Assembly: GCA_008632985.1 (NCBI GenBank)
Contig: QPGO01000035.1
Coordinates: forward strand, 111,899 to 175,898
Direction of reading: 5' to 3'
DNA length: 64,000 bases
Origin: Psammoneis japonica
Taxonomy: Eukaryota
Part shown: positions 1 to 64,000 of the stretch, in pieces
Numbering within the stretch: the first letter of the stretch is position 1
Layout: each line of letters opens with the position of its first letter
Made by a program: the position numbers and the translations under genes
Notes under the pieces: generated by a model
The model's input: the letters and a program-made list of their open reading frames with translations, nothing else
Databases searched by the model: none
Told to the model about the DNA's origin: nothing

Positions 1-583
1 TTTTGACCTTTTTCAAAACCGTGGTCGTCTTTGGGGCTAGAACGAGTTTTAGATAATTGCATAATTGCGTATTAACTTGATATTTTTGTTTCCAGTTACT
101 GTATAATGTACCGTAGCGAAACTTTTTGCGCCTCGTCTCAAATCTCAAGAGTAGATATCGTCGAAAGTGCACCTGGGAGCCAAAGTTCTGCACGACTGTG
201 AAATGGAAAACAATGAAGATGCACCAGCGTGTTCGAGACAGTTATGAGGCTGACGAATGCACAAGTTGACCAGACTAGACATGTAGCACGTGAACCTTTC
301 TTGTGAATGGGTACATAACGGTTCTATTGCAACTTACGTGAATGAAAAACAAAATCCACACCAACACATGGCACATGTGTACAAAAGCACAACTCATTAG
401 AGATTAACGCAAAGTAAGAAAGCCTACTTTGACAAATCTATCCTCTATTGTGTTAGAGTGCTACGATATCCATGAAGTTAAAGGGTGCTTATGAATTGAA
501 AAGAATGAAAAGCCACACATCAATGGGCTCCCATTCCTTCACTAAAGTTCACCACACACAGAGAGAATCACCCATCACGATGC

Positions 584-1096
584 TTAGAGCTCCGCCGCAT
601 CAGCCTGCTTTTGAAGGTAATCCAAAAGCACAGTCAGAGCGCGAGTCTCTTCGCCAAAGTCGGTAATGACGGCACACGAAGTCCTGACGGACTTCTTGAC
701 GGAACCATCATCGTCGAGCTTGGCTAGACCGCACCAGGCACCCAAGTCCTTTCCAGATTCCACCATGACAACATGGACTTCACCCTCTGCGCAGAGAGCG
801 CGAATCACTTTTTGTACTCCTCGTTTTCGCAGTCCTTGGCGAGGCAGCAGAGACGAGCGGAACGGCGATCAAGAGCCTTGGCACACTCATGCAAACCCTT
901 TTTGAGACCATCGTGAATGAGAGCCTTTTTGAGAACCTAAGTTATACAGCAAAAACCAGCGATGTTAGCACGGAGTAGCTTTCTCGAATTTTCAACTTTT
1001 TTCGTTTGCAAAACTCACTTCCTTGAGAGCGTCAAGGACACTCATCTGGACGTCCTCCATCTCAGTGGTAACAGGTTCATCTCCGGCGTCAGACAT
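584..1096 (-). CDS. RPS12: 40S ribosomal protein S12 (eS12); 2 exons, intron 937-1018; apparent 1-nt homopolymer frameshift near 810
   Basis: Manual translation [67 protein letters not shown] joins ORF 584-808 ([14 protein letters not shown]...[10 protein letters not shown]), which is typical eS12. Confidence 0.95.
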
Positions 1097-2226
1097 TGTG
1101 GCAAACGATGTAGTTTGATGACTCTCACACTGCAAAAAGGAAAGCAGGTTCCTCGAATGAGAGCAACGACAAGGTCGGCGGCATTTCAGCGCCGCACAAA
1201 ATTCAAATGGGTGCTGAGCTCATCTTTTAGTACGGCCGGTAACAACAAGAGACGGCTGGTGGACAGACCTTGATCGATACATGTTGTTAGTTTGGCTGTG
1301 TATTGTCAACATTGTGTGTTTTGGCCACGTTCCAGAAAACTCCCAAAACAAAAACGGCATTTATGACGTCATATTGACGTACGTCAGTCTCGATTGCGTC
1401 GTTCCTCCAATGAGATTGATTTGAATTTACTCTATCGTTCAAAGAGACCTTTGTCGCCTGCCTTCGCGCCAAAATTCACGTGGAACGTGGTAGACTTCTC
1501 GTAGTATTCCGTTGCAGTAGCTTTGTACCAGTCTTCTAACATTCATAAATATCAGGTATTGAAGAGTATCATTCGTGATGCGCCTCATACCAGTTCGATG
1601 CGCGCGCGCACGATATGCCTACGTAGCGCATGTACCACAGTTTACGAGAGCTCGGCCCAAGAGGGCATTTTTCTCGAGTACCGCAACCTACGCAAGTTCT
1701 ACGATGGTCATCGGTACCAAACGCACTTTTTCACGTTGAACTCGGGAGCATTTTTCTCGCGGAGGCATTGTGCTCTTGTTGTTGACGATAGCGTGCTTTC
1801 TTTGTCATTGATCAAAAAACGTTCGATACCCTTATTGCCAGTGTTGATCAATAGGAGCAAAATTCGAGAGAGGCGAATCCTTGAAACCGTGTCATTGTTG
1901 AAGTCTGCGCCTTTTTGATTCGGTTCATTCCCATAAAGGCAATACGGAAAGAGGCGTACGTGCTCCGTCGTAACAAGAGTACTGCAGCTTTGCGACAAGT
2001 GTCTCCTGGAGGTTGTCACACGTCTCAATCGTGACAACGTTGCATCAAACCGGGAATCCTAAGATCATATCAAGCTCTCAAGGCTCTCTGTGGTGAAAGT
2101 AGGGCAACATCCGACAACAAGCTCCGTTAGGAACAAACTCAACCCAATAATTACGAGGCGAGAAAGACCCTATTTGTTCTTTGAACCGAGACCGAGTTAA
2201 ATCGAGTTCTCTTGTTTGGCAACAAC

Positions 2227-4407
2227 ATGTCAGCTCCGGACGTGGTGTCATCAAAGGAGCAGGAAGGTCAGAGCTCTTCTTCAGGCGACGCTATGAACGT
2301 GGATCAGGAATCTACATCCCAACAGAGCCCAACTTCTGTTGAACCTGTTGCTGTCAAGATGGAGGAAGACACCCATCAGGCAGCAGAAGTGACACCGATA
2401 TCATCCACCGCTCCTATTGGTTCTCAGCATGGTTCCACGGGTCCCTCTGCCCCGCCGTCTACACCTGTCAATGTTGGAATGGGGGTTGCGGCCCCAACGC
2501 CTGCTGCGCCCGTGGCAGCCGCGGATTCCACAAATAGCCACTCGGGCCCAGTCGACTTTAAGGTACTGAAAAACTCCATGGACGAGGCTCTCGCCTCCAT
2601 GTCTAGTGAAGATGGGAAAGACGCGTCAAAGGACGACGCGGAGAAAAAGCAAGCCGAGCTGCGAGCCATGTATCTGGCTGGGTTTCGTGCTGCCGCTCAG
2701 GCTCAGCATCAACAATCCCTAAAGGAGAACTTTGAGAATGCCAAGAATGGAACGCCCGCTGCTCCTGCGGAAACCAATGGCCCTGTCCCTGCTGCTACAC
2801 CGAGTGCACCGCTTGTGCTTCCAGTCAGTGGGGCCGCAGGCGTGCTTGCCCCTGCCAACACACCCGTCAACCCGGTACCATCGTCACCCACAGGCGCAAC
2901 TCCATTGCTTGCAGCATTGAGAACGGGTTCTCCCATTCCACCGCTGAGAGCAGGATCTCCCGCCCTGGCACCAGCAGCAACCACCACTACGACGACCACT
3001 ACAATCCCTGTCACTCGGCGAGTCACGAGAACATTGTCGGGCAATCTCGCTTCGTCGTCTCCTGCGGTTGCATCGTCGTCCACGTCCTCGTCTCCTAGCA
3101 CGGGCGGTGGATCAGGGCATTCCAACCCGTTTCCACGAAAGCTTATGGAGATGTTGCGAAAGGAAGATCCGTCGATCGTGTCGTGGTTGCCAAGAGGGGA
3201 TGCGTTTGCTGTGCGGGATTCTGAAAAGTTTATCAGTGACGTGTTGCCGAGATATTTTCGACACACCAAGGTAGGGCCTGTTTAGCTCGCTTTGTTTTCA
3301 GCTGATGCATTACGACTTGTTCTCACCCTCAACTTTGCTTCTCCTTATAGCTTACTTCTTTCCAGAGACAACTGAACTTGTATGGCTTTAGGCGAATCAC
3401 AAAGGGTCCAGATGCGGGAGCTTATCGACACGAGTTGTTTCACCGAGATCAGCCAGAACGCTGTTTTCAGATGAAGCGATCCAAGCAAAAAGGAGGCGCG
3501 TCACCCTCGTTGAAACCCGGAGCAAGTCCAAGAGTCCGATCGAGCTCGATTTCATCCGTTCCTTCTCCACTGACTACACCCAATGATAGCCCCAGTTTGT
3601 ATTCCCTTGAGCAAAGCCCCGGTACTCGGGGTTCGCAAGGTCCGACCGTGTTGACGTCTTCAGTCATGGGAAGGTTCGTAAAAATGTATACATTATGCAT
3701 TGTAGCTTTTTGCTTGCTATGTTGATTCCTAACGTTTATCTTTTCACTCTTGCAACAGTGCCCAGCCCCAGCATGCACCAGAACAGCACCAAGCTCATTT
3801 CCGAACTCTTTCCAGTGGCGGCGTGCCCAATGATGTAGCTTCTGGTGTAGCGCAGCCGCAAACGGGGCTTGGTATTTTAATGAATTCAGGTACCTTGGGA
3901 AACAATTCTGCCGCCGCTCCTGCTGCAACCGCTACTCCTACCTTGGCTAGTTTATCTCCTACACATCGCAAATTGATTCAAGAGGATCTAGCCGCTCGCG
4001 AGCGACAAGCCAGTGCGTTGGCTGCTGCTGGTATGGTGGCCTCGTCAGTAGATCAGACTGCCAAGGTTCCGACGAACGGCACTGGCGCTCCAGACATAAC
4101 GATGCAGGGGTTGCGTGCTCCTCCCGTGTTGGCAGGCAGTGCTCCATTGACAACGTCCCCGGGCGGAACACCTATGGAAGGCACAAACTGGAACTTGATT
4201 GATACAACATTGACATTGGAAGACATGGAGCTAGACTTTGCCAAGCTTTTTGATCCTGCGCATGAAGTAGCGAGTATGCAAACAGAAGGAACCGGATGGC
4301 CAAGTGCGCCAATAGCGCCTGACATTTCACTCCAACCGCTAACACCAACATCGGTGGGTGGAAACGCGAATGGTGCTTCCACGGGGACCAATGGGAATTC
4401 GTCGTAG
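2227..4407 (+). CDS. HSF: Heat-shock factor (HSF-type DNA-binding domain) transcription factor; introns ~3271-3350 and ~3674-3758
   Basis: [61 protein letters not shown] across a GT-AG intron; low-complexity flanks. Confidence 0.93.
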
Positions 4408-4598
4408 ACGGTTGAAAAACACAAACTGGGATTGTGTGGATGTTAGAGCGTGCGGGAAAGGACCGAGAACTGTACAAAGTGGTCGATAAAGGGTAAAGAC
4501 AGACATGTCTGCTATATGTTTTGAAATGAAATGTGTTCCGTGAAGAAGAGAATCCTAGAGAGAAAGCAATCTCGAAGTCCTTGTACCTTATTTTTTTT

Positions 4599-5033
4599 TG
4601 GTGAGCAAGTCAGTAAACTATGTAAATATTATCTTATTACTATCAGCTGCTTCAACGTGGGTTCTCTTCCTGCGCTCTTGTCACTACCTGGGTAAGCAAG
4701 ACTATCGCCTCTTTCTGCTCCACTCTCCATCTGCTGCTGTGGGTACCTGGGCAAAATATTTTGTTTTAAGCGTTGCATCAGCAGCTTATCAATACTCTAG
4801 ACAGGGTCTGCAAGGCTATCGCGTGACTGATGCCCTTGTCCATTTAGTGATGGAGATAGGGCCGTAAGCTGGCTAACCTCTAAGTCGTAGGTACAGTTGC
4901 GTCCAGGCTCAGGAGGTCCTCGACTTTGGTTCCAGCTTCCAGATTTTTATTCGCTTTCTTCGAAGGCTTCGAACGAAATTCGAGCGAAGCTCACTAAAGA
5001 ATTTACAGCTTATTCGCCTAAACGACATAAACA
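4599..5033 (+). mobile_element. LTR-like repeat copy A (TG...ACATAAACA), TpA intact
   Basis: Aligns by eye to 7555-8085 from GTGAGCAAG at the start to ACATAAACA at the end; TG..CA termini; no convincing TSD or internal pol found. Confidence 0.6.
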
Positions 5034-5079
5034 TGTTTACATTCAACATGCTCTGCTAAAGTAGAGCACACATTTCTAC

Positions 5080-8050
5080 GCAGGTCACTCTCCATCCAGC
5101 TTCGGTGTGAGAGGGAAGTTCGTCCCGCGATTGCAATTCTGCTGAATCCAACCATGATCCACTTTGTTCCATGTCTCTTCTTCACCTTGCTTGTTGTTCC
5201 TGGCAAGCGGGCCATGGCAACTTCTCTGTTGCTGTCAAGCCCAAGATTCTAAGATTTGAAGGGGAGCGTCTGCGTGTGCAACGCAACTGTCTGTCCGAGA
5301 GCATCTCTGAGCAGCTGTGCCAAGATCTTTGCTCGCAAGGTGTCTTTGACCACAGTGAAGACACCCAGCACACCACACTTTGCCACACAAAGGGTGGACA
5401 TGCGGGCACACGCATCAAATCCAGCAAAAGACAGCTCTCTCTGCTCTCCCAGATGTGGTCACAGAAGACCCAAAGAGAAAGGAGAGTTCAATCTTTTGCA
5501 CCAAGCTCATGTCAGGGCCAACTTACAAGAACACCAGGGAACTTGTCAAAAAGGCCATTCCAAACTGAGTCTTGGAAGATGATGCTGGAACAACTCACCT
5601 CTGCGCATTGGCTCCTTGTGCAGCGGCCTCAGCAAATCACATGGACATCGCTGGCTGACATTGTTGTTGTCCAGCTTGTTGAAGCAAAGGAGTGGTTTCT
5701 CTGCAAAAAAAAAGTCTTTGAAAAGAAACAAAATGTCAAGAACAAGCTCCAACTCTGTGCAACACACAATGAAGAAGAAATTGATGACATGGTCTGTGAC
5801 AATCGACAAGGCAGGCGACCCTTTGCCCGGGGGATGCACTGTTTCCCCCTGCATGCATCATTTGTTCAACAAGAGCCCCTCTTGAGATGTCTTCTGTGCA
5901 TCCCACCTCTGCCAAGAGCAAGTGCATGATGCACCCCAAAGAGGACATGGTTCATCAATCTCTCTTCAAGGGACCACCTGCAATGCAGCACCAGAGGGAG
6001 GGACAAACTGCAACCAACGGTGCAACACAAGCTGTGACAATTTCCCAAACTGCAACTTGAATCAAGGAGATGCTTCTTGCAGTGGCAGCTGCAATGCAAA
6101 CTGTGATGACAGTTGCAATTCTTGTGACAGCTGTTGCGATGACACCAGCTGTGCAGGCACTTTTTGTTTTCCTGTTCTCCTCTGCAATGGTCTGTTCAAC
6201 AGTGGTTGCTGTGACAGTTGCAACACCTCCTCTTGCAATGGCTGTGTTTGTGATTCAAGCACAGGAGAGGATCAAGCTGCAATGAAAGCTGCGATGCATC
6301 CCCAAACAAAATTTGTCCTTCACCAACTCCCGCCCCCACTGACACCAAGAAGACCCAGTCCACTGCTGACTCCTGCTCTCACTCCAAGGCCATCTCCCAC
6401 CCCCACTTCATGGCCCACTTTAAGTTCATCATCTTTGCTGACAGTGAGTCTTGCACCCACTGGGGTTTTCACGACCAACACATCACCGAACGGGGGCCAT
6501 TGCTCTGTGTGGTCTGGCACCAGATGCACAACAAAAAGCAACTCACCAGAAAGTCCAGCATGTTGAGATGACACATGTGAGTGCCATTCATTGAGTGGAA
6601 CAAGGAGTGAGCTCTGGGTGACAACCATGTTGGCAATTTTGTCATCAAAACACTTGTGAACATCAGACAGCAGTGTGTGCCTGGGTTGAAAAGACATTTG
6701 GACAATGGCTGAGCCCTCTCCTGCTCTGGTCAGCTCTGATTTGGCCTGCAAGGCACCCATGGCAACACCAATGAGATCTTTGGCTTTGTCACAACAGCCT
6801 GCATTGAACATGAGGCAGGATTTACAAAATGTGAGCAAAGCAAGTTTTCCATGTCAACAATCATGTGCACGGGAGGAGGACCTCTCATCCTCTGTTTTTG
6901 CACCGTGCAGATCTCAGTTGGTTCAAGTCAGCAGATGACACCAGCTGCTGCATTGATGTTTGACCAGCTCTCATGAGCCTCCACTCTGTCGCACAGCAGC
7001 AAGGCATGCTGGCAAAGGATCAGCACCAACATTCTACCAGAACTCTTTTGTGGTCTTGGCACACCTTGCAGATCACCTCCCAGCACTTGAGCTGGTGGTG
7101 ACAGATGGCTCCTGAGTTTGAAGTCAGCAAGGTGGCTCATCTTTGGCCTGGTGCCAAGATTGCACAATCTTCTCAGTTGCTGTGAGCACTGCTTCTTTCT
7201 CCTGCAGGACATGAGATGGGTTTGGGCTCATCTTCAACCAGGTTCATGCCTCTTGTGACATTGGTGTGTGTTTTGGCACGTTCTCCAACAACAGCCAACA
7301 TCAGGTGCAAAAGTGGCTGGTGCATCAGATGCAATGTGCCAGCAGCTCATCAATGCTCACAACAGGGCCTGCAAAGATGCTGGGCAGCTGATTTCCATGT
7401 CTGGCCTCTGACAGTCATGCCCTGTGTCCAAGGGGAGCTCAGGATGCCTTCCTTGCACACTGCACACTTGCTTTTCATTTGTCTCTCTCTTTGATTTTTG
7501 AATGCTTGGCTGCCCACAGCCACAAAACAAACAAGTGCTGCACAAGGTCTTTTTTGTGAGCAAGACAGCAAACTGTGCCTGTGCCCACTTGTCATTGACA
7601 TCAGCTGCTCTTTCACGGGGGGCTCTTTTCAGTCGATGAGAGGACCCCCTCTTCTTGCTGCACCCTGGCTGGTGTGCTGTTGTCATGGCACTACACTGCA
7701 AACCAATGTCAACTGGACTGCCACCTTGTTCTGTTAATGGAGCAACCTTTGCACCCAGCCGCTGCTGCAGGAATCTGGTGCAAAGCGGTGGGTGTTGGAA
7801 GAAGCACTCTCTTTTCTTGCTTGTGCACCAGCAGCTTGTCAGTGCTCCAGATGGGGTCTGCAAAGCTGTCGGACAACTGCTGACACCCTCATCCATCTTG
7901 TGGCAGAGACAGGGCCGCAAGGCAGAGCCAACCTCTGGTCGTGCAGTGCGTCCAAGAGCGCTCAGGACCGGACGTCATCCTCGAATTCGCTTCACAGCTT
8001 CCTCCTTCCAGATTTCGTTGCGTGTTGTGTGTGCGTCGTTCTCTCTTTGA
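5080..8050. other. TpA- and CpG-depleted degenerate repeat block 1
   Basis: Only a handful of TA dinucleotides in ~3 kb; TG/CA-rich; overlapping Tyr-free, Cys/His-rich ORFs in all frames. Confidence 0.85.
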
Positions 8051-8085
8051 GTTTTTATAACTTATGCGTCTGGATAACATAAACA
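7555..8085 (+). mobile_element. LTR-like repeat copy B, TpA converted to TG/CA
   Basis: Diverged homologue of 4599-5033, e.g. CAGCAGCTTGTCAGTGCTCCAG vs CAGCAGCTTATCAATACTCTAG. Confidence 0.6.
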
Positions 8086-8867
8086 AATATATACAGTATA
8101 CAGAAACTTATTATTGTGTGACGGAATTTATGTATTAATTAATGCCCTAAGTTTCAATTATTCACTATTGGATTGCAACGCCAAAATCCTCGCCGCGTCA
8201 ATCGGATGCTTCCATCACCAACAAGTTGTGCTCCTATGAACGTTGCAAGAAATCTGAGAGGAAAAGGTCTCAATTCTGCTCCCTCTCTACTCTAGAGGAT
8301 AAGAGAACCATTCAGTCGAAGACCCTTTGCCAGGAAGTAGCTTTACGTTTGTCATCACACCTTTGAGCAATTACCGTGTATGAATAGTATTTTGAAATTT
8401 TTATTTTATTATTCATTCATTAATTAACTTATATTTACTTTCAATAAGTGAAATATATATTATTTAAAATTTATATATGAATACAAACATGTTTTAGCGA
8501 CACGTGCGCCACAAAAATTCGAGGCGGAGCAGAAAAAGCGAGACGACCCGCAAGCGACGCCTCACTGCATGCTGCCGTCATTCTCATTCGAACGATTACC
8601 GTACGCAGCTACTCTCGTGTTTCTTGTTGTCTTTTGTCGCTCATTGCATAGTCGGCCATCATTCATGTCAACTAATTCATAACTGGTTTGATAAAGCAGC
8701 GGCACCTTGTTTTTATTGGACAGAGTAAGAAAAAGAAAATGTGTTTCAGTTCGTTGTCAAGTGGCGAGGCTGTTTCCTCCGAAGAGCCACTCGCTGAACC
8801 ATAACGCCACAACGTATTGCATACTTACGCGGTTCTTTTTATCGCTATTCTCTGCTCTTATAGTACC

Positions 8868-11047
8868 ATGTTTCCTTCTCAATATTTTACTTCCAGTCCA
8901 ACGACGGATTCTCTCGGAGGAAATGGTTCTGTAGTGTGCAGCGACCCCGGTGCTCCGGATCCAGCGCAGACAACATTTACGGGAATGGAGAATGTGCATC
9001 GTGATCATGCTGCGCATCATGGCCATCAGCAAACTGGGTCAGAATCTGATTCCGACATTCCGGCTAGTGAGAAGTTAATGAGAATGGAGGAAGAATCATT
9101 TTACTCAAACTCTCAGGTGGATACAGGAGACGACAACATTTGGGGATTGCTCAGCGGTGTTGGAGGAAACATGTATGAATGGTAAGTTCTTACGTTTCAA
9201 CTTTTTTTTCAACGTGCCATTTGTGAGGATGAGGAACTTCACAACTAGATAGTAGATCCGGAGTGCTATGTTGTAAATTCATATGCACGGTGTCGAGAAA
9301 TATTGGAACGTGAAACTGACTCGCACAGATCACTATAATATGACGAATGACGGACTCGCTGAAAATCACGCCCCCCTCGTGCTGTCTAACACGAGATTTG
9401 TTGTTCCGTCCACTTTAACTAGGTATGATTTTGCTGTGTATGGCCTTCTTGCACCTGAGATTGGACAAGCGTTCTTTCCACAGTCCTCGCCAGAGTTGCA
9501 GCTCATAAACTCTTTTGGTGTCTACCTTGCGGCGTTTTTAATGAGGTAAGAGAGCCTCGCGTCTCCTTAGCTGATGTCAATAGCGTCTCTTTTCCGGAAC
9601 AGGCACTCATAATCGATTTGTCTTTTTCACATTGTTTGTTCAGACCGCTTGGTGCAATAATGTTTGGAGAAATGGGAGATCGGCTGGTCGGCAGAAAGAA
9701 CGCGCTTGTGTTTTCCATTGTGCTAATTACAGTCCCGTCTGTGTTGATGGGAATGCTACCAACGTATGAAATGTGGGGTGTGGCTGCTCCAATTCTTTTA
9801 GTGATATTGCGAATGCTTCAAGGTTTAAGTGTCGGTGGTCAACTGGCTGGAAGCTATGTGCTGAGTATCGAGCAGAGCTCTTCCCGCAATCGTGGCTTTC
9901 GTGGGAGTATTTGTGACGCAAGCTCGGTACGTTCTTGGTTGACGCCGTAACGTATCAAGTTGAAGGACTCTCTGACATATGTATCATTGCGATATCTGTT
10001 ATGCTTGCTCCTCTTTAGGTTGGTGGCTTCTGGGTTGCATCTGCGGCCACGACCATAGTACGTACGGTGCTCACGGAAGAGCAAGTCAACAACTGGGGCT
10101 GGCGTGTTCCGTTTTGGTTGTCACTTCTCATCGCGCCACTCCTTTACCACATTGTGAGCCACACGGAAGAATCAAAGTTCTGGGAGGAGCGCAACGAACA
10201 AAAAGAAACCGAGAAAATTATCCGGGAAAACAACGAGGAAGAATCGAAAACACCAGCTGTGGTTGACCTGGTTTCGTCTCCATTTCGACGTCGTCAGCTT
10301 CTCGGAATGATTGGTGTTCTTTCGGCTACCTGCAGCTCGTTTTATACTCTCTTCCTCTTTACTCCCGTGTACTTGTCGAGTCTCCGCCAGCACTTGAGTG
10401 AGGCAGATGCCGATTTGCTCAACTTTGTGACTGTTGGAATCTACATTGTCCTGCTCGTTGCATCCGGAAAGTTGTCGGATATGTTCCCGCACCGAATGGA
10501 CTTGATGAAGCTTGCGCTCCCTGCGCTCATAGTGGGATGCCCCGTAATGTTTGGTATGTTCGAAAGCGAAAGCTGGTGGGGAATTTTATTTGCTCAGATC
10601 CAGTTCGCGGTTGTTCTTGCCATGGTGGAGGGCAGCAAGGCAGCCTTTGAGGTTGAACTCTGGATGAATGACCCTTCTCTATCTTTCACTGGCGTTGCAA
10701 TTGGACACAACCTTTCAGCGACATTGTTTGGTGGAACTATGCCTTTAGTCGCTACCTTTTTGTATTATCGGGCTGATGAACTCTGCGGTGACGACGAAGA
10801 CGCTTTCTGGCCACGCCTGATTCCTGGTCTGTACGTGTCGCTTCTCGGTTGCGTTTCCCTTCTTTCTCTCAACTATCTCATCAGACACCCACATGATGTC
10901 ACATCCGGTGAATTGAAAATACGAGAGCAACAGGAAAAAGACCGGAAGCAGTTTCGGAAAGCGGAGAAGAAGAAAGCAAAGAAGCGAAAAGACTTAGAAA
11001 TTCAGCTGACTCAAAAAACTGAGCCGTATGTTCCACCCGTCATGTAA
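8868..11047 (+). CDS. MFS transporter, metabolite:H+ symporter (ProP proline/betaine-like); introns ~9182-9422, ~9546-9643, ~9927-10018
   Basis: GNMYEW|YDFAVYG..FFP, FLMR|PLGAIMFGEMGDRLVGRK, LRMLQGLSVGG and WGWRVPF motifs; multiple TM helices. Confidence 0.92.
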
Positions 11048-11300
11048 CAAGTACATTATACGCAATCGGTGGTAACTAGCTGAGACCCGTGCTGAACATA
11101 GTATAATGTTAAAAAACAACAAGGAAACATCTCTACTGCGTGGATGCGATGTCACAATTATTCTAGTTGTACTTCAGTTACGGATCTGACTCCCCCGAAG
11201 TCTTACGCATTCGAATGATTACCAGCGGCTGCGAAGTTACAGGAAAAAGTGACCAGCTGGATAAGTCAGTAGGGAAAAGCAACGGCTACAAGCCTTCAAC

Positions 11301-12626
11301 TCAAACCCAAAACACTGAGGCACGTACCGGTTCTACAGTCATTGGTCTCGTCTTTTTGGCTTCCTCAAACAGTGTATATATCCAGTTACAGCTCCAATTC
11401 TCCGGATCAACCCAACTTCTCAAATGATTCGATACATACTCCCTATCGGCGAGATAGTGCAAAGGCATACAATGAAACATAAAAATTTTGCCAATGCACG
11501 TGGTTGCATTTGTGACTTGTGACCGTATCATGTCTCTTCCCCGAAACGTGGGCCCGAGACGACCAAAAGTGTGGAATTTCACTTTGAGTGACGCAAAGGG
11601 TTCCATACCTAGCAGGCGATTAAAAGTTTTCTTCTTGTCTAATCCACAAAAAGGATAATGAGGATGCATCAGCGTCTGGCCAACTGAATTCTCATCCCCG
11701 TCAGCCTCGCCGAGAGCGTCACTATCATGAAACGATGGTGGAGATGCAGCATAGGGTGTTTGTGGTGTTGCAAGACCTAAGCGAAACTGCTGATTCAACG
11801 AGAACGGTGCAATCCTCAAAAGCGTGCTGAGTAGAAACACCCACAATCTGTACATGGCCGCCTCGGCATGAATCGAGACTCCACCACGGGGCATCCTGAG
11901 TTCATCCAAGATACCATCAATCCAAACTTGCTCGGTAGGTCCGCCCTCGACAATACCTGATCCCACATGTCCCATTAAGTAATAGGCGCACAAGGCATCA
12001 CCCACATAATCTTGTGCCGTCACGGTCAAGTTGTTATTGGTGGTTGCGTTCCCCGCCCCAGCACTTGCATAGATTGGAGGAATGGAATAAATAGCCTCCT
12101 TTAGAATGCTAGCGTGGAGCTTGTGAGATTTTGTGTGCTTCTGATGTTGTTCAATTAAACACGAAAAGCTCGGTTTTACGTCCGTGGGGGGAGTTTGGTC
12201 GTTGTCTTCATCGAATGATGTTGAATCATCGATTGCATTTGCTAGCTCAGCGACAGGGTCACAGAAACGAGAACTTGGGGGCAATGACGCTCGTAGACAA
12301 GCAACGCGCTCCTGAACAGTAGGGAGACAATAAACTGGGTCTTCTCCATCGTCCATGTTAGCAACAGGAGCTCGCACAAACTTCCACGACGAAAACACCC
12401 GAGGGTCTCGCAACGAAGAGTAGTAGTATGTTTGAGTCATGCGTTGACAGCGTCGCATAAGATCAGATTGAATATCCTTCAGAGCTGACATGCTGGTAGA
12501 TCCGAAGCAAAGACAGTCATGAAACGAAAGAAACGAGACAACCGTCACCCAGCATTCTGACGGTAGTACTGCTGCCGCTTCTTCATCCTCTTTGCGGTTG
12601 TCGATTCTGCTCTGCGTTGGATCCAT
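11301..12626 (-). CDS. Hypothetical protein with possible N-terminal F-box-like motif
   Basis: 441-aa intronless ORF; LPSECWVTVVSFLSFHDCLCFGSTS resembles an F-box. Confidence 0.7.
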   Translation of the reverse strand: MDPTQSRIDNRKEDEEAAAVLPSECWVTVVSFLSFHDCLCFGSTSMSALKDIQSDLMRRCQRMTQTYYYSSLRDPRVFSSWKFVRAPVANMDDGEDPVYCLPTVQERVACLRASLPPSSRFCDPVAELANAIDDSTSFDEDNDQTPPTDVKPSFSCLIEQHQKHTKSHKLHASILKEAIYSIPPIYASAGAGNATTNNNLTVTAQDYVGDALCAYYLMGHVGSGIVEGGPTEQVWIDGILDELRMPRGGVSIHAEAAMYRLWVFLLSTLLRIAPFSLNQQFRLGLATPQTPYAASPPSFHDSDALGEADGDENSVGQTLMHPHYPFCGLDKKKTFNRLLGMEPFASLKVKFHTFGRLGPTFRGRDMIRSQVTNATTCIGKIFMFHCMPLHYLADREYVSNHLRSWVDPENWSCNWIYTLFEEAKKTRPMTVEPVRASVFWV

Positions 12627-12893
12627 CTTTAGTTTGCCCTATGCAATCAATTAGAAAGGGCGGTTATGCCGCAATGACGACAATAACTATGGAAACAACA
12701 GCACTCCACAACAACAACCGAAACCTAACTGCGACCGAAGTTTTTGTGAAAATGAAAAAAAAAATCCGCAGAAAGAAAAAAAATAAAGCAGGAAGGTGAA
12801 AACGTGTTTGTCGCAAATAGGGGCCCGTGCTGTTTAGGTGCCTGGCCCTTCGATTCGAATCGATCGATCGTTTTTTAGACGGCGATGACAACG

Positions 12894-13263
12894 CAGTGTT
12901 AACTAATTGTTAGGATCGATTGCAATCAGCCTCACTTTGATTGCAATCGCTGTTGCAAACTCGATTGCAATGACCTGATTGTCGGGAAGGAGCCGAGGTC
13001 GCAATCACAATCGACTGTTGCAATCGATTGCAATCGAAATTCGAGCTCTTTTTATAGCTAAAATAAGTAAAATAGCTCGATTTCTTCGCCTGCGGCGGGC
13101 TTTTCTCCTGCGCCCCTGCGCGGGGGGCGGGGCGATTGCAATCTGTTCGTCAGACCGCCGCCATCGCTGCGCGATTGCAATTAACCAATTGCTGTTCCAC
13201 AGCGATGCAATCGACTGATTGCAATCTGATTGCTGCAGAAAACTTTGCAATTAGTTAACCCTG
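12894..13263. mobile_element. Non-autonomous hAT-like element (MITE), 370 bp
   Basis: 16-bp TIRs CAGTGTTAACTAATTG / CAATTAGTTAACCCTG (1 mismatch); perfect 8-bp TSD TGACAACG (12886-12893, 13264-13271); many internal GATTGCAAT(C) motifs. Confidence 0.93.
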
Positions 13264-13396
13264 TGACAACGACCACCGATGAGGACAAAGGAGTTTACAC
13301 ACACATCACGGCTCAAGATCCGCCTCCTGCTTTGACTGACATCATTGTTCCTTTTTATTTCAGTGATCAGAGGGTCGAGAGCTCCAAAAATTGGCG

Positions 13397-13978
13397 ATGA
13401 TCCGTTTGCATGTGATTCTCGTGGCGGTGCTGCCAAACATTGTCGGGGCTTTTATCAACAGCATCAACCACAACGCGGTCTTGTCGAGGACGGTTGTGAA
13501 AGCAGCGGAGACAAATGACGACGAAATTCGCGGAAAGGTCGCGGTCAATGTTTTGGGAACTTCGCTCGTGTCATGCTGCAGCAACGTTGGTGGAAGTGGT
13601 ATTGGAACAGGCTTTTATAGAGATGGATACTGCTCTACAGGCGAACAAGATCTTGGAAGGCACACAGTGTGCACTCAAGTCACGGAGAAATTCCTGGCCT
13701 TTTCCAAATCTGTGGGAAACGATTTGAGCACACCTATTCCGGCGTATAGCTTTCCCGGGCTAAAAGAAGGAGACATATGGTGTCTTTGTGCGCAGCGGTG
13801 GGTTCAAGCTTATGAGGCGGGCATGGCGCCTAAACTATTCCTACAAGCAACACACGAAAAGACCTTGGACTATGTTTCGTTTGACATTCTGCGAGAGTAT
13901 GCAATAGATGCAGACGAAGCCGATGAAAAACTCGACGATCTCAATGAACTTCGTGCCAAACTTAACAAGCTCTTGTGA
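13397..13978 (+). CDS. DUF2237-family protein, probably plastid-targeted
   Basis: NVLG..L..CC...TGFYRDGYC.TG.QDLGRHTVC..FL.FSKSVGNDLSTP.P...FPGLKEGD.WCLCAQRW; signal peptide ending VGA-F. Confidence 0.9.
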   Translation: MIRLHVILVAVLPNIVGAFINSINHNAVLSRTVVKAAETNDDEIRGKVAVNVLGTSLVSCCSNVGGSGIGTGFYRDGYCSTGEQDLGRHTVCTQVTEKFLAFSKSVGNDLSTPIPAYSFPGLKEGDIWCLCAQRWVQAYEAGMAPKLFLQATHEKTLDYVSFDILREYAIDADEADEKLDDLNELRAKLNKLL

Positions 13979-14104
13979 ACCTCTAGAGGATAGGTCTCGT
14001 CAGGACCAAGTGTTCGTAGACACGTTTTTGTTTGTAGCACGCCTGTAGTTGTAAGCATGAGGACTTTTGAGCTCTTCTTCTTATTGCCTCCCAACCGTCA
14101 CACA

Positions 14105-15392
14105 TTATGTTTCAGCCTTCCTCTTCTTTCCAATGTGATCACCATCTCCGTTGTTTCCTTCCCACTCGCCACGAGCAGCTGCTGCGGCGATTTCCAGCTC
14201 TGACACGTAGAGTTTGCTCATTTCTTCTATTTGTAAACTTCCCTTACCCTTGCAAAGGTCCAACAGTGGTAGTTGAAGTGCCTGACTCCAGCTAAAGCTT
14301 TAGCGATGGATGAAAAAGACATTATTATTCACAAGACAATCCAGTCTATCCAAAAGTACAGAGCAATAACCAAGAACGTACCTAAGGTTCCAAGGGCCCT
14401 TTCCTTTGACTCGGTTGATGGCGCTCAAGCGAGCTGAGGCCTGTTCCAGGGTCTGTCCACCGGAAGGTAATTGGCACCTTTCATAGCAACAGGGAAACTC
14501 TGTTCCAACACAAAAATGTTTGCTTGCGCAATCTCTTCGACCGTATAGCTTACGGGACAGTCTCTCCCTGGGTTTACAATGTTTGGTTTGAGCGTAGCAC
14601 CTTCCATGTATACACCGTGATCAATCATGGATTTGAATAGCTCCGACTGTACTCGGATGTTTACCGCAATCGCTTCATCCAGTGTGTGAGTTCCAGAGAG
14701 ACTGATATCTGGCTCTACAATAGGCATAATGCCCTCACTCTGGCATATAAGAGCATAACGTGCTAAATCGTGCATGTTGGCCTGGATGGCAAGGTCCGTT
14801 GGGCAACCCTTGTATGTGTCAATCACCAAGGGAGACCGCCACTTTGCAAAACGAGCACCAGCTGCATAATATTCCTTGCATCGAACAGCAAGTGAATCAA
14901 GGCCCTGCATTACCGTATCACCGTTTGTTCCAGGAAGAGTGTAAACCTTGAGATGGGGTTTGACGCCAGGGACGATACCACGGTCTGTCATCACCTCAGG
15001 AAAGGGTTTGCCGTTGGTTGACGATTTCTGTGTAATTCAAGAAATCCAGTTCAAAATAGAGCTGTCAGCGTTTGTGGTTGTGGAACGTATTGAGTTCATC
15101 AAGTTTCGTTCCGTACCTGGTACAGAGTTTCTGGGTCCAAAATTGCAGCACTCAAATACTTTTCATTTCCTTTTGCTTCAAAAAGCATTTGGCGATATTG
15201 TCTCCTATTTTCTTCCGTGTTCTCGATACCCACTCGTTCGAAACGACTCCCAATCGTGACTGCACTCTCGTCACAAGCAGTGATACCCTTTCCAGCGGTT
15301 GTAACTTTGGCAGCAGTCTCGGCGAGTGCTTTCTTCTGTTCGGCTGTGAGGAAGCTCCCTCCAAACGAGAATTTGCGTTGGCGAGTTTCCAT
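14105..15392 (-). CDS. FBA: Fructose-bisphosphate aldolase class I; introns ~15029-15117 and ~14299-14381; apparent frameshifts
   Basis: GKGITACDES, ENTEENRRQYRQML, QGLDSLAVRCKEYYAAGARFAKWR, LARYALICQSEGIMPIVEPDI, LKPNIV and PWNLS|FSWSQALQ motifs. Confidence 0.93.
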
Positions 15393-15990
15393 TGTTTTAC
15401 AACAGGACGTGTACTAAGAATATATCGATGACAAATGCCGTGCTGATAGAGTGCTACGAGCAGTAAAAAGAGAAAATGAACAAAAAGTGAGCACAATTTC
15501 GCGTAAGATACTCACTAGGTTGCCAAGATCCCGATAGCTATTTTCCAAAACACCCTTTCGTCAGAAAATTTGGCTAAAACTGTTCGCAACAAACAGTTCT
15601 CACTTCAATCCATACACCTATGTCTCTTTACTGTGCACAACTACAACACGTGAGACTTGCTTGTTGAAGACAAGCCAAGGGAAACAACCAACCAACATCC
15701 AACGATGGTGCCATCATGGCGGGAATTCCTGCGCCACATTTTGAGGTCGCGCGTTTTTCGCGCGTGGTCACGAAACCAAAAGGAATCCGGAATTCCACTT
15801 TCTACTTTTTCATCCTCTCTCGCCTCCATCCAAGCCATTCCGAAAATTTGGCATCAAACGGCAAGCCCATGTCATTTCCTCGAACATCGCCGACGGTCTG
15901 AGACGTGTTGCATAATAACTAAGAGCAAGTGATTCATACAAGTGCATATTCTCTCATTACGAGACATAGTTTAACGAAAGTGGATTGATT

Positions 15991-16892
15991 ATGGCGACGC
16001 GTTGTGCCTTTGAAAATTCCAACGAAATCGGTGTGTTCTCCGCCTTGACAAATTCCTACTGTTTGACTGGTAAGTCTCGACACCGCGTTTGGACGTGCCT
16101 GTTCCCCATACATGAAACTGGAAAAGTTGACATCTACGACGTTCCTATATATCGCTGCATGTGATATTTGGAGTTTTTTTCTCATCTGTTGAAAAAATCC
16201 TTTTCTTTCTCGGTGTTTTAGGCATTGGCGGTTCCGAGAACTTTTACTCTGTGTTTGAATCCGAGCTTTCCGAACACATTCCTGTCGTACACGCCACCAT
16301 TGCGGGTTGCCGCTTTGTAGGACGTACCACGGTTGGAAATCGCCGCGGCCTTTTGGTCCCCAACACAACGACGGATATTGAACTCCAACATTTGCGCAAC
16401 ACCTTGCCAGACGCGGTGGTCATTCAGCGGATCGAAGAACGTCTCTCGGCTCTTGGAAACATTATTGCAACCAATGATCACGTGGCGTTAGTTCATCCGG
16501 ATGTTGACCGAGAGACGGAAGATATAATTTCGGATGTTTTGGGTGTAGAAGTGTTTCGACAGACGGTTGGTGGGCAAGCTCTTGTGGGGAGTTATTCAAA
16601 ATTCACAAACCAAGGCGGTATGGTGCATCCCCGAACAACTGTGGAGGACATTGAAGAGCTTAGTTCACTGTTGCAGGTACCACTTGTAGCAGGAACTGTC
16701 AATCGTGGGTCAGATGTGTTGGGTGGAGGTATGGTGGTCAATGATTGGTCTGCTTTTGTGGGGTTAGACACTACCGGAACAGAAATTTCTGTCATTGAGA
16801 GCATCTTCAAGCTTTCGGGAAGAGGACAACAGCACCAACAATCAAGCATTGTTACAAATATGAGGAGCTCTCTGATTGACCAGCTTTCATAA
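15991..16892 (+). CDS. EIF6: Eukaryotic translation initiation factor 6; intron ~16070-16221
   Basis: [42 protein letters not shown]...[10 protein letters not shown]...[12 protein letters not shown]. Confidence 0.97.
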
Positions 16893-17493
16893 CCAATAAA
16901 CGGTGTTAAGCGCGTGCACTTATAAATGTTTCAACGATTGAATGCTGGTTTTTGTGCTAAGGAGTCAAAGAGCGATTTAGAATGATCCCCAAAATCTACT
17001 GATTATGAGTAGGAAAGTTGCTTTATTCGAATTCCAAGTTATTCGGAGACAGGACGCAAAACATCTGTTGTTGAAGCTAGTTAGCAACCCTCAGTTCTAT
17101 TCCTACTCTGTTCGGGGGTGCAGTAGGTTCATTGTCCCCCCACCCACTACACAATTATGCTTGAATTGACGCAACTATTTTCAACCCGAGGCCCTCTAGA
17201 CAGAGAGGCTTGTACGAGTTTACTCTACTAGGTGTTATTGAGAAGCAGGAACCGACTGACTCACTCGACAACCAAGCTAATAAAAGCAAAGAAGGCAAAG
17301 GACTTTGCTCGTGAAAGTGGGATACAGCCCGGAAGCTACTCGTGACTCGAAAAATGCTCAGGATGGATGCCAGACCTTGCCTGCGCAGCCTTCGTACGTA
17401 GAAATCTACGTTAGTCATTACCAGAGGGTGGCGGCAAGTTCGTGCACAGCTTCTCTCACAAAAAAAGATACACGAACAACTCAACACGCAAAA

Positions 17494-18109
17494 ATGGCAA
17501 TCAAGACACAAACCAGCTCATCAGACAAAGAAACGACAGCCGCCACCATGGCCCCTATTGCCGCTACTTGCGCTCTCGGTGCAGGATGTTACTGGGGAAC
17601 CGAGAAGTACATTCATGTTGACTTTCAAAAGAAATTCCCTGGCAGCATCAAGAGTTGTGCAGTTGGTTTCATGAACCCCGACCCAAATGGCATGGAGAAT
17701 CCCAACTACCGCCAAGTTTGCTCAGGAACGACAGGACATGTGGAAGTTTTATTTGTGGAATTGAACGACCCTGACGAGCATTACGAAGAGCTTATCAAAT
17801 TCTTCTTCATGTTTCATGATCCGACAACGTTGAATCGTCAAGGAAACGATGTAGGAACACAGTATGCGTCCTACATTTTTACGGGTGATGAAAAGCAAGC
17901 CAAAATTGCAGGAAAAAGTTAAAGGCGAGCTCCAGACGCTTGTCGACAAAAAGAAGGTCAAATATAGTGGTAAAACTGTGTCGACGGCTATTGCTCCTGC
18001 GACCACCTTTTATGAAGCCCACGAAGAGCACCAGGCCTATCTTCAGAAGAACCCACTTGGATATTGCAATCATCGATTCCGTTTCAAAGAGTGGCCCGAG
18101 CTCAACTAA
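17494..18109 (+). CDS. MSRA: Peptide methionine sulfoxide reductase A (Cys form); apparent frameshift near 17915
   Basis: GAGCYWGTE, NPNYRQVCSGTTGHVEV, HDPTTLNRQGNDVGTQY and FYEAHEEHQAYL motifs. Confidence 0.95.
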
Positions 18110-18423
18110 AGAATTGCGGCTATTCAGCAATGCGGCATATTGGAAATCTATACTGTACTCAGACCCCGTATTTAGTATCCCTTTATGCTGCTTAAGATGC
18201 AACATATGTAGTGCTAGTGTCGAGACAAGGAGCAAAAAATCCACACACGGGCGAACAACAAAAGAAGCTCCTTCATTTTTCGCTCGTGTATCGATTCCTT
18301 TACCGCAGTCTCGTATTCCCCATTTCCCCACCCAAAGAATTTCATAAATGGCAAAAATTTTCTCTATCAAAAGAAGAACCCTCCAGGTCTTTCGTGTGTT
18401 GGAATCCTTCCCAACCTGCGAAC

Positions 18424-19387
18424 TCACAAACTCCGCAGCCGAAACGAATCCATCGTCACTTTTACACTTTGCTTCACAGTATCGGTCCAACCAATCCTGT
18501 AAAGATACACAGCATCGAAACAAACGAGAAGTGAAAGGATCACAAGACCATAGCTGACCGCAGGACGAATACTTTGACTTTTGCTCGCGTCCTCCTCATT
18601 GTCGTCGTGACTCATATCCTGTGGCGCATCTGGAGCCAAAGCCAATTCTTTCGAAACAAAGAACGTAGACTCTCTTCCTCCATGGATCTTGGCTTTCTCG
18701 GTGAGCCCGGGGGTTCTTCTATTATTCGTTTGTCGTCTACAAAAGGAGTGACAATGAGCTTGCCGTCCTCTCCTGAAATGAGACAGAGCGAAGTTTTCGA
18801 TACCTCCGTACCGACATAGGATATAATCATATGAGACAGATGTATTCCAAAACTTGCTGCCTTCTTTTTGAAGGCTTCATTGCGTCAAACGTTGGTTTGA
18901 TTTCCCCATCTTCGTTTTCGGCGATCTGCGAACTTTCTCCCTGGTGTCGGAGCTGCTGCGAGTCTTCCAATGTAATGAAGGTCAACTGATAGATGCCTAC
19001 AACATGACAAGCCTCAATGAGCGTCATCGCCTGGAATTCTTCTTCTGAATCTTCGAAACGTTCCCAATATTTTGTAACCAGTATTGCGCGATCGGCTCCA
19101 CGAATTGCTTTCGACAACTGTATGAGGTCGACAGTGTCAAAAATCTTGACAGTTACCCGTTTTTGTGAGAGAAGATCAGTGACATTGTTAGCATTCAAGG
19201 ATTGAGTAATTGCTGCAACTCTACTTCCAGATTTCAAGAGCGCGTGAACCATGATTGGACCTTGTGATGCGTCATCTTGAAAGACCACAGCCACTCTTTC
19301 TCGGCGACGACGACGTTTCCTTTTACTCTTTGATTCACTTGCACTATGCCTTTCCGAATCGTTGCTTTTTATCGAAGGCTCGACCAT
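18424..19387 (-). CDS. NmrA-like Rossmann-fold protein with C-terminal TM segment, paralog 1 (frameshifts)
   Basis: ALLKSGSRVAAIT..LSKAIRGADRAILVTKYWE..EEEFQAMTLIEAC; homologous to 20058-20971. Confidence 0.7.
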
Positions 19388-20057
19388 TTTTCCCTTCTTG
19401 TGTTGCTTGGAGCTTTTGGCGTTAGGGTCGTATAATTCCGATCATCGTCGCTGTTCATGGTCATCGGTTTTCTCTCACGAGTTTGTGAACACATCACGCA
19501 CAGCCGAGGTTACGAAATGACTTGATAAGGCTGGTTCGGAAAGTGGCACAACGGTCTCTTGTTTCAAATATGCTCATCTGAAGGAAAGTCTATAATTCGT
19601 TGCTCTCGCCAGCAAATGAATGCAACAAAGCGACTGAAGGAATGTATTTAGCGCTGGCCACGCTGACATGAAATGTTCTTGGCAATGAAAACAATAATTA
19701 TCTCGTAGCTTTCGCCAATATTTTTGTCACACCAACACCGCCGCACAGTACGGTACTTTCAATGACAGAAGGGAAAGCTAGTCCCAGCTCTAGTAGAGAG
19801 GGAAATCTAGCTAGCCGGAGTAGGGCTACTGTTCAAAAGGCATTGTCTTCTTCTTCTCAGCGGCTTAGAAAAGAATAATGGGCTTGACTGCTTCCAAGCT
19901 CGCATAAAAAGGCAAATGGAGGTGAAGCTAGTGTACTCGTAGTTGCTTCTCTGGGTGTTCTATTTTGACTATTCTTTTTGTTACCATAATGTGCGAGGGA
20001 TGCTCTAAAGTGGTTGTTATCTCGCATTTTCCCCAATGTGACTCTTCAATCATCAAA

Positions 20058-20971
20058 CTAGAAGAGAAAGCTATTGTTCAAAAAGGCATCTCTCCCCAGG
20101 CTCCAAGGATCGGCGAAGAAAAGAAGAAACGCGCCAAAGCCAATGCCTAGCATCCAGTGAATATCCACCTTAGACAGCTTCAGCTTCCCAACGACGCCTC
20201 CACTAGGGCTAGCGTCTTTGAGAAAACGTCCTTGAACACTGACAAGGCCTTCGTCGGAGCTCATCGAACAAACACTAGAGGTATCAGTCTCGTCACCTGA
20301 CGAAATCGTATTCGACGATGTGCCATAGAAGGGCACAAAAAAACCTTGCCGTTTTCTCCGGTGATAAGACATAACGATCTCCTAGAAATGTCTGTATCTG
20401 CGTAAGATGTGATCATATGGGTAAGGTGCACATCAAGTTGCAGGGCCCTTTTCTTCGTGTGTTCCATGCCATCAAAGGTCGGGTGTACTCTGCCTTGTGC
20501 GTCGACGACGACTTGAGAGGATAGGCCCTTATCACGGAGGAGTTTTGTGTTTTCAACGGTGTTGAAGAGACAGTTGGAAACACCCGCAACATGGCAAGAT
20601 TCGATGAGAACGATAGCTTGCTCCTCTTCTTCGGCACTCGCAAACTGCTCCCAATACTTTGTCTCGAGAACGGCACGGTCGGCACCACGAATCGCTTTGG
20701 ATAGCGCTCTATGACTAGTCGTGTCAATGATTTTGATGGTAACGTGCTTGTGTTCAAGGAGGAAGGCCTCCATTGGAGGATCCACTCGTTTCGTGATTGC
20801 AATGACTCTGCTCCCATCCGCCAAGAATGCTTTAATCATCATCCGCACCTCGGCTGCGTCACGCTGAAATACCATGGCAACTTTTTCCTGGCGTTGGCTC
20901 ATGCCTTTATCATTGTTTGAAGAACGGCGAGAAGTTTTCATTGTTGTTGAAATTGTTGTTGCATCCGTCAT
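20058..20971 (-). CDS. NmrA-like Rossmann-fold protein with C-terminal TM segment, paralog 2 (frameshift near 20345)
   Basis: AFLADGSRVIAIT..LSKAIRGADRAVLETKYWE..EEEEQAIVLIESC; tail WMLGIGFGAFLLFF. Confidence 0.7.
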
Positions 20972-21383
20972 TGTTGTGCTTTTTTGGTCGTGGAAAATGA
21001 CAGTGAGCAAAAATTGGTGCGTTGTGTCTTTCACGCCCGGAGTTGAACTTGGGAAAAAGAGCACCTGTCCAACGGCTAGTCTCTATGTAGGGTATAGGAA
21101 TAGAATATTCATGATTAAAAACGTACCATTCTTTATGTGGTATAAAGATATATTGATATATTAATAATTTGATTCATTTTTATACGGGACCCTTAATTGA
21201 AAATTATTCAGTAAAGAATAAATAATATGCGTTACAAAGCTAGTACTTCCTATAAAGTTTAGGCGCAACTGCTACGGTGGGTAGGGAATCACTTTATTTT
21301 CGTTTCTCCGGCCAATACCACAGCCAAGATTGTTTGAAGAACTCTCTACTCTAGAGTAGAGAGTAGATTGAGAGAGAGGCTTG

Positions 21384-23699
21384 CTATAATACACCTCCTG
21401 TACTAAAGTCAATCCGGGCACCCATGGCTTGTGCACCATTGTCATCCGCCACGTAAAGCCACAGAGCGGACAAAATAGCAACAGACGCTGCAACCAAGAA
21501 GGAAAACTTAAAGATCCGCAAGGGGAGTCCCACAAACACAAACCACACAAACGAAAATATCGACGTCAAAAACAAGCCAACCATGACTGACATGATATCC
21601 GACGGAGCTTCTTCCTCCTCTCCTGGTTTTTGTTGCGGCTTTTCTACTGCAAAATCCCTTTCCTTCTCTGTCGCAGCACTCGGCAAGTCTTCTGTACTGA
21701 CACAGGCATCGACTGTCTCCGGCCGCGATTGCATCTCCATCGACGTTGGGCTTTGAGTTGGTTGCGGCTCCTGTATAGGCTGGTGGATTTTGGGTGTTGC
21801 ACCGTTCAATTGCGATGCTTGTAACGCCGACGCAGTGGACACAAGCGAAGAACAGTAGGCTTCTCTCGTAGCCACAGCTTCCTCATAAATTTCATCTAAT
21901 CAGGAAAAAGATGAACATTAGGTACTTGACAACCACAAAAACCAAACACCCCGCGACAACGTACCTAACCAGTATTCCTTTTCATTCGCCTCACCATCAA
22001 TATACATGACACACCCCAACGGCTTTTCCTCTGGATCGAGAAATGTCTTCCACTCGTCCTTACCATTTCCGTGTCGCACAGTGGAAGCTCCACTCAAAAT
22101 CAGCATGCTCTTGTCGGATTGAATCCGCGCCAAAATTTCAAACAACGTCGGATCATGGGGTTTGGCACACTCTTGATAAACATCACGGGTCGTCATGCCC
22201 ACCTTGTCCCAGATCTCGTCCGTCTCGTCAAAGACACGTCGCACCGAAAAGCTGGCCAATTCCGAAGCGTACTCGTGCGGGACCGACCGGGACGCGTCTT
22301 GCAAGAGCAAATCAGTATTGTGGTTGGAGCGTCGTTTGGGATGAGGTGTAGCGACACGTCGTCGTGTCGGCTGCATAGCCAGTGGACTCATAAGTCCTGA
22401 ACCAAAGTTGCCACTGTTCGGACTCTTGGCGGGAGACAAGAAACCGACCTAAAAGAAGCCGCAAAAACAAGTCAGATTATCAATTTAGAAGTACAACATG
22501 AATCATAAGTCAAACGCAATCACACGTACCTGTCGAGGTGGTGAGCTTGTTGTCGCAGTACCCAATTGATTTCGAGCCCACGCCAGTGCCGCCTTTTCTC
22601 CCTTGTATCCGCAATTGACAGTAATGTTTGCAATCCTTCTTTTCCTTTTCAAGCTGAGCCACCTTTTGGAGCGCTTCTGTTTTGGCAGCCGTGGCGAGTT
22701 TTAATTCTGAAGTCAGCCTCAAGGCGCTGGATTTGGGAGAATTGGTTTCCTTTTTTTCTTCTGGGGGTGTATCCACATGCGTTGCCGGTGATGTTGTTGC
22801 TTCCGGAGTCTCATAGCTGGGCATTGATGAAGGAAAGGGACTCTTGAATGGTTCAACGACCGGTTTCTCCTCAACGAGAGCAGGTTCCTCCTCCACTTTT
22901 GGTGTAGCTGGAAAGGGACTCCTAAAGGGTACATCCTTCTCTGGCTCTTCTGCAGACTTACGCATGTCGACGTTTGAGAATCCGTTCGTAGATGTCTTGC
23001 TTTCAGGAGCAGGAAGACTCGTCTCCACAGTGGGAGGCGATTGTCGTGGTGGCGCTGCTGCTTTTCCGTTTGTATGGCTCAACACTACAGGAGCCGGTCG
23101 TTCCACGGTTGTCGATCTTTCCTTTCTGGGATAATATGGAGTGGGTGGAGGCCGGCTGTTTCTCGTTCGATCAGTAGTTCGCTTTTCTGTATGCTTCTCA
23201 TGACTGTTATTTTCAATGGCGGAGGTGGTGGCCTCATGGGCGGAGCACTCTTGGCTCGTGACGATGCCGTTGGAGCGAGAAAGCCGGGCGACGATTCGGG
23301 TGTTGGGCTACCGGTATGATTCAGAGGAAACTCAAGCGTACGAGCGGCGGCCGGAACGGGGGAATTGGCCAGTTTGGGAGCATTCGGAAACAAATCGGAA
23401 CGACGAACCCGTGCTACGCCTCGTGTTGGCGCAGGTTCTTCTCGTACTGCTCTTGGTCTTGAAGCTGCTTTTGGTGCAGCTGCTTTCGGTGCCGCTTGCG
23501 GTCCCAACTGACTCCGAGCCATGGCCAACACGTTGTTGTTGGGCGCACGTTCTTGTTGCAACCGCTGGATCTCGGCACGTCGACGGGCAATGGCTTCTTG
23601 CGTTGCATTGGAAATATGATCGTAAGCGGGAGCAGCAGCACGGTGCTTCTTATTAGGTGGCGGCTGACGGGCCGGGGACGGTAACGTCGTCGACATCAT
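21384..23699 (-). CDS. Multi-exon hypothetical protein; Pro/Ala-rich and coiled-coil N-terminal part, C-terminal membrane segments
   Basis: Consecutive minus-strand ORFs 23085-23819, 22510-23106, 21918-22439 and 21384-21875 with GT-AG intron-like gaps. Confidence 0.7.
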
Positions 23700-24203
23700 G
23701 GTCGATTTTGCTGTATGACCGTGCCTCCAGAGATTTTGAGTGTTTGCGCTCTGTAGAATGTACGGCGAAAAGTGTACCAGGGCGCATGCTGTACTGCACT
23801 GACGGCCCGGTTGATTCAAATGACTGGATTCCGTTTGTTTTGAATTGAGCGGGCGGCAGACAGAACACTTTGTCGGCCTTACGGTGCGGGCCGGCAGTAT
23901 TCTACCCTCTTCGTAGTCTAGCTCTCTCTCTCTTACAGAGAGAGAGAGTGGCTACTCTTTCTACTTTAGAGAGTAGATCTCATGAGGAGTCGATAGGCTA
24001 GATTTGCAGAACTATGGTATAGCTGGAGATGTCGTGCGGGCGGAGAGAGACGAATGTGGAAGTACCATCCAATATAAAGGGGCTTCACTCCCTGCAGAAT
24101 CTGCTTTAAGTCGACAAGTCCGCAAACTGAAAGTAATCAGAGCAATTGGAACTCACAAGTCTTAAAGAGGTATCCTTACTAACTGTATTCAACGCTCCCA
24201 TAT

Positions 24204-25286
24204 CTAGTACCTATAGCAAATCAACGTCTCCCACACCTCATCCAAGTATTTTTCCGCCACAATGTCTCTATCCAAAGTACCACCGCAGCTCCCAAATCCA
24301 GTCAAGACATATTCCTTCCCTCCAAGGTCCTCCACAATCCTTCCATGGTCCTTTTCTTTGCACAAAATGATTCGGCTCCGCATCTTTTTACTGATGAAAG
24401 GTTTCATGATACCCATGAGTACTTTTGCCCACTTTGGGGCTCCAATCATGTGCATGGCTTGCATTCGAATAGGGAGAATACCAATTGTGAGACGGTCAAG
24501 GGCAAGCCCTAGCTTGATTGGAAACAAGTGCAAAAATTCCAAAAATCCTGTGGCTGCAAAATCCATTTCAAACAAAATACCGTTCTTCTGTGCCTTTTCG
24601 TCAAACATGATCAAATGCGACAACCACACAAACAGACGCAGACTATCTTGCGGAGGAATGTTACGGCATTCACCAAGGTCCATTCGAGCCATGGGCCACC
24701 ACCACACCAGTCTGTCGTGAGCATCATGTGAAATCACAGTTTTCCACTTGTCGTGAGTCTCGCGCACACTCTCGGCCGTCAGCGGACCGGGTGTGACAAG
24801 ATCGTCCCCCGTTTCCTCCATCCACTCGGCATAGGATTCGAAACGTCGAAATGCCTTGGATACATTGAACCTCATTGTTTGATTTGTTTTTTTGCTTTTC
24901 GAGTCGCTCGTACTGGAAACCTTTGCCCAACGAACAAATGCCAACAGCACATCGTCCAACGTCTTGTCAAATTCTCGCCACGGCACTGTACGGAATTTCC
25001 ACTTTTTCCCCTTGTCACCAGCCTTTTCCGTTGACAGTGTCACCATGTACTTTAGGCTTTCCACCGCTTCTTGTTCCGTGTCATAATGCAAATCGTTCTT
25101 CTTGTCTTTACCCTCCGACATGCGAATTGTTTCCAATTCCGTTTGCATGGCATTGTGCAGCACGCGATCGCTTTGATCGTCCAGCGCTGCTTGCGCTGCT
25201 TTGAGCATTTCAGTGGCATTCTTTGGATCTTCTCTCGTTAGCGCTGGAGAAGTAGCGGCAGCAGCGGAACTATTTTCGGATGCCAT
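24204..25286 (-). CDS. CRAL-TRIO/Sec14-like lipid-binding domain protein
   Basis: AQKNGILFEMDF..GFLEF...LPIRMQAMHMIGAPKWAKVLMGIMKPFISKKMRSRI..GGTL. Confidence 0.85.
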   Translation of the reverse strand: MASENSSAAAATSPALTREDPKNATEMLKAAQAALDDQSDRVLHNAMQTELETIRMSEGKDKKNDLHYDTEQEAVESLKYMVTLSTEKAGDKGKKWKFRTVPWREFDKTLDDVLLAFVRWAKVSSTSDSKSKKTNQTMRFNVSKAFRRFESYAEWMEETGDDLVTPGPLTAESVRETHDKWKTVISHDAHDRLVWWWPMARMDLGECRNIPPQDSLRLFVWLSHLIMFDEKAQKNGILFEMDFAATGFLEFLHLFPIKLGLALDRLTIGILPIRMQAMHMIGAPKWAKVLMGIMKPFISKKMRSRIILCKEKDHGRIVEDLGGKEYVLTGFGSCGGTLDRDIVAEKYLDEVWETLICYRY

Positions 25287-25611
25287 TGTTAGTTATCGGC
25301 GATGCATTTTTAATTTTGTGTTGACGTCGGACGTGAGATAGATCGGGATGATGATGATTCGTGATTGATTCGTGCGACTGCGCGTGACTGAAATGAAGGT
25401 CCGGTATTTACATTATTTTTTATTCGTGTGTGAAGAAACATCTTTTGATATACAGTATGTACAGTACAAAGCCGCGTAGAATCCACGTCGTGATTCGCAG
25501 TTGTTCCCAAAAGCGGGCGATGACATGATGTTGACATCAACACAATCAAACTGAAAACGCAACAAGCCAAGCAAGTAATACAACGACGACTTTCCCAACC
25601 ATCTTTTCGAA

Positions 25612-26402
25612 ATGCTTCTCGCAACACCACTTGTCAGTGACACAAACAGGCCCATAGCAAAGCGTCGCAGTTCGCAATGGGACAGTTTCACCTTTACAGA
25701 AATTGAGCTCGAACAACATGTTTCGATTGTTCCTCCCCACACCAAGCACCCGAGACGGAATTCGCTCAAAATCAAGACACAAACCGAGTCGTTGGCGCAT
25801 TCTCTGGTTTCAAGTAAACAAAAGTTCAGGACGACTCTTCTGGCTGTGTCTGCCTTTTTGGATTTGCTTAGAAAAGTTCGTGAACAACAAGGAACTCTGC
25901 AAAAAGAACAAGAAGCACCTGCCACGGAAATTTCAAATTTGGCAGCCGGTTTTTCCAATTTGAATGCCGCACCCGAAAAACATCTCCGGTTTGGTAGTGT
26001 TCAAATTCGCCAGTACGAGACCATCTTGGAGGTCAATCCAGGTTCCTCAAAAGGCCCCGCTGTGGGTATCGGTTGGAGGTACCATCAGAGCGATATAATT
26101 TCGGTGGACGAGTACGAAGACACGAGACCGCCCCGAAGAAAAATTGGAAAGGACTACAGACCCCTCACTGGGAAAAAGAGGTTGGCCATTTTAAAGAACA
26201 GGGCTATTCGGAAGCGGAACTAGAGCAAGCCATCAAGGCCACCGACGAGGCACGAGAGAAACGGCGCAAGACTATTGCGTCATTGAGGAAGCACCGCGGA
26301 GAGGACAAGTGTGAAGAAAAGCGGGAAATGGCGGCACTCAAGCTCACGCGTTTTGCTCATTTGCGGCGCAGTAGCAATGAGGAAATTCACATTGTGGATT
26401 GA
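25612..26402 (+). CDS. Diatom-type hypothetical protein (LRFGSVQIRQY..NP..S.GP.VGIGW family); frameshift near 26190
   Basis: ORFs 25612-26223 and 26073-26402; the motif resembles a recurrent diatom family (from recall). Confidence 0.7.
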
Positions 26403-26679
26403 TGCAACAGTCCTGGCAAACCAAAGCGAAAAGGATTGATGCAGTCTCTGTCGTTTACCAACCGACACGACAAGAAATGAGAAGAATCAATGTGATTTGT
26501 ATATGAATGCATGTAAAAGTTCGAATTTGATAACCTACGACTTGTTGCTTTCAAATCTAAGCCGGAGCTCCGGTTTAAATATATTGAACGAAATTTGGCA
26601 AAAATGGGAAAATAAAAGGTGCAGTAGAAATCCTCGATCAACGAATCCACTTGAGTACATCAACATTATGCTGTTTTTC

Positions 26680-27078
26680 TCATGCTGCTGCACTCGGGGC
26701 ATTGGCCTGTTTGTTCGCCACGTCTTGGTCAAATTCCACCTTCGCTTTCATCTCGTCAATCCTTGTTGCAAATTTCTCCGGTCCGCAAAAATTCGTTCCT
26801 GCTGATCCACTGTGCTCCGTTGCACCGATTGAATGTAATCTTCACAAGTCATCATGGCTAATGTCTCCGGTCTTTTCATCAAACACAATCTCGTACTTGT
26901 ACCGCGTCTTGTACATGGGAAATACCGTCGCTTCCAGTCGCGATGCCTGTTCCTTGGGTTCGAGCACCGCTCGATGCGGACTGGTCCATTTTACATTGTA
27001 GTCGGGAAACTTTTCAGCAACAAGACGTTCACGATAAGACTGGTTGTGAATCAGAGCGTTCTTTGATTGCGGTGCCAT
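26680..27078 (-). CDS. Small hypothetical protein, probably disrupted by assembly indels
   Basis: MAPQSKNALIHNQSYRERL...GDISHDD then ...EKFATRIDEMKAKVEFDQDVANKQANAPSAAA*. Confidence 0.5.
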
Positions 27079-27918
27079 GGTTCTTCTCAATATTCCTCTG
27101 CTTCCAGCTTCTGCTTCGCCAGCTCGTGATCGAAGCCAAGACGGTAGGCCCAGCACAAGGAGAGGATACCTTGTGGGCGGCCGAGCTCTTGGAGGAGTCA
27201 CCGCGCGATAGTAGCGCGGAGTAGAAGGCAGGCAGACAGACAGACAGACGGACGACGACGAGAGGCCGCCCCCAGTTCCCCTCATTGTGTTTGGTGGACT
27301 GCCGGTGACGATGGGATCAGTTGCGTCGACCCGATATGGGCTGACAACGCTGAAAAATTCCCACCCAGCCCAGCCCTCTGTTCACACAGTGTTGGGGAAC
27401 AAAATGGACGGAACTAGATCCGCAGATTTGTTCCCTGTTTTCTAGCTACTATCTCAGCAGCACCACACGAATATATTTGCTCGTATATGTTTCTATACAT
27501 TAGATATATTCGTGTATTGATTGTTGCGTCCATTCGGTAGCTTGCACTGTGTCATGTCATCGGGGTTGTAGCGAAGCCGAGGCGGTGGCAGGGAATCTAC
27601 GATTCAAAAAGCGAGAAAAAGTGAGAGAAGCGAATGAAGCGCGCATGCTATGGTATGCATAGCATGATTATTATTCCGGAAGAATACGGTACGTAGATCG
27701 TACGAAGCGTTTGTACGACAAACACGCGTCATCATGACATAAGAATTACAGTGAGTCAGTCTTGCATCGCCTCCATCCACACGACCACGAAGCATCCTCT
27801 TTGTTCCTGCCATTCTCATTCATTTCTCGTCACTCTCAGAGACGACAACGGCTTCAGTGGGCTGGCTAAGCACACATATTTTATTCAAAACAACAGTCGC
27901 AGAACTTCACAAGCAAAA

Positions 27919-30032
27919 ATGAAAACCGAAAAATTCCAAGTCATGGAAGAGGACGAGGAAACACCACCACCCTCTGACGAAGATGACGAAAATGAGCTGA
28001 AGTCCGCACCCACACCCTCCATGAAGAAATTGTTGAGTCTTGCTTTACCCGAGTCTCGCATGCTCTTTGTTGCCTTTATCCTCATGATTGCAGCAGAGGC
28101 TACAAGTCTGTATAATCCAATCCTCTTGGCGGATGCGTATGACGCCCTGGTTAACCCTGAACTGGACCCCGACGAACGCATGGATGAAATCAACAGAACC
28201 ATGGCATTGGTGTTGGTTGTGCATTTTTCGGGGATTTTGGCTGGCTTTTTGCGAGGGTCCATCATGAGTGCTGCCGGAGAACGGATTGTGGCACGTCTTC
28301 GTAACAATCTCTTTGCTTCGATTCTTCGTCAGGAAATTGCGTTCTTTGATGATCACAAGACTGGAGAATTGGTTAGTCGGTTAAGTTCCGACACAACGCT
28401 TATTCAACAAGCCACATCATTAGCAGTCCCTGAAGTCATATTGGGGATCGTAAAGCTCTTTGTATCGATTGGGCTCATGTTTTGGATTTCTCCGTCCTTG
28501 GCTGGGATTACGATTGGTACTGTATGTGCTATTTTCGTGATTTGTGTACCATTTGGAAAGATTATCGGAGGGCTGTCGAAATCCTATCAGGATGTACTAG
28601 GTCAGGCTCAGACAAGGTCGACAGAGGCATTGGGCGCTATGCGAACAGTCCAATCGTTTGCGGCTGAAGATAGGGAAAAGGAGCGATACCGCGAAAAAGT
28701 AGGTGATCCAGATTCGTTTCCGTACTGGTATCCAAATGGCCTCAGGCAGCACAAGACAACCTACAGCGTTGGATTCTTCAAGTCGATCGCGAACACTGGT
28801 TTCTTTACATTTATCTTTGGGTTTGGATTCGGGGCAATGTACGTTAGCTTGTGGTACGGCTTCAAGATTGTCAACGATGGAGACATAACTCTCGGCGCCT
28901 TGACTGCGTTCCAGTCCTATATTTTCCAGATTGGAATGGGTCTAGGACAAACTAGTCGATACGTGGCTCAAGTTATCGAAGCGCAAGGCGCAAGTGGTCG
29001 GATCTTTCAATTGATGGAACGAATTCCAGCCATTCCATCGCCTTGGCCCAAGGATAAGGACGACGACAGCGCAACCAGTACGAAGAAGAGTGCGATTGCC
29101 CCGCTAAAACCCTCTTCTATGAACGGCGCTGTGCAGTTTAACGAAGTGTCGTTTTCGTACCCATCCCGCGATGATGTACCCGTGCTTGTCAATTTTTCTC
29201 TCAAAATTCCTTCCAACACAACCGCTGCCCTAGTTGGTTCCTCGGGTGCAGGCAAGTCTACGGTCGTTGCGCTGCTTCAGCGATTCTATGACGTTGAGAG
29301 CGGGTCCATCATGATTGATGGCCACGACATTCGATCGTTGGATCTGAAATGGTTAAGAAGCAACATTGGATATGTCCAGCAGGAGCCACAACTATTTGGA
29401 ATGACTGTACGAGAGAATGTATGTTATGGCATCGATAGGGAAGTTCAAGATGCAGAGATTGAAGCTGCATGCAAGGTAGGTGCATTCTGGCTCGAAATGT
29501 TGCTCTGTCCAATTTTCCTTTTGTTTCCAACTGAATTGTTTGCCGTTTTGTATACCATGCAGGAAGCAAACGCACACGACTTTATCATGGACTGGCCAGA
29601 GCAATACAATACTATGGTCGGTGAGCGTGGCGTGAAACTGAGTGGTGGCCAAAAGCAACGTATTGCAATAGCTCGTGCTTTGCTGGTGAATCCTCGGATT
29701 CTTTTGCTAGATGAAGCGACTTCAGGTAAGCTGACTGTTTACAACGTGTCCCGTCAAGTTGATGGATTTATTTCTCACGTTATATGACCTACGCTTTAGC
29801 TTTGGATGCGGAGTCGGAGCATTTGGTTCAAGAAGCAATTGACAAGGCTGTGGTTGGTCGGACCGTTCTGATTGTCGCCCACAGATTGTCAACCATCAAA
29901 CGAGCAGACCAGATTGTTGTTTTGGACGCACACCGGATAGAAGATGTGGGAACACATGATGTACTAATGCGACGTTGTAGCAAGTACCAAGACTTAATCA
30001 AGAGGCAGAGTGTTGTGCGCGCCGTCGACTAG
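27919..30032 (+). CDS. ABCB half-transporter (ABCB10/TAP-like); introns ~29476-29562 and ~29726-29799
   Basis: TMD ([21 protein letters not shown]), Walker [10 protein letters not shown], signature LSGGQKQR, Walker [19 protein letters not shown]. Confidence 0.95.
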
Positions 30033-30129
30033 AGTAGTCAGTCTTCCAATAATCGAAAATTGTTTCCATTAAATCCGTCCATCATGCTTTCTCATGCAGA
30101 TTCCAGCACTGCCAGCCTCATGGTTACTC

Positions 30130-32900
30130 AATGCAACACATTCACCACGCAAGAGAGCTGAACCCGTTGCTTCGACAGCAACAACAACCCTTGACACACA
30201 TCATTTTGTGCAGCCAATAACAATTGCCAGGGGCAGGTTGGAGATGATGCCATGAAACATGCAACACAGTTGTCAACAGACATTGAGTTCAGTGCATTTG
30301 TGCATGTGAAATTGGTGGGGGGGGGGGGGGGGGGCATGTCTGTCACGTGCCTGATGCCTGGTGTGCCTTTCTTTCCCCTCCTTTGTGAGTTTGGTGACAA
30401 CAATTTCAACAACACTTTTCAAGGCTGCTCCCCAGGTTGGTTGGATGAGTCCAATCTTAATTGAGAATGCACCTGGCAGACTTTGTTTGGCTGCATTGCT
30501 GCATTTTTTGATGGTGTGGCATCATTGGCCTGATGGATGATTGGTGGCCTGCATGTTTGCTGCACATTTTCAAACTGCATCAAAGATCATTTCTTTTGGG
30601 GGGGGGGGCAACGTTGACAATTTCTGATGTGCTTGATTCTGCTGAGAGTGCACCTGTCAAGACAGTGCTCTGGCAACAAAATGATCTGGCCATGATGGTG
30701 AAGAATCCTTTCAGGCTTGGTTCAGGCCTGCATGGGAGCCACTCTTATCTGATGTCAATGTCAACAAGATTTGTCAAGCACTGCACTTTTCATCTGACAA
30801 CAAGTGCTGGCTCATTGCAGCCAAAGCCCCACAAGCACAATGAGGACAAAGCCAGCATTGGTGGCAAACATGCTCTTGGATGGGCACAAATGACAAAAGA
30901 CAAAACAAGGACAGCCCAAAATCACTCCCATTGTTTTTTGCTGGCAACCAGCAATGTGTGCCCAGCTGCAGCAACCCAAAGTTCATCTCCAATGCCAAAA
31001 GTGCCACCCTGTCTTAGCCCTGTGTTTGTAAAAAGTCAGGGAACATTCTCCGCTTGAGCGACATGATTTCCAGAGCTGTGCATCTTGTCCAGCTCCAGCC
31101 CAATCATTCTCCACCACTTGCCACCACACCGACACATGGGACATGCCAAGCTCACTCTCACAAGTGTTCTGTGTGTGCATGGCTGGATGTTAAAATGGTC
31201 TTGCTGTAGTGTGCTGTTGGGGGAGCACAAGAACCTTGCCAAGGCCATGGCAGAGATGCCTTTGGCTCCACACATGAAGAAAAAAATTCTGCACAGGCCC
31301 AGCTGCAGTTTTGTTCACTTGGCCACACATGCAAGGCTTGTTGATTTGCTCTTTTCATGCAAAGTGTCCAACTTGTGACTTCAGGCACACTTCAGACCAC
31401 AGGGCTGTCTGTCACAACAAGCCAACAAAATGGAGATCAGCAGTGCAGTGATTGGAACCTTGCTTGCTTTTGCTGCCTTGCTGTTGACTCTCCTGCAAAA
31501 ATTGGAATGTTGCAGAAAAACTGCCAACAGTGGAATGGGGGCACCAAAAAATGATGGCCCAAGGGGGGATCTCAGCCAAAGGTCAAGTCAATCATGCTCA
31601 CAAAAATGGCCAAGCCAGCTGTGCTTGTGAAAAAGAAGCCACACTGCACACCTTGTGACACATGGTGGCAAGTTTTGACAATCAACACCAGCCATTGACA
31701 AGCAATGCACACATTTTGTCAACCCTCCCTCCCCTGACTTCACTGTGGAAAATCTCCATTCTTCCAACTTGAATGTTGTTGCAAGTGCCATGCAGTCATT
31801 GGGCAATGTGATGACAGGTGGCTGGACCATTTCATTTGACACTGCATGCGTGCTGCAGTTGCAATGTTGCCAGCCCACACCAGACCTCCCATGTGGGAGT
31901 GCAGCACCCACAATGCAAGACAGAGGTGGCCCTCTTCCCAATGGTTTGTGTTTTCACATCCACTTGAGCAAAGCCAGAGAATGAACACTGGCCCATGACA
32001 AACCACTTTTGTCACTTGGAGTCACATCAGTTGCCAGTGCAGTGCACACAAGCACAATGTGCACTGGAGTCAATTGTCACATTTTTGAAACCATTGCATT
32101 TTCCAGCAGTTGCCAATCTCACAAAGTGAAACTTTTGATGACAACAGTGTGAAACATTTGGTGAGGACACTTTGGCAACATTGCGTCTGACATTCTTTTC
32201 TTCTTTTTCAATTGTCGCACAAAACCAGAACAAAGCTGCATGCCTTTGAGTGTGGCTTCTGCCACTTTTTGGCTCCTGGGTGAGAAGAGGTCATGCACAG
32301 CATGGCTTTGGCCACTTTGCCAACCACCCCACTGCATGACACCATGAAGGGAGCAAAGTGACATCTTTGCTCAAGGCAGAGCTTGAGGTGCTTGTGTTTT
32401 TTCTTGTGTTTGCAGGTTGCTGGGACTTTTTCTGGTGTCTTGGATGGGCGTGACTTCACGCCTGTGTCTGGATGTGGACATCTGTGATGGTGTCTGTCCT
32501 TCCATCCCAGAATCCGTGGGAGAGAAGACATCCACAGTTTCCATCCTCACACACGTTGGGAGAGCCAGTGCTGCCTGGCTGACCACTGGAGGTGCTTGAG
32601 CTTCCTGAGAGGTGACCAGCGGGGTTGACCATGGATTCGCATGTGTGGGAAGGCTTGCAAGCCTCCCCAGCCAGGTCACATGGGTCATCACATGGTTGAT
32701 GGGGAGTTTGCACCCACACACATCACAGCACTCGGGTGGGTCTGGTGTGGAGTGCCGCGCCGCTCCTCCAAAGGCAGAGCACGTTGTGGAACTCTGGGCA
32801 CGAGAGTTCCGTGCCATTCAGCATGAATGGGCACACTGACAGCCACGCTCCGGTCTTGGTGCTACGTTGGACAGCTCTGGCCTTGATGTCGGGTGGAGTC
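30130..32900. other. TpA- and CpG-depleted degenerate repeat block 2
   Basis: Near-absence of TA and CG dinucleotides; contains a LINE fragment. Confidence 0.85.
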
Positions 32901-32990
32901 CCAAGGATCGACTTGAGGGTCTCCTCATGCGCTTTCACTTTCCGATCGGCTACTTCTCGTTTCACTTCGACAGTGTCCTGCCTTTTGGGT
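32225..32990 (-). mobile_element. 5'-truncated non-LTR retrotransposon fragment of RLE/CRE-like type (zinc knuckle plus restriction-like endonuclease region), degenerate
   Basis: GAWLSVCPFMLNGTELS..EF, CDVCGC..H, GFWDGRTDTITDV, KKHKHLKLCLEQRCHFAPFMVSCSG and KWQKPHS pieces match the recalled C-terminus of this family. Confidence 0.8.
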
Positions 32991-33449
32991 GCATAAGAGT
33001 CAGGGCTAGAAATTAAATAAAGAAGTAATTAGGTCATAAATATGTCCCAGTTCTAGTATGTACAGTAGAGTAATAATGCATGATGATAATATGTAATCCG
33101 ATGACTTATACTTTCGCATTCAAATAAAGCATCGTCGGTTGAGAACCCTGACCCTCACATAACACTTAACAATTCGTTGTCAAGTGGTTGTTCCTTTCGA
33201 AACTCGACCTTTAAATGAACTAAATAATCAGCATCAAAGTATGGTACGACTTTCTGAAGACATTCTGGCAACAATGTTTTTTTGTCCACATAATATTCTT
33301 CTCATCATCATTCTCTTTTCGTGTCTTTCATTATTTGGCGGGTTATTTCGATTGCCGTACGACTAGAGCGGTTGATCACTTCACAAAAAATCAAAACGCT
33401 GTGCTCGATTTTTGCCTTTTTGCCGCAGTACGTAATTAGACACCAAACG

Positions 33450-34861
33450 ATGAGGCTCTGCTACTCACTTCTTCTAACGTTTCTCCTCGGTCTTGGGACA
33501 TCTGGACACCTCCACCACCATGACCACAAGCAGGACCGGTCCTTTCATGCTCTAGGCAAGGACTGGAAAAACAAGGAAGAGTTCGTTACGTCGGGAGCTC
33601 CGTGCGGTTTCAGATCTCCGAGTGAAAAGGAAAGGGGTGAGTTTTACCAAAGCTAAGTGCTCACCGCAAGAATAAGCAAGCCCTCATAGACAACGGCAGT
33701 CTTCCTCCCGAGAAATGGAACAAAAGTAGCAAGGTAGAGCTCACCGCGGATGACCTATATATTATCAAGGTATACTTTCATAACATCCACCAGGTTGACG
33801 GCGCTGGTTACATCAGCGACACTGTAATCCAGAAACAGATTGATGTCCTCAACGAGGGCTTCTCGGGACTGGAGGAATCGTATAGTCGCTGCTCCTCCGC
33901 TCCTGGTATCAACGAGGTCGCCAGCGGCTTTGCGACTCCGATACACTTTCAGTTGGAGCAGATTTTTCGTTACAAGAATGACTACTGGTTCAACAACATC
34001 GACAACGACGGGGATTATAAGCCTCAACTACACCAAGGAAGTTGTTCCGATCTGAACATCTACACAGGCGCTTCCTCGTATCTTGGGTTTGCGCGTTTCC
34101 CGTCTAGTGTATGTTCCGCAACGGATTCTAACTACGTTGACCCTTTGGATGGGGTGGTTCTGGAATGGACTTCTCTTCCAGGTCTTGGAGCTGGTGGTGG
34201 AGCTTTTGACGGCGGTGACACTTGTACACACGAAGTAGGTATTTGCTGTCGCGCTTTTTCTGAATAATATTCGATCGTCCCATTTGTTTGTGTGTGTATA
34301 AGACTTACGCTCCGACGTTGATGCATGTCTCAGGTTGGCCACTGGCTTGGCCTATATCACACATTTACTGACGGCTGTAAGAGAGGAGGCGATGGCATTC
34401 TGACACACCATCAGAAAAGTCCCCAGCCTATGGTTGTCCCATGAATCGGGATACTTGTCGAAGAGACGGGCTGGACGACCCGATTCATAACTTCATGGAC
34501 TACACTGATGGTAAGTCACCTTGCAGTTATGTTGAACTGGAGACACGGTTCTCCCTGCCAACTTTCTATCTCACATGGCGTACTGTCAATCTGCTCCCTC
34601 TTGGCGTTAGACTGTTGCATGTTCAAGTTTACTCGAGAACAGTCAACTGTGATGGTAGACGCAATCGAGACCTATCGGCACCTACTGCCAGGCAATGGAG
34701 GTCCGTCTCCGACTCAATCTCCTACTGTTCCTGCACCTGTAACTGCTCCACCTACTGGAGGAGGGGGGCCCACTTGCGGTGGCACAAGAGCTTCGGGTTC
34801 TAAATGTAGTCAGAACTTTCACTGTGTTTCTTGCAGCTGCGTGGGCAGAATATGCGATTAG
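33450..34861 (+). CDS. Secreted M43 (pappalysin/ulilysin-like) zinc metalloprotease; introns ~34215-34333 and ~34511-34610; frameshifts
   Basis: Signal peptide; [45 protein letters not shown]. Confidence 0.9.
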
Positions 34862-35136
34862 AGCTCTAGAGAGGAGAACTCATGAAAGCTGGCGGTCACA
34901 TTCATGGACATATGTATCTCAAGAGTACCATCAGTAGAATTACCAGTAAACTGTTCACGGCTCTCTCTAGAGTGCTTGACTATTATTTGTAGGTGTCTTT
35001 ATCTTTATCAAAGCGTTACTATCCTATTCTTTTTCCACTATCTATCAAGTGAATCTGCCGGGTTCATGTTTTCTCTATTTTTTTCATTTGCTAACAAATT
35101 GAAGTAGGAATAGACCAACGCGAGAATTATGAAGAA

Positions 35137-37538
35137 CTATGTATAGCTTGCTCGTCTTCTCAACATAACCAAGGCACTCAGTCGGAGCACCGCAAACAAA
35201 CCCCACAATGCTAGCCAAAACCACCACGCGTCGTCAGAACTGACATTGTTGCGCTCCAAAATATTGTTGCAATTGATTTGTTCAAGCCCTGGCTCGCAAT
35301 CAGAAAACTCGTAAATCAGTGACAGCCCGGATGCATACCGCAAAGAACATAGATATTGTGCCCAGCTATCCTTCAAACAACATAGAGACACCATGAGAAT
35401 GGGGTGATCCGAGGACACCGTCGTTTCACATGACTTTTTACACTCACCGCACGACACTGGGGATTAAATCGATCGGAATAAACACGCCAGAAAAGTAAAA
35501 CTGAGGCACCACCATGACCGAAAAGAATTGCGGTGCTGCAGCAGGATCTGACAACAGACTTCCGACAAGAACTGCTACTGCCGTACTTGTCAATGCGAGA
35601 GAAAGATTAATGACGAAGAAGAGGATGAAGCTAAGACTGAACTTGATCATGTAGTAAACAATCAGAGACTGGAAGAGAATACAAAAGAGGGAGACTGAGA
35701 TGAAAGTAAAACAACCACCATCCAAAACAGAGTGGGGACTTTGCATACCTGCAGCATCATTGCTGAGAAGGAGTTAAAGAGCTCGGTCGCAAACTTGGAC
35801 AAAAAATAGGGAAGGACTGAGTAATGGTTTGTTGCATACTCTCGGAGAAACAATGAGCGCTCCCTTGGGAAGGTCATAAGAGAAAGCTGGGACTGCCCCA
35901 TCATTGTAGATATGAGTATGTTAACCAACGCACCAAGCTGAGCTTGGGTGTCCTAAATAATAGAGAAAGACATTGCTTTAGATACAAGTCACAATCAAGC
36001 TTGATGCTTGTGAGAGGGCTCACCGTCGGGTTAGTTCGATCCAGTTCGCCGACATCAAAGAAAAAGATGCCGTATAACAACGCCAAGAAGCCGGTAATAA
36101 CCATGTTCAAAATGAAGGGAAATGGATTTCGCAACAGACTCCTCATCTCCCGCAAGAATAGGTGGTACAGCTCGGTATGGCAAGCAACGCGTTCGCCTTT
36201 ATCTTCCTCTTCCTTGCATTTCGTCACTATTACTTCTGGCTGGCGATTGTCGATAGGATAGAATCCATTTTGTTCGAGGACATCTTCGGGCGTTCCTTGT
36301 GCCACACGCTTTCCAGCCCAATTTTAAGAGTTAGCAATTCTTCATTAGTGGAAGGGACTTGCATTCAAGTTCAGCGAATTAAATTTGTAAACCGGACTCA
36401 CCAGAATCCAATCCGCAGGGTTGAATCGAGGTGGTATCGGGTATCCAAAAGAGTCGAAGCCTTGTTCGACGTCATCGATTGTTCCTAAACACATGAGCCG
36501 ACCCTTGTTCAGGAGTATCAACTTATCGAATGAGTTATACATGTCGGGGGAAGGTTGATGGATTGTGAAAAGCACCGTATTTCCTGCCTGTGCTACTTTC
36601 TTCAACACCTTTCCCACTTGTTCGGAGCTGAAGGAGTCAAGGCCACTGGTAGGCTCATCCTAAGCAAAGCGAGGTGAGTAAGATCCGCGAAGAAGCAAGT
36701 TCACACAGCTTGAAATGCGTACCAAGAAAATAATTGAGGGCAATGTTACAAGTTCGACGCCCATGCTCGTGCGCTTCTTTTCGCCGCCGGAGATGCCCTT
36801 CTTAAGGCTTCCTCCTATTAGTGTGTCTGCACAAGATTCCAGCCCAAGCTCTTTGATATAAGTTTCAACGATCTCTTCGATATCCTCCTCGTTACACGAC
36901 TTTGGAAGTCGCAACTTGGCCGAAAAGTGAATAGCCTCTCTTGGCGTGGAGGCAGCGTGGAGTGAATCTTCTTGAGCTACGAAAGCTATCTTTTGGCGAA
37001 TGCTTCTGAGATTAGAAACGTCCAAAGGAAGTCCGCCTAAACTCACTGTTGAATATTCGATGGAGATGCGCTTGTTCGACCTTGCCCTGCCGGAAAGAAC
37101 ATTTAGCAAAGAAGTCTTGCCAGCTCCGCTGGGGCCCAAAATTGCTGTTGTTTCTCCGGGACACGCCTCACCCCAAACATTTTTCAAGATTTCTAAATTC
37201 GTTCCTTTGTTTCTTTTCCTTCTCTATAAAAGTGAAAACAAGCAACAAAGAAGCATCGGCGTCGTAAGAAATTGTCAAGTGTCTGGTTCCGTTTGTCTAC
37301 TTACCACTATCATATTAACATTTGACCACGAGAGCTTCTCGCCTTTATGTTTTTCGAAGGATGTACGGATCGACTCCTCACAGCGCACTTCAGTTTTGAT
37401 GTCACAGGTGTCAGCATCAGTCTGCGACGCTTCCTGCACACCATCGATTTCAATAGTCTTGACATACCGGTAGTCTTCATGTGCCGTGGGGCGTTCATCT
37501 TCGTCCTGGTACTTGTCATCTTTCTTTCGGAAAGACAT
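35137..37538 (-). CDS. ABCG (White-family) half-transporter, multi-exon
   Basis: GPSGAGKTS, ISGGEKKRTS, FL|DEPTSGLD, TIHQP, NPADW and ER..FLRE motifs, then C-terminal TMD. Confidence 0.95.
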
Positions 37539-37809
37539 GGCTCTTTCGGTTGAGCTGGTGTTGAGAATGAATACGATAGGCTTGAATGAGAATCAGAGAG
37601 ATTGAAGATGATTGATGTGAACGCTAGCTAGCTAGCTACCAGTAGAGAGAGAGAGAGATGCAACAGTACAAATCAAAAATCGGGAATCGAATTTTGAATC
37701 ATCGAAGGTGTCACGTACAATTCTACAGGACAATAGCGTCAGTTAACGGCTGGATTTTGAGAACTCACTCCATCCGCTTTTTCTCCGCTCTCCAAACGAA
37801 CAAATCCAT

Positions 37810-38060
37810 CTTTCGACTTATTTGCCAATCCACGATCTTCGTGAACCCATTTTTCACCTTCATCTCGGCTTCTTCGAGGAAGCAACTGATTGCCTGCGGG
37901 TCCTTGGCAGAGGGCTGTGGTCTTTTCTTGATGGCAAACTCTCAGCACGACGCCCAGCGCCCAGCTCATCCTGCACAGAGAGGACTGGGCACCCTTGTTC
38001 TGCGCACTCCCCCTGAAGCAGAGGTGCAGCTGGGTGCTCCAAGGCCACACACGTGGAAAT
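37810..38060 (-). mobile_element. Fragment of a DIRS-like (tyrosine-recombinase) retrotransposon pol, region N-terminal to RT
   Basis: ALEHPAAPLLQGECAEQGCPV and AIKKRPQPSAKDPQA..FLEEAEMKVKNGFTKIVDW resemble recalled diatom YR-retroelement sequence; not database-checked. Confidence 0.6.
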
Positions 38061-38339
38061 GCCAGTTGAGTTTTTGACAGCAAGCTGCCATGTCAGACAT
38101 GCTGCCATGTCAGACAATGAGCTCCTCCAGCTCTGAATGACAGGGGGGCTGCAAGAACGTGCTGCTTCACAGCCCCCGACGTGTTCTTTCACAAACTTTG
38201 CACACATTTCTGCATGACATGGGATCAACCCCACACACTGGTTTGCAGCAAAATTGCCAGGCCATCCATTTTCAACACACCTTTTTGGCTTTTTTGTTGT
38301 TGTGCGCAGTTGCACTTCATTCTCTGAGTGATGCAAGAG

Positions 38340-39690
38340 ATGAGAAAGCGCACGAGCACATGACAACTTTCCAAAAAAACTTGAGTGTGGAGAAATGTGA
38401 TGACGCTGCAAAAGCAGCCATTTGTTTTGATGACAAAGACAGATGTGCTCACCACCCTGTGTGCAATTTGCAGAGCTGGCATGCAGCGTCCTGCATGGGA
38501 CAAGAAATGTCCCAAAAAAATCCACCTGGAGCTGCAGAGAGCACCATGCCATCACTTGCCCTGTCTCCCTGGTTGACTCAGTCACATCTGTGCCCACCTG
38601 CCTCTTCCTCATCCAACTCATCATCAGAAACTGCTGGCATGTGCTTGCACTTTGTGGCTTTGCTTTGTGGGGTTTGACACTGGTGGATGGGCAAGGCCTG
38701 TTGGCAAAGGACTGGAGCATTTTCAGCTCTTGCACACTCTCCATGAAGAGCTCACACAATGCCTGGCATCCTGGGCAAGGATGTTGTGGGGCAGGATTCT
38801 TCTCTGGCATCTGGGGCACTTGGTCCAACTGATGTGCCATCCACAGTCACAAGATTTGTGCATGTCTGGGACATTCTGGGGGTCCTTCATTGTCTTTCAC
38901 AGTTGTCGGGCAGAGCTTGTTTGTTTTCTCCTCCTTCTTCCCTCCTCCTTGTCTGCCAATTGTGCACCATTTGGGTGCTTTGTGGGAAGGTGGCTGGCAT
39001 CAGTGTTGACAGGGAGTTGTTTCTTAGTGTGCACAGAGGAGGGGCACAAAAAGGGGCACAAAGAGGCATGTCTGAACTTGCTCTGGCAGGCATGAACAGT
39101 CGGTTGGAGGCTGTGCAAGAACTCATCCACTGCTGGACCAGCTTCTTTGATGCTCCTGCCACCATTGCTGCTGTCCAAATTGATTGCTGTGGTTTTTGGC
39201 CAAGAAGGTGTCTCTGGGAAATGCTTCTTGTGGCCACCTGTCTTGTGACAGCCAGCATGGTGCGCGCATGTGTGGGGCCAAGTTCAGGCATTCTTTGGTC
39301 AGACACTTTTTCAGAAAGCTTGGCTCCTTTTCCTTTGTGAGCTCCTCATGCAGCAAAAATGCACATTGAGTGGCAGGAGACATGTTGCCCCCATCAACAT
39401 GTTTGACAAGGTTCTGTGTGTGCTCATGGTTGTTTTGATGATTCCCTCTTGTGCTCTTTTGTAGCCACCTTTAAATGCCTGCCATGATGACATGTGCAAT
39501 GTGCCCTCCAGTGCATCTGTCCTTTGGCTTGGTTGGTGCATGACCCCTCCTTGACACCTGTTTAAAGCACAGCAAAAGGCAGACATCATGCAGTTGGCAC
39601 AGCTTGTGTGCAGCACCAGTGGCACCTTCTTGGGAACTGCTGCTGCTTGTGCACATCTGCCAAAAATTCAATGGTTGTTGTGTGCTCCAT
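38340..39690 (+). repeat. Diverged repeat copy 1 (38340-38745 and 39470-39690), homologous to 45895-46595
   Basis: Shared strings e.g. GCAAAAGCAGCCATTTGTTTTGATG, GTGCAATTTGCAGAGCTGG and GGCACCTTCTTGGGAACTGCTGCT. Confidence 0.85.
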
Positions 39691-42600
39691 GCTGCTGTCC
39701 TTTTTGTCTCTGCAGTTGTGAAACATTTGTGACAAACAAATCACTCACCATGGATGACATCGTGAGACAATTTCCTGAGTGAGGGACACACATGAATGCA
39801 GTGTCCTGGCACCTGTCAAAGCAATTGTCAACATTCTCCACATGTCTGTGTTGCAGTGAACAAGGAGGAGACGCTGCTCACCTTTGCCACCAAGAACTGG
39901 ATTTTTGGCCTGTTGGGCAGATGTGGGCACTGGCGCTGCACCAATCTTTTGCAGCCAACAGTCTTCCTGCCAACCCCATGTCTGATCAATGTTCCCTGCT
40001 TGCAGCTCCTGACATTTTCAAGCAACTTGACAAAAAAACAATCAAGGTGTGCAAAAAGCAGAGGAGGTGGTGGCATCTTTTTGGTGCATGTCTCAAAAGC
40101 TGATGTGGAGACACTGGCGTCACATGTTTTGTGTTGGAGCAGGGAGCCAGCAACAAGAAAGAAAATCATGTGGGCACTTGCAACCCTGGCAACAAGAGTT
40201 GTTGAACAACTTTGGTTGTGCAGGGCAGCACTTTGTCTTTGGCCCAGATGGAAAACAAGACAAACCACCATGTGACAACCAGATGGATTTTCTGCTGTTT
40301 TTGACAAGGTGCAAGATGTCAACCATGGGGTGGAGATCAAAGCAGATGATTGCCAATTTGTCAGATCAGATGCAGAAAGCCCATGACAAAATCAGTGCAG
40401 AATGTTTGCCTGCAAAAAACTGCTGGAGCTTCATGTTCTTGCTGCAAAAACATGAGACCATTCAGGCGAAACATTTGTCAAGAGCAGATGACTGCACACA
40501 GAAGCACAAGGACAATCAGAGTTGCACTCTTGGCTGGGCACACACAAACTGGTGCTTTTTGTGCAACTGTGGTTGATCATGAGGGTTGGCTCTGGTTGCT
40601 TGTGGCTCTGGTCAACAGCCAAGCCAAGGTCACATGTGGGTTTGGTGCATGCTTGCTCTGCAGCCAAATGCAATGTCTTGTGCCAGTGCACTGGACACTG
40701 CCTTGGATGATTTCAGGAGAGCTCTCATCACTTGGTTGACAATGTTTTGCTCAACCACACAGAACCCCACAGAGCATGTTGCTGGACAAATGCTGTCCTT
40801 GGTTGCAGCACAATTTGTCCATGATTGCTGGATTTCTCCAGCCTCTTCTGTTGTGCACAAAACATGAGGTTCCTGTGTGAACAAACTGATTCAGTTGGAA
40901 TTTGTTGCTGGTCATTGGCTTGGCTTGCAATGTTTTTTTCTGTGTGTGCACAAGTTGTTTGAAGAGGAAATGATCTGTGGGCACAGCTGACAAAAGCCCT
41001 GCTGTTGTCCATGGGAAGCATTTGACAAAGCTGTTTTGTGCACTCATCTCAGACAAGTGTCTCAACAAGGCACATCTTGCGTCAGTTGGCAATCTTGATT
41101 TTTGTTCAGTTTTTGTGGATGGAAATTCCAAGGAGGAAAGAAAAGCAGCCGGCAAGACAGTGAATGAAGTGCTGAAACATGTTGACTGGAAACTGCAGTC
41201 TTGCATTTCTGTGATGAAAAAGTGCCTGCACAGCAGATCAGTGAAAGGGTTGGAACCAATGAGTTCCATCCCAAGAATGTCAAGGTTTTGTTCAAAAACA
41301 TCATGGTCTCTGGAGTCCACTTGATTTGTGACAGTGCTGAGTTTAAATTGATGACAACCATCTGGACACTTCCAGTCCTTTGTGGCATTGACATTGGGGG
41401 GCACATTGACATCCATCATGACCTTGTTCATCCTGCCTGGGATCTTGGAGCTGACACACAGCTTGCCCACATCAACAAGAATGACAGAGTCAATGTGGCT
41501 TGCTCACTTGCAGAAGCTTGTGGTTTGGAGGGATTTAGAAGAAACAATGGCAAGGAGGGGCCCTTGTGTGAAGTGGCAAGCAACTCATTTGGCAATGCTC
41601 AGTGTGGGTTGCCATTTGTGTGGGGCACATCTCTTCACATTGCATGGTGTCTGCACAGGCACTCAGAGTGTCAGGACATTTGGCAGCTGTGAATGGGAAA
41701 AGGTGAAGTGCACATGCTGCTGAGTGATGATCTGGATGGCACCAATGCTGGCTCCTCTCCAATTGTGTGCAGCATGATCACAACACCCAGAACAATGCCA
41801 GCCCTTTCAAAAATGCTGATGACAATGTTGCCCACCACAACAGTGGCAATTGGAGCAATGAACAGCTGGAAAATGATGAAGCCACAAAACCAGCAAGAAA
41901 AAAAAGATGGAAGGATGTTGTGTGCAACACTCCTGAGATTTGCCTTGGCAAGCAACAAAGCCCATGACAATCTTGATGATCTTGACAGTGAAAAGAAGTT
42001 GCAGAGTGAACAACAGAAAAACAATGCAAAATGACCAAACCAAGCAGCAAGAAAGGAATGAGGGGAGTTGGCCAAGCACATTTCCCAGAAGGTTTCTGAC
42101 ACTTTTGTTTGAAGTTGCAAGTGTGTGCCTCACTTGATGCCTTCGCTCTGTGTCACACAGCAAAGAAGATGTGTCTGTTGCAAGCATGCTGGATCACCTT
42201 TTGCATTGCCTCTGCATGACTAGCCAGAGCCAGGGGGGTGAAGCAAACATGCTGTCTTGCAGTGATGTCACAGGATTGAGAAAGGCAAGTCCTTCCTCAA
42301 GACTCATCAATGAATTGGGGATGAGGCAAGGTGCACTCATGCAGAAGAGATGGGCCCTGGCACACAAGTTCACACTGTCTTGGCAAGACAGAGACAGCAC
42401 CCTGCATCTCAATTGTGATGTGTCAGGCAGGCACACACTCTGAAATTGCAACAGATTGGCTCTGGATGCAAGGCTCATGGTGTGATGACATTGATGGGAA
42501 AAATTTCTTTGTCAAATGACTTGTTTGGGTTGCTGTTGTCATTGCTGGACAACACTGCCAATGAATTGGTGGCAAGGCTTGAGAACTTGCGTGTGCCGCT

Positions 42601-44152
42601 CAATCTTTGTTCATTCACAGCAGCAGCTCAGCACACTGTTGGGTTCAAGCAAGAGCTGGCTCCTGCCACACTTTGATGATTTGTGCACAGACAATTGGCT
42701 GCAGCTCTGGAGTTCAGCCTCACTGTTGAAGTTTGGACATTGACAATGAGGCAAAACGAGCAACAACCCATGTTTGACAAATGCAGCAATCAAGAATGCA
42801 TGCCCTCATTGGATTGAAAGCCAGAAAAATGCAGAAGAGCAGCCCAGAAGGTCTCAGGGAACTGGCTCTCCAAGCAAGAACTCCATGCACTGGAGAAAAC
42901 AAAGTGCGGGCAAAGAAGAACCTTTTTTGCTTCATTCACTCCAGCTCACAACTGGCCACTGAGGACCACAAAGCCAGACTTTTTTGCATGCCAAAATTTG
43001 AGTTGTTCAAAGGAGGGCTGTGCATTTTTGGGTCTGTCTGCTTGAGTTGGTGTTTCTGCCAATGTCCAGTTGTGCCTGCATGAGTGGTGTCAGTTTTTTT
43101 GCATCAAAGTGTCCTCATGCCCAAATGTTTGATGGCAAAGAACCACCACACGTGGTTGGGAACTTGCTTTTTTGTTCACGCAGAAGATGGAGCATGTCAA
43201 ATTTTGACACTTCTTGCTTTTTCCAAGCTGAGTTTTCTCATGCCATTTCCCATTGATTTGCTGTTTTTCTTTGCTTGTGCTGACATTTCCATCAGCTGTT
43301 TTGCTCCTTTTGCTGTCCTTGTCCCTTGGCCAACTGCTGACACTCATTTCCTTGTCTTGTGTCCACTGTGCAAGAGAGTGACCCCAGGTGGTGTCTTTGT
43401 TTTGGAGTTGGCCTTGCTGCCATTTTGCCCCTTGCCCCATGAACACACAATTGAGCAACAACAGGATGGACAGGCCATGTTCAATCAGTGTCAGATTGGT
43501 TGCTGGCCAGCCCCTCCCAATTCCAGCATGTTCCTGCAGCCTCTGCGGAGACTTTGAATTGTTGCATGCCAAATTTTGCGGGGCAGAGCTTTTTCAACGC
43601 ATGGATCCAAATCTGCACCATGCACCATGTTGCATCTTTTCAAAAATCAACATCTGTCAATGTCTCATTGATGCCACCCACATGTTGCAAAGCATGTCGC
43701 AATGGTGCATGTCTGCTTTGTCTTGCTCCTCTTGTTCTTGTCAATGTTGGCTTGATCTGCCGTTCTCTTCTTTGATGCATGCTCTTTTGTTGCTTTTTCA
43801 GATTTTGCCATGAGCCCTGTTCTGAATGCTGCTTCTGCACTCCCCTTTGCTCTGCGATCTGCAGTTTGCTTTCTGTGTTTTTGGTGCTCGGCTTTTGCTC
43901 TTGAATGGACAATTTTTTTTACAATGTTCTTCCACATGTGCTTCATTGACGCAATGGCCATCCATTTGCTGCCATTCTCTTGGGATGTTTTCAAAAAGGA
44001 GCATCGCAACACCTCGTCTCCCATTGGATTCTCCACATGCAGAAGTCAAGAAAATCATCACCACGACATTCAAAAGCTTTTGCATCACATTGTCCCCGTG
44101 TCTGACACAGCAGTGTCTTTGCAACTGCAAAAAAAGGCTTGGAAACCAAGGC

Positions 44153-44291
44153 CAGAGGTGCACAAATCGTCTGTTGTCGTTCGCACACGCGCACTTGCAC
44201 ACTCAGCGCGCGCACAAACGACAAAACGATGACATCGTTTTGTCGTTCGTGCGTTGCACGCGGGCGACAACAGACGATTTATGCACCTCTG
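44153..44291. mobile_element. 139-bp hAT-like MITE, nearly palindromic
   Basis: 27-bp TIRs CAGAGGTGCA(C/T)AAATCGTCTGTTGTCG; perfect 8-bp TSD ACCAAGGC (44145-44152, 44292-44299); inner hairpin. Confidence 0.92.
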
Positions 44292-45894
44292 ACCAAGGCA
44301 AGCCATCCAATGTTGTGACTCTGTTCTCCCCGTGAACAACAGTCACTCGTGCAATTGTCGTCCAACATTGCTTTGTCATGAAAGATTCTCATGCCATCTA
44401 AGAATTCTGCCAGGTCTTCAACAGCTTCAACGGATCTCCAATTTTCCTCTTTTGCCATTTTCTGCCTCCGTGAAAGCTTCTTCTGAAGAGAAAATGTCAC
44501 CCAACCACCTCGCCATGTTGTCCTTCTTCAGTCACACATCGGCACACTCTTTCTTCTGCATGCTTTGTTTTGATGCCAAAAAGACAGCCATTGGATTCCT
44601 TGTCCAATCCAACAGATGACAAGAAAGAGCCTAGACCAACTTGGCAATGCTTGCCACAGAGTTTGGAAGTGGCAGAATCTTGGGCTTCACTGGAGCAGAT
44701 GACAGCAGTGCAACTCTCTTCATTTGAAGAAGGCACAGATGTTGGCAGATGCCATCATTTCAAGTCACACAGGAGATCTGCAGCCTTGTCCATTGCTCTG
44801 CCTGCAGTTGACTGCGCTGCTGGCACTTGACATTCCAAATGTGACAACCAATCTGCCTGTGCCATCAAACACATTTGTCTGTCATTGTCCTGGATCCGTT
44901 TAAAGTGCCCTGATGACAAGGGCCCTTGACAGTCCTTGGTTGGATCAGGGGCATTGCGACTCTGCTTTTGGTTCTTGCAAGTTGCTCTGTGAAAGTTGGA
45001 TTTCCTCTTTCCACAGAAATGGTGCTGTCAGCCCCTGCTGCAGGCATCTGGAGGTTGCATTGTCTGCAAAGGCATCAAACTCTTTGAAGAATCATCAACC
45101 AAAGAATCCCTTCTTAGCAGGTTCTGGCTCTTCCTGCCATTCCTGCCTCACAAGCCGAGTCAAAGTGGCAGAACTCAGAGAGGGAGCAACATGTCATGAA
45201 GCAATGAATTGCAACATGAGTTTGTGGATCAAATAAAATGTCAAACAACTTTTGCGTCCCTCCCATTGAGAGTGTCAATGTTGATTGTTGAGTGTCATTG
45301 TGTGTTGCAGTGTTCAGAAAAATCAAAATTTCAAAAAGCTCCGCCCCCCGCAAAATTCAGCATGCAACAAATCAAAGTCCCTGCAGCCAATGTGCAATCA
45401 CACCGGAAATGGGAGGCCAGCCGGCAACTGGTCCAATGATGATTGAACAAGAACAAATTGTTGAAGCCTGCGGCGGAGCCTGCACAGCCCTGCCTGTCCT
45501 GTTGTTTGATTGCACATCCATGCCTTGCCACCCCAGCTGGAGGTCAGTTCACCAGATGGACAAAGCTCTCTGAATGGCCTGTGTTCAACATCTTCCTGTG
45601 ACCCACACATCATGTGGGATCTGGCCTGTGTGCCAAAAACAGCAGAATCATCTTCAGAGTCAGTCTTGCTGCCACTGGATCTCTCTTGCATGTCCCTTCT
45701 GGAGTTTGCTGAACAGGCAAATCTCTCCAGTGGCTGCTCAGCCTGCATTCAATGATCTTCCTCTCTTCCTTGCCTCATTTGGGATTGCAGTCACAGTGCC
45801 AAAAGTGGTCACAAGTCATCTTTGGAACATCATCTTCAGAGTCGTCAAACTTGCTGGCAGATTCTCTGAAGTGTGCAAAGTGCTGCAAGAGACA

Positions 45895-46595
45895 ACAACA
45901 AAGCACGAGCACATGTGACAACTTTCCAAAAAAAGCTTTAAGTGTGAAGAACTGTGATGGTGTTGCAAAAGCAGCCATTTGTTTTGATGTCAAAGACAAA
46001 TGTGCTCACCTGGTGTGCAATTTGCAGAGCTGGTGTGTGGAGTCCTGGTGTGGGACAAATGCCCCAAAAATCCCCACCTGGAGCTCTGGGGAAAGCACGT
46101 CATCACAGTTGCCCTGTCCTTCCTTGTTGACTCAATCATGTCCATGCTCCCACCTGCCTCTCAATCATCTGGCTCATCATTGAACACTTTGTGGCCTTGC
46201 TTTGTGGGGTTTGACACAGGTTGACAGGCAAGGCATGTTGGCAAAGGGTCTGGGCATTTTCAGTTTGCACTCTCCGCAAACAGCAAACCACACAACTTCT
46301 TGTGTCCTTGGCAAGGGCAACTGTGTGTGCCCATGATTGTTTTGACACCCCCCTTGATTTCTTTTTTGGCCATCTTTTAAACGTCTGCCATGACAACACG
46401 CAATGTGCTCTGCAGCACTTCTGTCCATTGGCTTGGTTGGTGTGCAGCACCACCTCCTTGACACATCCATTCTTCAACACACAGCAAGGGGCAGGTGTCA
46501 CACTTTTGGCTCAGCTTGTGTTCACCAACGGCACCTTCTTGGGAACTGCTGCTTGTGTGCATCTGCCACAAATTTGTTGGTTGTTGTGTGCTTCA
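45895..46595 (+). repeat. Diverged repeat copy 2, homologous to 38340-39690 but lacking most of its ~0.7-kb central part
   Basis: By-eye alignment to copy 1. Confidence 0.85.
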
Positions 46596-47849
46596 TCAAT
46601 GTTGCCACCCCTCCTTGGTCCTCCCCACAAGAGTGTGCAAGAGAGATGTTGGTCCAGTGAGCACTGCAATTTTTCCAGGGCAGGCCTCCTCTCCCCAAAC
46701 ATCTCAAAGAGTGCATTGTCCTCCAGGCTCTTTTTGCCCTTTCTTCTCTGCAGGATTAGAAGCAGATTTGTGCAACTGGTTTTTCATTGTGCAGGTGACA
46801 AGAGATGTGAGAAGAGATGTTGTTTCTCTGGTGAGTGCTGCTTGCCAATGCCACACTCACACTCAACCACAAGAGCTTCTTGCTGCACAAAAGAATTTTG
46901 GACATGTTGGTGATGTGTGCCTCTTCTTGGTGTTCTTCTTCTCTTCTTTGCAGCTGCATCTGTGCAGAGAGTTGTGTGCCAGGCATCATCCTTGCATTTT
47001 TTTCATTGGAGTCTTCCACCTCACACATGAGTGGATGCACAACATTGGCATCTTGCATTGTTCAAAAACCAGGGTCTTCCTTGTGCTTGTGCAAACCACC
47101 TCTGCTTCACTGCCTGTGACAGAGGAGTGCAGTGCAGGGGCTTGACTGAAAGCTGGTTGACCAGAGATGAAAATGAGTGGGACCAAAATTTGCCTCAATC
47201 AAATGTGCCAAGGCACCAGTGCATGTCTTTTCTTGCACAGGATTCTACAGAGTTTTGCCACTGAGAATGTTTGGTGGTGCTGGAACTTGTCATGGATGCA
47301 TGGCCAAACTTTTCACCACCACTTTGCAACAAAGAAGCTGCTGACCTTTTTCTGACACAAATGTTGCACCACTCACTTTGCCTCTTGTGACCCAAAATTC
47401 TAGAGATCTGTTGTCATTCTTCTTGGCACACCTGGTGCTGCAGTCAACCACTTTTTTGTGTGGAGTTGCAGCATCACAAAAACTGGGGAGAAGAGCTGCT
47501 GGCACTCTCTGCCACCACAAAACAGCGCCAGTGCTCACACTTTTCAACTTGTGATTGGCATGAAATGTTTGTCCATTTGCCAGCTGAGTGTGTTCTGTGC
47601 TCCACTGGTTTGTCTCTCACCCCACAGAATTGGAGCACCCTCTCTCCCTCTCTCTCTTGATGTGATTAAACCCAGCACAGAGTTAAAGGGCCTGTGCAAA
47701 ATGGAAGGAAACAGCAGAAGGATGTGCGGAAGTGGCAGCAGCGGAGGAGCAGAAAGGCTGCTGAATGCAGTGTGCAGGGTGTTTGGCAGAGGAGGTGGGA
47801 AATGAGTCAGTGTGGAGGGAGGATGCAAAGCAAAGGGAGCATGCATGGA

Positions 47850-48200
47850 AAGATGGCAGATGAGGTTGCATCCCCAATCATTTGAACATCCCATTGGGAA
47901 GGGAAGGGAAGGCAGAGTGGTGGTGTGTGCTGCACCAAAGCAGCCATTGGAAAGGTGGTTTCACACAAAATTGGCAGAAGGAAGAAGGGCAGATGGGTGA
48001 ATTGGGGCACCAAGAAAGGCAGAGCAGGAAGCATTGGAGTTGTGGAGGTCAGAGGAGGAGGGCCAGGGGGGCTTGGACTGACGGCAGAGGAGAGTGAAGA
48101 GCTGAAGAGAAGTTGAACAAGGCAAAAGAAGCCAAGACCATGAAGGTGATCCATCAACAAGAGATCCATCAGTGAAAAAGGCAGAAGGTCCAAGAAACTT
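47850..48200 (-). mobile_element. Possible degenerate RNase H domain of a retroelement
   Basis: FFTDGSLVDGSPSWSWLL and a downstream WGCNLICHL resemble RNase H motifs; frames disrupted. Confidence 0.35.
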
Positions 48201-48884
48201 TGGTCTTGCACTTGAGGGGTGTGCCTTGGTTGGGATGGGGGGAGAGGGAGCAGGGCAAGAAGGAGCTTGCGGAATGGCGAGGCATGCAGCGGGGGAAGGA
48301 GCCAAAAGAGAAGCAGGAGGCAGTGTGGAAATGCTGACATCAGCAGGATGGAGCAGCAGATGGGTGGGAAGTTGACTCATGGGCTTGGGGTGAACATCAC
48401 TTGAGGAGTGACAGAGCTTGGCAAGCAGCCCCAAGGTCTGGGACAGAACAAAGAAGGTGTGCCCCTGAGAGGCTGTTCTTGGGCACTCCCAAGGTTCTTG
48501 GTGACCCGATCAGCAAGAAAAGGTATGACCACCACAAGCATCAAGCACAGCATGACCACAGGGACAGGGTGTGCCAACAAGGGAAGGAGGAAGGATTGGG
48601 AGACGGAGCTTCCGCCCTCTTTGCCCGTCCTTTGGACATGGCGTTGTGAGTCAGGCGGTGTAATGAGAGTCACGCCAGTTCTCTGTAGATCTTTTTTCGG
48701 CAATCATCAATCGTCTGTTTTTGGACTTTGCGTGTTGCAATCGATCGCACAGCATCACAGCATCACAGCTCACAGCAACAGCAATCAACGATCAACGCAA
48801 CATTGCTCGGACAAAGATAGCTACGATTTTTGTTATCCTTTGTGTTCTGTCAGCCACTCTTTAGTATAGATACAAAAAATTGAT

Positions 48885-49609
48885 ATGGAAAACGCACTGG
48901 AGCCAAAGAAAAAAGTCAAACCGGCCCTAAAGAAGCATCCTGTTCACGGAGCTGACGGCGCAGCAGCTGCAGCCGGTGAGAAGCGACCAAAGAAAGGTCT
49001 CAAATGGGACGAAAAAGCCATCACAGAACACGATCAACTTCGTGGCACTCGCATGAAGGTAAGGAGCAGGGAGTATGGCTTTTGCACAACTTGTGTCAAT
49101 GTAGAGAACTCGTTCGGCATTACCGTACTGTTTGCTGTCCTTACACCAACATTCTGAATCTATTATCTCTTTTTGCGATAAAGATTGACGAACCAAACAC
49201 TCCCTTTACATACTATGATTCTCATTCGGATCATGACTCGGACGGCGAACGCCGTCCACGATCACCTGTAAGCCAACAGGGAACGGATTTGAATTGGGAT
49301 CACTTGAGCAACAAACTCAGCGGTGTGGCTGCCGCACGAGACGCCTACCCCTCATCGCCTTCCTCTCATGGTGGAGACTCAGATGCCGAAGAGGAACGCC
49401 GTCGCCGTCGACGCCATTTGGAATTTCAAAAGCATCGTACGCAACACTACAATGAGTATCTATTGATGAAAAAGTTTCGGGAGCAACACCCGGATATGCT
49501 CGACTTGGAAGACGGCGGCCCAAGCGCCAATGGCAATGTCAATGGCGATGCTAATGGAAACCATACGAATGAAACGGATGGAGATGGAGACGATGAAATG
49601 GAAACTTAA
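48885..49609 (+). CDS. PPP1R2: Protein phosphatase 1 inhibitor-2 (IPP-2); intron ~49059-49183
   Basis: KPALKK, GLKWDE, MK|IDEPNTPF and FQKHRTQHYNE motifs. Confidence 0.9.
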
Positions 49610-50305
49610 CAAATCCGAGAACTTTAGGATGAATGGATTCTCTGTTCTGAGGAGTCTTTCTCGGATGCAGATTATTCGTTACTCACACTTTTCCGAGAGG
49701 ATTAGTGTACTCTAGAGCTGTCCTTTGTACAGCAGTGACATATTATCTATAATATAGTGCATATACCTTTTTCGACCTCTCTACCTGTAGAAAGCTTGGA
49801 GTGGACTAACGAGAGCCGCCGACAACAAGATTTTAAAGTTGAACCGTGGTCCATGTTCAAAACCACATCAGCTCCCCTTAATAGTTTATAGAGTAGTCTG
49901 ACATCGTTCGACCCAGAAAAGAATGCCACAGACTGGAGACGAAGACGCTTTTGCAACCACCCGACAGAAGCGTGAAGCGTCGAGCATCGCGGCCGCGAGG
50001 GACAAGCTCTAGAGGGTCCTACAGTACTTATACTCTATCAATTTCCACCCACAGGATGGGTGTACTGGGAGTGTGGGTTAGTCTCCTGTCGGATTTGCCG
50101 TGGTGTTGAGGTAGTCTCTAGAGTAGCACTAAAATAAAACTACAGTACTCTAGAGGGCCCTGCTACTGATTCTTGCCACCAGCCAACGCTGACGATCGGA
50201 TCAAACACTGAATGAAGGACGGACGGTTCGGATCTCAACGATTCCTTTTCCTCGTGAATGGAGGAATTTTAAATTTGTGACGTCATCCTCATCTTTTGAT
50301 GTTTC

Positions 50306-51451
50306 ATGTTTCATGTTTTATTGTTTCGACGTTCGACGCACTTTCTCTCTTTCGTCCTTCTTTTTTGTTGGTTGATGGCCATGACAATGGACAAAGGCAT
50401 CATGAGCGACAGAACAATGTTTCCATTTATCTACAAATCATGTACAGTGCTGCTCGTAATTTTGGTTAGGGAATTTCTATACAGTGACGCATTCTCACCA
50501 ATTCATTCCACTCCGTTGACAAAACACGACGTTCCAACAAAGCTGTCCATGTCACAAGCTGATGATGATGATGTTTCGACGATGGAAAATGCGTTTGATG
50601 CAGCCGTCATGGGTCGGTATGCGTGCACACGATTTCAGCGCCATGATCAAATGACAAACACGACAGAAATCCCGTCACCCTCCAATTCCACAATCGTCCG
50701 GCAAGCCATTCAGTGTTTGGACCTGGCACGACGAGCTCCGTCGGGATTCAACGCACAACCCTACAAGGTTGTATTGGTGCATTCTCCACGCCAAAAAGAA
50801 GCCTTATCGAAAGCTTGCATCGGGCACAACGCACATCGAGTGAGAGATTCAGATTGTACGGCTGTCTTTTGTGCGGATCGAGAGGTGGTTCGAACCATGA
50901 AACGATACGGAGACTTGGTTCAATCGAAAAGTGCGTCTTTGAAAGGCCGGCGTTTGCTGAAAATCCAAGCCCTGATTGCTCTCTTCTCTTCTGGATATCC
51001 TTTGCCGCGATTCTTAACTGTACCAATATCCTTTGGAGTACGAGCTGCCACGGCAATCATTAGTGTGTTGGTTCGACGAATTATCGTCATGCCATCCTTG
51101 TCGAGCGCCGAAACGTGGAGCACCAAGAATACAATGCTGGTAGCCATGACGTACATGTTGGGGTGTTCGTCTCGGGGAATCGCAACATGCCCCATGGAGG
51201 GTTTTCATGCGGGTCTTCTCAAGAAAAATTTAGGCATTCCCCGACGATACTCCATTCCACTTGTCGTTTCGACCGGCCGTGCCTATCAACGACCCGCAAA
51301 TGTGGACAAGTCAACAGTAGACTCGTCCGATGACATGGGAATGAGCCATGCAGCACCGACTTCCAGAACGAAAGATGCTACATTGCGATATCCCATGGAG
51401 GAGATGCTATACGGAGATTCCTTTGGGAATGCACTTCCAGTTGCCATGTGA
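50306..51451 (+). CDS. Nitroreductase-family protein (start uncertain; probable targeting peptide)
   Basis: RYACTRF, ARRAPSGFNAQP, MLGCSSRGIATCPMEGF and LVVSTG motifs. Confidence 0.9.
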   Translation: MFHVLLFRRSTHFLSFVLLFCWLMAMTMDKGIMSDRTMFPFIYKSCTVLLVILVREFLYSDAFSPIHSTPLTKHDVPTKLSMSQADDDDVSTMENAFDAAVMGRYACTRFQRHDQMTNTTEIPSPSNSTIVRQAIQCLDLARRAPSGFNAQPYKVVLVHSPRQKEALSKACIGHNAHRVRDSDCTAVFCADREVVRTMKRYGDLVQSKSASLKGRRLLKIQALIALFSSGYPLPRFLTVPISFGVRAATAIISVLVRRIIVMPSLSSAETWSTKNTMLVAMTYMLGCSSRGIATCPMEGFHAGLLKKNLGIPRRYSIPLVVSTGRAYQRPANVDKSTVDSSDDMGMSHAAPTSRTKDATLRYPMEEMLYGDSFGNALPVAM

Positions 51452-51535
51452 CGACGCATACTCCAAAAATGCTAAAGATTTAGTGAGGCGGCAGAAGCAG
51501 AATAAAGTATTCGCTACTATGAATATAGAAACTGA

Positions 51536-52333
51536 TCATATCGTGAGTGTTGGCTTACGGAAAATTTGCTTTACACCCTGAAAAATCATGAAGCGAAGAG
51601 ATCAAAAAAGTGTTGGTGAGAAGGTGAAAGCACACTGGTACGAGACAATAATTGATAGACGTACGTCGAATGCTTTGATATCCCATGACTCTTCATGATT
51701 GGTAATTAGAAAAGTCTCAGGATCAATTGTATAAGTGACGCCCCAAGGCCATGCCAAGATTGGTTTCCATGGGAGATTTAATTCCAGCTTGACCATGACT
51801 TTGGTCTTGACCACATTTTTGGACGACGTGTCGTAGTCGAGCATTTTGGCACTGTACTTTGTGATAAAGGATCCCAAATTCTGAAGATTCTCTACAAACC
51901 GATCTCTTCCTTCAAAGGCGACAAAGGGGTCACTAAAGACGCACTGCTCGTCGTAAATCAACTTGTCGACTTGGCCCGACAAAAAGTATGTCCGATCATT
52001 ATCCAATTCAATTCGTTTCAGCGTCTCGTCGAGGGACTTGGGCGGTTCGTCCAAGGAAGTTATAGTGCCATCCTTTTTCGCCGTTTTGTCACCAAACACC
52101 TTTCCAAATGCCTCTACGGCATACCATGATGCACGGGTTACAGGATTCATGTCGGCGTCGACACTGGTGCTTTCGCTCGCATCATCTTGCTCTTGTGCTT
52201 GCAGGGCGCTCGTCGGCACTACGGTCCACCCACAACGACGAGAAGTTTCGGACCTGATGACGGGATGAATGAAGGACTCTCCATTCTGAGGAATAAGCAC
52301 AAATGGCAGCAGAAGGAAACTACGAAACACCAT
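51536..52333 (-). CDS. DUF2358 / SnoaL-like protein, probably plastid-targeted; intron ~51579-51664
   Basis: YFLSG.VD..IYDE.C.FSDPFVAF.GRDRF..NL, LNLPWKP and HEESWD; signal peptide ending ES-F. Confidence 0.85.
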
Positions 52334-53039
52334 CGTCACAACGCGTTGTTACCGAAGGTTGATCAGCATGCGAAAAATTTCGAAATCCGAGAAACTTCCC
52401 TCCACGATGACGTGTGCAGAGATAGAACCCGGAGTTTGTGATCGTAAATCGCTCGATGCGCTCTCAGCTCGATCGCCGCTGTTGATGTTTGATGCCACCA
52501 TGACGAAAGATTCCTGCTTGTCGAACAGCGGTGGGTTGTGGGTTGTATGGTAGCCCACTTGACGACACATCTTCTGACTTATCAAAACTATCCTCGTCTC
52601 CCTCGTCCACGCCCTCGTGGTCTTTATCTCTCTCGAAGGCGCTTGATGCATGCTCTCGGGGTCAACACTATACTGGTGGTACTGTTCGAATACGGTAGCT
52701 CCTCGTACATTTTATACAAACAATTCTGGGCATAAAAGAAGCGACACGACTCTTATCCATATCAATCAGTGTGTTTCAGATCTAATCCTGAAATAAAAGG
52801 CGTGATGGGCATCAAGATAGTATGATCTGGCTTTCGAGCACCCGGCAGATGCCACTTGCGCCACGTTTTCCCAGGTACTTCTACGAAGGAAACATACCTG
52901 TTGAAATTTTCGCACTTCAACTTGAAGGTCTGTTTACGAAAATCCGAATTCTCATATCGAGAGAAGTATGTATGAACGAACGTGAGTCGGCCACAAAGCA
53001 CATTCAATTGGGCAAGTCATAAAAAGTGTTAGGGAAACG

Positions 53040-54081
53040 ATGACGGACCCTTTCGGTGAATGGAAAGCGATACCGGACCCTTTCGGAGTTACCCTCATGG
53101 AGAAACATCTCCAGTTCGAGACTGTGGACGATGTGCAGCGTTGGTCTCCTTTCGAATCTCCCGAGAAAGTCCGTGTTGTGTCCTGGAACATCTTGGCAAA
53201 CCAATACTGCAGATACCAACATGACCGCCCACGCGATGTACTTGACGAGCATCGCCGCAATCCTCTGTGGCGAGAGGCACTTGAGCGTTTTATGGACATG
53301 GACATTGACTTTATCTGTCTACAGGAAGTTGACGTCAAAGGTGGCATTACAAACGTTGAAGACGTTCTACACGAGAATTTTGACTCCAACTGGCCATGGG
53401 CATGGTGACACGCGAGTGGATGCATGTTGTATCTTCTATCGAACCGATAAATGGATCCTCCACAAGATGGAGATTGTTGATATGGATGACCTTGCGACCG
53501 CTCGTTCTCATGGTGAATCTAGGAACCAAGCGCCTTTCGAGCCACATCATTACGATTCATACAAGAAGCTTTTTCTTCGAAACAACTATGGTATCCTTGC
53601 CAAGTTCAAGAGTAAGTTATCTGGTAAATTCCTGGCCATTGCCAATACGCATTTGTATTGGGATCCTGCATGTGAGTTTGTAAAGCTCTGCCAAGCGCAT
53701 TACTTGGTCAAAAGAATGGAAAGATTCTGCGCCGATGGAAACAGGGCAGCACTAGTCTTGTGTGGAGATCTAAACTCCCAACCAGGCGGTTTGGTACATT
53801 CTTATTTGGTCGGTCAAGTACCTCAAGTTTCGGCTCCACGTTTGACGGGCTTACTTGCGGCAGAAAGGTGGCTCAAGGACGACTATGTTTTCTCTTGCCC
53901 ATTTCGTTTGAAGAGTGCTTACTCTCACCCAACAAACGAAAGGCAAGAACTTCTCCCGTTCACCAACGTCACTCGTGATTTTTACCAGCCACAGCACATG
54001 AGCCTGATCGTGCCATTCTCTCATCTACTGTACCGTTTCAACAAGCTAAATGAAAGCCACGAGTGGTTTGTCGACGCGTAG
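53040..54081 (+). CDS. CCR4/Angel/nocturnin-like EEP-family nuclease/phosphatase (frameshift near 53395; C-terminal SDH motif not seen)
   Basis: VVSWNILA, DFICLQEVD, IANTHLYWDP..EFVKL.Q, LCGDLNS.P, LKSAY and PFTN motifs. Confidence 0.8.
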
Positions 54082-54260
54082 AGAGATACAGCTGATATTG
54101 ACGGGAAGCTGGCAATGGGCTCTCTAGAAGATGCGCGTGAAATCTGAGCAGGGAGGTGTGATAAATATCACTTGCCGCCCGGTTAAGCCAAAACTCGGCT
54201 GTGGCACAAATATAATGTATGATTATAAAGTCTATTTCTTATGTTGTAGTTAGCTCGCGT

Positions 54261-55067
54261 TCACCACCCAACGTCAGCTGGCCGGACCAAAAATTCACAC
54301 TGAGTTGTCCCTGGTATGGCCAGCAAAGGACTTTTGTTTGGACTTTCGACGGTTAACCAGCTGTGTTGCGGTCCACCCATCTCAGACGTCACTTCCTTTG
54401 CTAGTCTATACAAAGATTCCATGTTCTGTCCAACTTGTAATAGCACATGATATCCTCCTCGTGTCTCTACCGAATAATTGACAACAAGATTGTGTTCGCT
54501 TAAGACCTCTCTGAGTATATCCAACTTATCCTTCTCTTTTGTGTCCACGTCCAGTTTCATCACGTCCCTCACGGCACTCTTCGAGAGGCAGGACATCCAA
54601 TCGTTCAAAACGTTTGGAAGTGGGGGACTTTGTAGGATACCATCAAACCCAACAGCGCCAGAAGTGGGTGCCATCAATCCGACTTTCTTTGTGTGATCGA
54701 ACATACTTTCAAAATGTTGGTAATATGCGCGTTTCTCATCTAACCTATTCGCGGAAACATAGAATACACACGCTTCTCGTGGTATTGGCTTGCCTTCTTT
54801 GTCGACGGAAAGCGACGCCTCAAACTCAAGAATGGACAGAGCTTGCAAGAACGATCTCTCGGATAAACGTTCGGCACGCAGAACTCTGCGACCTAAACAT
54901 TTTGCGCCGCCGTTTATCGCCATTGATGAATGGTACTTCTTTCTTGCCATGGCCATCAAAAGGAATGCAGTGTTTCGTTCCCCCTCCCTAGGCTTTAGGA
55001 AACTTCGATAGAAGTCTCCTCGGAGGTCCAATTTATAGCTTTCTTTCTCGTTTGTTTGTTGTTCCAT
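54261..55067 (-). CDS. Hypothetical protein with archaeo-eukaryotic primase (AEP)-like motifs
   Basis: Intronless 268 aa; MKLDVDTK (hhDxD) and VETRGGYHVLL (TxxGxH). Confidence 0.65.
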   Translation of the reverse strand: MEQQTNEKESYKLDLRGDFYRSFLKPREGERNTAFLLMAMARKKYHSSMAINGGAKCLGRRVLRAERLSERSFLQALSILEFEASLSVDKEGKPIPREACVFYVSANRLDEKRAYYQHFESMFDHTKKVGLMAPTSGAVGFDGILQSPPLPNVLNDWMSCLSKSAVRDVMKLDVDTKEKDKLDILREVLSEHNLVVNYSVETRGGYHVLLQVGQNMESLYRLAKEVTSEMGGPQHSWLTVESPNKSPLLAIPGTTQCEFLVRPADVGW

Positions 55068-55164
55068 TTTATTTGTTTATTTTATGGGATTGCTCGAGAA
55101 TTCAGCTGTCGGCAGCCCTTGTTCAATGTTTGGGACGGTGCGCGTCTCGGGTCTACGATTTGAA

Positions 55165-55220
55165 ACGTGGGTCGTGAGACGTGGGTCGTGAGACGTGGGT
55201 CGTGAGACGTGGGTCGTGAG
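55165..55220. repeat. Tandem repeat, 14-bp unit ACGTGGGTCGTGAG x4
   Basis: Read directly; ~100 bp upstream of the 54261-55067 gene. Confidence 0.95.
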
Positions 55221-55259
55221 TCGTGTTACCACTTTTAGCTGTACGTACAGACAGTACAG

Positions 55260-58200
55260 TCTCTCTCTCTCTGCCGACCGGGACAGTTGTTGTTGTGTGC
55301 AAAGAGACAGACTCTTGTGCTCCAAGTGGTGAGGCGACCCAGCCGTGGGGGGTTGATGCAAGTCACGCTGCACCATGAGGACACACAGCCAAATGAACCC
55401 AAAATGAAATGTGACAAATCCAACACATGAAAACAGTTCACAAAAAAGTCGTTCCAAGTCTTTTGTTGAGCCCCAAGTCAAGCCTCACAATCAACGCCAG
55501 AGAAGTGGTTCCAACACACTCTCCAGAAGAAGGAAGAGACTCGAGATTGAGTGCAAGGACAAGCAACCAATCAAATCAAAACACAACAGTGGCTGACAAC
55601 GTTGTGTTGCATTGCAGCCATTTCTTTTTTTGCTGAGTTCCGAGTCAAGCTGTCATGCACAATTGACGCGAGTCAATCTCGGTTTCCCTTGGAGCCACCA
55701 AGTTCCAACCCTGGCAACAGACAAGGACACAAGCCACAATTTTGTTTCACAGCAACAGCTTCCACGAGAATCCTCGCTGCAGTTCAACTCAAATCAAGTC
55801 CAACAAAACCCATCCACTGCTGCTCCAAAAGTGTCTCACATTTGCAACAGTAAAAACACCATTCAATCACGTGCACTGTGACCTCAAAACAGAAAATTCA
55901 ATGGTGCAATGCTGGTGCCAGTGCACCCATTCACTGGAATGCAACAACTCCCTCACACAAATTTGGCTCAAATGACATCACACAACCCCCCCTCCCACTG
56001 CTCAAAAACTGTCTCTCATTTGAAAACAGCCACAGCGCCATTGTTCACATGTGTGCACCACCATGCCCTCATGCAGAACAATTGATGGTGCAATGCTGAT
56101 GCACTCATGGTTGTCCCTGTCATCAGCCAGAGGAGCTCCGCGGTTGCACAACAAGGCGATCACCACAATCAACAATTGCACTCACATGACTTGCAAATCA
56201 TCAATGCTTGAACAATGGAGCACTGCTGCCTCCTTGTTTCAGAGCATGAAACAAAATGGACAGCTGCTGTGAGCAAGATGACACAAATGTCCACCACAAC
56301 TGGCCAAGCATCAAACATGTCATTGCACCATGAGATGCATGAACACAACTCAAGAGTGCACTGCATTTTCTCACCACAATGCCAATGCGTGCACATGTCA
56401 GCCCCAGAAAAGGGGGGGGGTCAATGGGATGGAGCCAACTGGCTTTGAAATGAGCATTGCAGAGACTTTGAGTTTGTGCTCCCCTTGCAGGAAAAGCACC
56501 AGAAGCCATGTGGCATGATTGGGTGGTGCTTGATCTTGGGAGGATGGGCCACTGGGCAACTCCCCCAGTGCTGCAAATGAAATTGAGCATGATGATGCAC
56601 ATCTGCATGGCTTCCTGTGGGGCACTTGTCTCTGCACAATGTGCACCTTTGTCCAGCTCAGTGCCATCCAACCCCAGCAGATTTTTGCATCAAGAGCATG
56701 CCAGAGACAGACACAAACAGGCACAACATGTTCTCTAAAGTGCCGCAGTTCCCATCATTTTTACAAAGAGGAGAATGAAGGGGGGAAGGAACAGAGAGCT
56801 GAAGGGTGGATGCAAGAAACCAGCAACATCAATGCAAGAACCATGAAAGCCAGCTCTTTTTGATTTCATTTTCATGAAAAAAGGTCAAGGGAAGGTGGCA
56901 ATGACAAAGACAGCCATCACAATGTGCTTGGTTTTCCTTCCCAGAACAGCAGCTGAAAGATGAGGGCAGCAACATTGTTGTTGCGGCAGTGCTCAACCCC
57001 AGCACAACAAGCAGAGGTGACCTGCAGAGCCCACATGAAACAACTTGCTTGTTGCAAACAACATTGCTGAATGAGAACAGCACGTGTGTGTCTGCCAGTT
57101 TTGGTTCAGACAACATGGTGTGTTTCTGTGTGGTTGCACTGCTGACTCAGCCAGAATGCAGAGAGCAGAGCTGGCTTGTTTGTGTGGCATGTGGAGCAAA
57201 GAAACATGAAGAGATCTCAGCTTTTTCAAAAAGCAAAAAGGACAGCATGGAATGAGCAGGTCTGCAGCTGAAAAGGGAGCAGGACCTGAAGAACTGCAAC
57301 ATCAACTGCAGTGACAAAAGCCAGCTCTTTTGCAACATTGCACTTGTGAAAGAGAGGACAAAGGAAGGTCACAACAATGAAGGCAGGAGCAGCAGGTGTG
57401 GTGGTGCACCAGGCTCTCACTTTTTGGCCCAGCTCTTGAAAAGCAAAGAAGTCATGCCGTCATTGTGACAGTGCTCCAATGTGACAGGGAGTGGTGACAT
57501 GCAGTGCCAAATGAGCTGCTTGTTCATTGTGACACTGAGTGAGCTGTCTTGGTGTCTGCAAGTTTTGGTTGAGATGGTCATGTGGCACACACTTCTCATT
57601 TCTTGTATCCCGGCCCATTGTTGCACAAACAAACTGGCACTTGCCACACTGCACACAGCTCAATGCTCCAATGCAGTGGGCAGTGGGAGCTGATGGTGTC
57701 AAGTGAGCTGCTTCTGACATTGTCTGAGCAGTCTGCATGTTTGCACACTCACATTGCCACCTTGGCCAAAAGCAGCAGAGAGAGAGAGAGAGAGACAGAG
57801 AAAAAAAGTTAGCTCATTTGCACATGAAAAGCTCTCAAACAGATGAGGGCAGTGCACTCAAAAGCAGTCACAGCAGCAGAGAGAAAGATGAGAACACTCC
57901 TGACTGGCTGGTGCACACCCTGTGAGATCACCCCACCTCCAGGTGATTCACACATCTGTTCAACCACCACCACAGGTGTGTGTGTGAGTGCAAGTGTGTG
58001 TGTGACATGAAACCAGCAAGCAAGCCATCAGCTCTTGCTGACTGCCAGTGTCACTCTGTTCAGATCTCTGAGATTTTTTAGCATCTGGAGCATTAAAAAA
58101 TGTCTTGATCCTGGCCCTGAAAGTGCTTCTCATTCTTGGTCCCCAGCTCCCTTTTGTGTTGCCTGCACCCTCCTGCTCTAATCTTTCTCTTTGACAATGG

Positions 58201-59390
58201 GCTTTTCACATCATTCACAGAACAACCCAGCAGCACAACCCAGCCATCATGAATGTCAACAGAAGTGCAACAAGCTCCCAGCTCAAGCTCATCATGAATT
58301 CAGCTGTGGAGAAAAGCATGCTGGGAGAGATCCTGGAAGCTCGACTCTTTGTGCTTGGCTGTCATGAGCAAGTCTTCCATTTGTCCACAGTCCTTCAATG
58401 TGCTGCAATCTGTCATGCAGCATTTTCTGTTGGTTGTCTGACACAAAAGGCTGACAAGGGTGCCAGACAAGAAAAAAACTTTTGGCCTGCTGGGTCAAAT
58501 GAGGGTTTGTTGAATGGCCACCAGGTGGCATCCCTTGGAACAACACTTGTGTGCCAAAACACTTGCTGATGTGCAGAGACAGTCACATGCTTTTGCATTT
58601 TGTTTTCTTGTTTGTGCTGGAGAATGACCCCCAACAACGTGCTTGCCAGCGGGGTGCTGCATGTTGGACATTTCTCAAAATCATGTTGACGTTCAATGGC
58701 TCCCTCATTTTGCCTGTCTCAGTGTGTTCTTTTTCTCCAGAACCAGGAAAAACATGATTCATGGTGTCACAGGAGGTCAAGATGGTGACAGGCACACAAA
58801 ATGTTCCTTTTGTGGGCTGTCACTGAAGTGATGAGGCCTCCTTTGCCATGTTCACAGAGGATCTTGTTAGAGCAGCACATCTTGGAGGATGTGCATGGCA
58901 GTTGACATGCACAGCACTCAGTTGGCATGCATTTCTTCCAGCAAATGCAGTGGCTCACTGTTTCAAAACTTTGGTGCCAAACTGTGTTGATCTGCTCTGT
59001 CATTTTGCACAAAACTGTGCCGCACATTTGACATGTCTTTGCTCATCACTCAGGACAAGAGCTGCTGATGTGGCACTTGCTTGCAACAAGATGAAGAAAC
59101 CACAGCCATTTGGCAACTCTCATCATTTAGAAAAACGCCACTGGCAGCACCTGTTTGCAACAAGAGCTGGCTCTTGTTCACAGCCCAGACAAATGATGGG
59201 CATCAAGAATGTTCCAAAGATCGTTTGCAAGCCAGAACTTGCGTTTGCATGGACTTGGTCATGTCACAAGTTGGAGCAATCTTTTTGAGTGAGATCTGTT
59301 CAATGGGAGTGTGGGTTCTTAATGCCAACAGAGATTGTGGTGTGGACGACAACAAAGCTTGATGATGGATCAACCAAAATGCCGATGACA
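55260..59390. other. TpA- and CpG-depleted degenerate repeat block 4
   Basis: Near-absence of TA; a WHDWVVL piece (~56510) weakly recalls Plavaka-type transposase C-termini. Confidence 0.85.
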
Positions 59391-59516
59391 GGTATGCCAG
59401 TTGTACCGCGTAAATTAATCGATTACTCCTGCAAGTTTGATTCTTTTCACCCTTCCCTTCTTAAAAGCTACAGTAGACATTCCTCTAACTACACCGAATC
59501 TGACAGCCGTGCAAGT

Positions 59517-60737
59517 TCAGCGTTTACTACGGCGCATGAAAAAGAGAACAAAAGTACCCAACGCCGCAGCGACAACAGCCCCGCGGACTACCTTGTCATG
59601 CAGCTCCTTTAGACGCTTCTCCTTTTCTGCCTTTATATCGCGCCGTCTTACTTTGCGTGCTGTTCGCTGGATAATGCTTATGTTTGTTTGGGTCATGGTG
59701 GCGAATTCAATCTCGTAGCGAAAGTGCGGCGTACGAACAATTACTTGAGGCTGCTTGCCTTTCCATGCTTTCTCCAGAACGGTCTGGTGTTGACTGGCAT
59801 AGGGGGTCCATCCATGGTCGCCATCCTCGTACTGCCATTCAAAGGGAAGTGGTGGGCGAGAGGCGAAAGGAGTGCGTACTCGGTCGTGACACCCTCGATA
59901 ATATCTCACCAAATAGGAAGGATAAGCTCTACCATTTTCATATACGACCCAAATCGTTGAACCCCCTGTGGAGGCACTCACTGAGTTGTATCTCTGACCC
60001 CTTACTGGATCCTCTGGCGGGACACGGAGACTACGGTCAGAATTCGATAAGTAGACTGAGCGTCCTTCGAGCATCGTGACCAGAAACATTTCCTTTTCAT
60101 CGGAAGACATCCTTGATCGGCTCAATAATGTGGTCTGTGTTCCACCTTTGAAAGCATAGTTATCGGAATAGGAACTCTTCTCTGCAAAATAGGTTCCAAA
60201 GCTGCGTTGTAAAGATCGAAATTTTAGATGAGACACACGCTTTTTAAACACAGGCAGCATTTTTAGACGAAGCGTATGTGGACTGTTTTTCAGTCTTCCT
60301 TACCCCCACAATCCTTGCTGAGCATACTGCATCATGAACCCATCTTGCCTATCCGAGTAGATTACTTTTGGGTCCAACGACGATGTTCCATGCCACACCT
60401 TTATTTCATTCATAGGTACCCCTTGCATTTCAAGGCGCATTTTGTGCAATATGTAATTGGCCCATTGTTCCGAGTTTTGAACTCTCCACAGCTTGCTAAT
60501 GAACGCATCGCTCATCGATTCACGCAGTTTTTCGTGAACCTCCCAGTATTCATCTTCATGATGCGTCACTTCCACGAGAATCTCGTTGGAATCCACCCAT
60601 GTATCGGGTGGTTTCCATCGATCCGAATCTGTCGATGACTTCGCCAATGACTCGAACACGGTTTTCTCGCTACCGTTGCGACTGGGTGAAAGCGAAGAGG
60701 CTGGTCGTTGAGCACAGGCAGTGGAAGTTGGGAGCAT
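59517..60737 (-). CDS. PARP catalytic-domain plus WWE-domain protein with C-terminal TM anchor (start uncertain; intron ~60203-60302)
   Basis: VWHGT, GLWG|..GTYFA..SSYS..YA and TIWVVYEN..AYPSYLV; WWE FEWQYED..GWTPY..YEIEFATMTQTN..RKVRR. Confidence 0.88.
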
Positions 60738-61290
60738 TGTCTTTCATGCACTAGCCAATGATGGGAGAAGAGCCTCGTGTTCCCGATCGGGCGAAGTGAA
60801 CTCACGATCTCAAGAGTATCTACATGGAGCGAGACGACACCAGCTACCTTGGGAACATGGGTCGACATTCCCGTGGGGTTGAACCGGAGTTTTGACGTGA
60901 ACAACACCTGCCGCACTCAGAGTGCCCAACTTCTACTCCGCTTGTGTGAATTCTTTGTTGTATTGTATCAGAAGTGATACTCCCTGTAGCTAGCGTGTAA
61001 CTCCACTCTCCCTACTCTTACAAGCAGTCATGACTTCTGTAGTTACCAGGTAAGATCATTCTTGATCATGACATTCCTGGCATTATTTCGAAATTTCGAA
61101 ATTTCCCGCCACTGTGACGTGTTCAGCAAAAACCCGGAGTTTGGCCTCCTCCGCGAACCGTGAACGCATACCGGTACTGTAATAAACCCCACGAGGAACT
61201 AAACTTAGGGCGACACCACAACACAAGGTAATGTTGTGGAGAACATCAACAACGCCGCTGGTCTCACTTTTGGCCCTATCTGGAAGAAAA

Positions 61291-62065
61291 ATGAGCTCAA
61301 ACGCGCCCAGCACGGTGAACGTCAAGATTATTAGTGACGTTGTGTGACCCTTCTGTTTCCTCGGGTTGCGGAACCTTGAGAAAGCAAGCAGGTATATTGT
61401 TTGGTTTTGATATCTGTGCACTGCTGTGTGTGATTTTGCAAACTGAGTTGTCGATCCCTCTGCCTTTTGTAATTTTTAGTGACTCGGGCGTTCCAATCCG
61501 ACTGACGTGGGAGCCTTTCTTGTTGAATCCAAACATTGCACCAGAAGGCCAAGACATTAAAGAATACATTAGCAACAAGTATGGTCCTGGAGCGTTAAAG
61601 AACTTTGCAGATCCAAATTCGTACATGTACAAGTCGGGTCGTGAGGTGGGTATCAACTTTATTTCGGATCGCAACATTTATCCCACGTCCATGGCGCATG
61701 CTCTTGTTGAACACGTAAAGGAAAGCGACAATGACAAGGCGAATGAACTTATGGAAGTGTTGTTCCAGAAGTACTTTGAGCATGGTGAAAACATTAATTC
61801 TGTGCAAGTGTTAAGAGATGCTGCAAGTTCTGTGATTTCGGATGAAGCTCAAGTTGCGGGCGCCGTTGAGGCTATGCAGAATCCTTTAAACATGGAGGAG
61901 GTGGCACGCAAAGACATGGAGTCAAAGTCCAGGTTGCGTGTCAGCGGCGTCCCGTTCTTTATCATTGACGGGCCCGCCATGGCTGGACAGCGACCCATTG
62001 CCTTTTCGGGTGCGCAGCCACCGGATATTATTGCGGAGCAACTCGAAGCAGCGGCGGAAGCATAG
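61291..62065 (+). CDS. DsbA/FrnE-like thioredoxin-fold selenoprotein (UxxC: SDVV-U-PFC); intron 61392-61479
   Basis: In-frame TGA at 61345-61347 in the first Cys position of the CPxC motif; WEPFLLNP, VSGVPFF and SGAQP motifs; SECIS in 3' UTR. Confidence 0.9.
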
Positions 62066-62105
62066 GTATTGGCGTTGAGATTGTGGGGCTCGTTTCGAGC
62101 GCAAG

Positions 62106-62183
62106 AACACGAGAATGACCATTGGTACATGAAAGATACAATTCTAGGAATGAGTACGTCATGGCCAGTGTGATGTGCGTGTT
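62106..62183 (+). promoter_or_regulatory. Eukaryotic SECIS element
   Basis: Helix I AACACG/CGTGTT; ATGAC core (62115); helix II CATTGGTACATG/CATGGCCAGTG; apical AAA (62132-62134); 3' TGAT (62171). Confidence 0.88.
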
Positions 62184-62273
62184 GTTGGCTTTTGGAGCAC
62201 TCCTCAGACAGTTTCAAATAAAGGTTACATCCATACTGTACTGTAACTCTTGTAAATACATCTTCCCAACTCC

Positions 62274-63362
62274 TTAGCCTTTCTGCATGCGTTGCTCCAA
62301 CAATGCTACAACTTCGTCTTTGTCATTGGTGCGTGCTGCATCTAACGGGGTCTGTCCAAAGTCATTCTCGGCCGTCAAGTCCAAATCGGGAAAGTTGTCA
62401 AGCAGGTATTGAACCATCTCGATCTTGCCAGACCGGGCACAAAAATGCAGGGCTGTCATGCCTTGTCGCCCCTTGACGTTTGGAGACAGTCCGAGCCGCG
62501 TAAAACAAAACTTGACAAAATCCAACTCGTTACGCCGTGCACCGTCCAATAAGAGTTGCTGCAAAGACGCATCCACCTGGGCGTCGCCCTTGATGAGCAA
62601 GGTTGCGACTTGTTCCAGAAGTAAAATTTGATCTTGTTGCTTTTTCTTGTACGCATTTCGTAGTACCACACAAATACTCTCCAAGGCTGTCTCATTGGTG
62701 GTCTCAATATCGTCACGTACAGCCGGTATTGCATTTGGATCCGCGCCTCGCTCCATCAGCAGCTTTAGCATTTCTACCGTTTCATCTGCATTGGAGGGGA
62801 GTTCGTGTTCATCTTGCAGGTGCTTTACCAAATCCTGAACAAGCTGCAGTAGACGCGTCAGCCCGCCATACCTAATGTCTGCATTGTCGTCTTTCAATAC
62901 ACGCTTCAGTTCCTCCGCGGATTTCGCCTCAAACACGTCTGGCATGGTTGGTGTTAATAGCTCCATCAGGCAGTCATCTTGACAATAATCGAGAGGAATG
63001 CTTCCGTAAATATCTTGAATACTCGGATCTGCCCCGTTTTCGATTAGCACTTGACAACACTCTTTTCGTCGTTCGATTGGGCCACGAGTACGAGATTGAA
63101 CGGCGATGTGGAGGGGCGTTGCTCCCGTGACCTTGTTGGGTGCATTTACATTTGCTCCCAATTCCACCAGCGCACGGACAGATTCTAGGTTTCCCCACAG
63201 TGCCGCAATGTGCAAGGCGCTTTGATTGACGACATTGGCATGATCGGGCGACACACCCTGTTCTACTACCAGCCGTCTGATTTCATTGGGTAGATTCTTT
63301 TGACTTGCAGACAGAATGAGATCCCATTCCGGAGGAGGCGGTTGTTCCGAAGATGCTTGCAT
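62274..63362 (-). CDS. Ankyrin-repeat protein
   Basis: SALHIAA..G..VRALVELGANVNA, GATPLHIA, GMTALHFCARSG and GQTPLD repeats. Confidence 0.93.
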   Translation of the reverse strand: MQASSEQPPPPEWDLILSASQKNLPNEIRRLVVEQGVSPDHANVVNQSALHIAALWGNLESVRALVELGANVNAPNKVTGATPLHIAVQSRTRGPIERRKECCQVLIENGADPSIQDIYGSIPLDYCQDDCLMELLTPTMPDVFEAKSAEELKRVLKDDNADIRYGGLTRLLQLVQDLVKHLQDEHELPSNADETVEMLKLLMERGADPNAIPAVRDDIETTNETALESICVVLRNAYKKKQQDQILLLEQVATLLIKGDAQVDASLQQLLLDGARRNELDFVKFCFTRLGLSPNVKGRQGMTALHFCARSGKIEMVQYLLDNFPDLDLTAENDFGQTPLDAARTNDKDEVVALLEQRMQKG

Positions 63363-63450
63363 TTTGCATAAACGAACAAAATGACGTTGATTTCGTTCTG
63401 AATACAGGAGATAAGAAAGAAGAGATGCGGCTCAACGACAAAACAGCATC

Positions 63451-63479
63451 AGCAACGAGCAACGAGCAACGAGCAACGA
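63451..63479. repeat. Tandem repeat, 7-bp unit AGCAACG x4
   Basis: Read directly; upstream of the ankyrin gene. Confidence 0.9.
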
Positions 63480-63684
63480 ACGTTGTGTTGTGGGTCGTAA
63501 CGTTGTTGTGTGGGTTGTTGGTGCCGGGCAGATTTTGGATCCTGGATCTTTCGGTCGCGCGGTGAGAGATGGGAAGACATTGATGATGACTAACTCCCAA
63601 CTGCCCAACTCCCAACTCTACCATTGCCATTTCTCGTGGCTCGTGGAGATCTTGGGCGAACCTCTGCTGATAGTCTATGATACA

Positions 63685-64000
63685 ATCACGATGAGGGATG
63701 ATGACCTGGAGGAATTTGTCAGGCAAGTGCAGCTCCCAATCAGCGAGCAGGTCGAAATGCATCGAGATTTTGCGGTGGAACAAGCAGAACATTTTTGGCC
63801 CATGCAAGACAATCGCCTGAAATGTTTCTTTGACACGCACAAGGAAGAATCATCCAAGTTCCCTGCTGGTGATGTTGGATGAGGTCATGCTGGTCATGTT
63901 GTGAAAATGGCTTTGCATTGCCGACCCCCTCTGTTCCAACAAGACAAAGAGTTGGTGGTGTGATGAAGTCCTCTCGAAAGAGAAACTTGATTGGCCTTGA
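63685..64000. other. Start of a fifth TpA-free block (runs off the window)
   Basis: No TA seen in the last ~315 bp, while some CG remains. Confidence 0.6.

Follow-up and report, generated by a model that had tools for sequence, protein, structure and literature searches.

Targeted hypermutation of TpA steps has one match in a full-text literature search, a 2026 preprint on a single rhizarian alga, the chlorarachniophyte Bigelowiella natans. In the part of that preprint drawn on here, 230 of 231 mutations that arose in two integrated viral regions of mutation-accumulation lines are A>G or T>C changes on TpA, an increase of about 1000-fold in the de novo mutation rate is seen in real time, and the genome contains an ADAT2-like deaminase as a candidate enzyme (Mettrop et al., 2026, bioRxiv 10.64898/2026.01.13.699255). 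The B. natans genome is described there as carrying 124 clusters of windows that are low in TpA and high in CpA+TpG. Other mutagenic systems offer partial parallels. RIP in ascomycetes is a region-confined, near-saturating, dinucleotide-specific transition mutagenesis that needs duplicated DNA and disables it permanently; it makes TpA from CpA, lowers GC content, and creates stop codons. Methylation-driven decay, known from vertebrates and plants and as TCG hypermutation in some basidiomycetes, turns CpG into TpG/CpA in silenced DNA and cannot remove TpA. In animals, ADAR hyper-editing and APOBEC3 generate context-dependent, deaminase-type clusters of transitions as a defence; they act on RNA or single-stranded replication intermediates and are strand-asymmetric.

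The window considered here is a 64,000-nt stretch of DNA from a diatom. It contains at least four blocks poor in TA and CG (Z1-Z4), which together span 20,190 bp or 32% of the window, and the start of another.

Z1: 5080..8040, unstranded; block with 7 TA, 46 CG, 341 CA, and 315 TG in 2960 bp
Z2: 30200..32850, unstranded; block with 7 TA, 22 CG, and 630 CA+TG in 2650 bp
Z3: 37830..48520, unstranded; block with 21 TA and 99 CG in 10,690 bp
Z4: 55260..59150, unstranded; block with 10 TA and 32 CG in 3890 bp
Fifth block: 63681..64000, unstranded; start only (it continues past the window end), 1 TA in 320 bp

Pooled observed/expected ratios for Z1-Z4 are 0.04 for TA, 0.17 for CG (0.03-0.2 in the block cores), and 1.8 for CA/TG; at the frequencies of the rest of the window 817 TA and 1100 CG would be expected, against 45 and 199 observed. 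The combined TA+CG deficit of 1673 is balanced by a CA+TG surplus of 1700 (228 and 230, respectively, in Z1), mononucleotide composition is the same inside and outside the blocks, and pyrimidine-purine (YpR) steps make up a fraction of 0.2404 in Z1-Z4 and 0.2395 in Z1 alone, against 0.239 outside the blocks. Since the surplus equals the deficit, the steps were converted rather than avoided, and the purine/pyrimidine pattern and base composition of the blocks were preserved through the conversion. The regions are discrete and their edges sharp: TA gaps of 200-1781 bp occur in five zones only, and 78 of 255 500-bp windows are flagged as being of the converted type. At the edges of Z1, Z2, and Z3, TA has fallen to 0-1 per 200 bp where CG still stands at 4-12 per 200 bp; TA loss extends 300-500 bp beyond CpG loss, and Z3, though TA-free, retains a CpG-rich patch. 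A region-confined process has evidently turned TpA and CpG in these non-coding blocks into CpA/TpG via transitions, to near saturation.

The locus has been assembled twice. A Logan contig of 12,921 nt (word depth 60) covers window positions 22-12940 and departs from the window at 6 letters and 4 gaps; it counts as a second assembly and not as independent data, since the Logan run may be the source sample. Z1 and its flanks lie within this one short-word contig, and 31-mers show the locus to be single-copy. Within Z1 the two assemblies disagree only at position 5649, which is C/T at a CpG and not a change at TA. The runs listed as containing the sequence are X1-X3, all from one sample that may be the source, with no RNA run among those listed. 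In X2 the contigs over the flanking genes look spliced and 4670-8004 is not covered; this is not taken as evidence of silence.

Coding content was sought in several ways. None of the 107 block ORFs of at least 90 aa reaches the Pfam cut-off (lowest E 0.0021), and none of the 150 block ORFs of 50-89 aa that were scanned, out of 199, gave a match at E <=0.001; in Z1 the corresponding searches covered 17 and 27 ORFs, with none at cut-off and none at E <=0.001, respectively. ORF 6323-6853 on the minus strand of Z1 has homologues among 0 of 416 candidates, and a full HMMER search with ORF 40754-41503, also on the minus strand, returned one match, a 1691-aa tandem-repeat protein aligned in 17 stretches, which was judged spurious. 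A tblastx comparison of all blocks with the rest of the window and 80 loci found one trivial match only, and scanning the window for Rfam families and tRNAs gave no hits. The idea that Z1 arose by tandem duplication of the neighbouring HSF gene plus copy A (see below), followed by hypermutation, was rejected: in a transition-tolerant alignment, 5060-7520 against 1900-4560 scored 14.4 versus 18.8 for a reversed control. The best named matches of the window's eIF6 are in Fragilaria crotonensis (92%) and Seminavis robusta (91%). No converted block was found in the metagenome contigs that flank relatives of this eIF6 (52 loci of at least 1.5 kb, 401,232 bp), with one 500-bp window flagged; one metagenome locus, L003, shares part of its gene order with the window, and no block was resolved as an insertion there.

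The history of the blocks can be read from repeats that lie in and beside them.

HSF-domain ORF: ends at 4407; copy A sits between this end and Z1
Copy A: 4563..5051, unstranded; just outside Z1 (about 30 bp), delimited by local alignment to B
Copy B: 7524..8101, unstranded; 3' end of Z1, with its final ~60 nt (8041-8101) outside the block
Copy C: 7303..7470, unstranded; partial third copy of the A/B core, inside Z1, found by purine/pyrimidine-coded BLAST
Direct repeat pair inside Z3: 38327-39690 versus 45879-46596

An earlier note on this DNA had presented A (core 4599-5033) and B (7555-8085) as an LTR-like repeat before and after the loss of TA. Homology of the two is borne out: a local alignment of 4563-5051 with 7524-8101, under scoring lenient towards transitions, has 313 identical columns, 109 transitions, 46 transversions (10%), and 131 gap columns, and scores 54.6 as compared with 13-19 for unrelated or reversed sequence (controls under a stricter scheme). 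The core is also recovered by blastn at +1/-1 (4774-4940 versus 7824-8002, 70% identity, E 1.6e-15), and mean column identity under MAFFT is 72%; the pair is absent from the list of a repeat search with seed 12. Purine/pyrimidine-coded self-BLAST of the window gives mostly noise at 72-80% identity, from which A/B/C and repeats within Z3 and Z4 stand out. A three-copy nhmmer profile recovers copy C at E 2.3e-35 and finds no fourth copy in the window.

The six string pairs quoted in support of the original observation are all present in the sequence, and copy A is indeed of ordinary composition (31 TA, 18 CG, 51 CA+TG, and GC 45.7% in the 435 bp of its core). The in-block part of B holds 2 TA, 17 CG, and 100 CA+TG in 486 bp, so CpGs do survive there as claimed; GC in B is 55.1%. 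Where a TA of A aligns ungapped to B up to position 8040 (n=25), B reads TG 9 times, CA 7 times, TA once, and something else 8 times, which puts 16 of 25 sites in the class that had been reported; within the blastn core alone the figure is 7 of 9. TA is kept from A to B at 1/25 sites and other dinucleotides at 174/344 (Fisher p 1.4e-6), whereas past 8040, where B leaves the block, 4 of 6 TAs of A are still TA. Counted per site, the enrichment at TA is modest, with transitions at 21/55 A/T sites in TA context versus 40/167 others (OR 1.96, p 0.055). Of the 109 transitions, 31 fall at a TA or CG step of A and 78 elsewhere, and CpG loss from A to B is not significant (CG kept at 5/13 sites versus 174/344 for other dinucleotides, p 0.41).

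Because the enrichment at TA context is modest and most transitions lie elsewhere, the A/B pair is old and differs in many further ways; with 46 transversions and 131 gap columns between them, the copies are not the clean before/after pair that had been proposed. Nor does the LTR label hold, in that the locus is single-copy, the repeat occurs in three copies, and searches for a target-site duplication, a primer-binding site, a polypurine tract, and protein domains found none of these. B starts with TG and ends with CA but A starts with GG, and the flanks (TTTTT/AATAT) mismatch; inspection by eye in both orientations found no TGG-type primer-binding site and no purine run; and Pfam detects no gag/pol capacity (RT, RNase H, integrase) in Z1, where decay could hide such domains. 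A, B, and C are old local copies of one ~0.2-0.5-kb sequence, and the A/B comparison does show the pre-conversion sequence, between diverged paralogues rather than twin LTRs. The earlier note had missed that B is the edge of a 3-kb block also depleted in CpG, and that the converted state spans about a third of the window.

Copy C and the Z3 repeats bear on direction. At the eight TAs of A that are informative in both B and C, the B/C states are TG/TG at three, CA/CA at two, TG/CA at two, and CA/TG at one, so that B and C carry opposite products of the same TA at 3/8 sites. The Z3 repeat pair (576 identical columns, 78 transitions, 49 transversions) has CA and TG swapped at 14/166 aligned sites, where the transition rate (0.111) predicts ~2; double transitions at other adjacent pairs occur at 6/510 sites, with ~6 expected. 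The claim that TA has been substituted and not merely avoided is sustained by the mass balance, copy C, the TAs kept beyond 8040, and the Z3 swaps, and the direction that had been assumed, TA to CA/TG, agrees with the opposite products in B and C, the 14 swaps, and the 4/6 TAs kept outside the block. On this evidence TA is the older state at the A/B/C sites.

The best explanation, and probably the correct one, is that silenced DNA in a diatom has undergone block-confined conversion of TpA and CpG to CpA/TpG, by TpA editing of the B. natans type plus decay of 5-methylcytosine. The blocks would be silenced DNA of mobile or foreign origin, old and decayed past recognition. Editing would, as in B. 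natans, turn the A of a 5'-TA-3' step, in whichever strand, into a base that is read as G, the probable chemistry being deamination to hypoxanthine; this would yield TG on the edited strand, or CA if the opposite strand is edited. CpG loss may represent a second, separate process, for which deamination of 5-methylcytosine would be the simplest source because diatoms methylate silenced transposons at CpG. In P. tricornutum, loss of DNMT5a is described, in the part of the report drawn on here, as removing DNA methylation and de-repressing young transposons (PMC9998398). The two losses would be separable, because TA loss reaches 300-500 bp further and the CpG-rich patch survives in Z3. The end result would be destruction of all TA-containing signals (TATA, AATAAA) and recoding of codons such as TAY, leaving the DNA disabled for good with its GC content not lowered.

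The same conversion could start from the T of TpA, for example by TET/JBP-type oxidation to 5-hydroxymethyluracil that is misrepaired or misread, giving T>C. In dinoflagellates, 5-hydroxymethyluracil occurs preferentially at TpA. Since TA is self-complementary, T>C and A>G on opposite strands yield identical products; the blocks contain 2294 CA versus 2315 TG, runs tests on the order of CA and TG for strand processivity are not significant (z -0.2 to -1.2), and with products that are symmetric and free of strand runs the sequence cannot reveal which base is hit. The only experimental precedent, however, is read by its authors, in the part of the preprint drawn on here, as putative adenine deamination, and modification of T is accordingly considered rather unlikely.

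A different view is that the blocks arrived as foreign or mobile DNA already devoid of TA and CG, having been shaped by selection in an earlier host or virus. The lack of detectable homologues or domains would suit such an origin, but the block edge cuts through copy B (1/25 TAs kept inside, 4/6 outside), paralogue A has normal TA only 30 bp outside, and conversion agrees with the exact mass balance and with a YpR fraction that has not changed. In-block repeats, moreover, show the 14 CA/TG swaps where ~2 are expected, and there is no reading frame for selection to work on; prior shaping is very improbable. Editing at the RNA level, in which double-stranded retroelement transcripts undergo ADAR-type A-to-I hyper-editing and are then reverse transcribed and inserted, draws on the preference of ADARs for U before the edited A, as stated in the discussion of the B. 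natans preprint, so far as drawn on here (bioRxiv 10.64898/2026.01.13.699255). It has very little chance of being right: no reverse transcriptase or LTR hallmark was found, the locus is single-copy, the products are strand-symmetric, the edge falls in place within copy B, and CpG loss would be left unexplained.

Reversed polarity, with CA/TG ancestral and TA gained in A by RIP-like C>T at CpA/TpG, is scarcely credible. The A/B pair alone cannot be polarised, and A is more A+T-rich than B (GC 45.7% versus 55.1%); yet the 3/8 opposite B/C products would need three changes, as against two if TA is ancestral, A has ordinary CA+TG (51 in 435 bp), like other intergenic DNA, and it is the block, with TA o/e 0.04, whose state is abnormal. 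A sequencing or assembly artefact such as miscalled modified bases has almost no probability, since, although the sequence was found in one sample only, 12.9 kb that include Z1 reappear in a separate 31-mer assembly (word depth 60) with differences at 6 letters, and indels, transversions, and paralogues behave like those of evolved sequence.

Block-confined editing of TpA together with decay of 5-methylcytosine, the preferred reading, can be set against the known systems. The locus resembles B. natans in its TpA>CpA/TpG transitions on both strands, in their confinement to sharply bounded, silent, and mostly unannotatable DNA, and in the TpA-poor, CpA+TpG-rich clusters left in the genome. What is new relative to B. 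natans is the saturation, the co-loss of CpG, and the diatom host, a stramenopile rather than a rhizarian. TA o/e is 0.04 here, and the NCLDV (giant-virus) region of B. natans has a Rho of 0.45 in the part of the preprint drawn on; CpG is also lost here (G:C>A:T), whereas the B. natans spectrum given there is almost exclusively A:T>G:C, and the main text of the preprint, as drawn on here, does not mention CpG. The targets described in that part are integrated viral or transposon DNA; among the block ORFs scanned here Pfam gave no domain, and two homology searches gave no real homologue. The mutation rate was measured in B. natans, whereas here only the end state is seen.

With RIP the blocks share confinement to regions, near-saturation, dinucleotide-specific transitions, and permanent disabling of the DNA. 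At TA, however, they are its mirror image: TpA is destroyed, GC is unchanged, and TAA and TAG vanish. RIP requires duplicated DNA, but Z1 is single-copy and a MITE of ~30 copies is untouched. This MITE, present in the window at 12893-13263, is left unconverted, although one loose end in the short-word assembly reads as though both TAs of a terminal inverted repeat had been changed; among further MITE copies sought within the window, no candidate scored above controls. A CpG deficit and a gain of CA/TG, the features of methylation-driven decay in silenced DNA, are both present in the blocks, but decay of this kind does not account for TpA, and CpG loss spans less than TA loss. The likeness to ADAR and APOBEC3 lies in context-dependent, deaminase-type transition clusters acting as a defence, the difference in that resident chromosomal DNA has here been changed symmetrically.

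The block signature extends to diatoms a form of DNA editing reported so far in one other alga. If a diatom does carry the saturated end state, the process would not be peculiar to one species and would be able to shape roughly one third of a stretch of chromosome, and its partial coincidence with CpG loss would link it to silent chromatin. Diatoms dominate ecologically, and since some of them are amenable to genetics, the enzyme and its targeting could be tested directly. More speculatively, diatoms and chlorarachniophytes, and perhaps all SAR (stramenopiles, alveolates, rhizarians), might share an old chromatin-guided defence that rewrites TpA, completed in diatoms by 5-methylcytosine decay, possibly through one deaminase acting on both A and C, with a large share of the genome consisting of 'TA/CG-free' fossil DNA. 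Repeat annotation that relies on homology does not see the blocks, and the absence of TAA and TAG gives rise to long spurious ORFs in them.

The TA loss that the earlier note assigned to one repeat copy, B, belongs to a larger unit. B lies at the 3' end of Z1, a 3 kb block poor in TA and CpG, and the true unit is the block rather than the single copy. Sliding windows delimit the blocks, which combined occupy 32% of the window; they are listed here with the homologous copies A, B, and C and a MITE.

5080-8040: block Z1 (7 TA, 46 CG)
30.2-32.85 kb: block Z2
37.83-48.52 kb: block Z3
55.26-59.15 kb: block Z4
63.68 kb to window end: fifth block
4563-5051: copy A, from local alignment to B
7524-8101: copy B, from local alignment to A; crossed by the Z1 edge at 8040
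7303-7470: copy C, third and partial, inside Z1
12893-13263: MITE, ~370 bp, terminal inverted repeats CAGKGTTAACTAATTG

Within the blocks, observed/expected ratios are 0.04 for TA, 0.17 for CG, and ~1.8 for CA and TG, and the mononucleotide make-up equals that of the rest of the window. The TA+CG deficit is 228 and the CA+TG surplus 230 in Z1, and 1673 and 1700, respectively, over all blocks; pyrimidine-purine (YpR) steps sum to a fraction of 0.2404 there and 0.239 in the remaining window. Since deficit matches surplus, both self-complementary YpR steps, TA and CG, have been turned into CA or TG through transitions. Avoidance or selection would not yield such a balance, so the balance of losses and gains supports the earlier proposal that TA is substituted rather than merely avoided. 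CA and TG are near-equal in the blocks (2294 and 2315), and no strand runs were found in their order; the conversion of TpA and CpG to CpA/TpG is region-confined, strand-symmetric, and near-saturating. TA remaining in the blocks lies mostly in TTA/TAA context (36/45, versus 665/1667 outside; OR 6, p = 9e-8), with TTAA accounting for 13 of the 45, which suggests either that the process prefers certain neighbouring bases or that the survivors, or new TA, have another source. A separately built 31-mer assembly contains a 12,921-nt contig that covers 22-12940 at word depth 60, with 6 differing letters, so Z1 is real and single-copy; as the run may derive from the source sample, it counts as another assembly rather than as independent data.

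Copies A and B are homologous (mean column identity 72% by MAFFT; unbiased blastn matches 4774-4940 to 7824-8002, E = 1.6e-15), and every string pair quoted in the earlier note is found in the window. A transition-tolerant local alignment contains 313 identical positions, 109 transitions and 46 transversions, with gaps in a further 131 columns. In gap-free columns, with B taken up to 8040, the 25 TA steps of A read TG (9), CA (7), TA (1), or something else (8) in B; TA is retained in 1/25 cases versus 174/344 for other dinucleotides (p = 1.4e-6), which confirms what the earlier note observed. Per site, the TA signal of the pair is weaker than it first appears: transitions affect 21/55 TA-context positions versus 40/167 other A/T positions (OR 1.96, p = 0.055), and only 31 of the 109 transitions fall within TA or CG context of A. 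A and B are old paralogues that have diverged strongly, and the description of a clean before/after pair is not supported.

Nor does the LTR-like label survive. Inspection by eye of A and B in both orientations found no target-site duplication, primer-binding site, or polypurine tract; the family has three copies in the window rather than two; and at the Pfam cut-off none of the 107 block ORFs of 90 aa or more gives a match, which together reject an LTR element. Among 199 block ORFs of 50-89 aa, the 150 scanned likewise gave no Pfam match, and two large homology searches with block ORFs gave no genuine match. An origin of the Z1 interior as a copy of the adjacent HSF gene or of other window sequence is rejected.

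That TA is the older state, and that the change ran from TA to CA/TG as proposed, is supported by three independent lines of evidence from the window itself. Eight TA sites of A read CA or TG in both other copies, and at three of these B and C carry different products (TG/CA twice, CA/TG once), which favours a TA ancestor because it needs one change per lineage versus three from CA or TG. The Z1 edge crosses B, and TA of A is retained at 1/25 sites up to 8040 versus 4/6 beyond; both parts belong to one copy of one age and differ just in the side of the edge on which they lie. Finally, between the Z3 repeats 38327-39690 and 45879-46596, which agree in 576 columns and differ by 78 transitions and 49 transversions, CA/TG swaps occur at 14 of 166 aligned CA/TG, with ~2 expected from the transition rate, and other adjacent double transitions at the expected level (6/510). 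Such swaps are the mark that an ancestral TA or CG leaves when each copy resolves it independently. These direct repeats, 7.5 kb apart, are 82% identical (93% in purine/pyrimidine code), the second carrying a ~620-bp deletion; they could be LTRs of an old retroelement, and a pol domain was not found in it. Z4 contains tandem duplications (56763-57057 with 57233-57532; 55771-55932 with 55950-56116) of ~61% nucleotide identity and ~81% in purine/pyrimidine code, a gap as expected if each copy was converted separately.

TA loss and CpG loss overlap yet are separable, as indicated by the block edges and a CpG-rich patch in Z3. At all well-resolved edges TA is at 0-1 per 200 bp where CG is still at 4-12, and the CG minimum lies 300-500 bp deeper into the block than the TA drop. 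B is such edge sequence, which accounts for the several CpGs correctly said to persist in it. The Z3 patch (44000-44400; 9, 16, and 4 CG per 200 bp) sits amid TA-free, CpG-poor sequence, has a 145-nt palindrome at its centre (44150-44294) and inverted repeats nearby (43465-43654 and 45277-45462), and may be an unmethylated island or a junction of two elements.

Repetition by itself is not the trigger, since the MITE has ~30 copies (~30x flanking word depth in the sequencing run X1) and retains TA and CG. It carries an 8-bp duplication, TGACAACG, hAT-like, and numerous GATTGCAATC motifs. Loose ends of other copies extend into TA/CG-free sequence, and one reads as if both repeat TA were converted.

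Full-text searches of the literature yielded one description of TpA-specific hypermutation, a 2026 preprint on Bigelowiella natans, and no comparable diatom case. According to that preprint, mutation-accumulation lines carry 231 mutations in two viral regions integrated in the genome, of which 230 are A>G or T>C, on TpA; the genome has 124 mostly unannotated clusters of windows poor in TpA and rich in CpA+TpG; and a putative ADAT2-like DNA adenine deaminase is proposed (10.64898/2026.01.13.699255). CpG, diatoms, and stramenopiles go unmentioned in its main text (10.64898/2026.01.13.699255). By analogy, TpA in the window blocks, which would be silenced DNA, is most likely edited by deamination of A in 5'-TA-3' on either strand. 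Attack on the T of TpA instead, for example by a hydroxymethyl-uracil route, would give the same products because TA is its own complement, and is considered improbable. CpG would be lost through deamination of 5-methylcytosine; silenced diatom transposons are described as methylated via DNMT5a, and DNMT4 enzymes, kin of the fungal RIP factor RID, as present in many diatoms (PMC9998398). The two assemblies differ once within Z1, by C/T in a CpG at 5649, and thus nowhere at TA. Fungal RIP makes TpA, whereas the window blocks lose it, with GC unchanged and TAA and TAG stops vanishing. New relative to B. natans are the diatom host, the saturation, and the co-loss of CpG.

The flanking genes encode HSF, MFS, eIF6, CRAL-TRIO, ABC, nitroreductase, WWE-PARP, DSBA, and ankyrin domains, and the top named relatives of eIF6 are diatoms (Fragilaria crotonensis, 92%; Seminavis robusta, 91%). 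In 401,232 bp flanking eIF6 relatives (52 loci) one window scores as block, versus 78/255 here; the trait may be restricted to this lineage or merely absent near eIF6. One such contig, of metagenomic origin and from a related diatom (18,043 nt), shares six gene blocks with 11.9-52.2 kb in rearranged order; the counterparts of ~49.2 kb and ~23.6 kb are separated by 0.7 kb in it but by 25 kb in the window, a stretch that contains Z2 and Z3. A paralogous segment of ~600 nt and normal composition (18737-19333 versus 20323-20920; 79% in purine/pyrimidine code) joins minus-strand ORFs 17879-18595 and 20261-21082 and looks like a local gene duplication. In X2, a second run of the same sample, contigs leave out stretches of 82-100 nt bounded by CT..AC (934-1017, 14297-14382, 15027-15117, and 15453-15554). 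These are short introns (GT..AG) in genes on the minus strand; X2 thus behaves like a transcriptome, though recorded as 'DNA?'.

Follow-up and report, generated by a model that had tools for sequence, protein, structure and literature searches.

TpA depletion and TG/CA gain in sharply bounded intergenic blocks of a diatom genome, a saturated counterpart to the TpA hypermutation reported in Bigelowiella natans

To date, a single report, a 2026 preprint on a rhizarian alga, describes hypermutation of inserted DNA that is specific to TpA. In that work, mutation accumulation in the chlorarachniophyte Bigelowiella natans exposed TpA-to-TpG/CpA hypermutation in silent NCLDV and virophage sequences integrated in the genome (Mettrop et al., bioRxiv 10.64898/2026.01.13.699255). 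According to the preprint, two silent viral inserts acquired 231 de novo mutations, of which 230 were A>G or T>C, all of these at TpA, and the de novo rate in the mutation-accumulation lines was ~1000-fold over background (bioRxiv 10.64898/2026.01.13.699255). Wild-type TadA, an adenine deaminase, is described as depending on the context UACG, and TadA-8e as favoring UA (PMC12296453). TadA, ADAT2-3, and the TadA-derived editors convert A to I (G) with a 5′ U or T, the natural substrates of TadA and ADAT2-3 being tRNA loops. In fungal RIP, dense transitions with a dinucleotide signature and sharp borders ruin nongenic or repeated DNA; RIP converts CpA to TpA, creating TA and lowering G+C, and strikes both copies of a duplication. 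CpG decay by 5mC deamination, as in vertebrates and plants, turns CG into TG or CA, and a related hypermutation in basidiomycetes is biased toward TCG. Here, we compare these systems with a 64,000-nt stretch of the genome of the diatom Psammoneis japonica (the window), a stramenopile.

Between its ordinary genes, the window holds five blocks that are poor in TA and CG and rich in TG and CA, ~20.8 kb in all. Windowed composition thus confirms the number and total size (~21 kb) given in an initial annotation of this DNA, and observed/expected (o/e) values bear out its description of near-absent TA and CG with TG/CA saturation amid ordinary TA. Block 1 is a TA-free zone at 5078 to 7995 with a CG-poor core at ~5400 to 7600. 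Block 2 (30100 to 32960) lies immediately downstream of an ABC-B transporter gene, block 3 (37800 to 48620) is the largest and is composite, and block 4, delimited by composition, spans 55300 to 59350; none of the blocks is assigned a strand. Block 5 starts near 63690 and continues past the window end at 64000; no TA occurs from 63681 to 64000, and positions 63801 to 64000 contain 0 TA, 4 CG, and 27 TG. Block edges are sharp to ~100 to 200 nt. The longest TA-free run measures 1,781 nt inside the blocks and 170 nt outside, where the mean gap between TAs is 24 nt.

We counted composition over the four complete blocks (20,454 nt), taking expectations from the flank rate. TA is found 49 times versus 837 expected (o/e 0.04; flanks, 0.59), i.e., 94% of expected TA is missing, and CG is found 203 times versus 1,103 expected (o/e 0.17; flanks, 0.97). 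TG rises to 2,336 (o/e 1.80; flanks, 1.15) and CA to 2,323 (o/e 1.84; flanks, 1.17), and G+C is the same in blocks and flanks. Pyrimidine-purine steps make up a fraction of 0.2401 in the blocks versus 0.2393 in the flanks, and the TG+CA excess (~1,706) stands against a TA+CG deficit of ~1,688 in the four complete blocks. Since such steps are as common inside the blocks as outside, the losses of TA and CG equal the gains of TG and CA. A forward simulation in which flank DNA undergoes pure TA and CG conversion matches the pyrimidine-purine changes but only in part the other shifts (GC, 1.06 simulated versus 1.22 observed; AT, 0.90 versus 0.80). Since the simulation fits only partly, either the ancestral composition differed or other changes have accumulated.

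We next consider whether the blocks could be a sequencing or assembly artifact, with modified TA and CG in heterochromatin misread as TG/CA. Contigs of public run X1 span three block edges at a depth of 49 to 65, as in the flanks, and the same TG/CA mosaic appears in them. Both edges of block 2 are spanned, and one contig of 8,131 nt links the gene flank at 35480 to 43609, inside block 3, with 7 differences. The blocks are therefore not an assembly artifact, and the loss of TA is not confined to the assembled sequence, although the library type of X1 is unrecorded and the run is possibly the source data of the window assembly, and hence not sample-independent. Misreading would have a different appearance: a palindromic modified site would read as all TG from one strand and all CA from the other, whereas we observe a fixed mosaic, with TG and CA each at an o/e of ~1.8 in every kilobase, in contigs of flank depth including the 8,131-nt one. 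The polarized repeat described below moreover differs between its copies by ordinary fixed substitutions. We consider an artifact very improbable.

The direction of change can be read from a 320-nt direct repeat that flanks block 1, which was detected by purine/pyrimidine recoding (z = 32.8 against shuffles). The left copy (4729 to 5048, plus strand) lies in normal DNA, has kept its TAs, and is taken as the reference state. The right copy (7773 to 8102, plus strand) crosses the edge of block 1 near 7995. All counts come from a standard-scoring alignment, since cheap-transition scoring over-extended the repeat. Within the zone, none of the 13 aligned TAs is kept in the right copy: four have become TG, five CA, and one TT, and three are affected by gaps, so that 9 of the 10 ungapped sites read TG or CA. 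Beyond the block edge, the same copy keeps 4 of 7 TAs (versus 0/13 in the zone; Fisher P = 0.007). The differences between the copies are ordinary fixed substitutions, along with indels. These comparisons demonstrate the direction of change, its specificity for TA, and the domain boundary. With the left copy intact and the edge falling inside the right copy, we conclude that A:T is converted to G:C at TA and that the change is limited by the domain rather than by homology. The proposal in the initial annotation that, besides CpG decay, a further and different process acts at TA on either strand in bounded domains is borne out. Polarity rests on this one 320-nt repeat (20 TA sites) together with composition because we found no unmutated relatives of the block interiors, and the compositional arguments presuppose that the blocks once resembled the flanks. 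At blocks 2 to 4, a search for flanking repeats found none (z ≤ 2.7).

The same repeat separates this locus from RIP, from which it also differs in that TA is destroyed and G+C is unchanged. C>T change at CpA with loss of G+C is absent, as is homology dependence (in a repeat of only ~320 nt): one copy is untouched. A repeat of 320 nt may fall below the length threshold of RIP. The repeat likewise bears on the idea that the inserts came from a virus or element that had always lacked TA and CG. The block interiors have no relatives that we could find, and their ancestral state is therefore not seen directly, which leaves this idea some room. However, the repeat has normal TA in one copy and is TA-free in the other right up to the domain edge, the pyrimidine-purine balance holds, whether TG or CA is gained depends on the flanking bases, and Tyr codons would be missing from any coding element devoid of TA. 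A native origin of the composition is accordingly hard to credit.

The loss of TA and that of CG do not cover quite the same stretches. At several edges the TA-free zone extends 200 to 400 nt past the CG-poor core, and in block 1 the margins at 5080 to 5400 and 7800 to 7995 retain CG. Within block 3, positions 44000 to 44400 contain 25 CG per 400 nt but 1 TA, and the right copy of the flanking repeat keeps 4 of its 7 CGs in the zone. The loss of TA is therefore the quicker of the two and can be separated from that of CG. CG loss shows a mild Y-C-G preference (survival 0.134 for RCGY versus 0.068 for YCGR), which recalls the TCG bias of basidiomycetes, and the conversion of CG to TG or CA in block cores resembles CpG decay; the loss of TA is beyond what CpG decay can explain. 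Deamination of methylated CpG is the probable cause of the CG loss in the cores. Alternatively, one dual-specificity deaminase could act both on the A of TA and on the C of CG, with CG loss not driven by methylation. Both dinucleotides are depleted in the same domains, and ADAT2 enzymes acting on A and C in DNA are cited in the preprint (bioRxiv 10.64898/2026.01.13.699255). Against a single enzyme stand the near-normal CG despite absent TA at block edges and at 44.0 to 44.4 kb, the unequal fates within the polarized repeat (0/13 TAs but 4/7 CGs kept), and the almost purely A/T>G/C hypermutation described in B. natans. We regard such an enzyme as improbable.

The bases around the affected TA reveal a marked preference. 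Leftover TA is concentrated in YTAR (30 of 51 block sites versus 313 of 1,780 flank sites; odds ratio 6.7, P = 1e-10). Per flank site, survival falls from 0.096 in YTAR to 0.027 in YTAY, 0.0135 in RTAR, and 0.0037 in RTAY, and is multiplicative per strand. Gains follow the same pattern: between pyrimidines (Y..Y), TG gains 304 and CA 128, whereas between purines (R..R) TG gains 121 and CA 358. The excess amounts to 663 for YTGY+RCAR versus 249 for YCAY+RTGR, the latter being about half of the CG loss, in a division of gains into TA-derived and CG-derived that is a model and not a measurement. Sorted by the base 3′ of the converted A, the gains are 731 for C, 470 for T, 334 for G, and 211 for A, giving the order TAC >> TAT ~ TAG > TAA; in the flanking repeat, 4 of 4 informative sites follow this 3′-base rule. 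The preference is thus demonstrated in composition and in the repeat alike.

This context discriminates among the candidate mechanisms. The changes carry the signature of TadA/ADAT-like enzymes (a T/U on the 5′ side of the edited A and a C on its 3′ side), TAC here compared with the UACG and UA reported for TadA and its derivative; for a candidate DNA activity in algae, this is a likeness of signature rather than membership in the enzyme family. Because the 5′-TAC preference matches TadA, a TadA-type adenine deaminase fits best among the candidates named in the initial annotation. That the enzyme is a TadA/ADAT-like DNA adenine deaminase is nevertheless a tentative identification, somewhat short of even odds. 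None of the genes in the 64-kb window is a deaminase.

Two other sources of A>G change also have a preference for a 5′ T, namely, A-to-I editing of RNA and errors of Pol-eta. Either could in principle produce the blocks, the former if retroelement transcripts were edited before being reverse transcribed, the latter through Pol-eta-type WA>WG repair synthesis. Pol-eta repair, which the initial annotation had offered as a candidate, is contradicted by AA/TT, which shows no depletion (o/e 1.21 to 1.22 in blocks versus 1.16 to 1.17 in flanks). Editing of transcripts is hard to reconcile with gains of TG and CA that are symmetric on one strand (2,336 versus 2,323), and no reverse transcriptase domain emerged from Pfam scans of the four complete blocks. 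Moreover, the mutated zone cuts across the flanking repeat and ignores element ends, which argues against both. There is little chance that either is correct.

A different target deserves more weight, although it too is unlikely. The T at TpA (R-T-A) might be modified or oxidized to 5hmU or 5fU, a TET/JBP-type dioxygenase being one possible agent, and the product would mispair with G and yield T>C; enzymes of this class could act on 5mC at CpG as well. 5-Formyluracil is mutagenic, and 5hmU in dinoflagellates prefers TpA. By sequence, A>G at 5′-TAY and opposite-strand T>C at 5′-RTA are indistinguishable, and a single activity on 5-methylpyrimidine before a purine would account for the passage of both TA and methylated CG to TG/CA. 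However, the two losses are separable in space and rate, the 3′-C preference agrees with the TadA substrate loop, and the candidate put forward in the B. natans preprint, by prediction only, is ADAT2-like.

Based on these observations, we favor a TA mutator acting in bounded domains together with a slower loss of CG, a process of the B. natans kind, and give this explanation as a whole a probability of roughly 80%. Intergenic inserts would sit in bounded domains exposed to a DNA-level mutator that converts A:T to G:C at TpA, a struck A on the plus strand yielding TG and one on the minus strand CA. The target would be an A before a pyrimidine, chiefly in 5′-TAC-3′, and the process would be nearly complete. 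A second, slower process, probably the deamination of methylated CpG discussed above, would strip CG from the cores of the same domains, and any TA or CG newly arisen by ordinary mutation would soon be returned to TG or CA. We infer that the process is linked to chromatin that is silent or methylated and that it serves in defense.

The initial annotation had called the blocks transposon-derived, a claim supported only in part: a single stretch, 43.5 to 45.4 kb in block 3, looks like a mobile element, and proteins lend no support. A nested element at 43480 to 45447 (no strand assigned) is bounded by inverted repeats of ~120 nt at 43480 to 43600 and 45330 to 45447, and many additional X1 contigs from elsewhere in the run match it. 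Contig depth at 43.0 to 45.7 kb is 178 to 1,180 versus ~65 alongside, a sum over contigs and not a copy number. Within the element, a CG-rich palindrome (44150 to 44294) has retained CG while TA is gone. The inserts would be at least partly mobile in origin. Block 3 also contains a diverged direct repeat on the plus strand (38327 to 39690 and 45879 to 46596) of ~75% identity, with 14 double swaps between TG and CA along an alignment of 751 columns; the frequency of such swaps between copies would follow from both processes ending in TG/CA.

In contrast to this structural evidence, no protein family reached the curated Pfam cutoff, either in six-frame translations of the four complete blocks (X at stops) or among 24 + 12 block open reading frames (ORFs); two weak matches below threshold were MPTase-PolyVal (E = 0.018) and TRAPPC10 (E = 0.068). 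A 328-amino-acid ORF at 37863 to 38846 (minus strand) had 0 matches among 1.84 billion representatives and no usable match in a protein atlas, and a search for homologues of two ORFs of the multicopy element found none. Six-frame blastp between blocks recovered nothing except the known repeat in block 3, and Rfam and tRNA scans returned nothing. A degenerate terminal-inverted-repeat pattern, with Y/R at every TG/CA, matched twice in the window and 0 times in metagenome contigs.

We now return to the comparison with B. natans. The initial annotation had presented the process as undescribed; this is no longer tenable given the TpA hypermutation of that alga (bioRxiv 10.64898/2026.01.13.699255), of which the diatom blocks are a second, saturated case. 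Both show the same TpA-to-TpG/CpA change on either strand, in discrete regions among normal genes, and an ADAT/TadA-like deaminase is proposed in the preprint as well. The hosts differ (a chlorarachniophyte there, a diatom here), as does the extent of the change: TA o/e is reported as 0.45 in the NCLDV region and is 0.04 here. CpG is lost from block cores here, and a term search of the preprint did not find "CpG." The diatom blocks retain no recognizable viral or transposon protein. Relative to what the preprint describes, the 5′-TAC/TAY preference and the domain edge running through a repeat are new. In diatoms, the literature searched contained no description of such a process, and a term search of a diatom mutation-accumulation paper (PMC6604790) found no "TpA," "hypermut," or "hotspot."

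A saturated diatom case would show that TpA hypermutation is more than a single-species curiosity, can reach completion, and occurs side by side with CpG decay. The window also offers handles on mechanism: a TAC/TAY preference that points to a TadA-like deaminase, kinetics faster than those of CpG loss, and a boundary set by the domain. It bears on how algae without RIP disable invading DNA. It is conceivable, though we hold the idea more loosely than the enzyme assignment itself, that a nuclear TadA-like 5′-TAC DNA deaminase is a heterochromatin-coupled arm of defense common to distant SAR algae (diatoms and chlorarachniophytes), working beside CpG methylation, set by domain and not by homology, and leading to a TA-free, CG-free "TG/CA-only" end state. 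If the deaminase-defense reading is true, that end state erases Tyr codons, TAA and TAG stops, TATA-like signals, and the TA and TTAA targets of transposons. For annotation, the blocks carry a warning that protein-based searches for transposons and viruses miss such DNA, whereas purine/pyrimidine recoding recovers homologies.

Similar blocks were sought at 80 eIF6 loci from metagenomes (434 kb; 1,618 windows of 500 nt), where the number of block-like windows was 0. Twenty of the 1,618 windows had TA o/e ≤ 0.2, yet all of these had CG o/e ≥ 0.73. Synteny of the metagenome loci stopped short of block 1. Because the metagenome contigs are short and gene rich, the scan does not show that other diatoms are without the process.

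Contigs of a further run, X2, lie on genes and are absent over most of blocks 2 and 3, where missing cover is not evidence of silence; the run is RNA in practice, as its contigs leave out stretches of 87 and 74 nt that begin with GT and end with AG. Between the window and X1, block 2 differs by ~10 events in 2.6 kb and the flanks by 3 per ~2.6 kb, a comparison that is suggestive only.

Sliding-window and run-length analyses of the window delimited four complete blocks with sharp borders, at approximately 5078-7995, 30100-32960, 37800-48620, and 55300-59350, and the onset of a fifth, incomplete block at approximately 63690 that reaches the window end. These analyses confirmed the sharply bounded TA- and CG-poor, TG/CA-rich blocks reported in the initial annotation. 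In the four complete blocks pooled (20,454 nt), we observed 49 TA and 203 CG dinucleotides where the flank rate predicts 837 and 1103, respectively (observed/expected ratios in blocks and flanks, 0.04 and 0.59 for TA; 0.17 and 0.97 for CG). TG (2336 observed) and CA (2323 observed) were enriched, with ratios of 1.80 versus 1.15 and 1.84 versus 1.17, and the longest TA-free run was 1781 nt in blocks versus 170 nt elsewhere in the window. Because G+C content and the share of pyrimidine-purine steps (0.2401 in blocks, 0.2393 in flanks) are unchanged, and the TA+CG deficit (~1688) equals the TG+CA excess (~1706), the blocks look like DNA whose TA and CG were converted to TG or CA by transitions. 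Block 4 is bordered on its left by a 14-nt tandem repeat (55161-55225; 4.6 copies, 96% matches), immediately before TA is lost, and the plus strand at the right end of block 3 (47668-48661) is strongly purine-rich (A 296, G 369, C 171, T 158).

We considered whether modified palindromic sites had been misread. Such misreading predicts strand-wise all-TG and all-CA versions of the blocks; instead, contigs of X1, a public sequencing run containing 85% of the words sampled from 25000-34999, carry the same fixed TG/CA mosaic as the window. At three block edges, X1 contigs cross from flank into block with k-mer depths (49-65) similar to those of the flanks, and a single contig of 8131 nt extends from the gene flank at 35480 to 43609 with 7 differences. 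The blocks are thus not an assembly artifact. X1 is possibly the assembly's own data, which leaves room for a sample-level oddity; we know of none that would stay within such domains. X1 contigs that derive from other loci differ from the window by 234 transitions and 46 transversions.

Since the suspected changes are all transitions, we recoded the window to purines and pyrimidines, which renders a repeat search insensitive to them. The top match was a direct repeat around block 1 (4729-5048 and 7773-8102; 74% identity, z = 32.8 versus shuffles), whose left copy lies untouched in normal DNA and whose right copy crosses the block edge near 7995. Of the 13 left-copy TAs whose aligned right-copy positions lie inside the zone, none was kept (4 are TG, 5 CA, 1 TT, and 3 gap affected), compared with 4 of 7 beyond the edge (Fisher P = 0.007), which sets the direction of change as TA to TG or CA. 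CG was kept at 4 of 7 in-zone sites. The repeat therefore shows directly that TA changed to TG or CA, that this conversion can occur without CG loss, and that the mutated extent is set by the domain edge and not by homology.

TA loss outpaces and outreaches CG loss elsewhere as well. At several edges (5080-5400, 7800-7995, 32600-32960, and 37800-38000) TA is gone and CG is near normal, and the core of a nested element (44000-44400) has 25 CG and one TA per 400 nt. At the center of this element lies a CG-rich near-palindrome (44150-44294; 35-nt arms, 89% complementary, 75 nt apart), the sole block-core site where CG is kept. TG/CA double swaps within one dinucleotide are common: 14 in 751 columns of the 38.3/45.9-kb repeat, four by eye in the flanking-repeat alignment, several in inverted repeats, and three of the approximately 10 differences between the window and X1 in block 2. 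Such swaps would follow if ordinary mutation of TG or CA created a new TA or CG that was rapidly reconverted, in half of the cases yielding the alternative dinucleotide.

Y-TA-R is the main context of the residual TAs, holding 30 of the 51 in blocks; in flanks, it holds 313 of 1780 TAs (P = 1e-10). TA survival declines multiplicatively, from 0.096 for YTAR through 0.027 for YTAY and 0.0135 for RTAR to 0.0037 for RTAY, as expected if each strand is targeted at A with a 3' pyrimidine. Gains agree with this rule: Y..Y contexts gained 304 TG and 128 CA, and R..R contexts 358 CA and 121 TG, with an excess of 663 in the predicted class and 249, about half of the CG loss, in the opposite class. Classified by the nucleotide immediately 3' to the converted A, gains were 731 for C, 470 for T, 334 for G, and 211 for A; this preference for C accounts for the rise in GC dinucleotides from 1.02 to 1.22. 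In the polarized flanking repeat, the rule was obeyed at 4 of 4 informative sites (P = 0.06). AA and TT are undepleted in the blocks, evidence against the WA signature of Pol-eta. The target preference resembles that of a TadA-type adenine deaminase, a lead short of proof: PMC12296453 describes a dependence of wild-type TadA on "UACG" and a preference of TadA-8e for "UA". T>C change at R-T-A on the opposite strand would look identical. The enzyme, like the chromatin link and the block origin, is something we infer.

The TA-erasing process advanced in the initial annotation is thus real, but it can no longer be called undescribed. Our literature search found no report of it in diatoms; however, a 2026 preprint (Mettrop et al., bioRxiv 10.64898/2026.01.13.699255) describes two integrated viral regions that mutate ~1000 times faster than the remaining genome in mutation-accumulation lines of Bigelowiella natans, the larger (NCLDV) being transcriptionally silent. 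There, 230 of 231 changes are A>G or T>C, all at TpA per the text; the genome holds 124 clusters of TpA-poor, CpA+TpG-rich windows, and the authors propose an ADAT2-like enzyme. The diatom provides a second instance of this recently described kind of process, in another lineage. Its blocks are far nearer saturation (TA observed/expected, 0.04 versus 0.45) and add CpG decay in their cores; a term search of the preprint's main text found no mention of CpG, diatoms, or a trinucleotide context. New details from the diatom are the TAC preference, TA loss before CG loss, and the domain-set boundary. In chemistry, the process is the reverse of fungal RIP; its targeting is opposite too, to the extent that a single short repeat can show. 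The original observation therefore holds, and its interpretation in part.

A transposon origin, initially assigned to all blocks, is plausible only for part of block 3, which contains a diverged direct repeat (38327-39690 and 45879-46596) and a 1.9-kb element (43480-45447) with terminal inverted repeats of ~120 nt that many additional X1 contigs match. Elsewhere it is unproven, since the four complete blocks gave no Pfam family at the curated cutoff in any frame, and searches found no protein relatives of block open reading frames (ORFs), RNA families, or block-to-block similarity.

The ORFs beside the blocks are ordinary eukaryotic genes (HSF, MFS, class-I aldolase, eIF6, MsrA, NmrA-like, CRAL/TRIO, ABC-B, ABC-G, IPP-2, nitroreductase, PARP/WWE, DSBA-like, and ankyrin). 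Pennate-diatom proteins, among them those of Fragilaria crotonensis (92%) and Seminavis robusta (91%), share 90 to 95% identity with the eIF6 ORF, and the window is therefore diatom DNA, as had been assumed. The eIF6 and methionine-sulfoxide-reductase genes are adjacent at 16131-17919 and in several metagenomic diatom contigs (L003, L005, L007, and L009), a conserved microsynteny. Two neighboring minus-strand NmrA-like ORFs (18830-19441 and 20264-21082) are probably a local duplication. Upstream of the ABC-B gene and outside any block, the short region 27135-27605 attracts a great many contigs (summed depth, 1253), whose alignments include joints and "goes back" records. This region, in which TA and CG are normal, is a dispersed or tandem repeat. 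At 35229-35329, a second contig with 15 differences per 100 nt, found in a DNA run and an RNA run, suggests an expressed paralogue of the 3' part of the ABC-G gene.

What the first reader, a model, noticed from the sequence alone, without database searches (positions are those of the whole stretch)
38100..48400. Surviving TAs reveal target context: YTAR persists, RTAY is gone
A manual count gave ~20 TA: 16 YTAR (TTAA, TTAG, CTAG, CTAA), 2 RTAR, 2 YTAY and 0 RTAY. This is the ranking expected if the preferred substrate is 5'-TAY (A->G) on either strand, since RTAY offers two targets and YTAR none. Such flanking specificity argues for an enzymatic process rather than GC-biased drift, and resembles the UAC context of TadA. 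YTAR is slower, not immune (see the LTR pair).
Basis: partly seen in the sequence, partly recalled or inferred. Interest (0 to 1): 0.75.

Follow-up and report, generated by a model that had tools for sequence, protein, structure and literature searches.

The report
Flanking-base rule of diatom TA-erasing mutation
In silent stretches of this diatom DNA nearly every TA step has been rewritten to TG or CA, and the few TAs that remain sit almost only in the context pyrimidine-TA-purine, which shows that the unknown mutator reads the base after the A (TAT and TAC fast, TAG slower, TAA slowest) on each strand separately.

Summary
The count is right. In 38100-48400 there are 21 TA: 16 YTAR, 3 YTAY, 2 RTAR, 0 RTAY. 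All four TA-depleted blocks of the window hold 47 TA: 30 YTAR, 16 mixed, 1 RTAY. The undepleted rest of the window has 297/902/525. The skew is significant under four different nulls (p 6e-17 to 6e-10).

A model in which each strand is hit independently, at a rate set by the base 3' of the A, fits all 16 contexts (deviance 9.8, 12 df). Apparent rates are TAT 3.25, TAC 2.19, TAG 1.23, TAA 0.45. The products are skewed as TAY->TGY predicts, though this test is indirect. YTAR is slower, not immune.

The chemistry (A->G or T->C) and the enzyme are not shown; the TadA likeness is only partial. ADAR-like and Pol-eta-like signatures do not fit.

This scan had already found the TA-erasing process in other windows of the same genome. 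A 2026 preprint reports TpA-only hypermutation in another alga. I found the flank rule in neither.

The parts
37820..48523 (.). TA-depleted block B3, which contains the finding's region
   Evidence: 21 TA remain, all within 38100-48400 (16 YTAR, 5 mixed, 0 RTAY). TA o/e is 0.00-0.06 per kb and CG o/e 0.04-0.56. Of 99 ORFs of 70 aa or more, none reached a Pfam cut-off.
5078..8055 (.). TA-depleted block B1
   Evidence: 7 TA remain: 3 YTAR, 4 YTAY. The product skew Delta is 0.268.
30126..32950 (.). TA-depleted block B2
   Evidence: 8 TA remain: 3 YTAR, 5 mixed. Delta is 0.087, the weakest of the four blocks. Contigs of the same sample differ from the window by TG<->CA double changes at 31770/1, 31921/2 and 32479/80.
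55256..59392 (.). TA-depleted block B4
   Evidence: 11 TA remain: 8 YTAR, 2 mixed, 1 RTAY. Delta is 0.173.
38327..39705 (+). Left copy of an LTR-like direct repeat (38327-38783 and 39414-39705, with about 630 extra bases between)
   Evidence: blastn gives 75-76% identity to 45879-46615; identity is 86-88% once transitions are ignored. There are 106 transitions and 36 transversions in 715 aligned columns.
45879..46615 (+). Right copy of the LTR-like direct repeat
   Evidence: Same pairing. TTAA at 46378 is kept in both copies (partner 39472). TTAA at 45939 faces TTGA in the left copy. TTAA at 39563 faces TCAA here.
4774..4940 (+). Unmutated copy, outside B1, of a short repeat whose other copies lie inside B1
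   Evidence: It aligns to 7824-8002 and 7335-7403. Its TAs face TG or CA in the inner copies; about 5 of 8 mixed-context sites went in the direction TAY->TGY. Parts of the alignment are unsure.
7335..8002 (+). Span holding the two mutated copies of that short repeat inside B1 (7335-7403 and 7824-8002)

Best explanation
The four blocks are silent DNA, at least partly repeated. A locally confined mutator has turned A:T into G:C at TpA steps, and CpG has also been lost.

The mutator acts on one strand at a time. It reads at least the trinucleotide 5'-T-A-N-3'. The A (or the T paired with it) is changed fast when N is T or C, about 2 to 3 times slower when N is G, and about 6 times slower when N is A. 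A further A at +2 slows it as well.

A TA step therefore has two independent half-sites: RTAY has two fast ones, YTAY/RTAR has one, and YTAR has none. That is why the survivors are TTAA, TTAG/CTAA and CTAG, often within TTTAAA.

Shown: the survivor skew, the fit of the half-site model, the product skew, the equal use of both strands, and the abrupt block edges.

Inferred: the agent is an enzyme that flips out a base and contacts its neighbours. The most likely candidate is a nucleic-acid adenine deaminase (A to inosine, read as G) aimed at silenced chromatin.
For: 1. Survivors: 30 YTAR, 16 mixed, 1 RTAY of 47, against 297/902/525 of 1724 in the background. The skew is significant under four nulls, p 6e-17 to 6e-10.
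2. Half-site model: the likelihood-ratio test against a single rate gives chi2 74, p 6e-16; the fit has deviance 9.8 on 12 df. Rates with bootstrap ranges are A 0.45 (0.22-0.72), G 1.23 (0.92-1.64), C 2.19 (1.8-2.8), T 3.25 (2.6-4.6).
3. Products: among YR steps flanked Y__Y, the TG fraction minus the CA fraction (Delta) is 0.215 in the blocks and 0.048 in the background. The Mann-Whitney p is 7e-9 for 1-kb chunks.
4. Delta is the same where CpG is mostly kept (0.207) as where it is gone (0.223).
5. CTAG also survives better than RTAY: 3 of 36.4 expected against 1 of 254.8, p 0.007.
6. TG and CA are balanced in every 500-bp window, so both strands are hit.
7. AA is not depleted: o/e 1.22 against 1.16.
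8. RTAY sites stand intact within a few bases outside the block edges.
9. Contigs of the same sample differ from the window at such sites. For example, at 42547 the window has CTGG and the contig CTAG.
Against: - The ancestral sequence is not known. The window's gene-rich background stands in for it.
- My hand arithmetic on the AT and GC dinucleotide budgets overshoots the model by about 100 sites, so the proxy is imperfect.
- The joint estimate of direction is loose: pTA 1.05 (0.53-1.72), pCG 0.49 (-0.05 to 0.94).
- Block B2 alone gives pTA 0.49-0.63.
- In paralogous pairs, mixed-context sites are discordant (TG against CA) in 20 of 104. That fits pTA near 0.8 best, but 0.5 or 1.0 only slightly worse (likelihoods by my own arithmetic).
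- Direct before/after sites give about 5 of 8 in the predicted direction.
- C and T at a pyrimidine flank can be swapped by the process itself, so TAT against TAC is less sure than Y against G against A.
- No protein, no RNA and no modified base was examined.
Confidence: 0.7

Rival explanations
1. The context rule is the same but the chemistry is centred on T. A thymine-modifying enzyme (for example a TET/JBP-type hydroxylase making 5-hydroxymethyluracil) acts on T in 5'-R-T-A-3', and the modified base or its repair gives T->C.
For: A->G at TAY and T->C at RTA are the same event seen from the two strands, so every count here fits both. In dinoflagellates 5hmU replaces T preferentially in TA and TC, lies on transposons and helps silence them (passages of PMC11572971).
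Against: I know of no report that 5hmU gives near-complete T->C conversion (recalled, not searched). No such enzyme or base was examined here.
Confidence: 0.17
2. The duplex palindrome RTAY is recognised as a whole, for example by a dimer, and there is no strand-specific half-site.
For: Survival falls in the order YTAR > mixed > RTAY, which a two-half-site duplex reader would also produce.
Against: At sites with only one favourable flank the products are skewed to the strand that carries TAY: Delta is 0.215 against 0.048. A symmetric reader would not do this. The test is indirect.
Confidence: 0.06
3. The surviving TAs are not survivors. They are new TAs, made later by ordinary C->T or G->A changes in the abundant CA/TG, or by a TC-preferring cytosine deaminase (TCA->TTA).
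For: Most survivors have a T before the TA or an A after it, as TCA->TTA would give. CpG loss here does prefer TCG.
Against: - The contexts of TG/CA in the blocks predict 10.4/24.6/11.9, not 30/16/1 (p 1.5e-11).
- T[C/T]YY shows no loss of C in the blocks: 0.449 against 0.415.
- CTAG, which TC->TT cannot make, also survives better than RTAY.
- One TTTAAA site is kept at the same column in both LTR-like copies.
Confidence: 0.04
4. The skew is a composition artefact: the blocks were already rich in YTAR and poor in RTAY before the mutation.
For: The ancestor is unknown. The unmutated copy at 4760-4950 has about 5 YTAR among 12 TA.
Against: It would need about 64% YTAR and 2% RTAY in four unrelated blocks. 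The 300-bp flanks have 24% and 20%. The purine/pyrimidine-coded class totals of blocks and background are alike: 0.52/0.26/0.22 against 0.53/0.24/0.24, by my arithmetic.
Confidence: 0.03

Closest known systems
TpA-restricted hypermutation of integrated viral DNA in Bigelowiella natans (Mettrop et al., bioRxiv 10.64898/2026.01.13.699255). I read the abstract, section 11 and passages.
   Same: A:T->G:C confined to TpA, giving TpG/CpA. It is local, falls on foreign or repeat-like DNA, and leaves TpA-depleted, CpA+TpG-enriched clusters.
   Different: - The host is a different lineage (here a diatom).
- Here CpG is lost as well, and the depletion is near total (TA o/e 0.04).
- The words context, flanking, neighbour, logo, trinucleotide and tetranucleotide are absent from the preprint's main text, so I saw no rule beyond TpA there.
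- Its Figure 2B and Table S2 were not visible to me and may hold such data.
Repeat-induced point mutation (RIP) of Neurospora and other ascomycetes (recalled; listing of PMC7296669)
   Same: Local, near-saturating transition mutation of repeat DNA with a dinucleotide rule. Both strands are hit.
   Different: RIP is C->T at CpA and creates TpA; here TpA is destroyed and CpA/TpG are made. Dependence on duplication is not shown here: most of B3 has single-copy depth at 80% likeness or more.
TadA / ADAT2-type adenine deaminases and TadA-derived base editors
   Same: The natural target A34 follows U33. The review PMC10661471 lists the preferred context 5'ACG for TadA/ADAT2, which gives U-A-C-G and so matches -1 T and +1 C. 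Amphioxus ADAT2 deaminates both C (at TCG) and A in DNA (PMC10354150), and CpG loss here is fastest at TCG.
   Different: Here TAT is at least as fast as TAC. Amphioxus ADAT2 prefers GAA for A, not TAY. No enzyme was examined, and eukaryotic ADAT2/3 substrates have varied +1 bases (recalled).
ADAR editing and DNA polymerase eta WA hotspots
   Same: Both give A->G with a preference for a base before the A.
   Different: ADAR1/2 prefer 5'UAG, but TAG is a slow context here and both strands are equally hit. Pol eta targets WA (recalled), but AA is not depleted.

Membership tests
TpA-restricted hypermutation (Mettrop et al. 2026) | Changes are A:T->G:C and fall on TpA only, giving TpG/CpA | tested here: met
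   TA o/e is 0.04 and CA/TG 1.8, while AA is unchanged. The lost mixed-context TA and CG together (about 906) match the gained TG/CA (about 895). This is inferred from composition and a few pairs, not from observed new mutations.
TpA-restricted hypermutation (Mettrop et al. 2026) | Confined to foreign or repeat-derived regions, with neighbouring genes spared | tested here: inconclusive
   Four blocks have abrupt edges between ordinary gene DNA. There is an LTR-like repeat pair, and some segments have 3 to 16 times the single-copy depth. But 0 of 181 block ORFs reach a Pfam cut-off, and most of B3 is single copy at 80% likeness or more.
TpA-restricted hypermutation (Mettrop et al. 2026) | No accompanying C->T excess (spectrum almost only A->G/T->C) | tested here: not met
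   CG o/e is 0.17 in the blocks against 0.97 outside. CpG loss may be a separate process, since TA loss reaches further than CG loss at several edges.
RIP (Neurospora type) | C->T at CpA in duplicated DNA, which raises TpA | tested here: not met
   TpA is erased and CpA/TpG are raised.
TadA/ADAT2-like deaminase signature | T (U) immediately 5' of the edited A | tested here: met
   Only TA is depleted; AA, CA and GA are not.
TadA/ADAT2-like deaminase signature | C at +1 and G at +2 (U-A-C-G of tRNA-Arg; context 5'ACG in PMC10661471) | tested here: inconclusive
   +1 Y is fast, but T is at least as fast as C. +2 G cannot be judged, because CG is itself mutated. +2 A is protective.
TadA/ADAT2-like deaminase signature | A deaminase of this family is encoded by the organism and acts on DNA | not testable with these tools
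   No genome is held for this window.
ADAR-type editing | 3' G preferred (5'UAG); editing of one strand of a dsRNA | tested here: not met
   TAG is 2 to 3 times slower than TAY. TG and CA are balanced in all 39 windows of 500 bp.
Pol eta WA mutagenesis | A->G at both TA and AA | tested here: not met
   AA o/e is 1.22 in the blocks against 1.16 outside.

The most novel reading that the evidence does not exclude
One deaminase that needs a 5' T, of the TadA/ADAT2 kind, edits both bases in silenced diatom DNA: A to inosine at T-A-Y and C (or 5mC) to U/T at T-C-G. It would act as a dual-base, RIP-like genome defence whose trinucleotide fingerprint is readable in the survivors. The shared 5'-T preference (TA only; TCG the fastest CpG context) and the dual TCG/A activity of amphioxus ADAT2 on DNA leave this open.
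Probability: 0.1. Interest if true: 0.9.

Novelty: new variant of a known kind. Interest (0 to 1): 0.62.

Why it matters
TpA-erasing hypermutation has so far been reported only in one 2026 preprint on another alga, and its agent is unknown.

A flank rule (TAT and TAC fast, TAG slower, TAA slowest, each strand on its own) is a fingerprint that candidate enzymes must reproduce. It already rules out ADAR-like and Pol-eta-like signatures. It also points to an agent that reads one strand at a time rather than the duplex palindrome.

The rule can be tested on the 231 de novo mutations already published for Bigelowiella. It also tells annotators what survives: TTAA and TTTAAA islands in otherwise TA-free DNA.

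Tried and rejected
- Protein route to ancestral Tyr codons: Pfam on 99 ORFs of B3 and 82 ORFs of B1, B2 and B4 gave no family above its cut-off, so no coding frame could be used.
- Whole genome: none is held.
- Reads and contigs: one sample holds the stretch. Laying its contigs at 80% likeness listed only 40 of 593 differing places, too few for a spectrum.
- Metagenome scan with the ABC transporter: 6 of 80 loci are 50-51% identical, on contigs of 1.8-3.3 kb; the rest are 48% or less. I did not scan any of them for blocks.
- Protein atlas gave no usable taxon.
- Joint solution for the direction of TA and CG changes: the intervals are too wide to separate the two.
- Paralogue discordance and the before/after repeat: too few sites to settle direction.
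- AT and GC dinucleotide budgets (my hand arithmetic): the sign fits TAY->TGY, but the size overshoots.
- Notes of this scan searched by words for a flank rule: nothing found.
- Literature searches found no other report of TpA-erasing mutation.
Full report
**What is there**

The window is nuclear DNA of a diatom-like alga. The named relatives of its ABC transporter are all diatoms (Attheya, Mayamaea, Fistulifera, Seminavis, Nitzschia, Eucampia), at 65% identity or less. No whole genome is held.

Four blocks have lost almost all TA: 5078-8055, 30126-32950, 37820-48523 and 55256-59392.

| Dinucleotide o/e | Blocks | Rest of window |
|---|---|---|
| TA | 0.04 | 0.58 |
| CG | 0.17 | 0.97 |
| CA | 1.84 | 1.18 |
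| TG | 1.80 | 1.15 |
| AA | 1.22 | 1.16 |

The lost TA and CG reappear as TG and CA. In the mixed-flank class, about 906 sites were lost and about 895 gained.

**The observation**

In 38100-48400 there are 21 TA: 16 YTAR, 3 YTAY, 2 RTAR and 0 RTAY.

All four blocks together hold 47 TA: 30 YTAR, 16 mixed and 1 RTAY. The undepleted DNA has 297/902/525 of 1724.

I tested four nulls: the window background, the 300-bp flanks of the blocks, a plain 25/50/25 split, and the contexts of TG/CA inside the blocks (what new TAs made from TG/CA would look like).
- For all blocks, chi-square p lies between 6e-17 and 6e-10.
- Each block leans the same way.

**A quantitative rule**

I fitted survival(N1-TA-N2) = exp(-(k[N2] + k[complement of N1])). 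This means two independent strand-specific half-sites, each with a rate set by the base 3' of its A.

- The model fits the 16 contexts with deviance 9.8 on 12 df.
- It beats a single rate with chi2 74, p 6e-16.

| Base 3' of the A | Apparent exposure k | Bootstrap range |
|---|---|---|
| A | 0.45 | 0.22-0.72 |
| G | 1.23 | 0.92-1.64 |
| C | 2.19 | 1.8-2.8 |
| T | 3.25 | 2.6-4.6 |

Further points on the rule:
- TTAA survives best (14 where 33 are expected), then TTAG/CTAA, then CTAG (3 of 36).
- CTAG still survives better than RTAY (1 of 255; p 0.007).
- An A at +2 is also enriched among survivors: 0.53 against 0.28 overall, and 27 of 51 against 0.36 when +1 is A (p 0.013). This explains the recurrent TTTAAA.
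- Purine flanks cannot be altered by the process itself; pyrimidine flanks can (C of CG, T of TA). So Y > G > A is firmer than T > C.
- These rates are apparent. Uneven exposure along the blocks would flatten them.

**Direction of the change**

If the A followed by a pyrimidine is the one changed, YTAY should become YTGY, not YCAY.

All changes here are transitions, so the purine/pyrimidine class of the flanks is preserved. Among pyrimidine-purine steps flanked Y__Y (with R__R turned over), I took Delta as the TG fraction minus the CA fraction.
- Delta is 0.215 in the blocks and 0.048 in the background.
- 1-kb chunks average 0.233 against 0.045 (Mann-Whitney p 7e-9).

CpG loss could add to this skew, but two observations limit its share:
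- Delta is the same in 200-bp windows that keep most CpG (0.207), in intermediate ones (0.206) and in CpG-free ones (0.223).
- The CpG survivors show only a 2.2-fold flank effect.

Estimates of pTA, the share of mixed sites that go TAY->TGY:
- With pCG set to 0.5 or 0.61, the four blocks give 1.20/1.08, 0.63/0.49, 1.11/0.98 and 0.88/0.75.
- The survivor rates alone predict 0.77.
- The joint estimate is loose: pTA 0.53-1.72.
- Paralogous pairs inside the window give, at mixed sites, 54 TG/TG, 23 CA/CA and 20 discordant of 104. This fits about 0.8 best but only weakly (likelihoods by my own arithmetic).
- One short repeat has an unmutated copy outside B1 (4774-4940) and mutated copies inside. 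About 5 of its 8 mixed sites went in the predicted direction, with unsure alignment in places.

I therefore hold the strand-specific TAY reading at about 0.7, not higher.

**Other properties**

- Both strands are used equally. TG against CA in the symmetric classes shows no heterogeneity over 39 windows of 500 bp (p 0.14). That speaks against editing of a single-stranded intermediate.
- The edges are abrupt. Fast RTAY sites stand intact within a few bases outside the blocks, for example three GTAC at 55242-55255.
- YTAR is slowed, not immune: 30 are left of about 144 expected. In the LTR-like pair (38327-39705 and 45879-46615), one TTAA column is kept in both copies and two in one copy only.
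- Contigs of the same sample differ from the window at such sites. At 42547 the window has CTGG and the contig CTAG. TG<->CA double changes lie at 31770/1, 31921/2 and 32479/80. This suggests recent or ongoing change, though only 40 of 593 differing places were listed.
- None of the 181 ORFs in the blocks reaches a Pfam cut-off. That these blocks are transposons is therefore not shown here beyond the repeat pair and raised depth in some segments.

**Rivals**

- New TAs made from TG/CA: the contexts do not fit (p 1.5e-11), and there is no TC->TT signal outside CpG.
- A composition artefact would need 64% YTAR in four unrelated blocks; the flanks have 24%.
- A duplex RTAY reader does not explain the product skew.
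- ADAR prefers 5'UAG (review PMC10661471, passages), but TAG is slow here.
- Pol eta WA (recalled) would deplete AA, which is not seen.
- T-centred chemistry cannot be excluded. 5hmU in dinoflagellates prefers TA and TC and marks transposons (PMC11572971, passages).

**Comparison with what is known**

The closest known case is the TpA-only hypermutation of integrated viral DNA in Bigelowiella natans (bioRxiv 10.64898/2026.01.13.699255; abstract, section 11 and passages read). Its main text holds no analysis beyond the dinucleotide; I could not see its Figure 2B or Table S2.

The TadA likeness is partial: -1 T and +1 C fit U-A-C-G, but TAT is at least as fast as TAC. Amphioxus ADAT2 on DNA prefers TCG for C and GAA for A (PMC10354150, passages). 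CpG loss here is fastest at TCG, which keeps a dual-base deaminase open as a bold reading.

**Prior work of this scan and verdict**

Earlier agents found the TA-erasing process in other windows of this genome (8 notes shown of 55). Three word look-ups for a flank rule returned nothing. Literature searches found no other report.

The kinetic reading is supported, with an indirect direction test. The enzyme and the chemistry remain open.

Noticed in passing
all four blocks (5078-8055, 30126-32950, 37820-48523, 55256-59392): CpG loss has its own flank rule. The apparent rate by the base 5' of the C is T 1.19, C 0.84, A 0.76, G 0.53 (likelihood-ratio p 1.5e-5). TCG goes fastest and GCG is kept best.
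   Followed up: partly
37820-38180, 55256-55870, 5078-5650, 43820-44419: TA is gone but CpG is largely kept in these stretches, mostly at block edges. So TA loss reaches further, or runs faster, than CpG loss.
   Followed up: partly
31770-31771, 31921-31922, 32479-32480, 42547, 33058: Contigs of the same sample differ from the window by TG<->CA double changes. There is a TA/TG difference at a CTAG site (42547). One GTAT about 100 bases outside B2 (33058) reads GTGT in the contig. These look like allelic or copy differences made by the same process.
   Followed up: partly
43341-44674, 48010-48676, 32002-33335: Summed contig depth is 3 to 16 times the single-copy level of about 65, so these parts of the blocks are repeated in the genome. 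38005-43340 stays at single-copy depth at 80% likeness or more.
   Followed up: no
55160-55225: A 14-base unit rich in CG is repeated about four times just left of block B4. It is followed by GTAC GTAC ... GTAC and a (TC)n run at the exact edge of the block.
   Followed up: no
18759-19311 and 20345-20898: A pair of similar stretches in ordinary, TA-normal DNA (81% identical in purine/pyrimidine code). They are duplicated and not mutated, so duplication alone did not trigger the process here.
   Followed up: no
all four blocks, sites outside pyrimidine-purine steps: There is a slight general shift from A/T to G/C. It is strongest for A followed by C: RR[A/G]C has A fraction 0.458 in the blocks against 0.537 outside (odds ratio 0.73). 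This could be weak off-target A->G or a composition difference.
   Followed up: no
44150-44294: Purine/pyrimidine-coded self-comparison shows an inverted repeat (44150-44189 against 44294-44255, and 44210-44254 on itself) inside the high-depth segment of B3.
   Followed up: no
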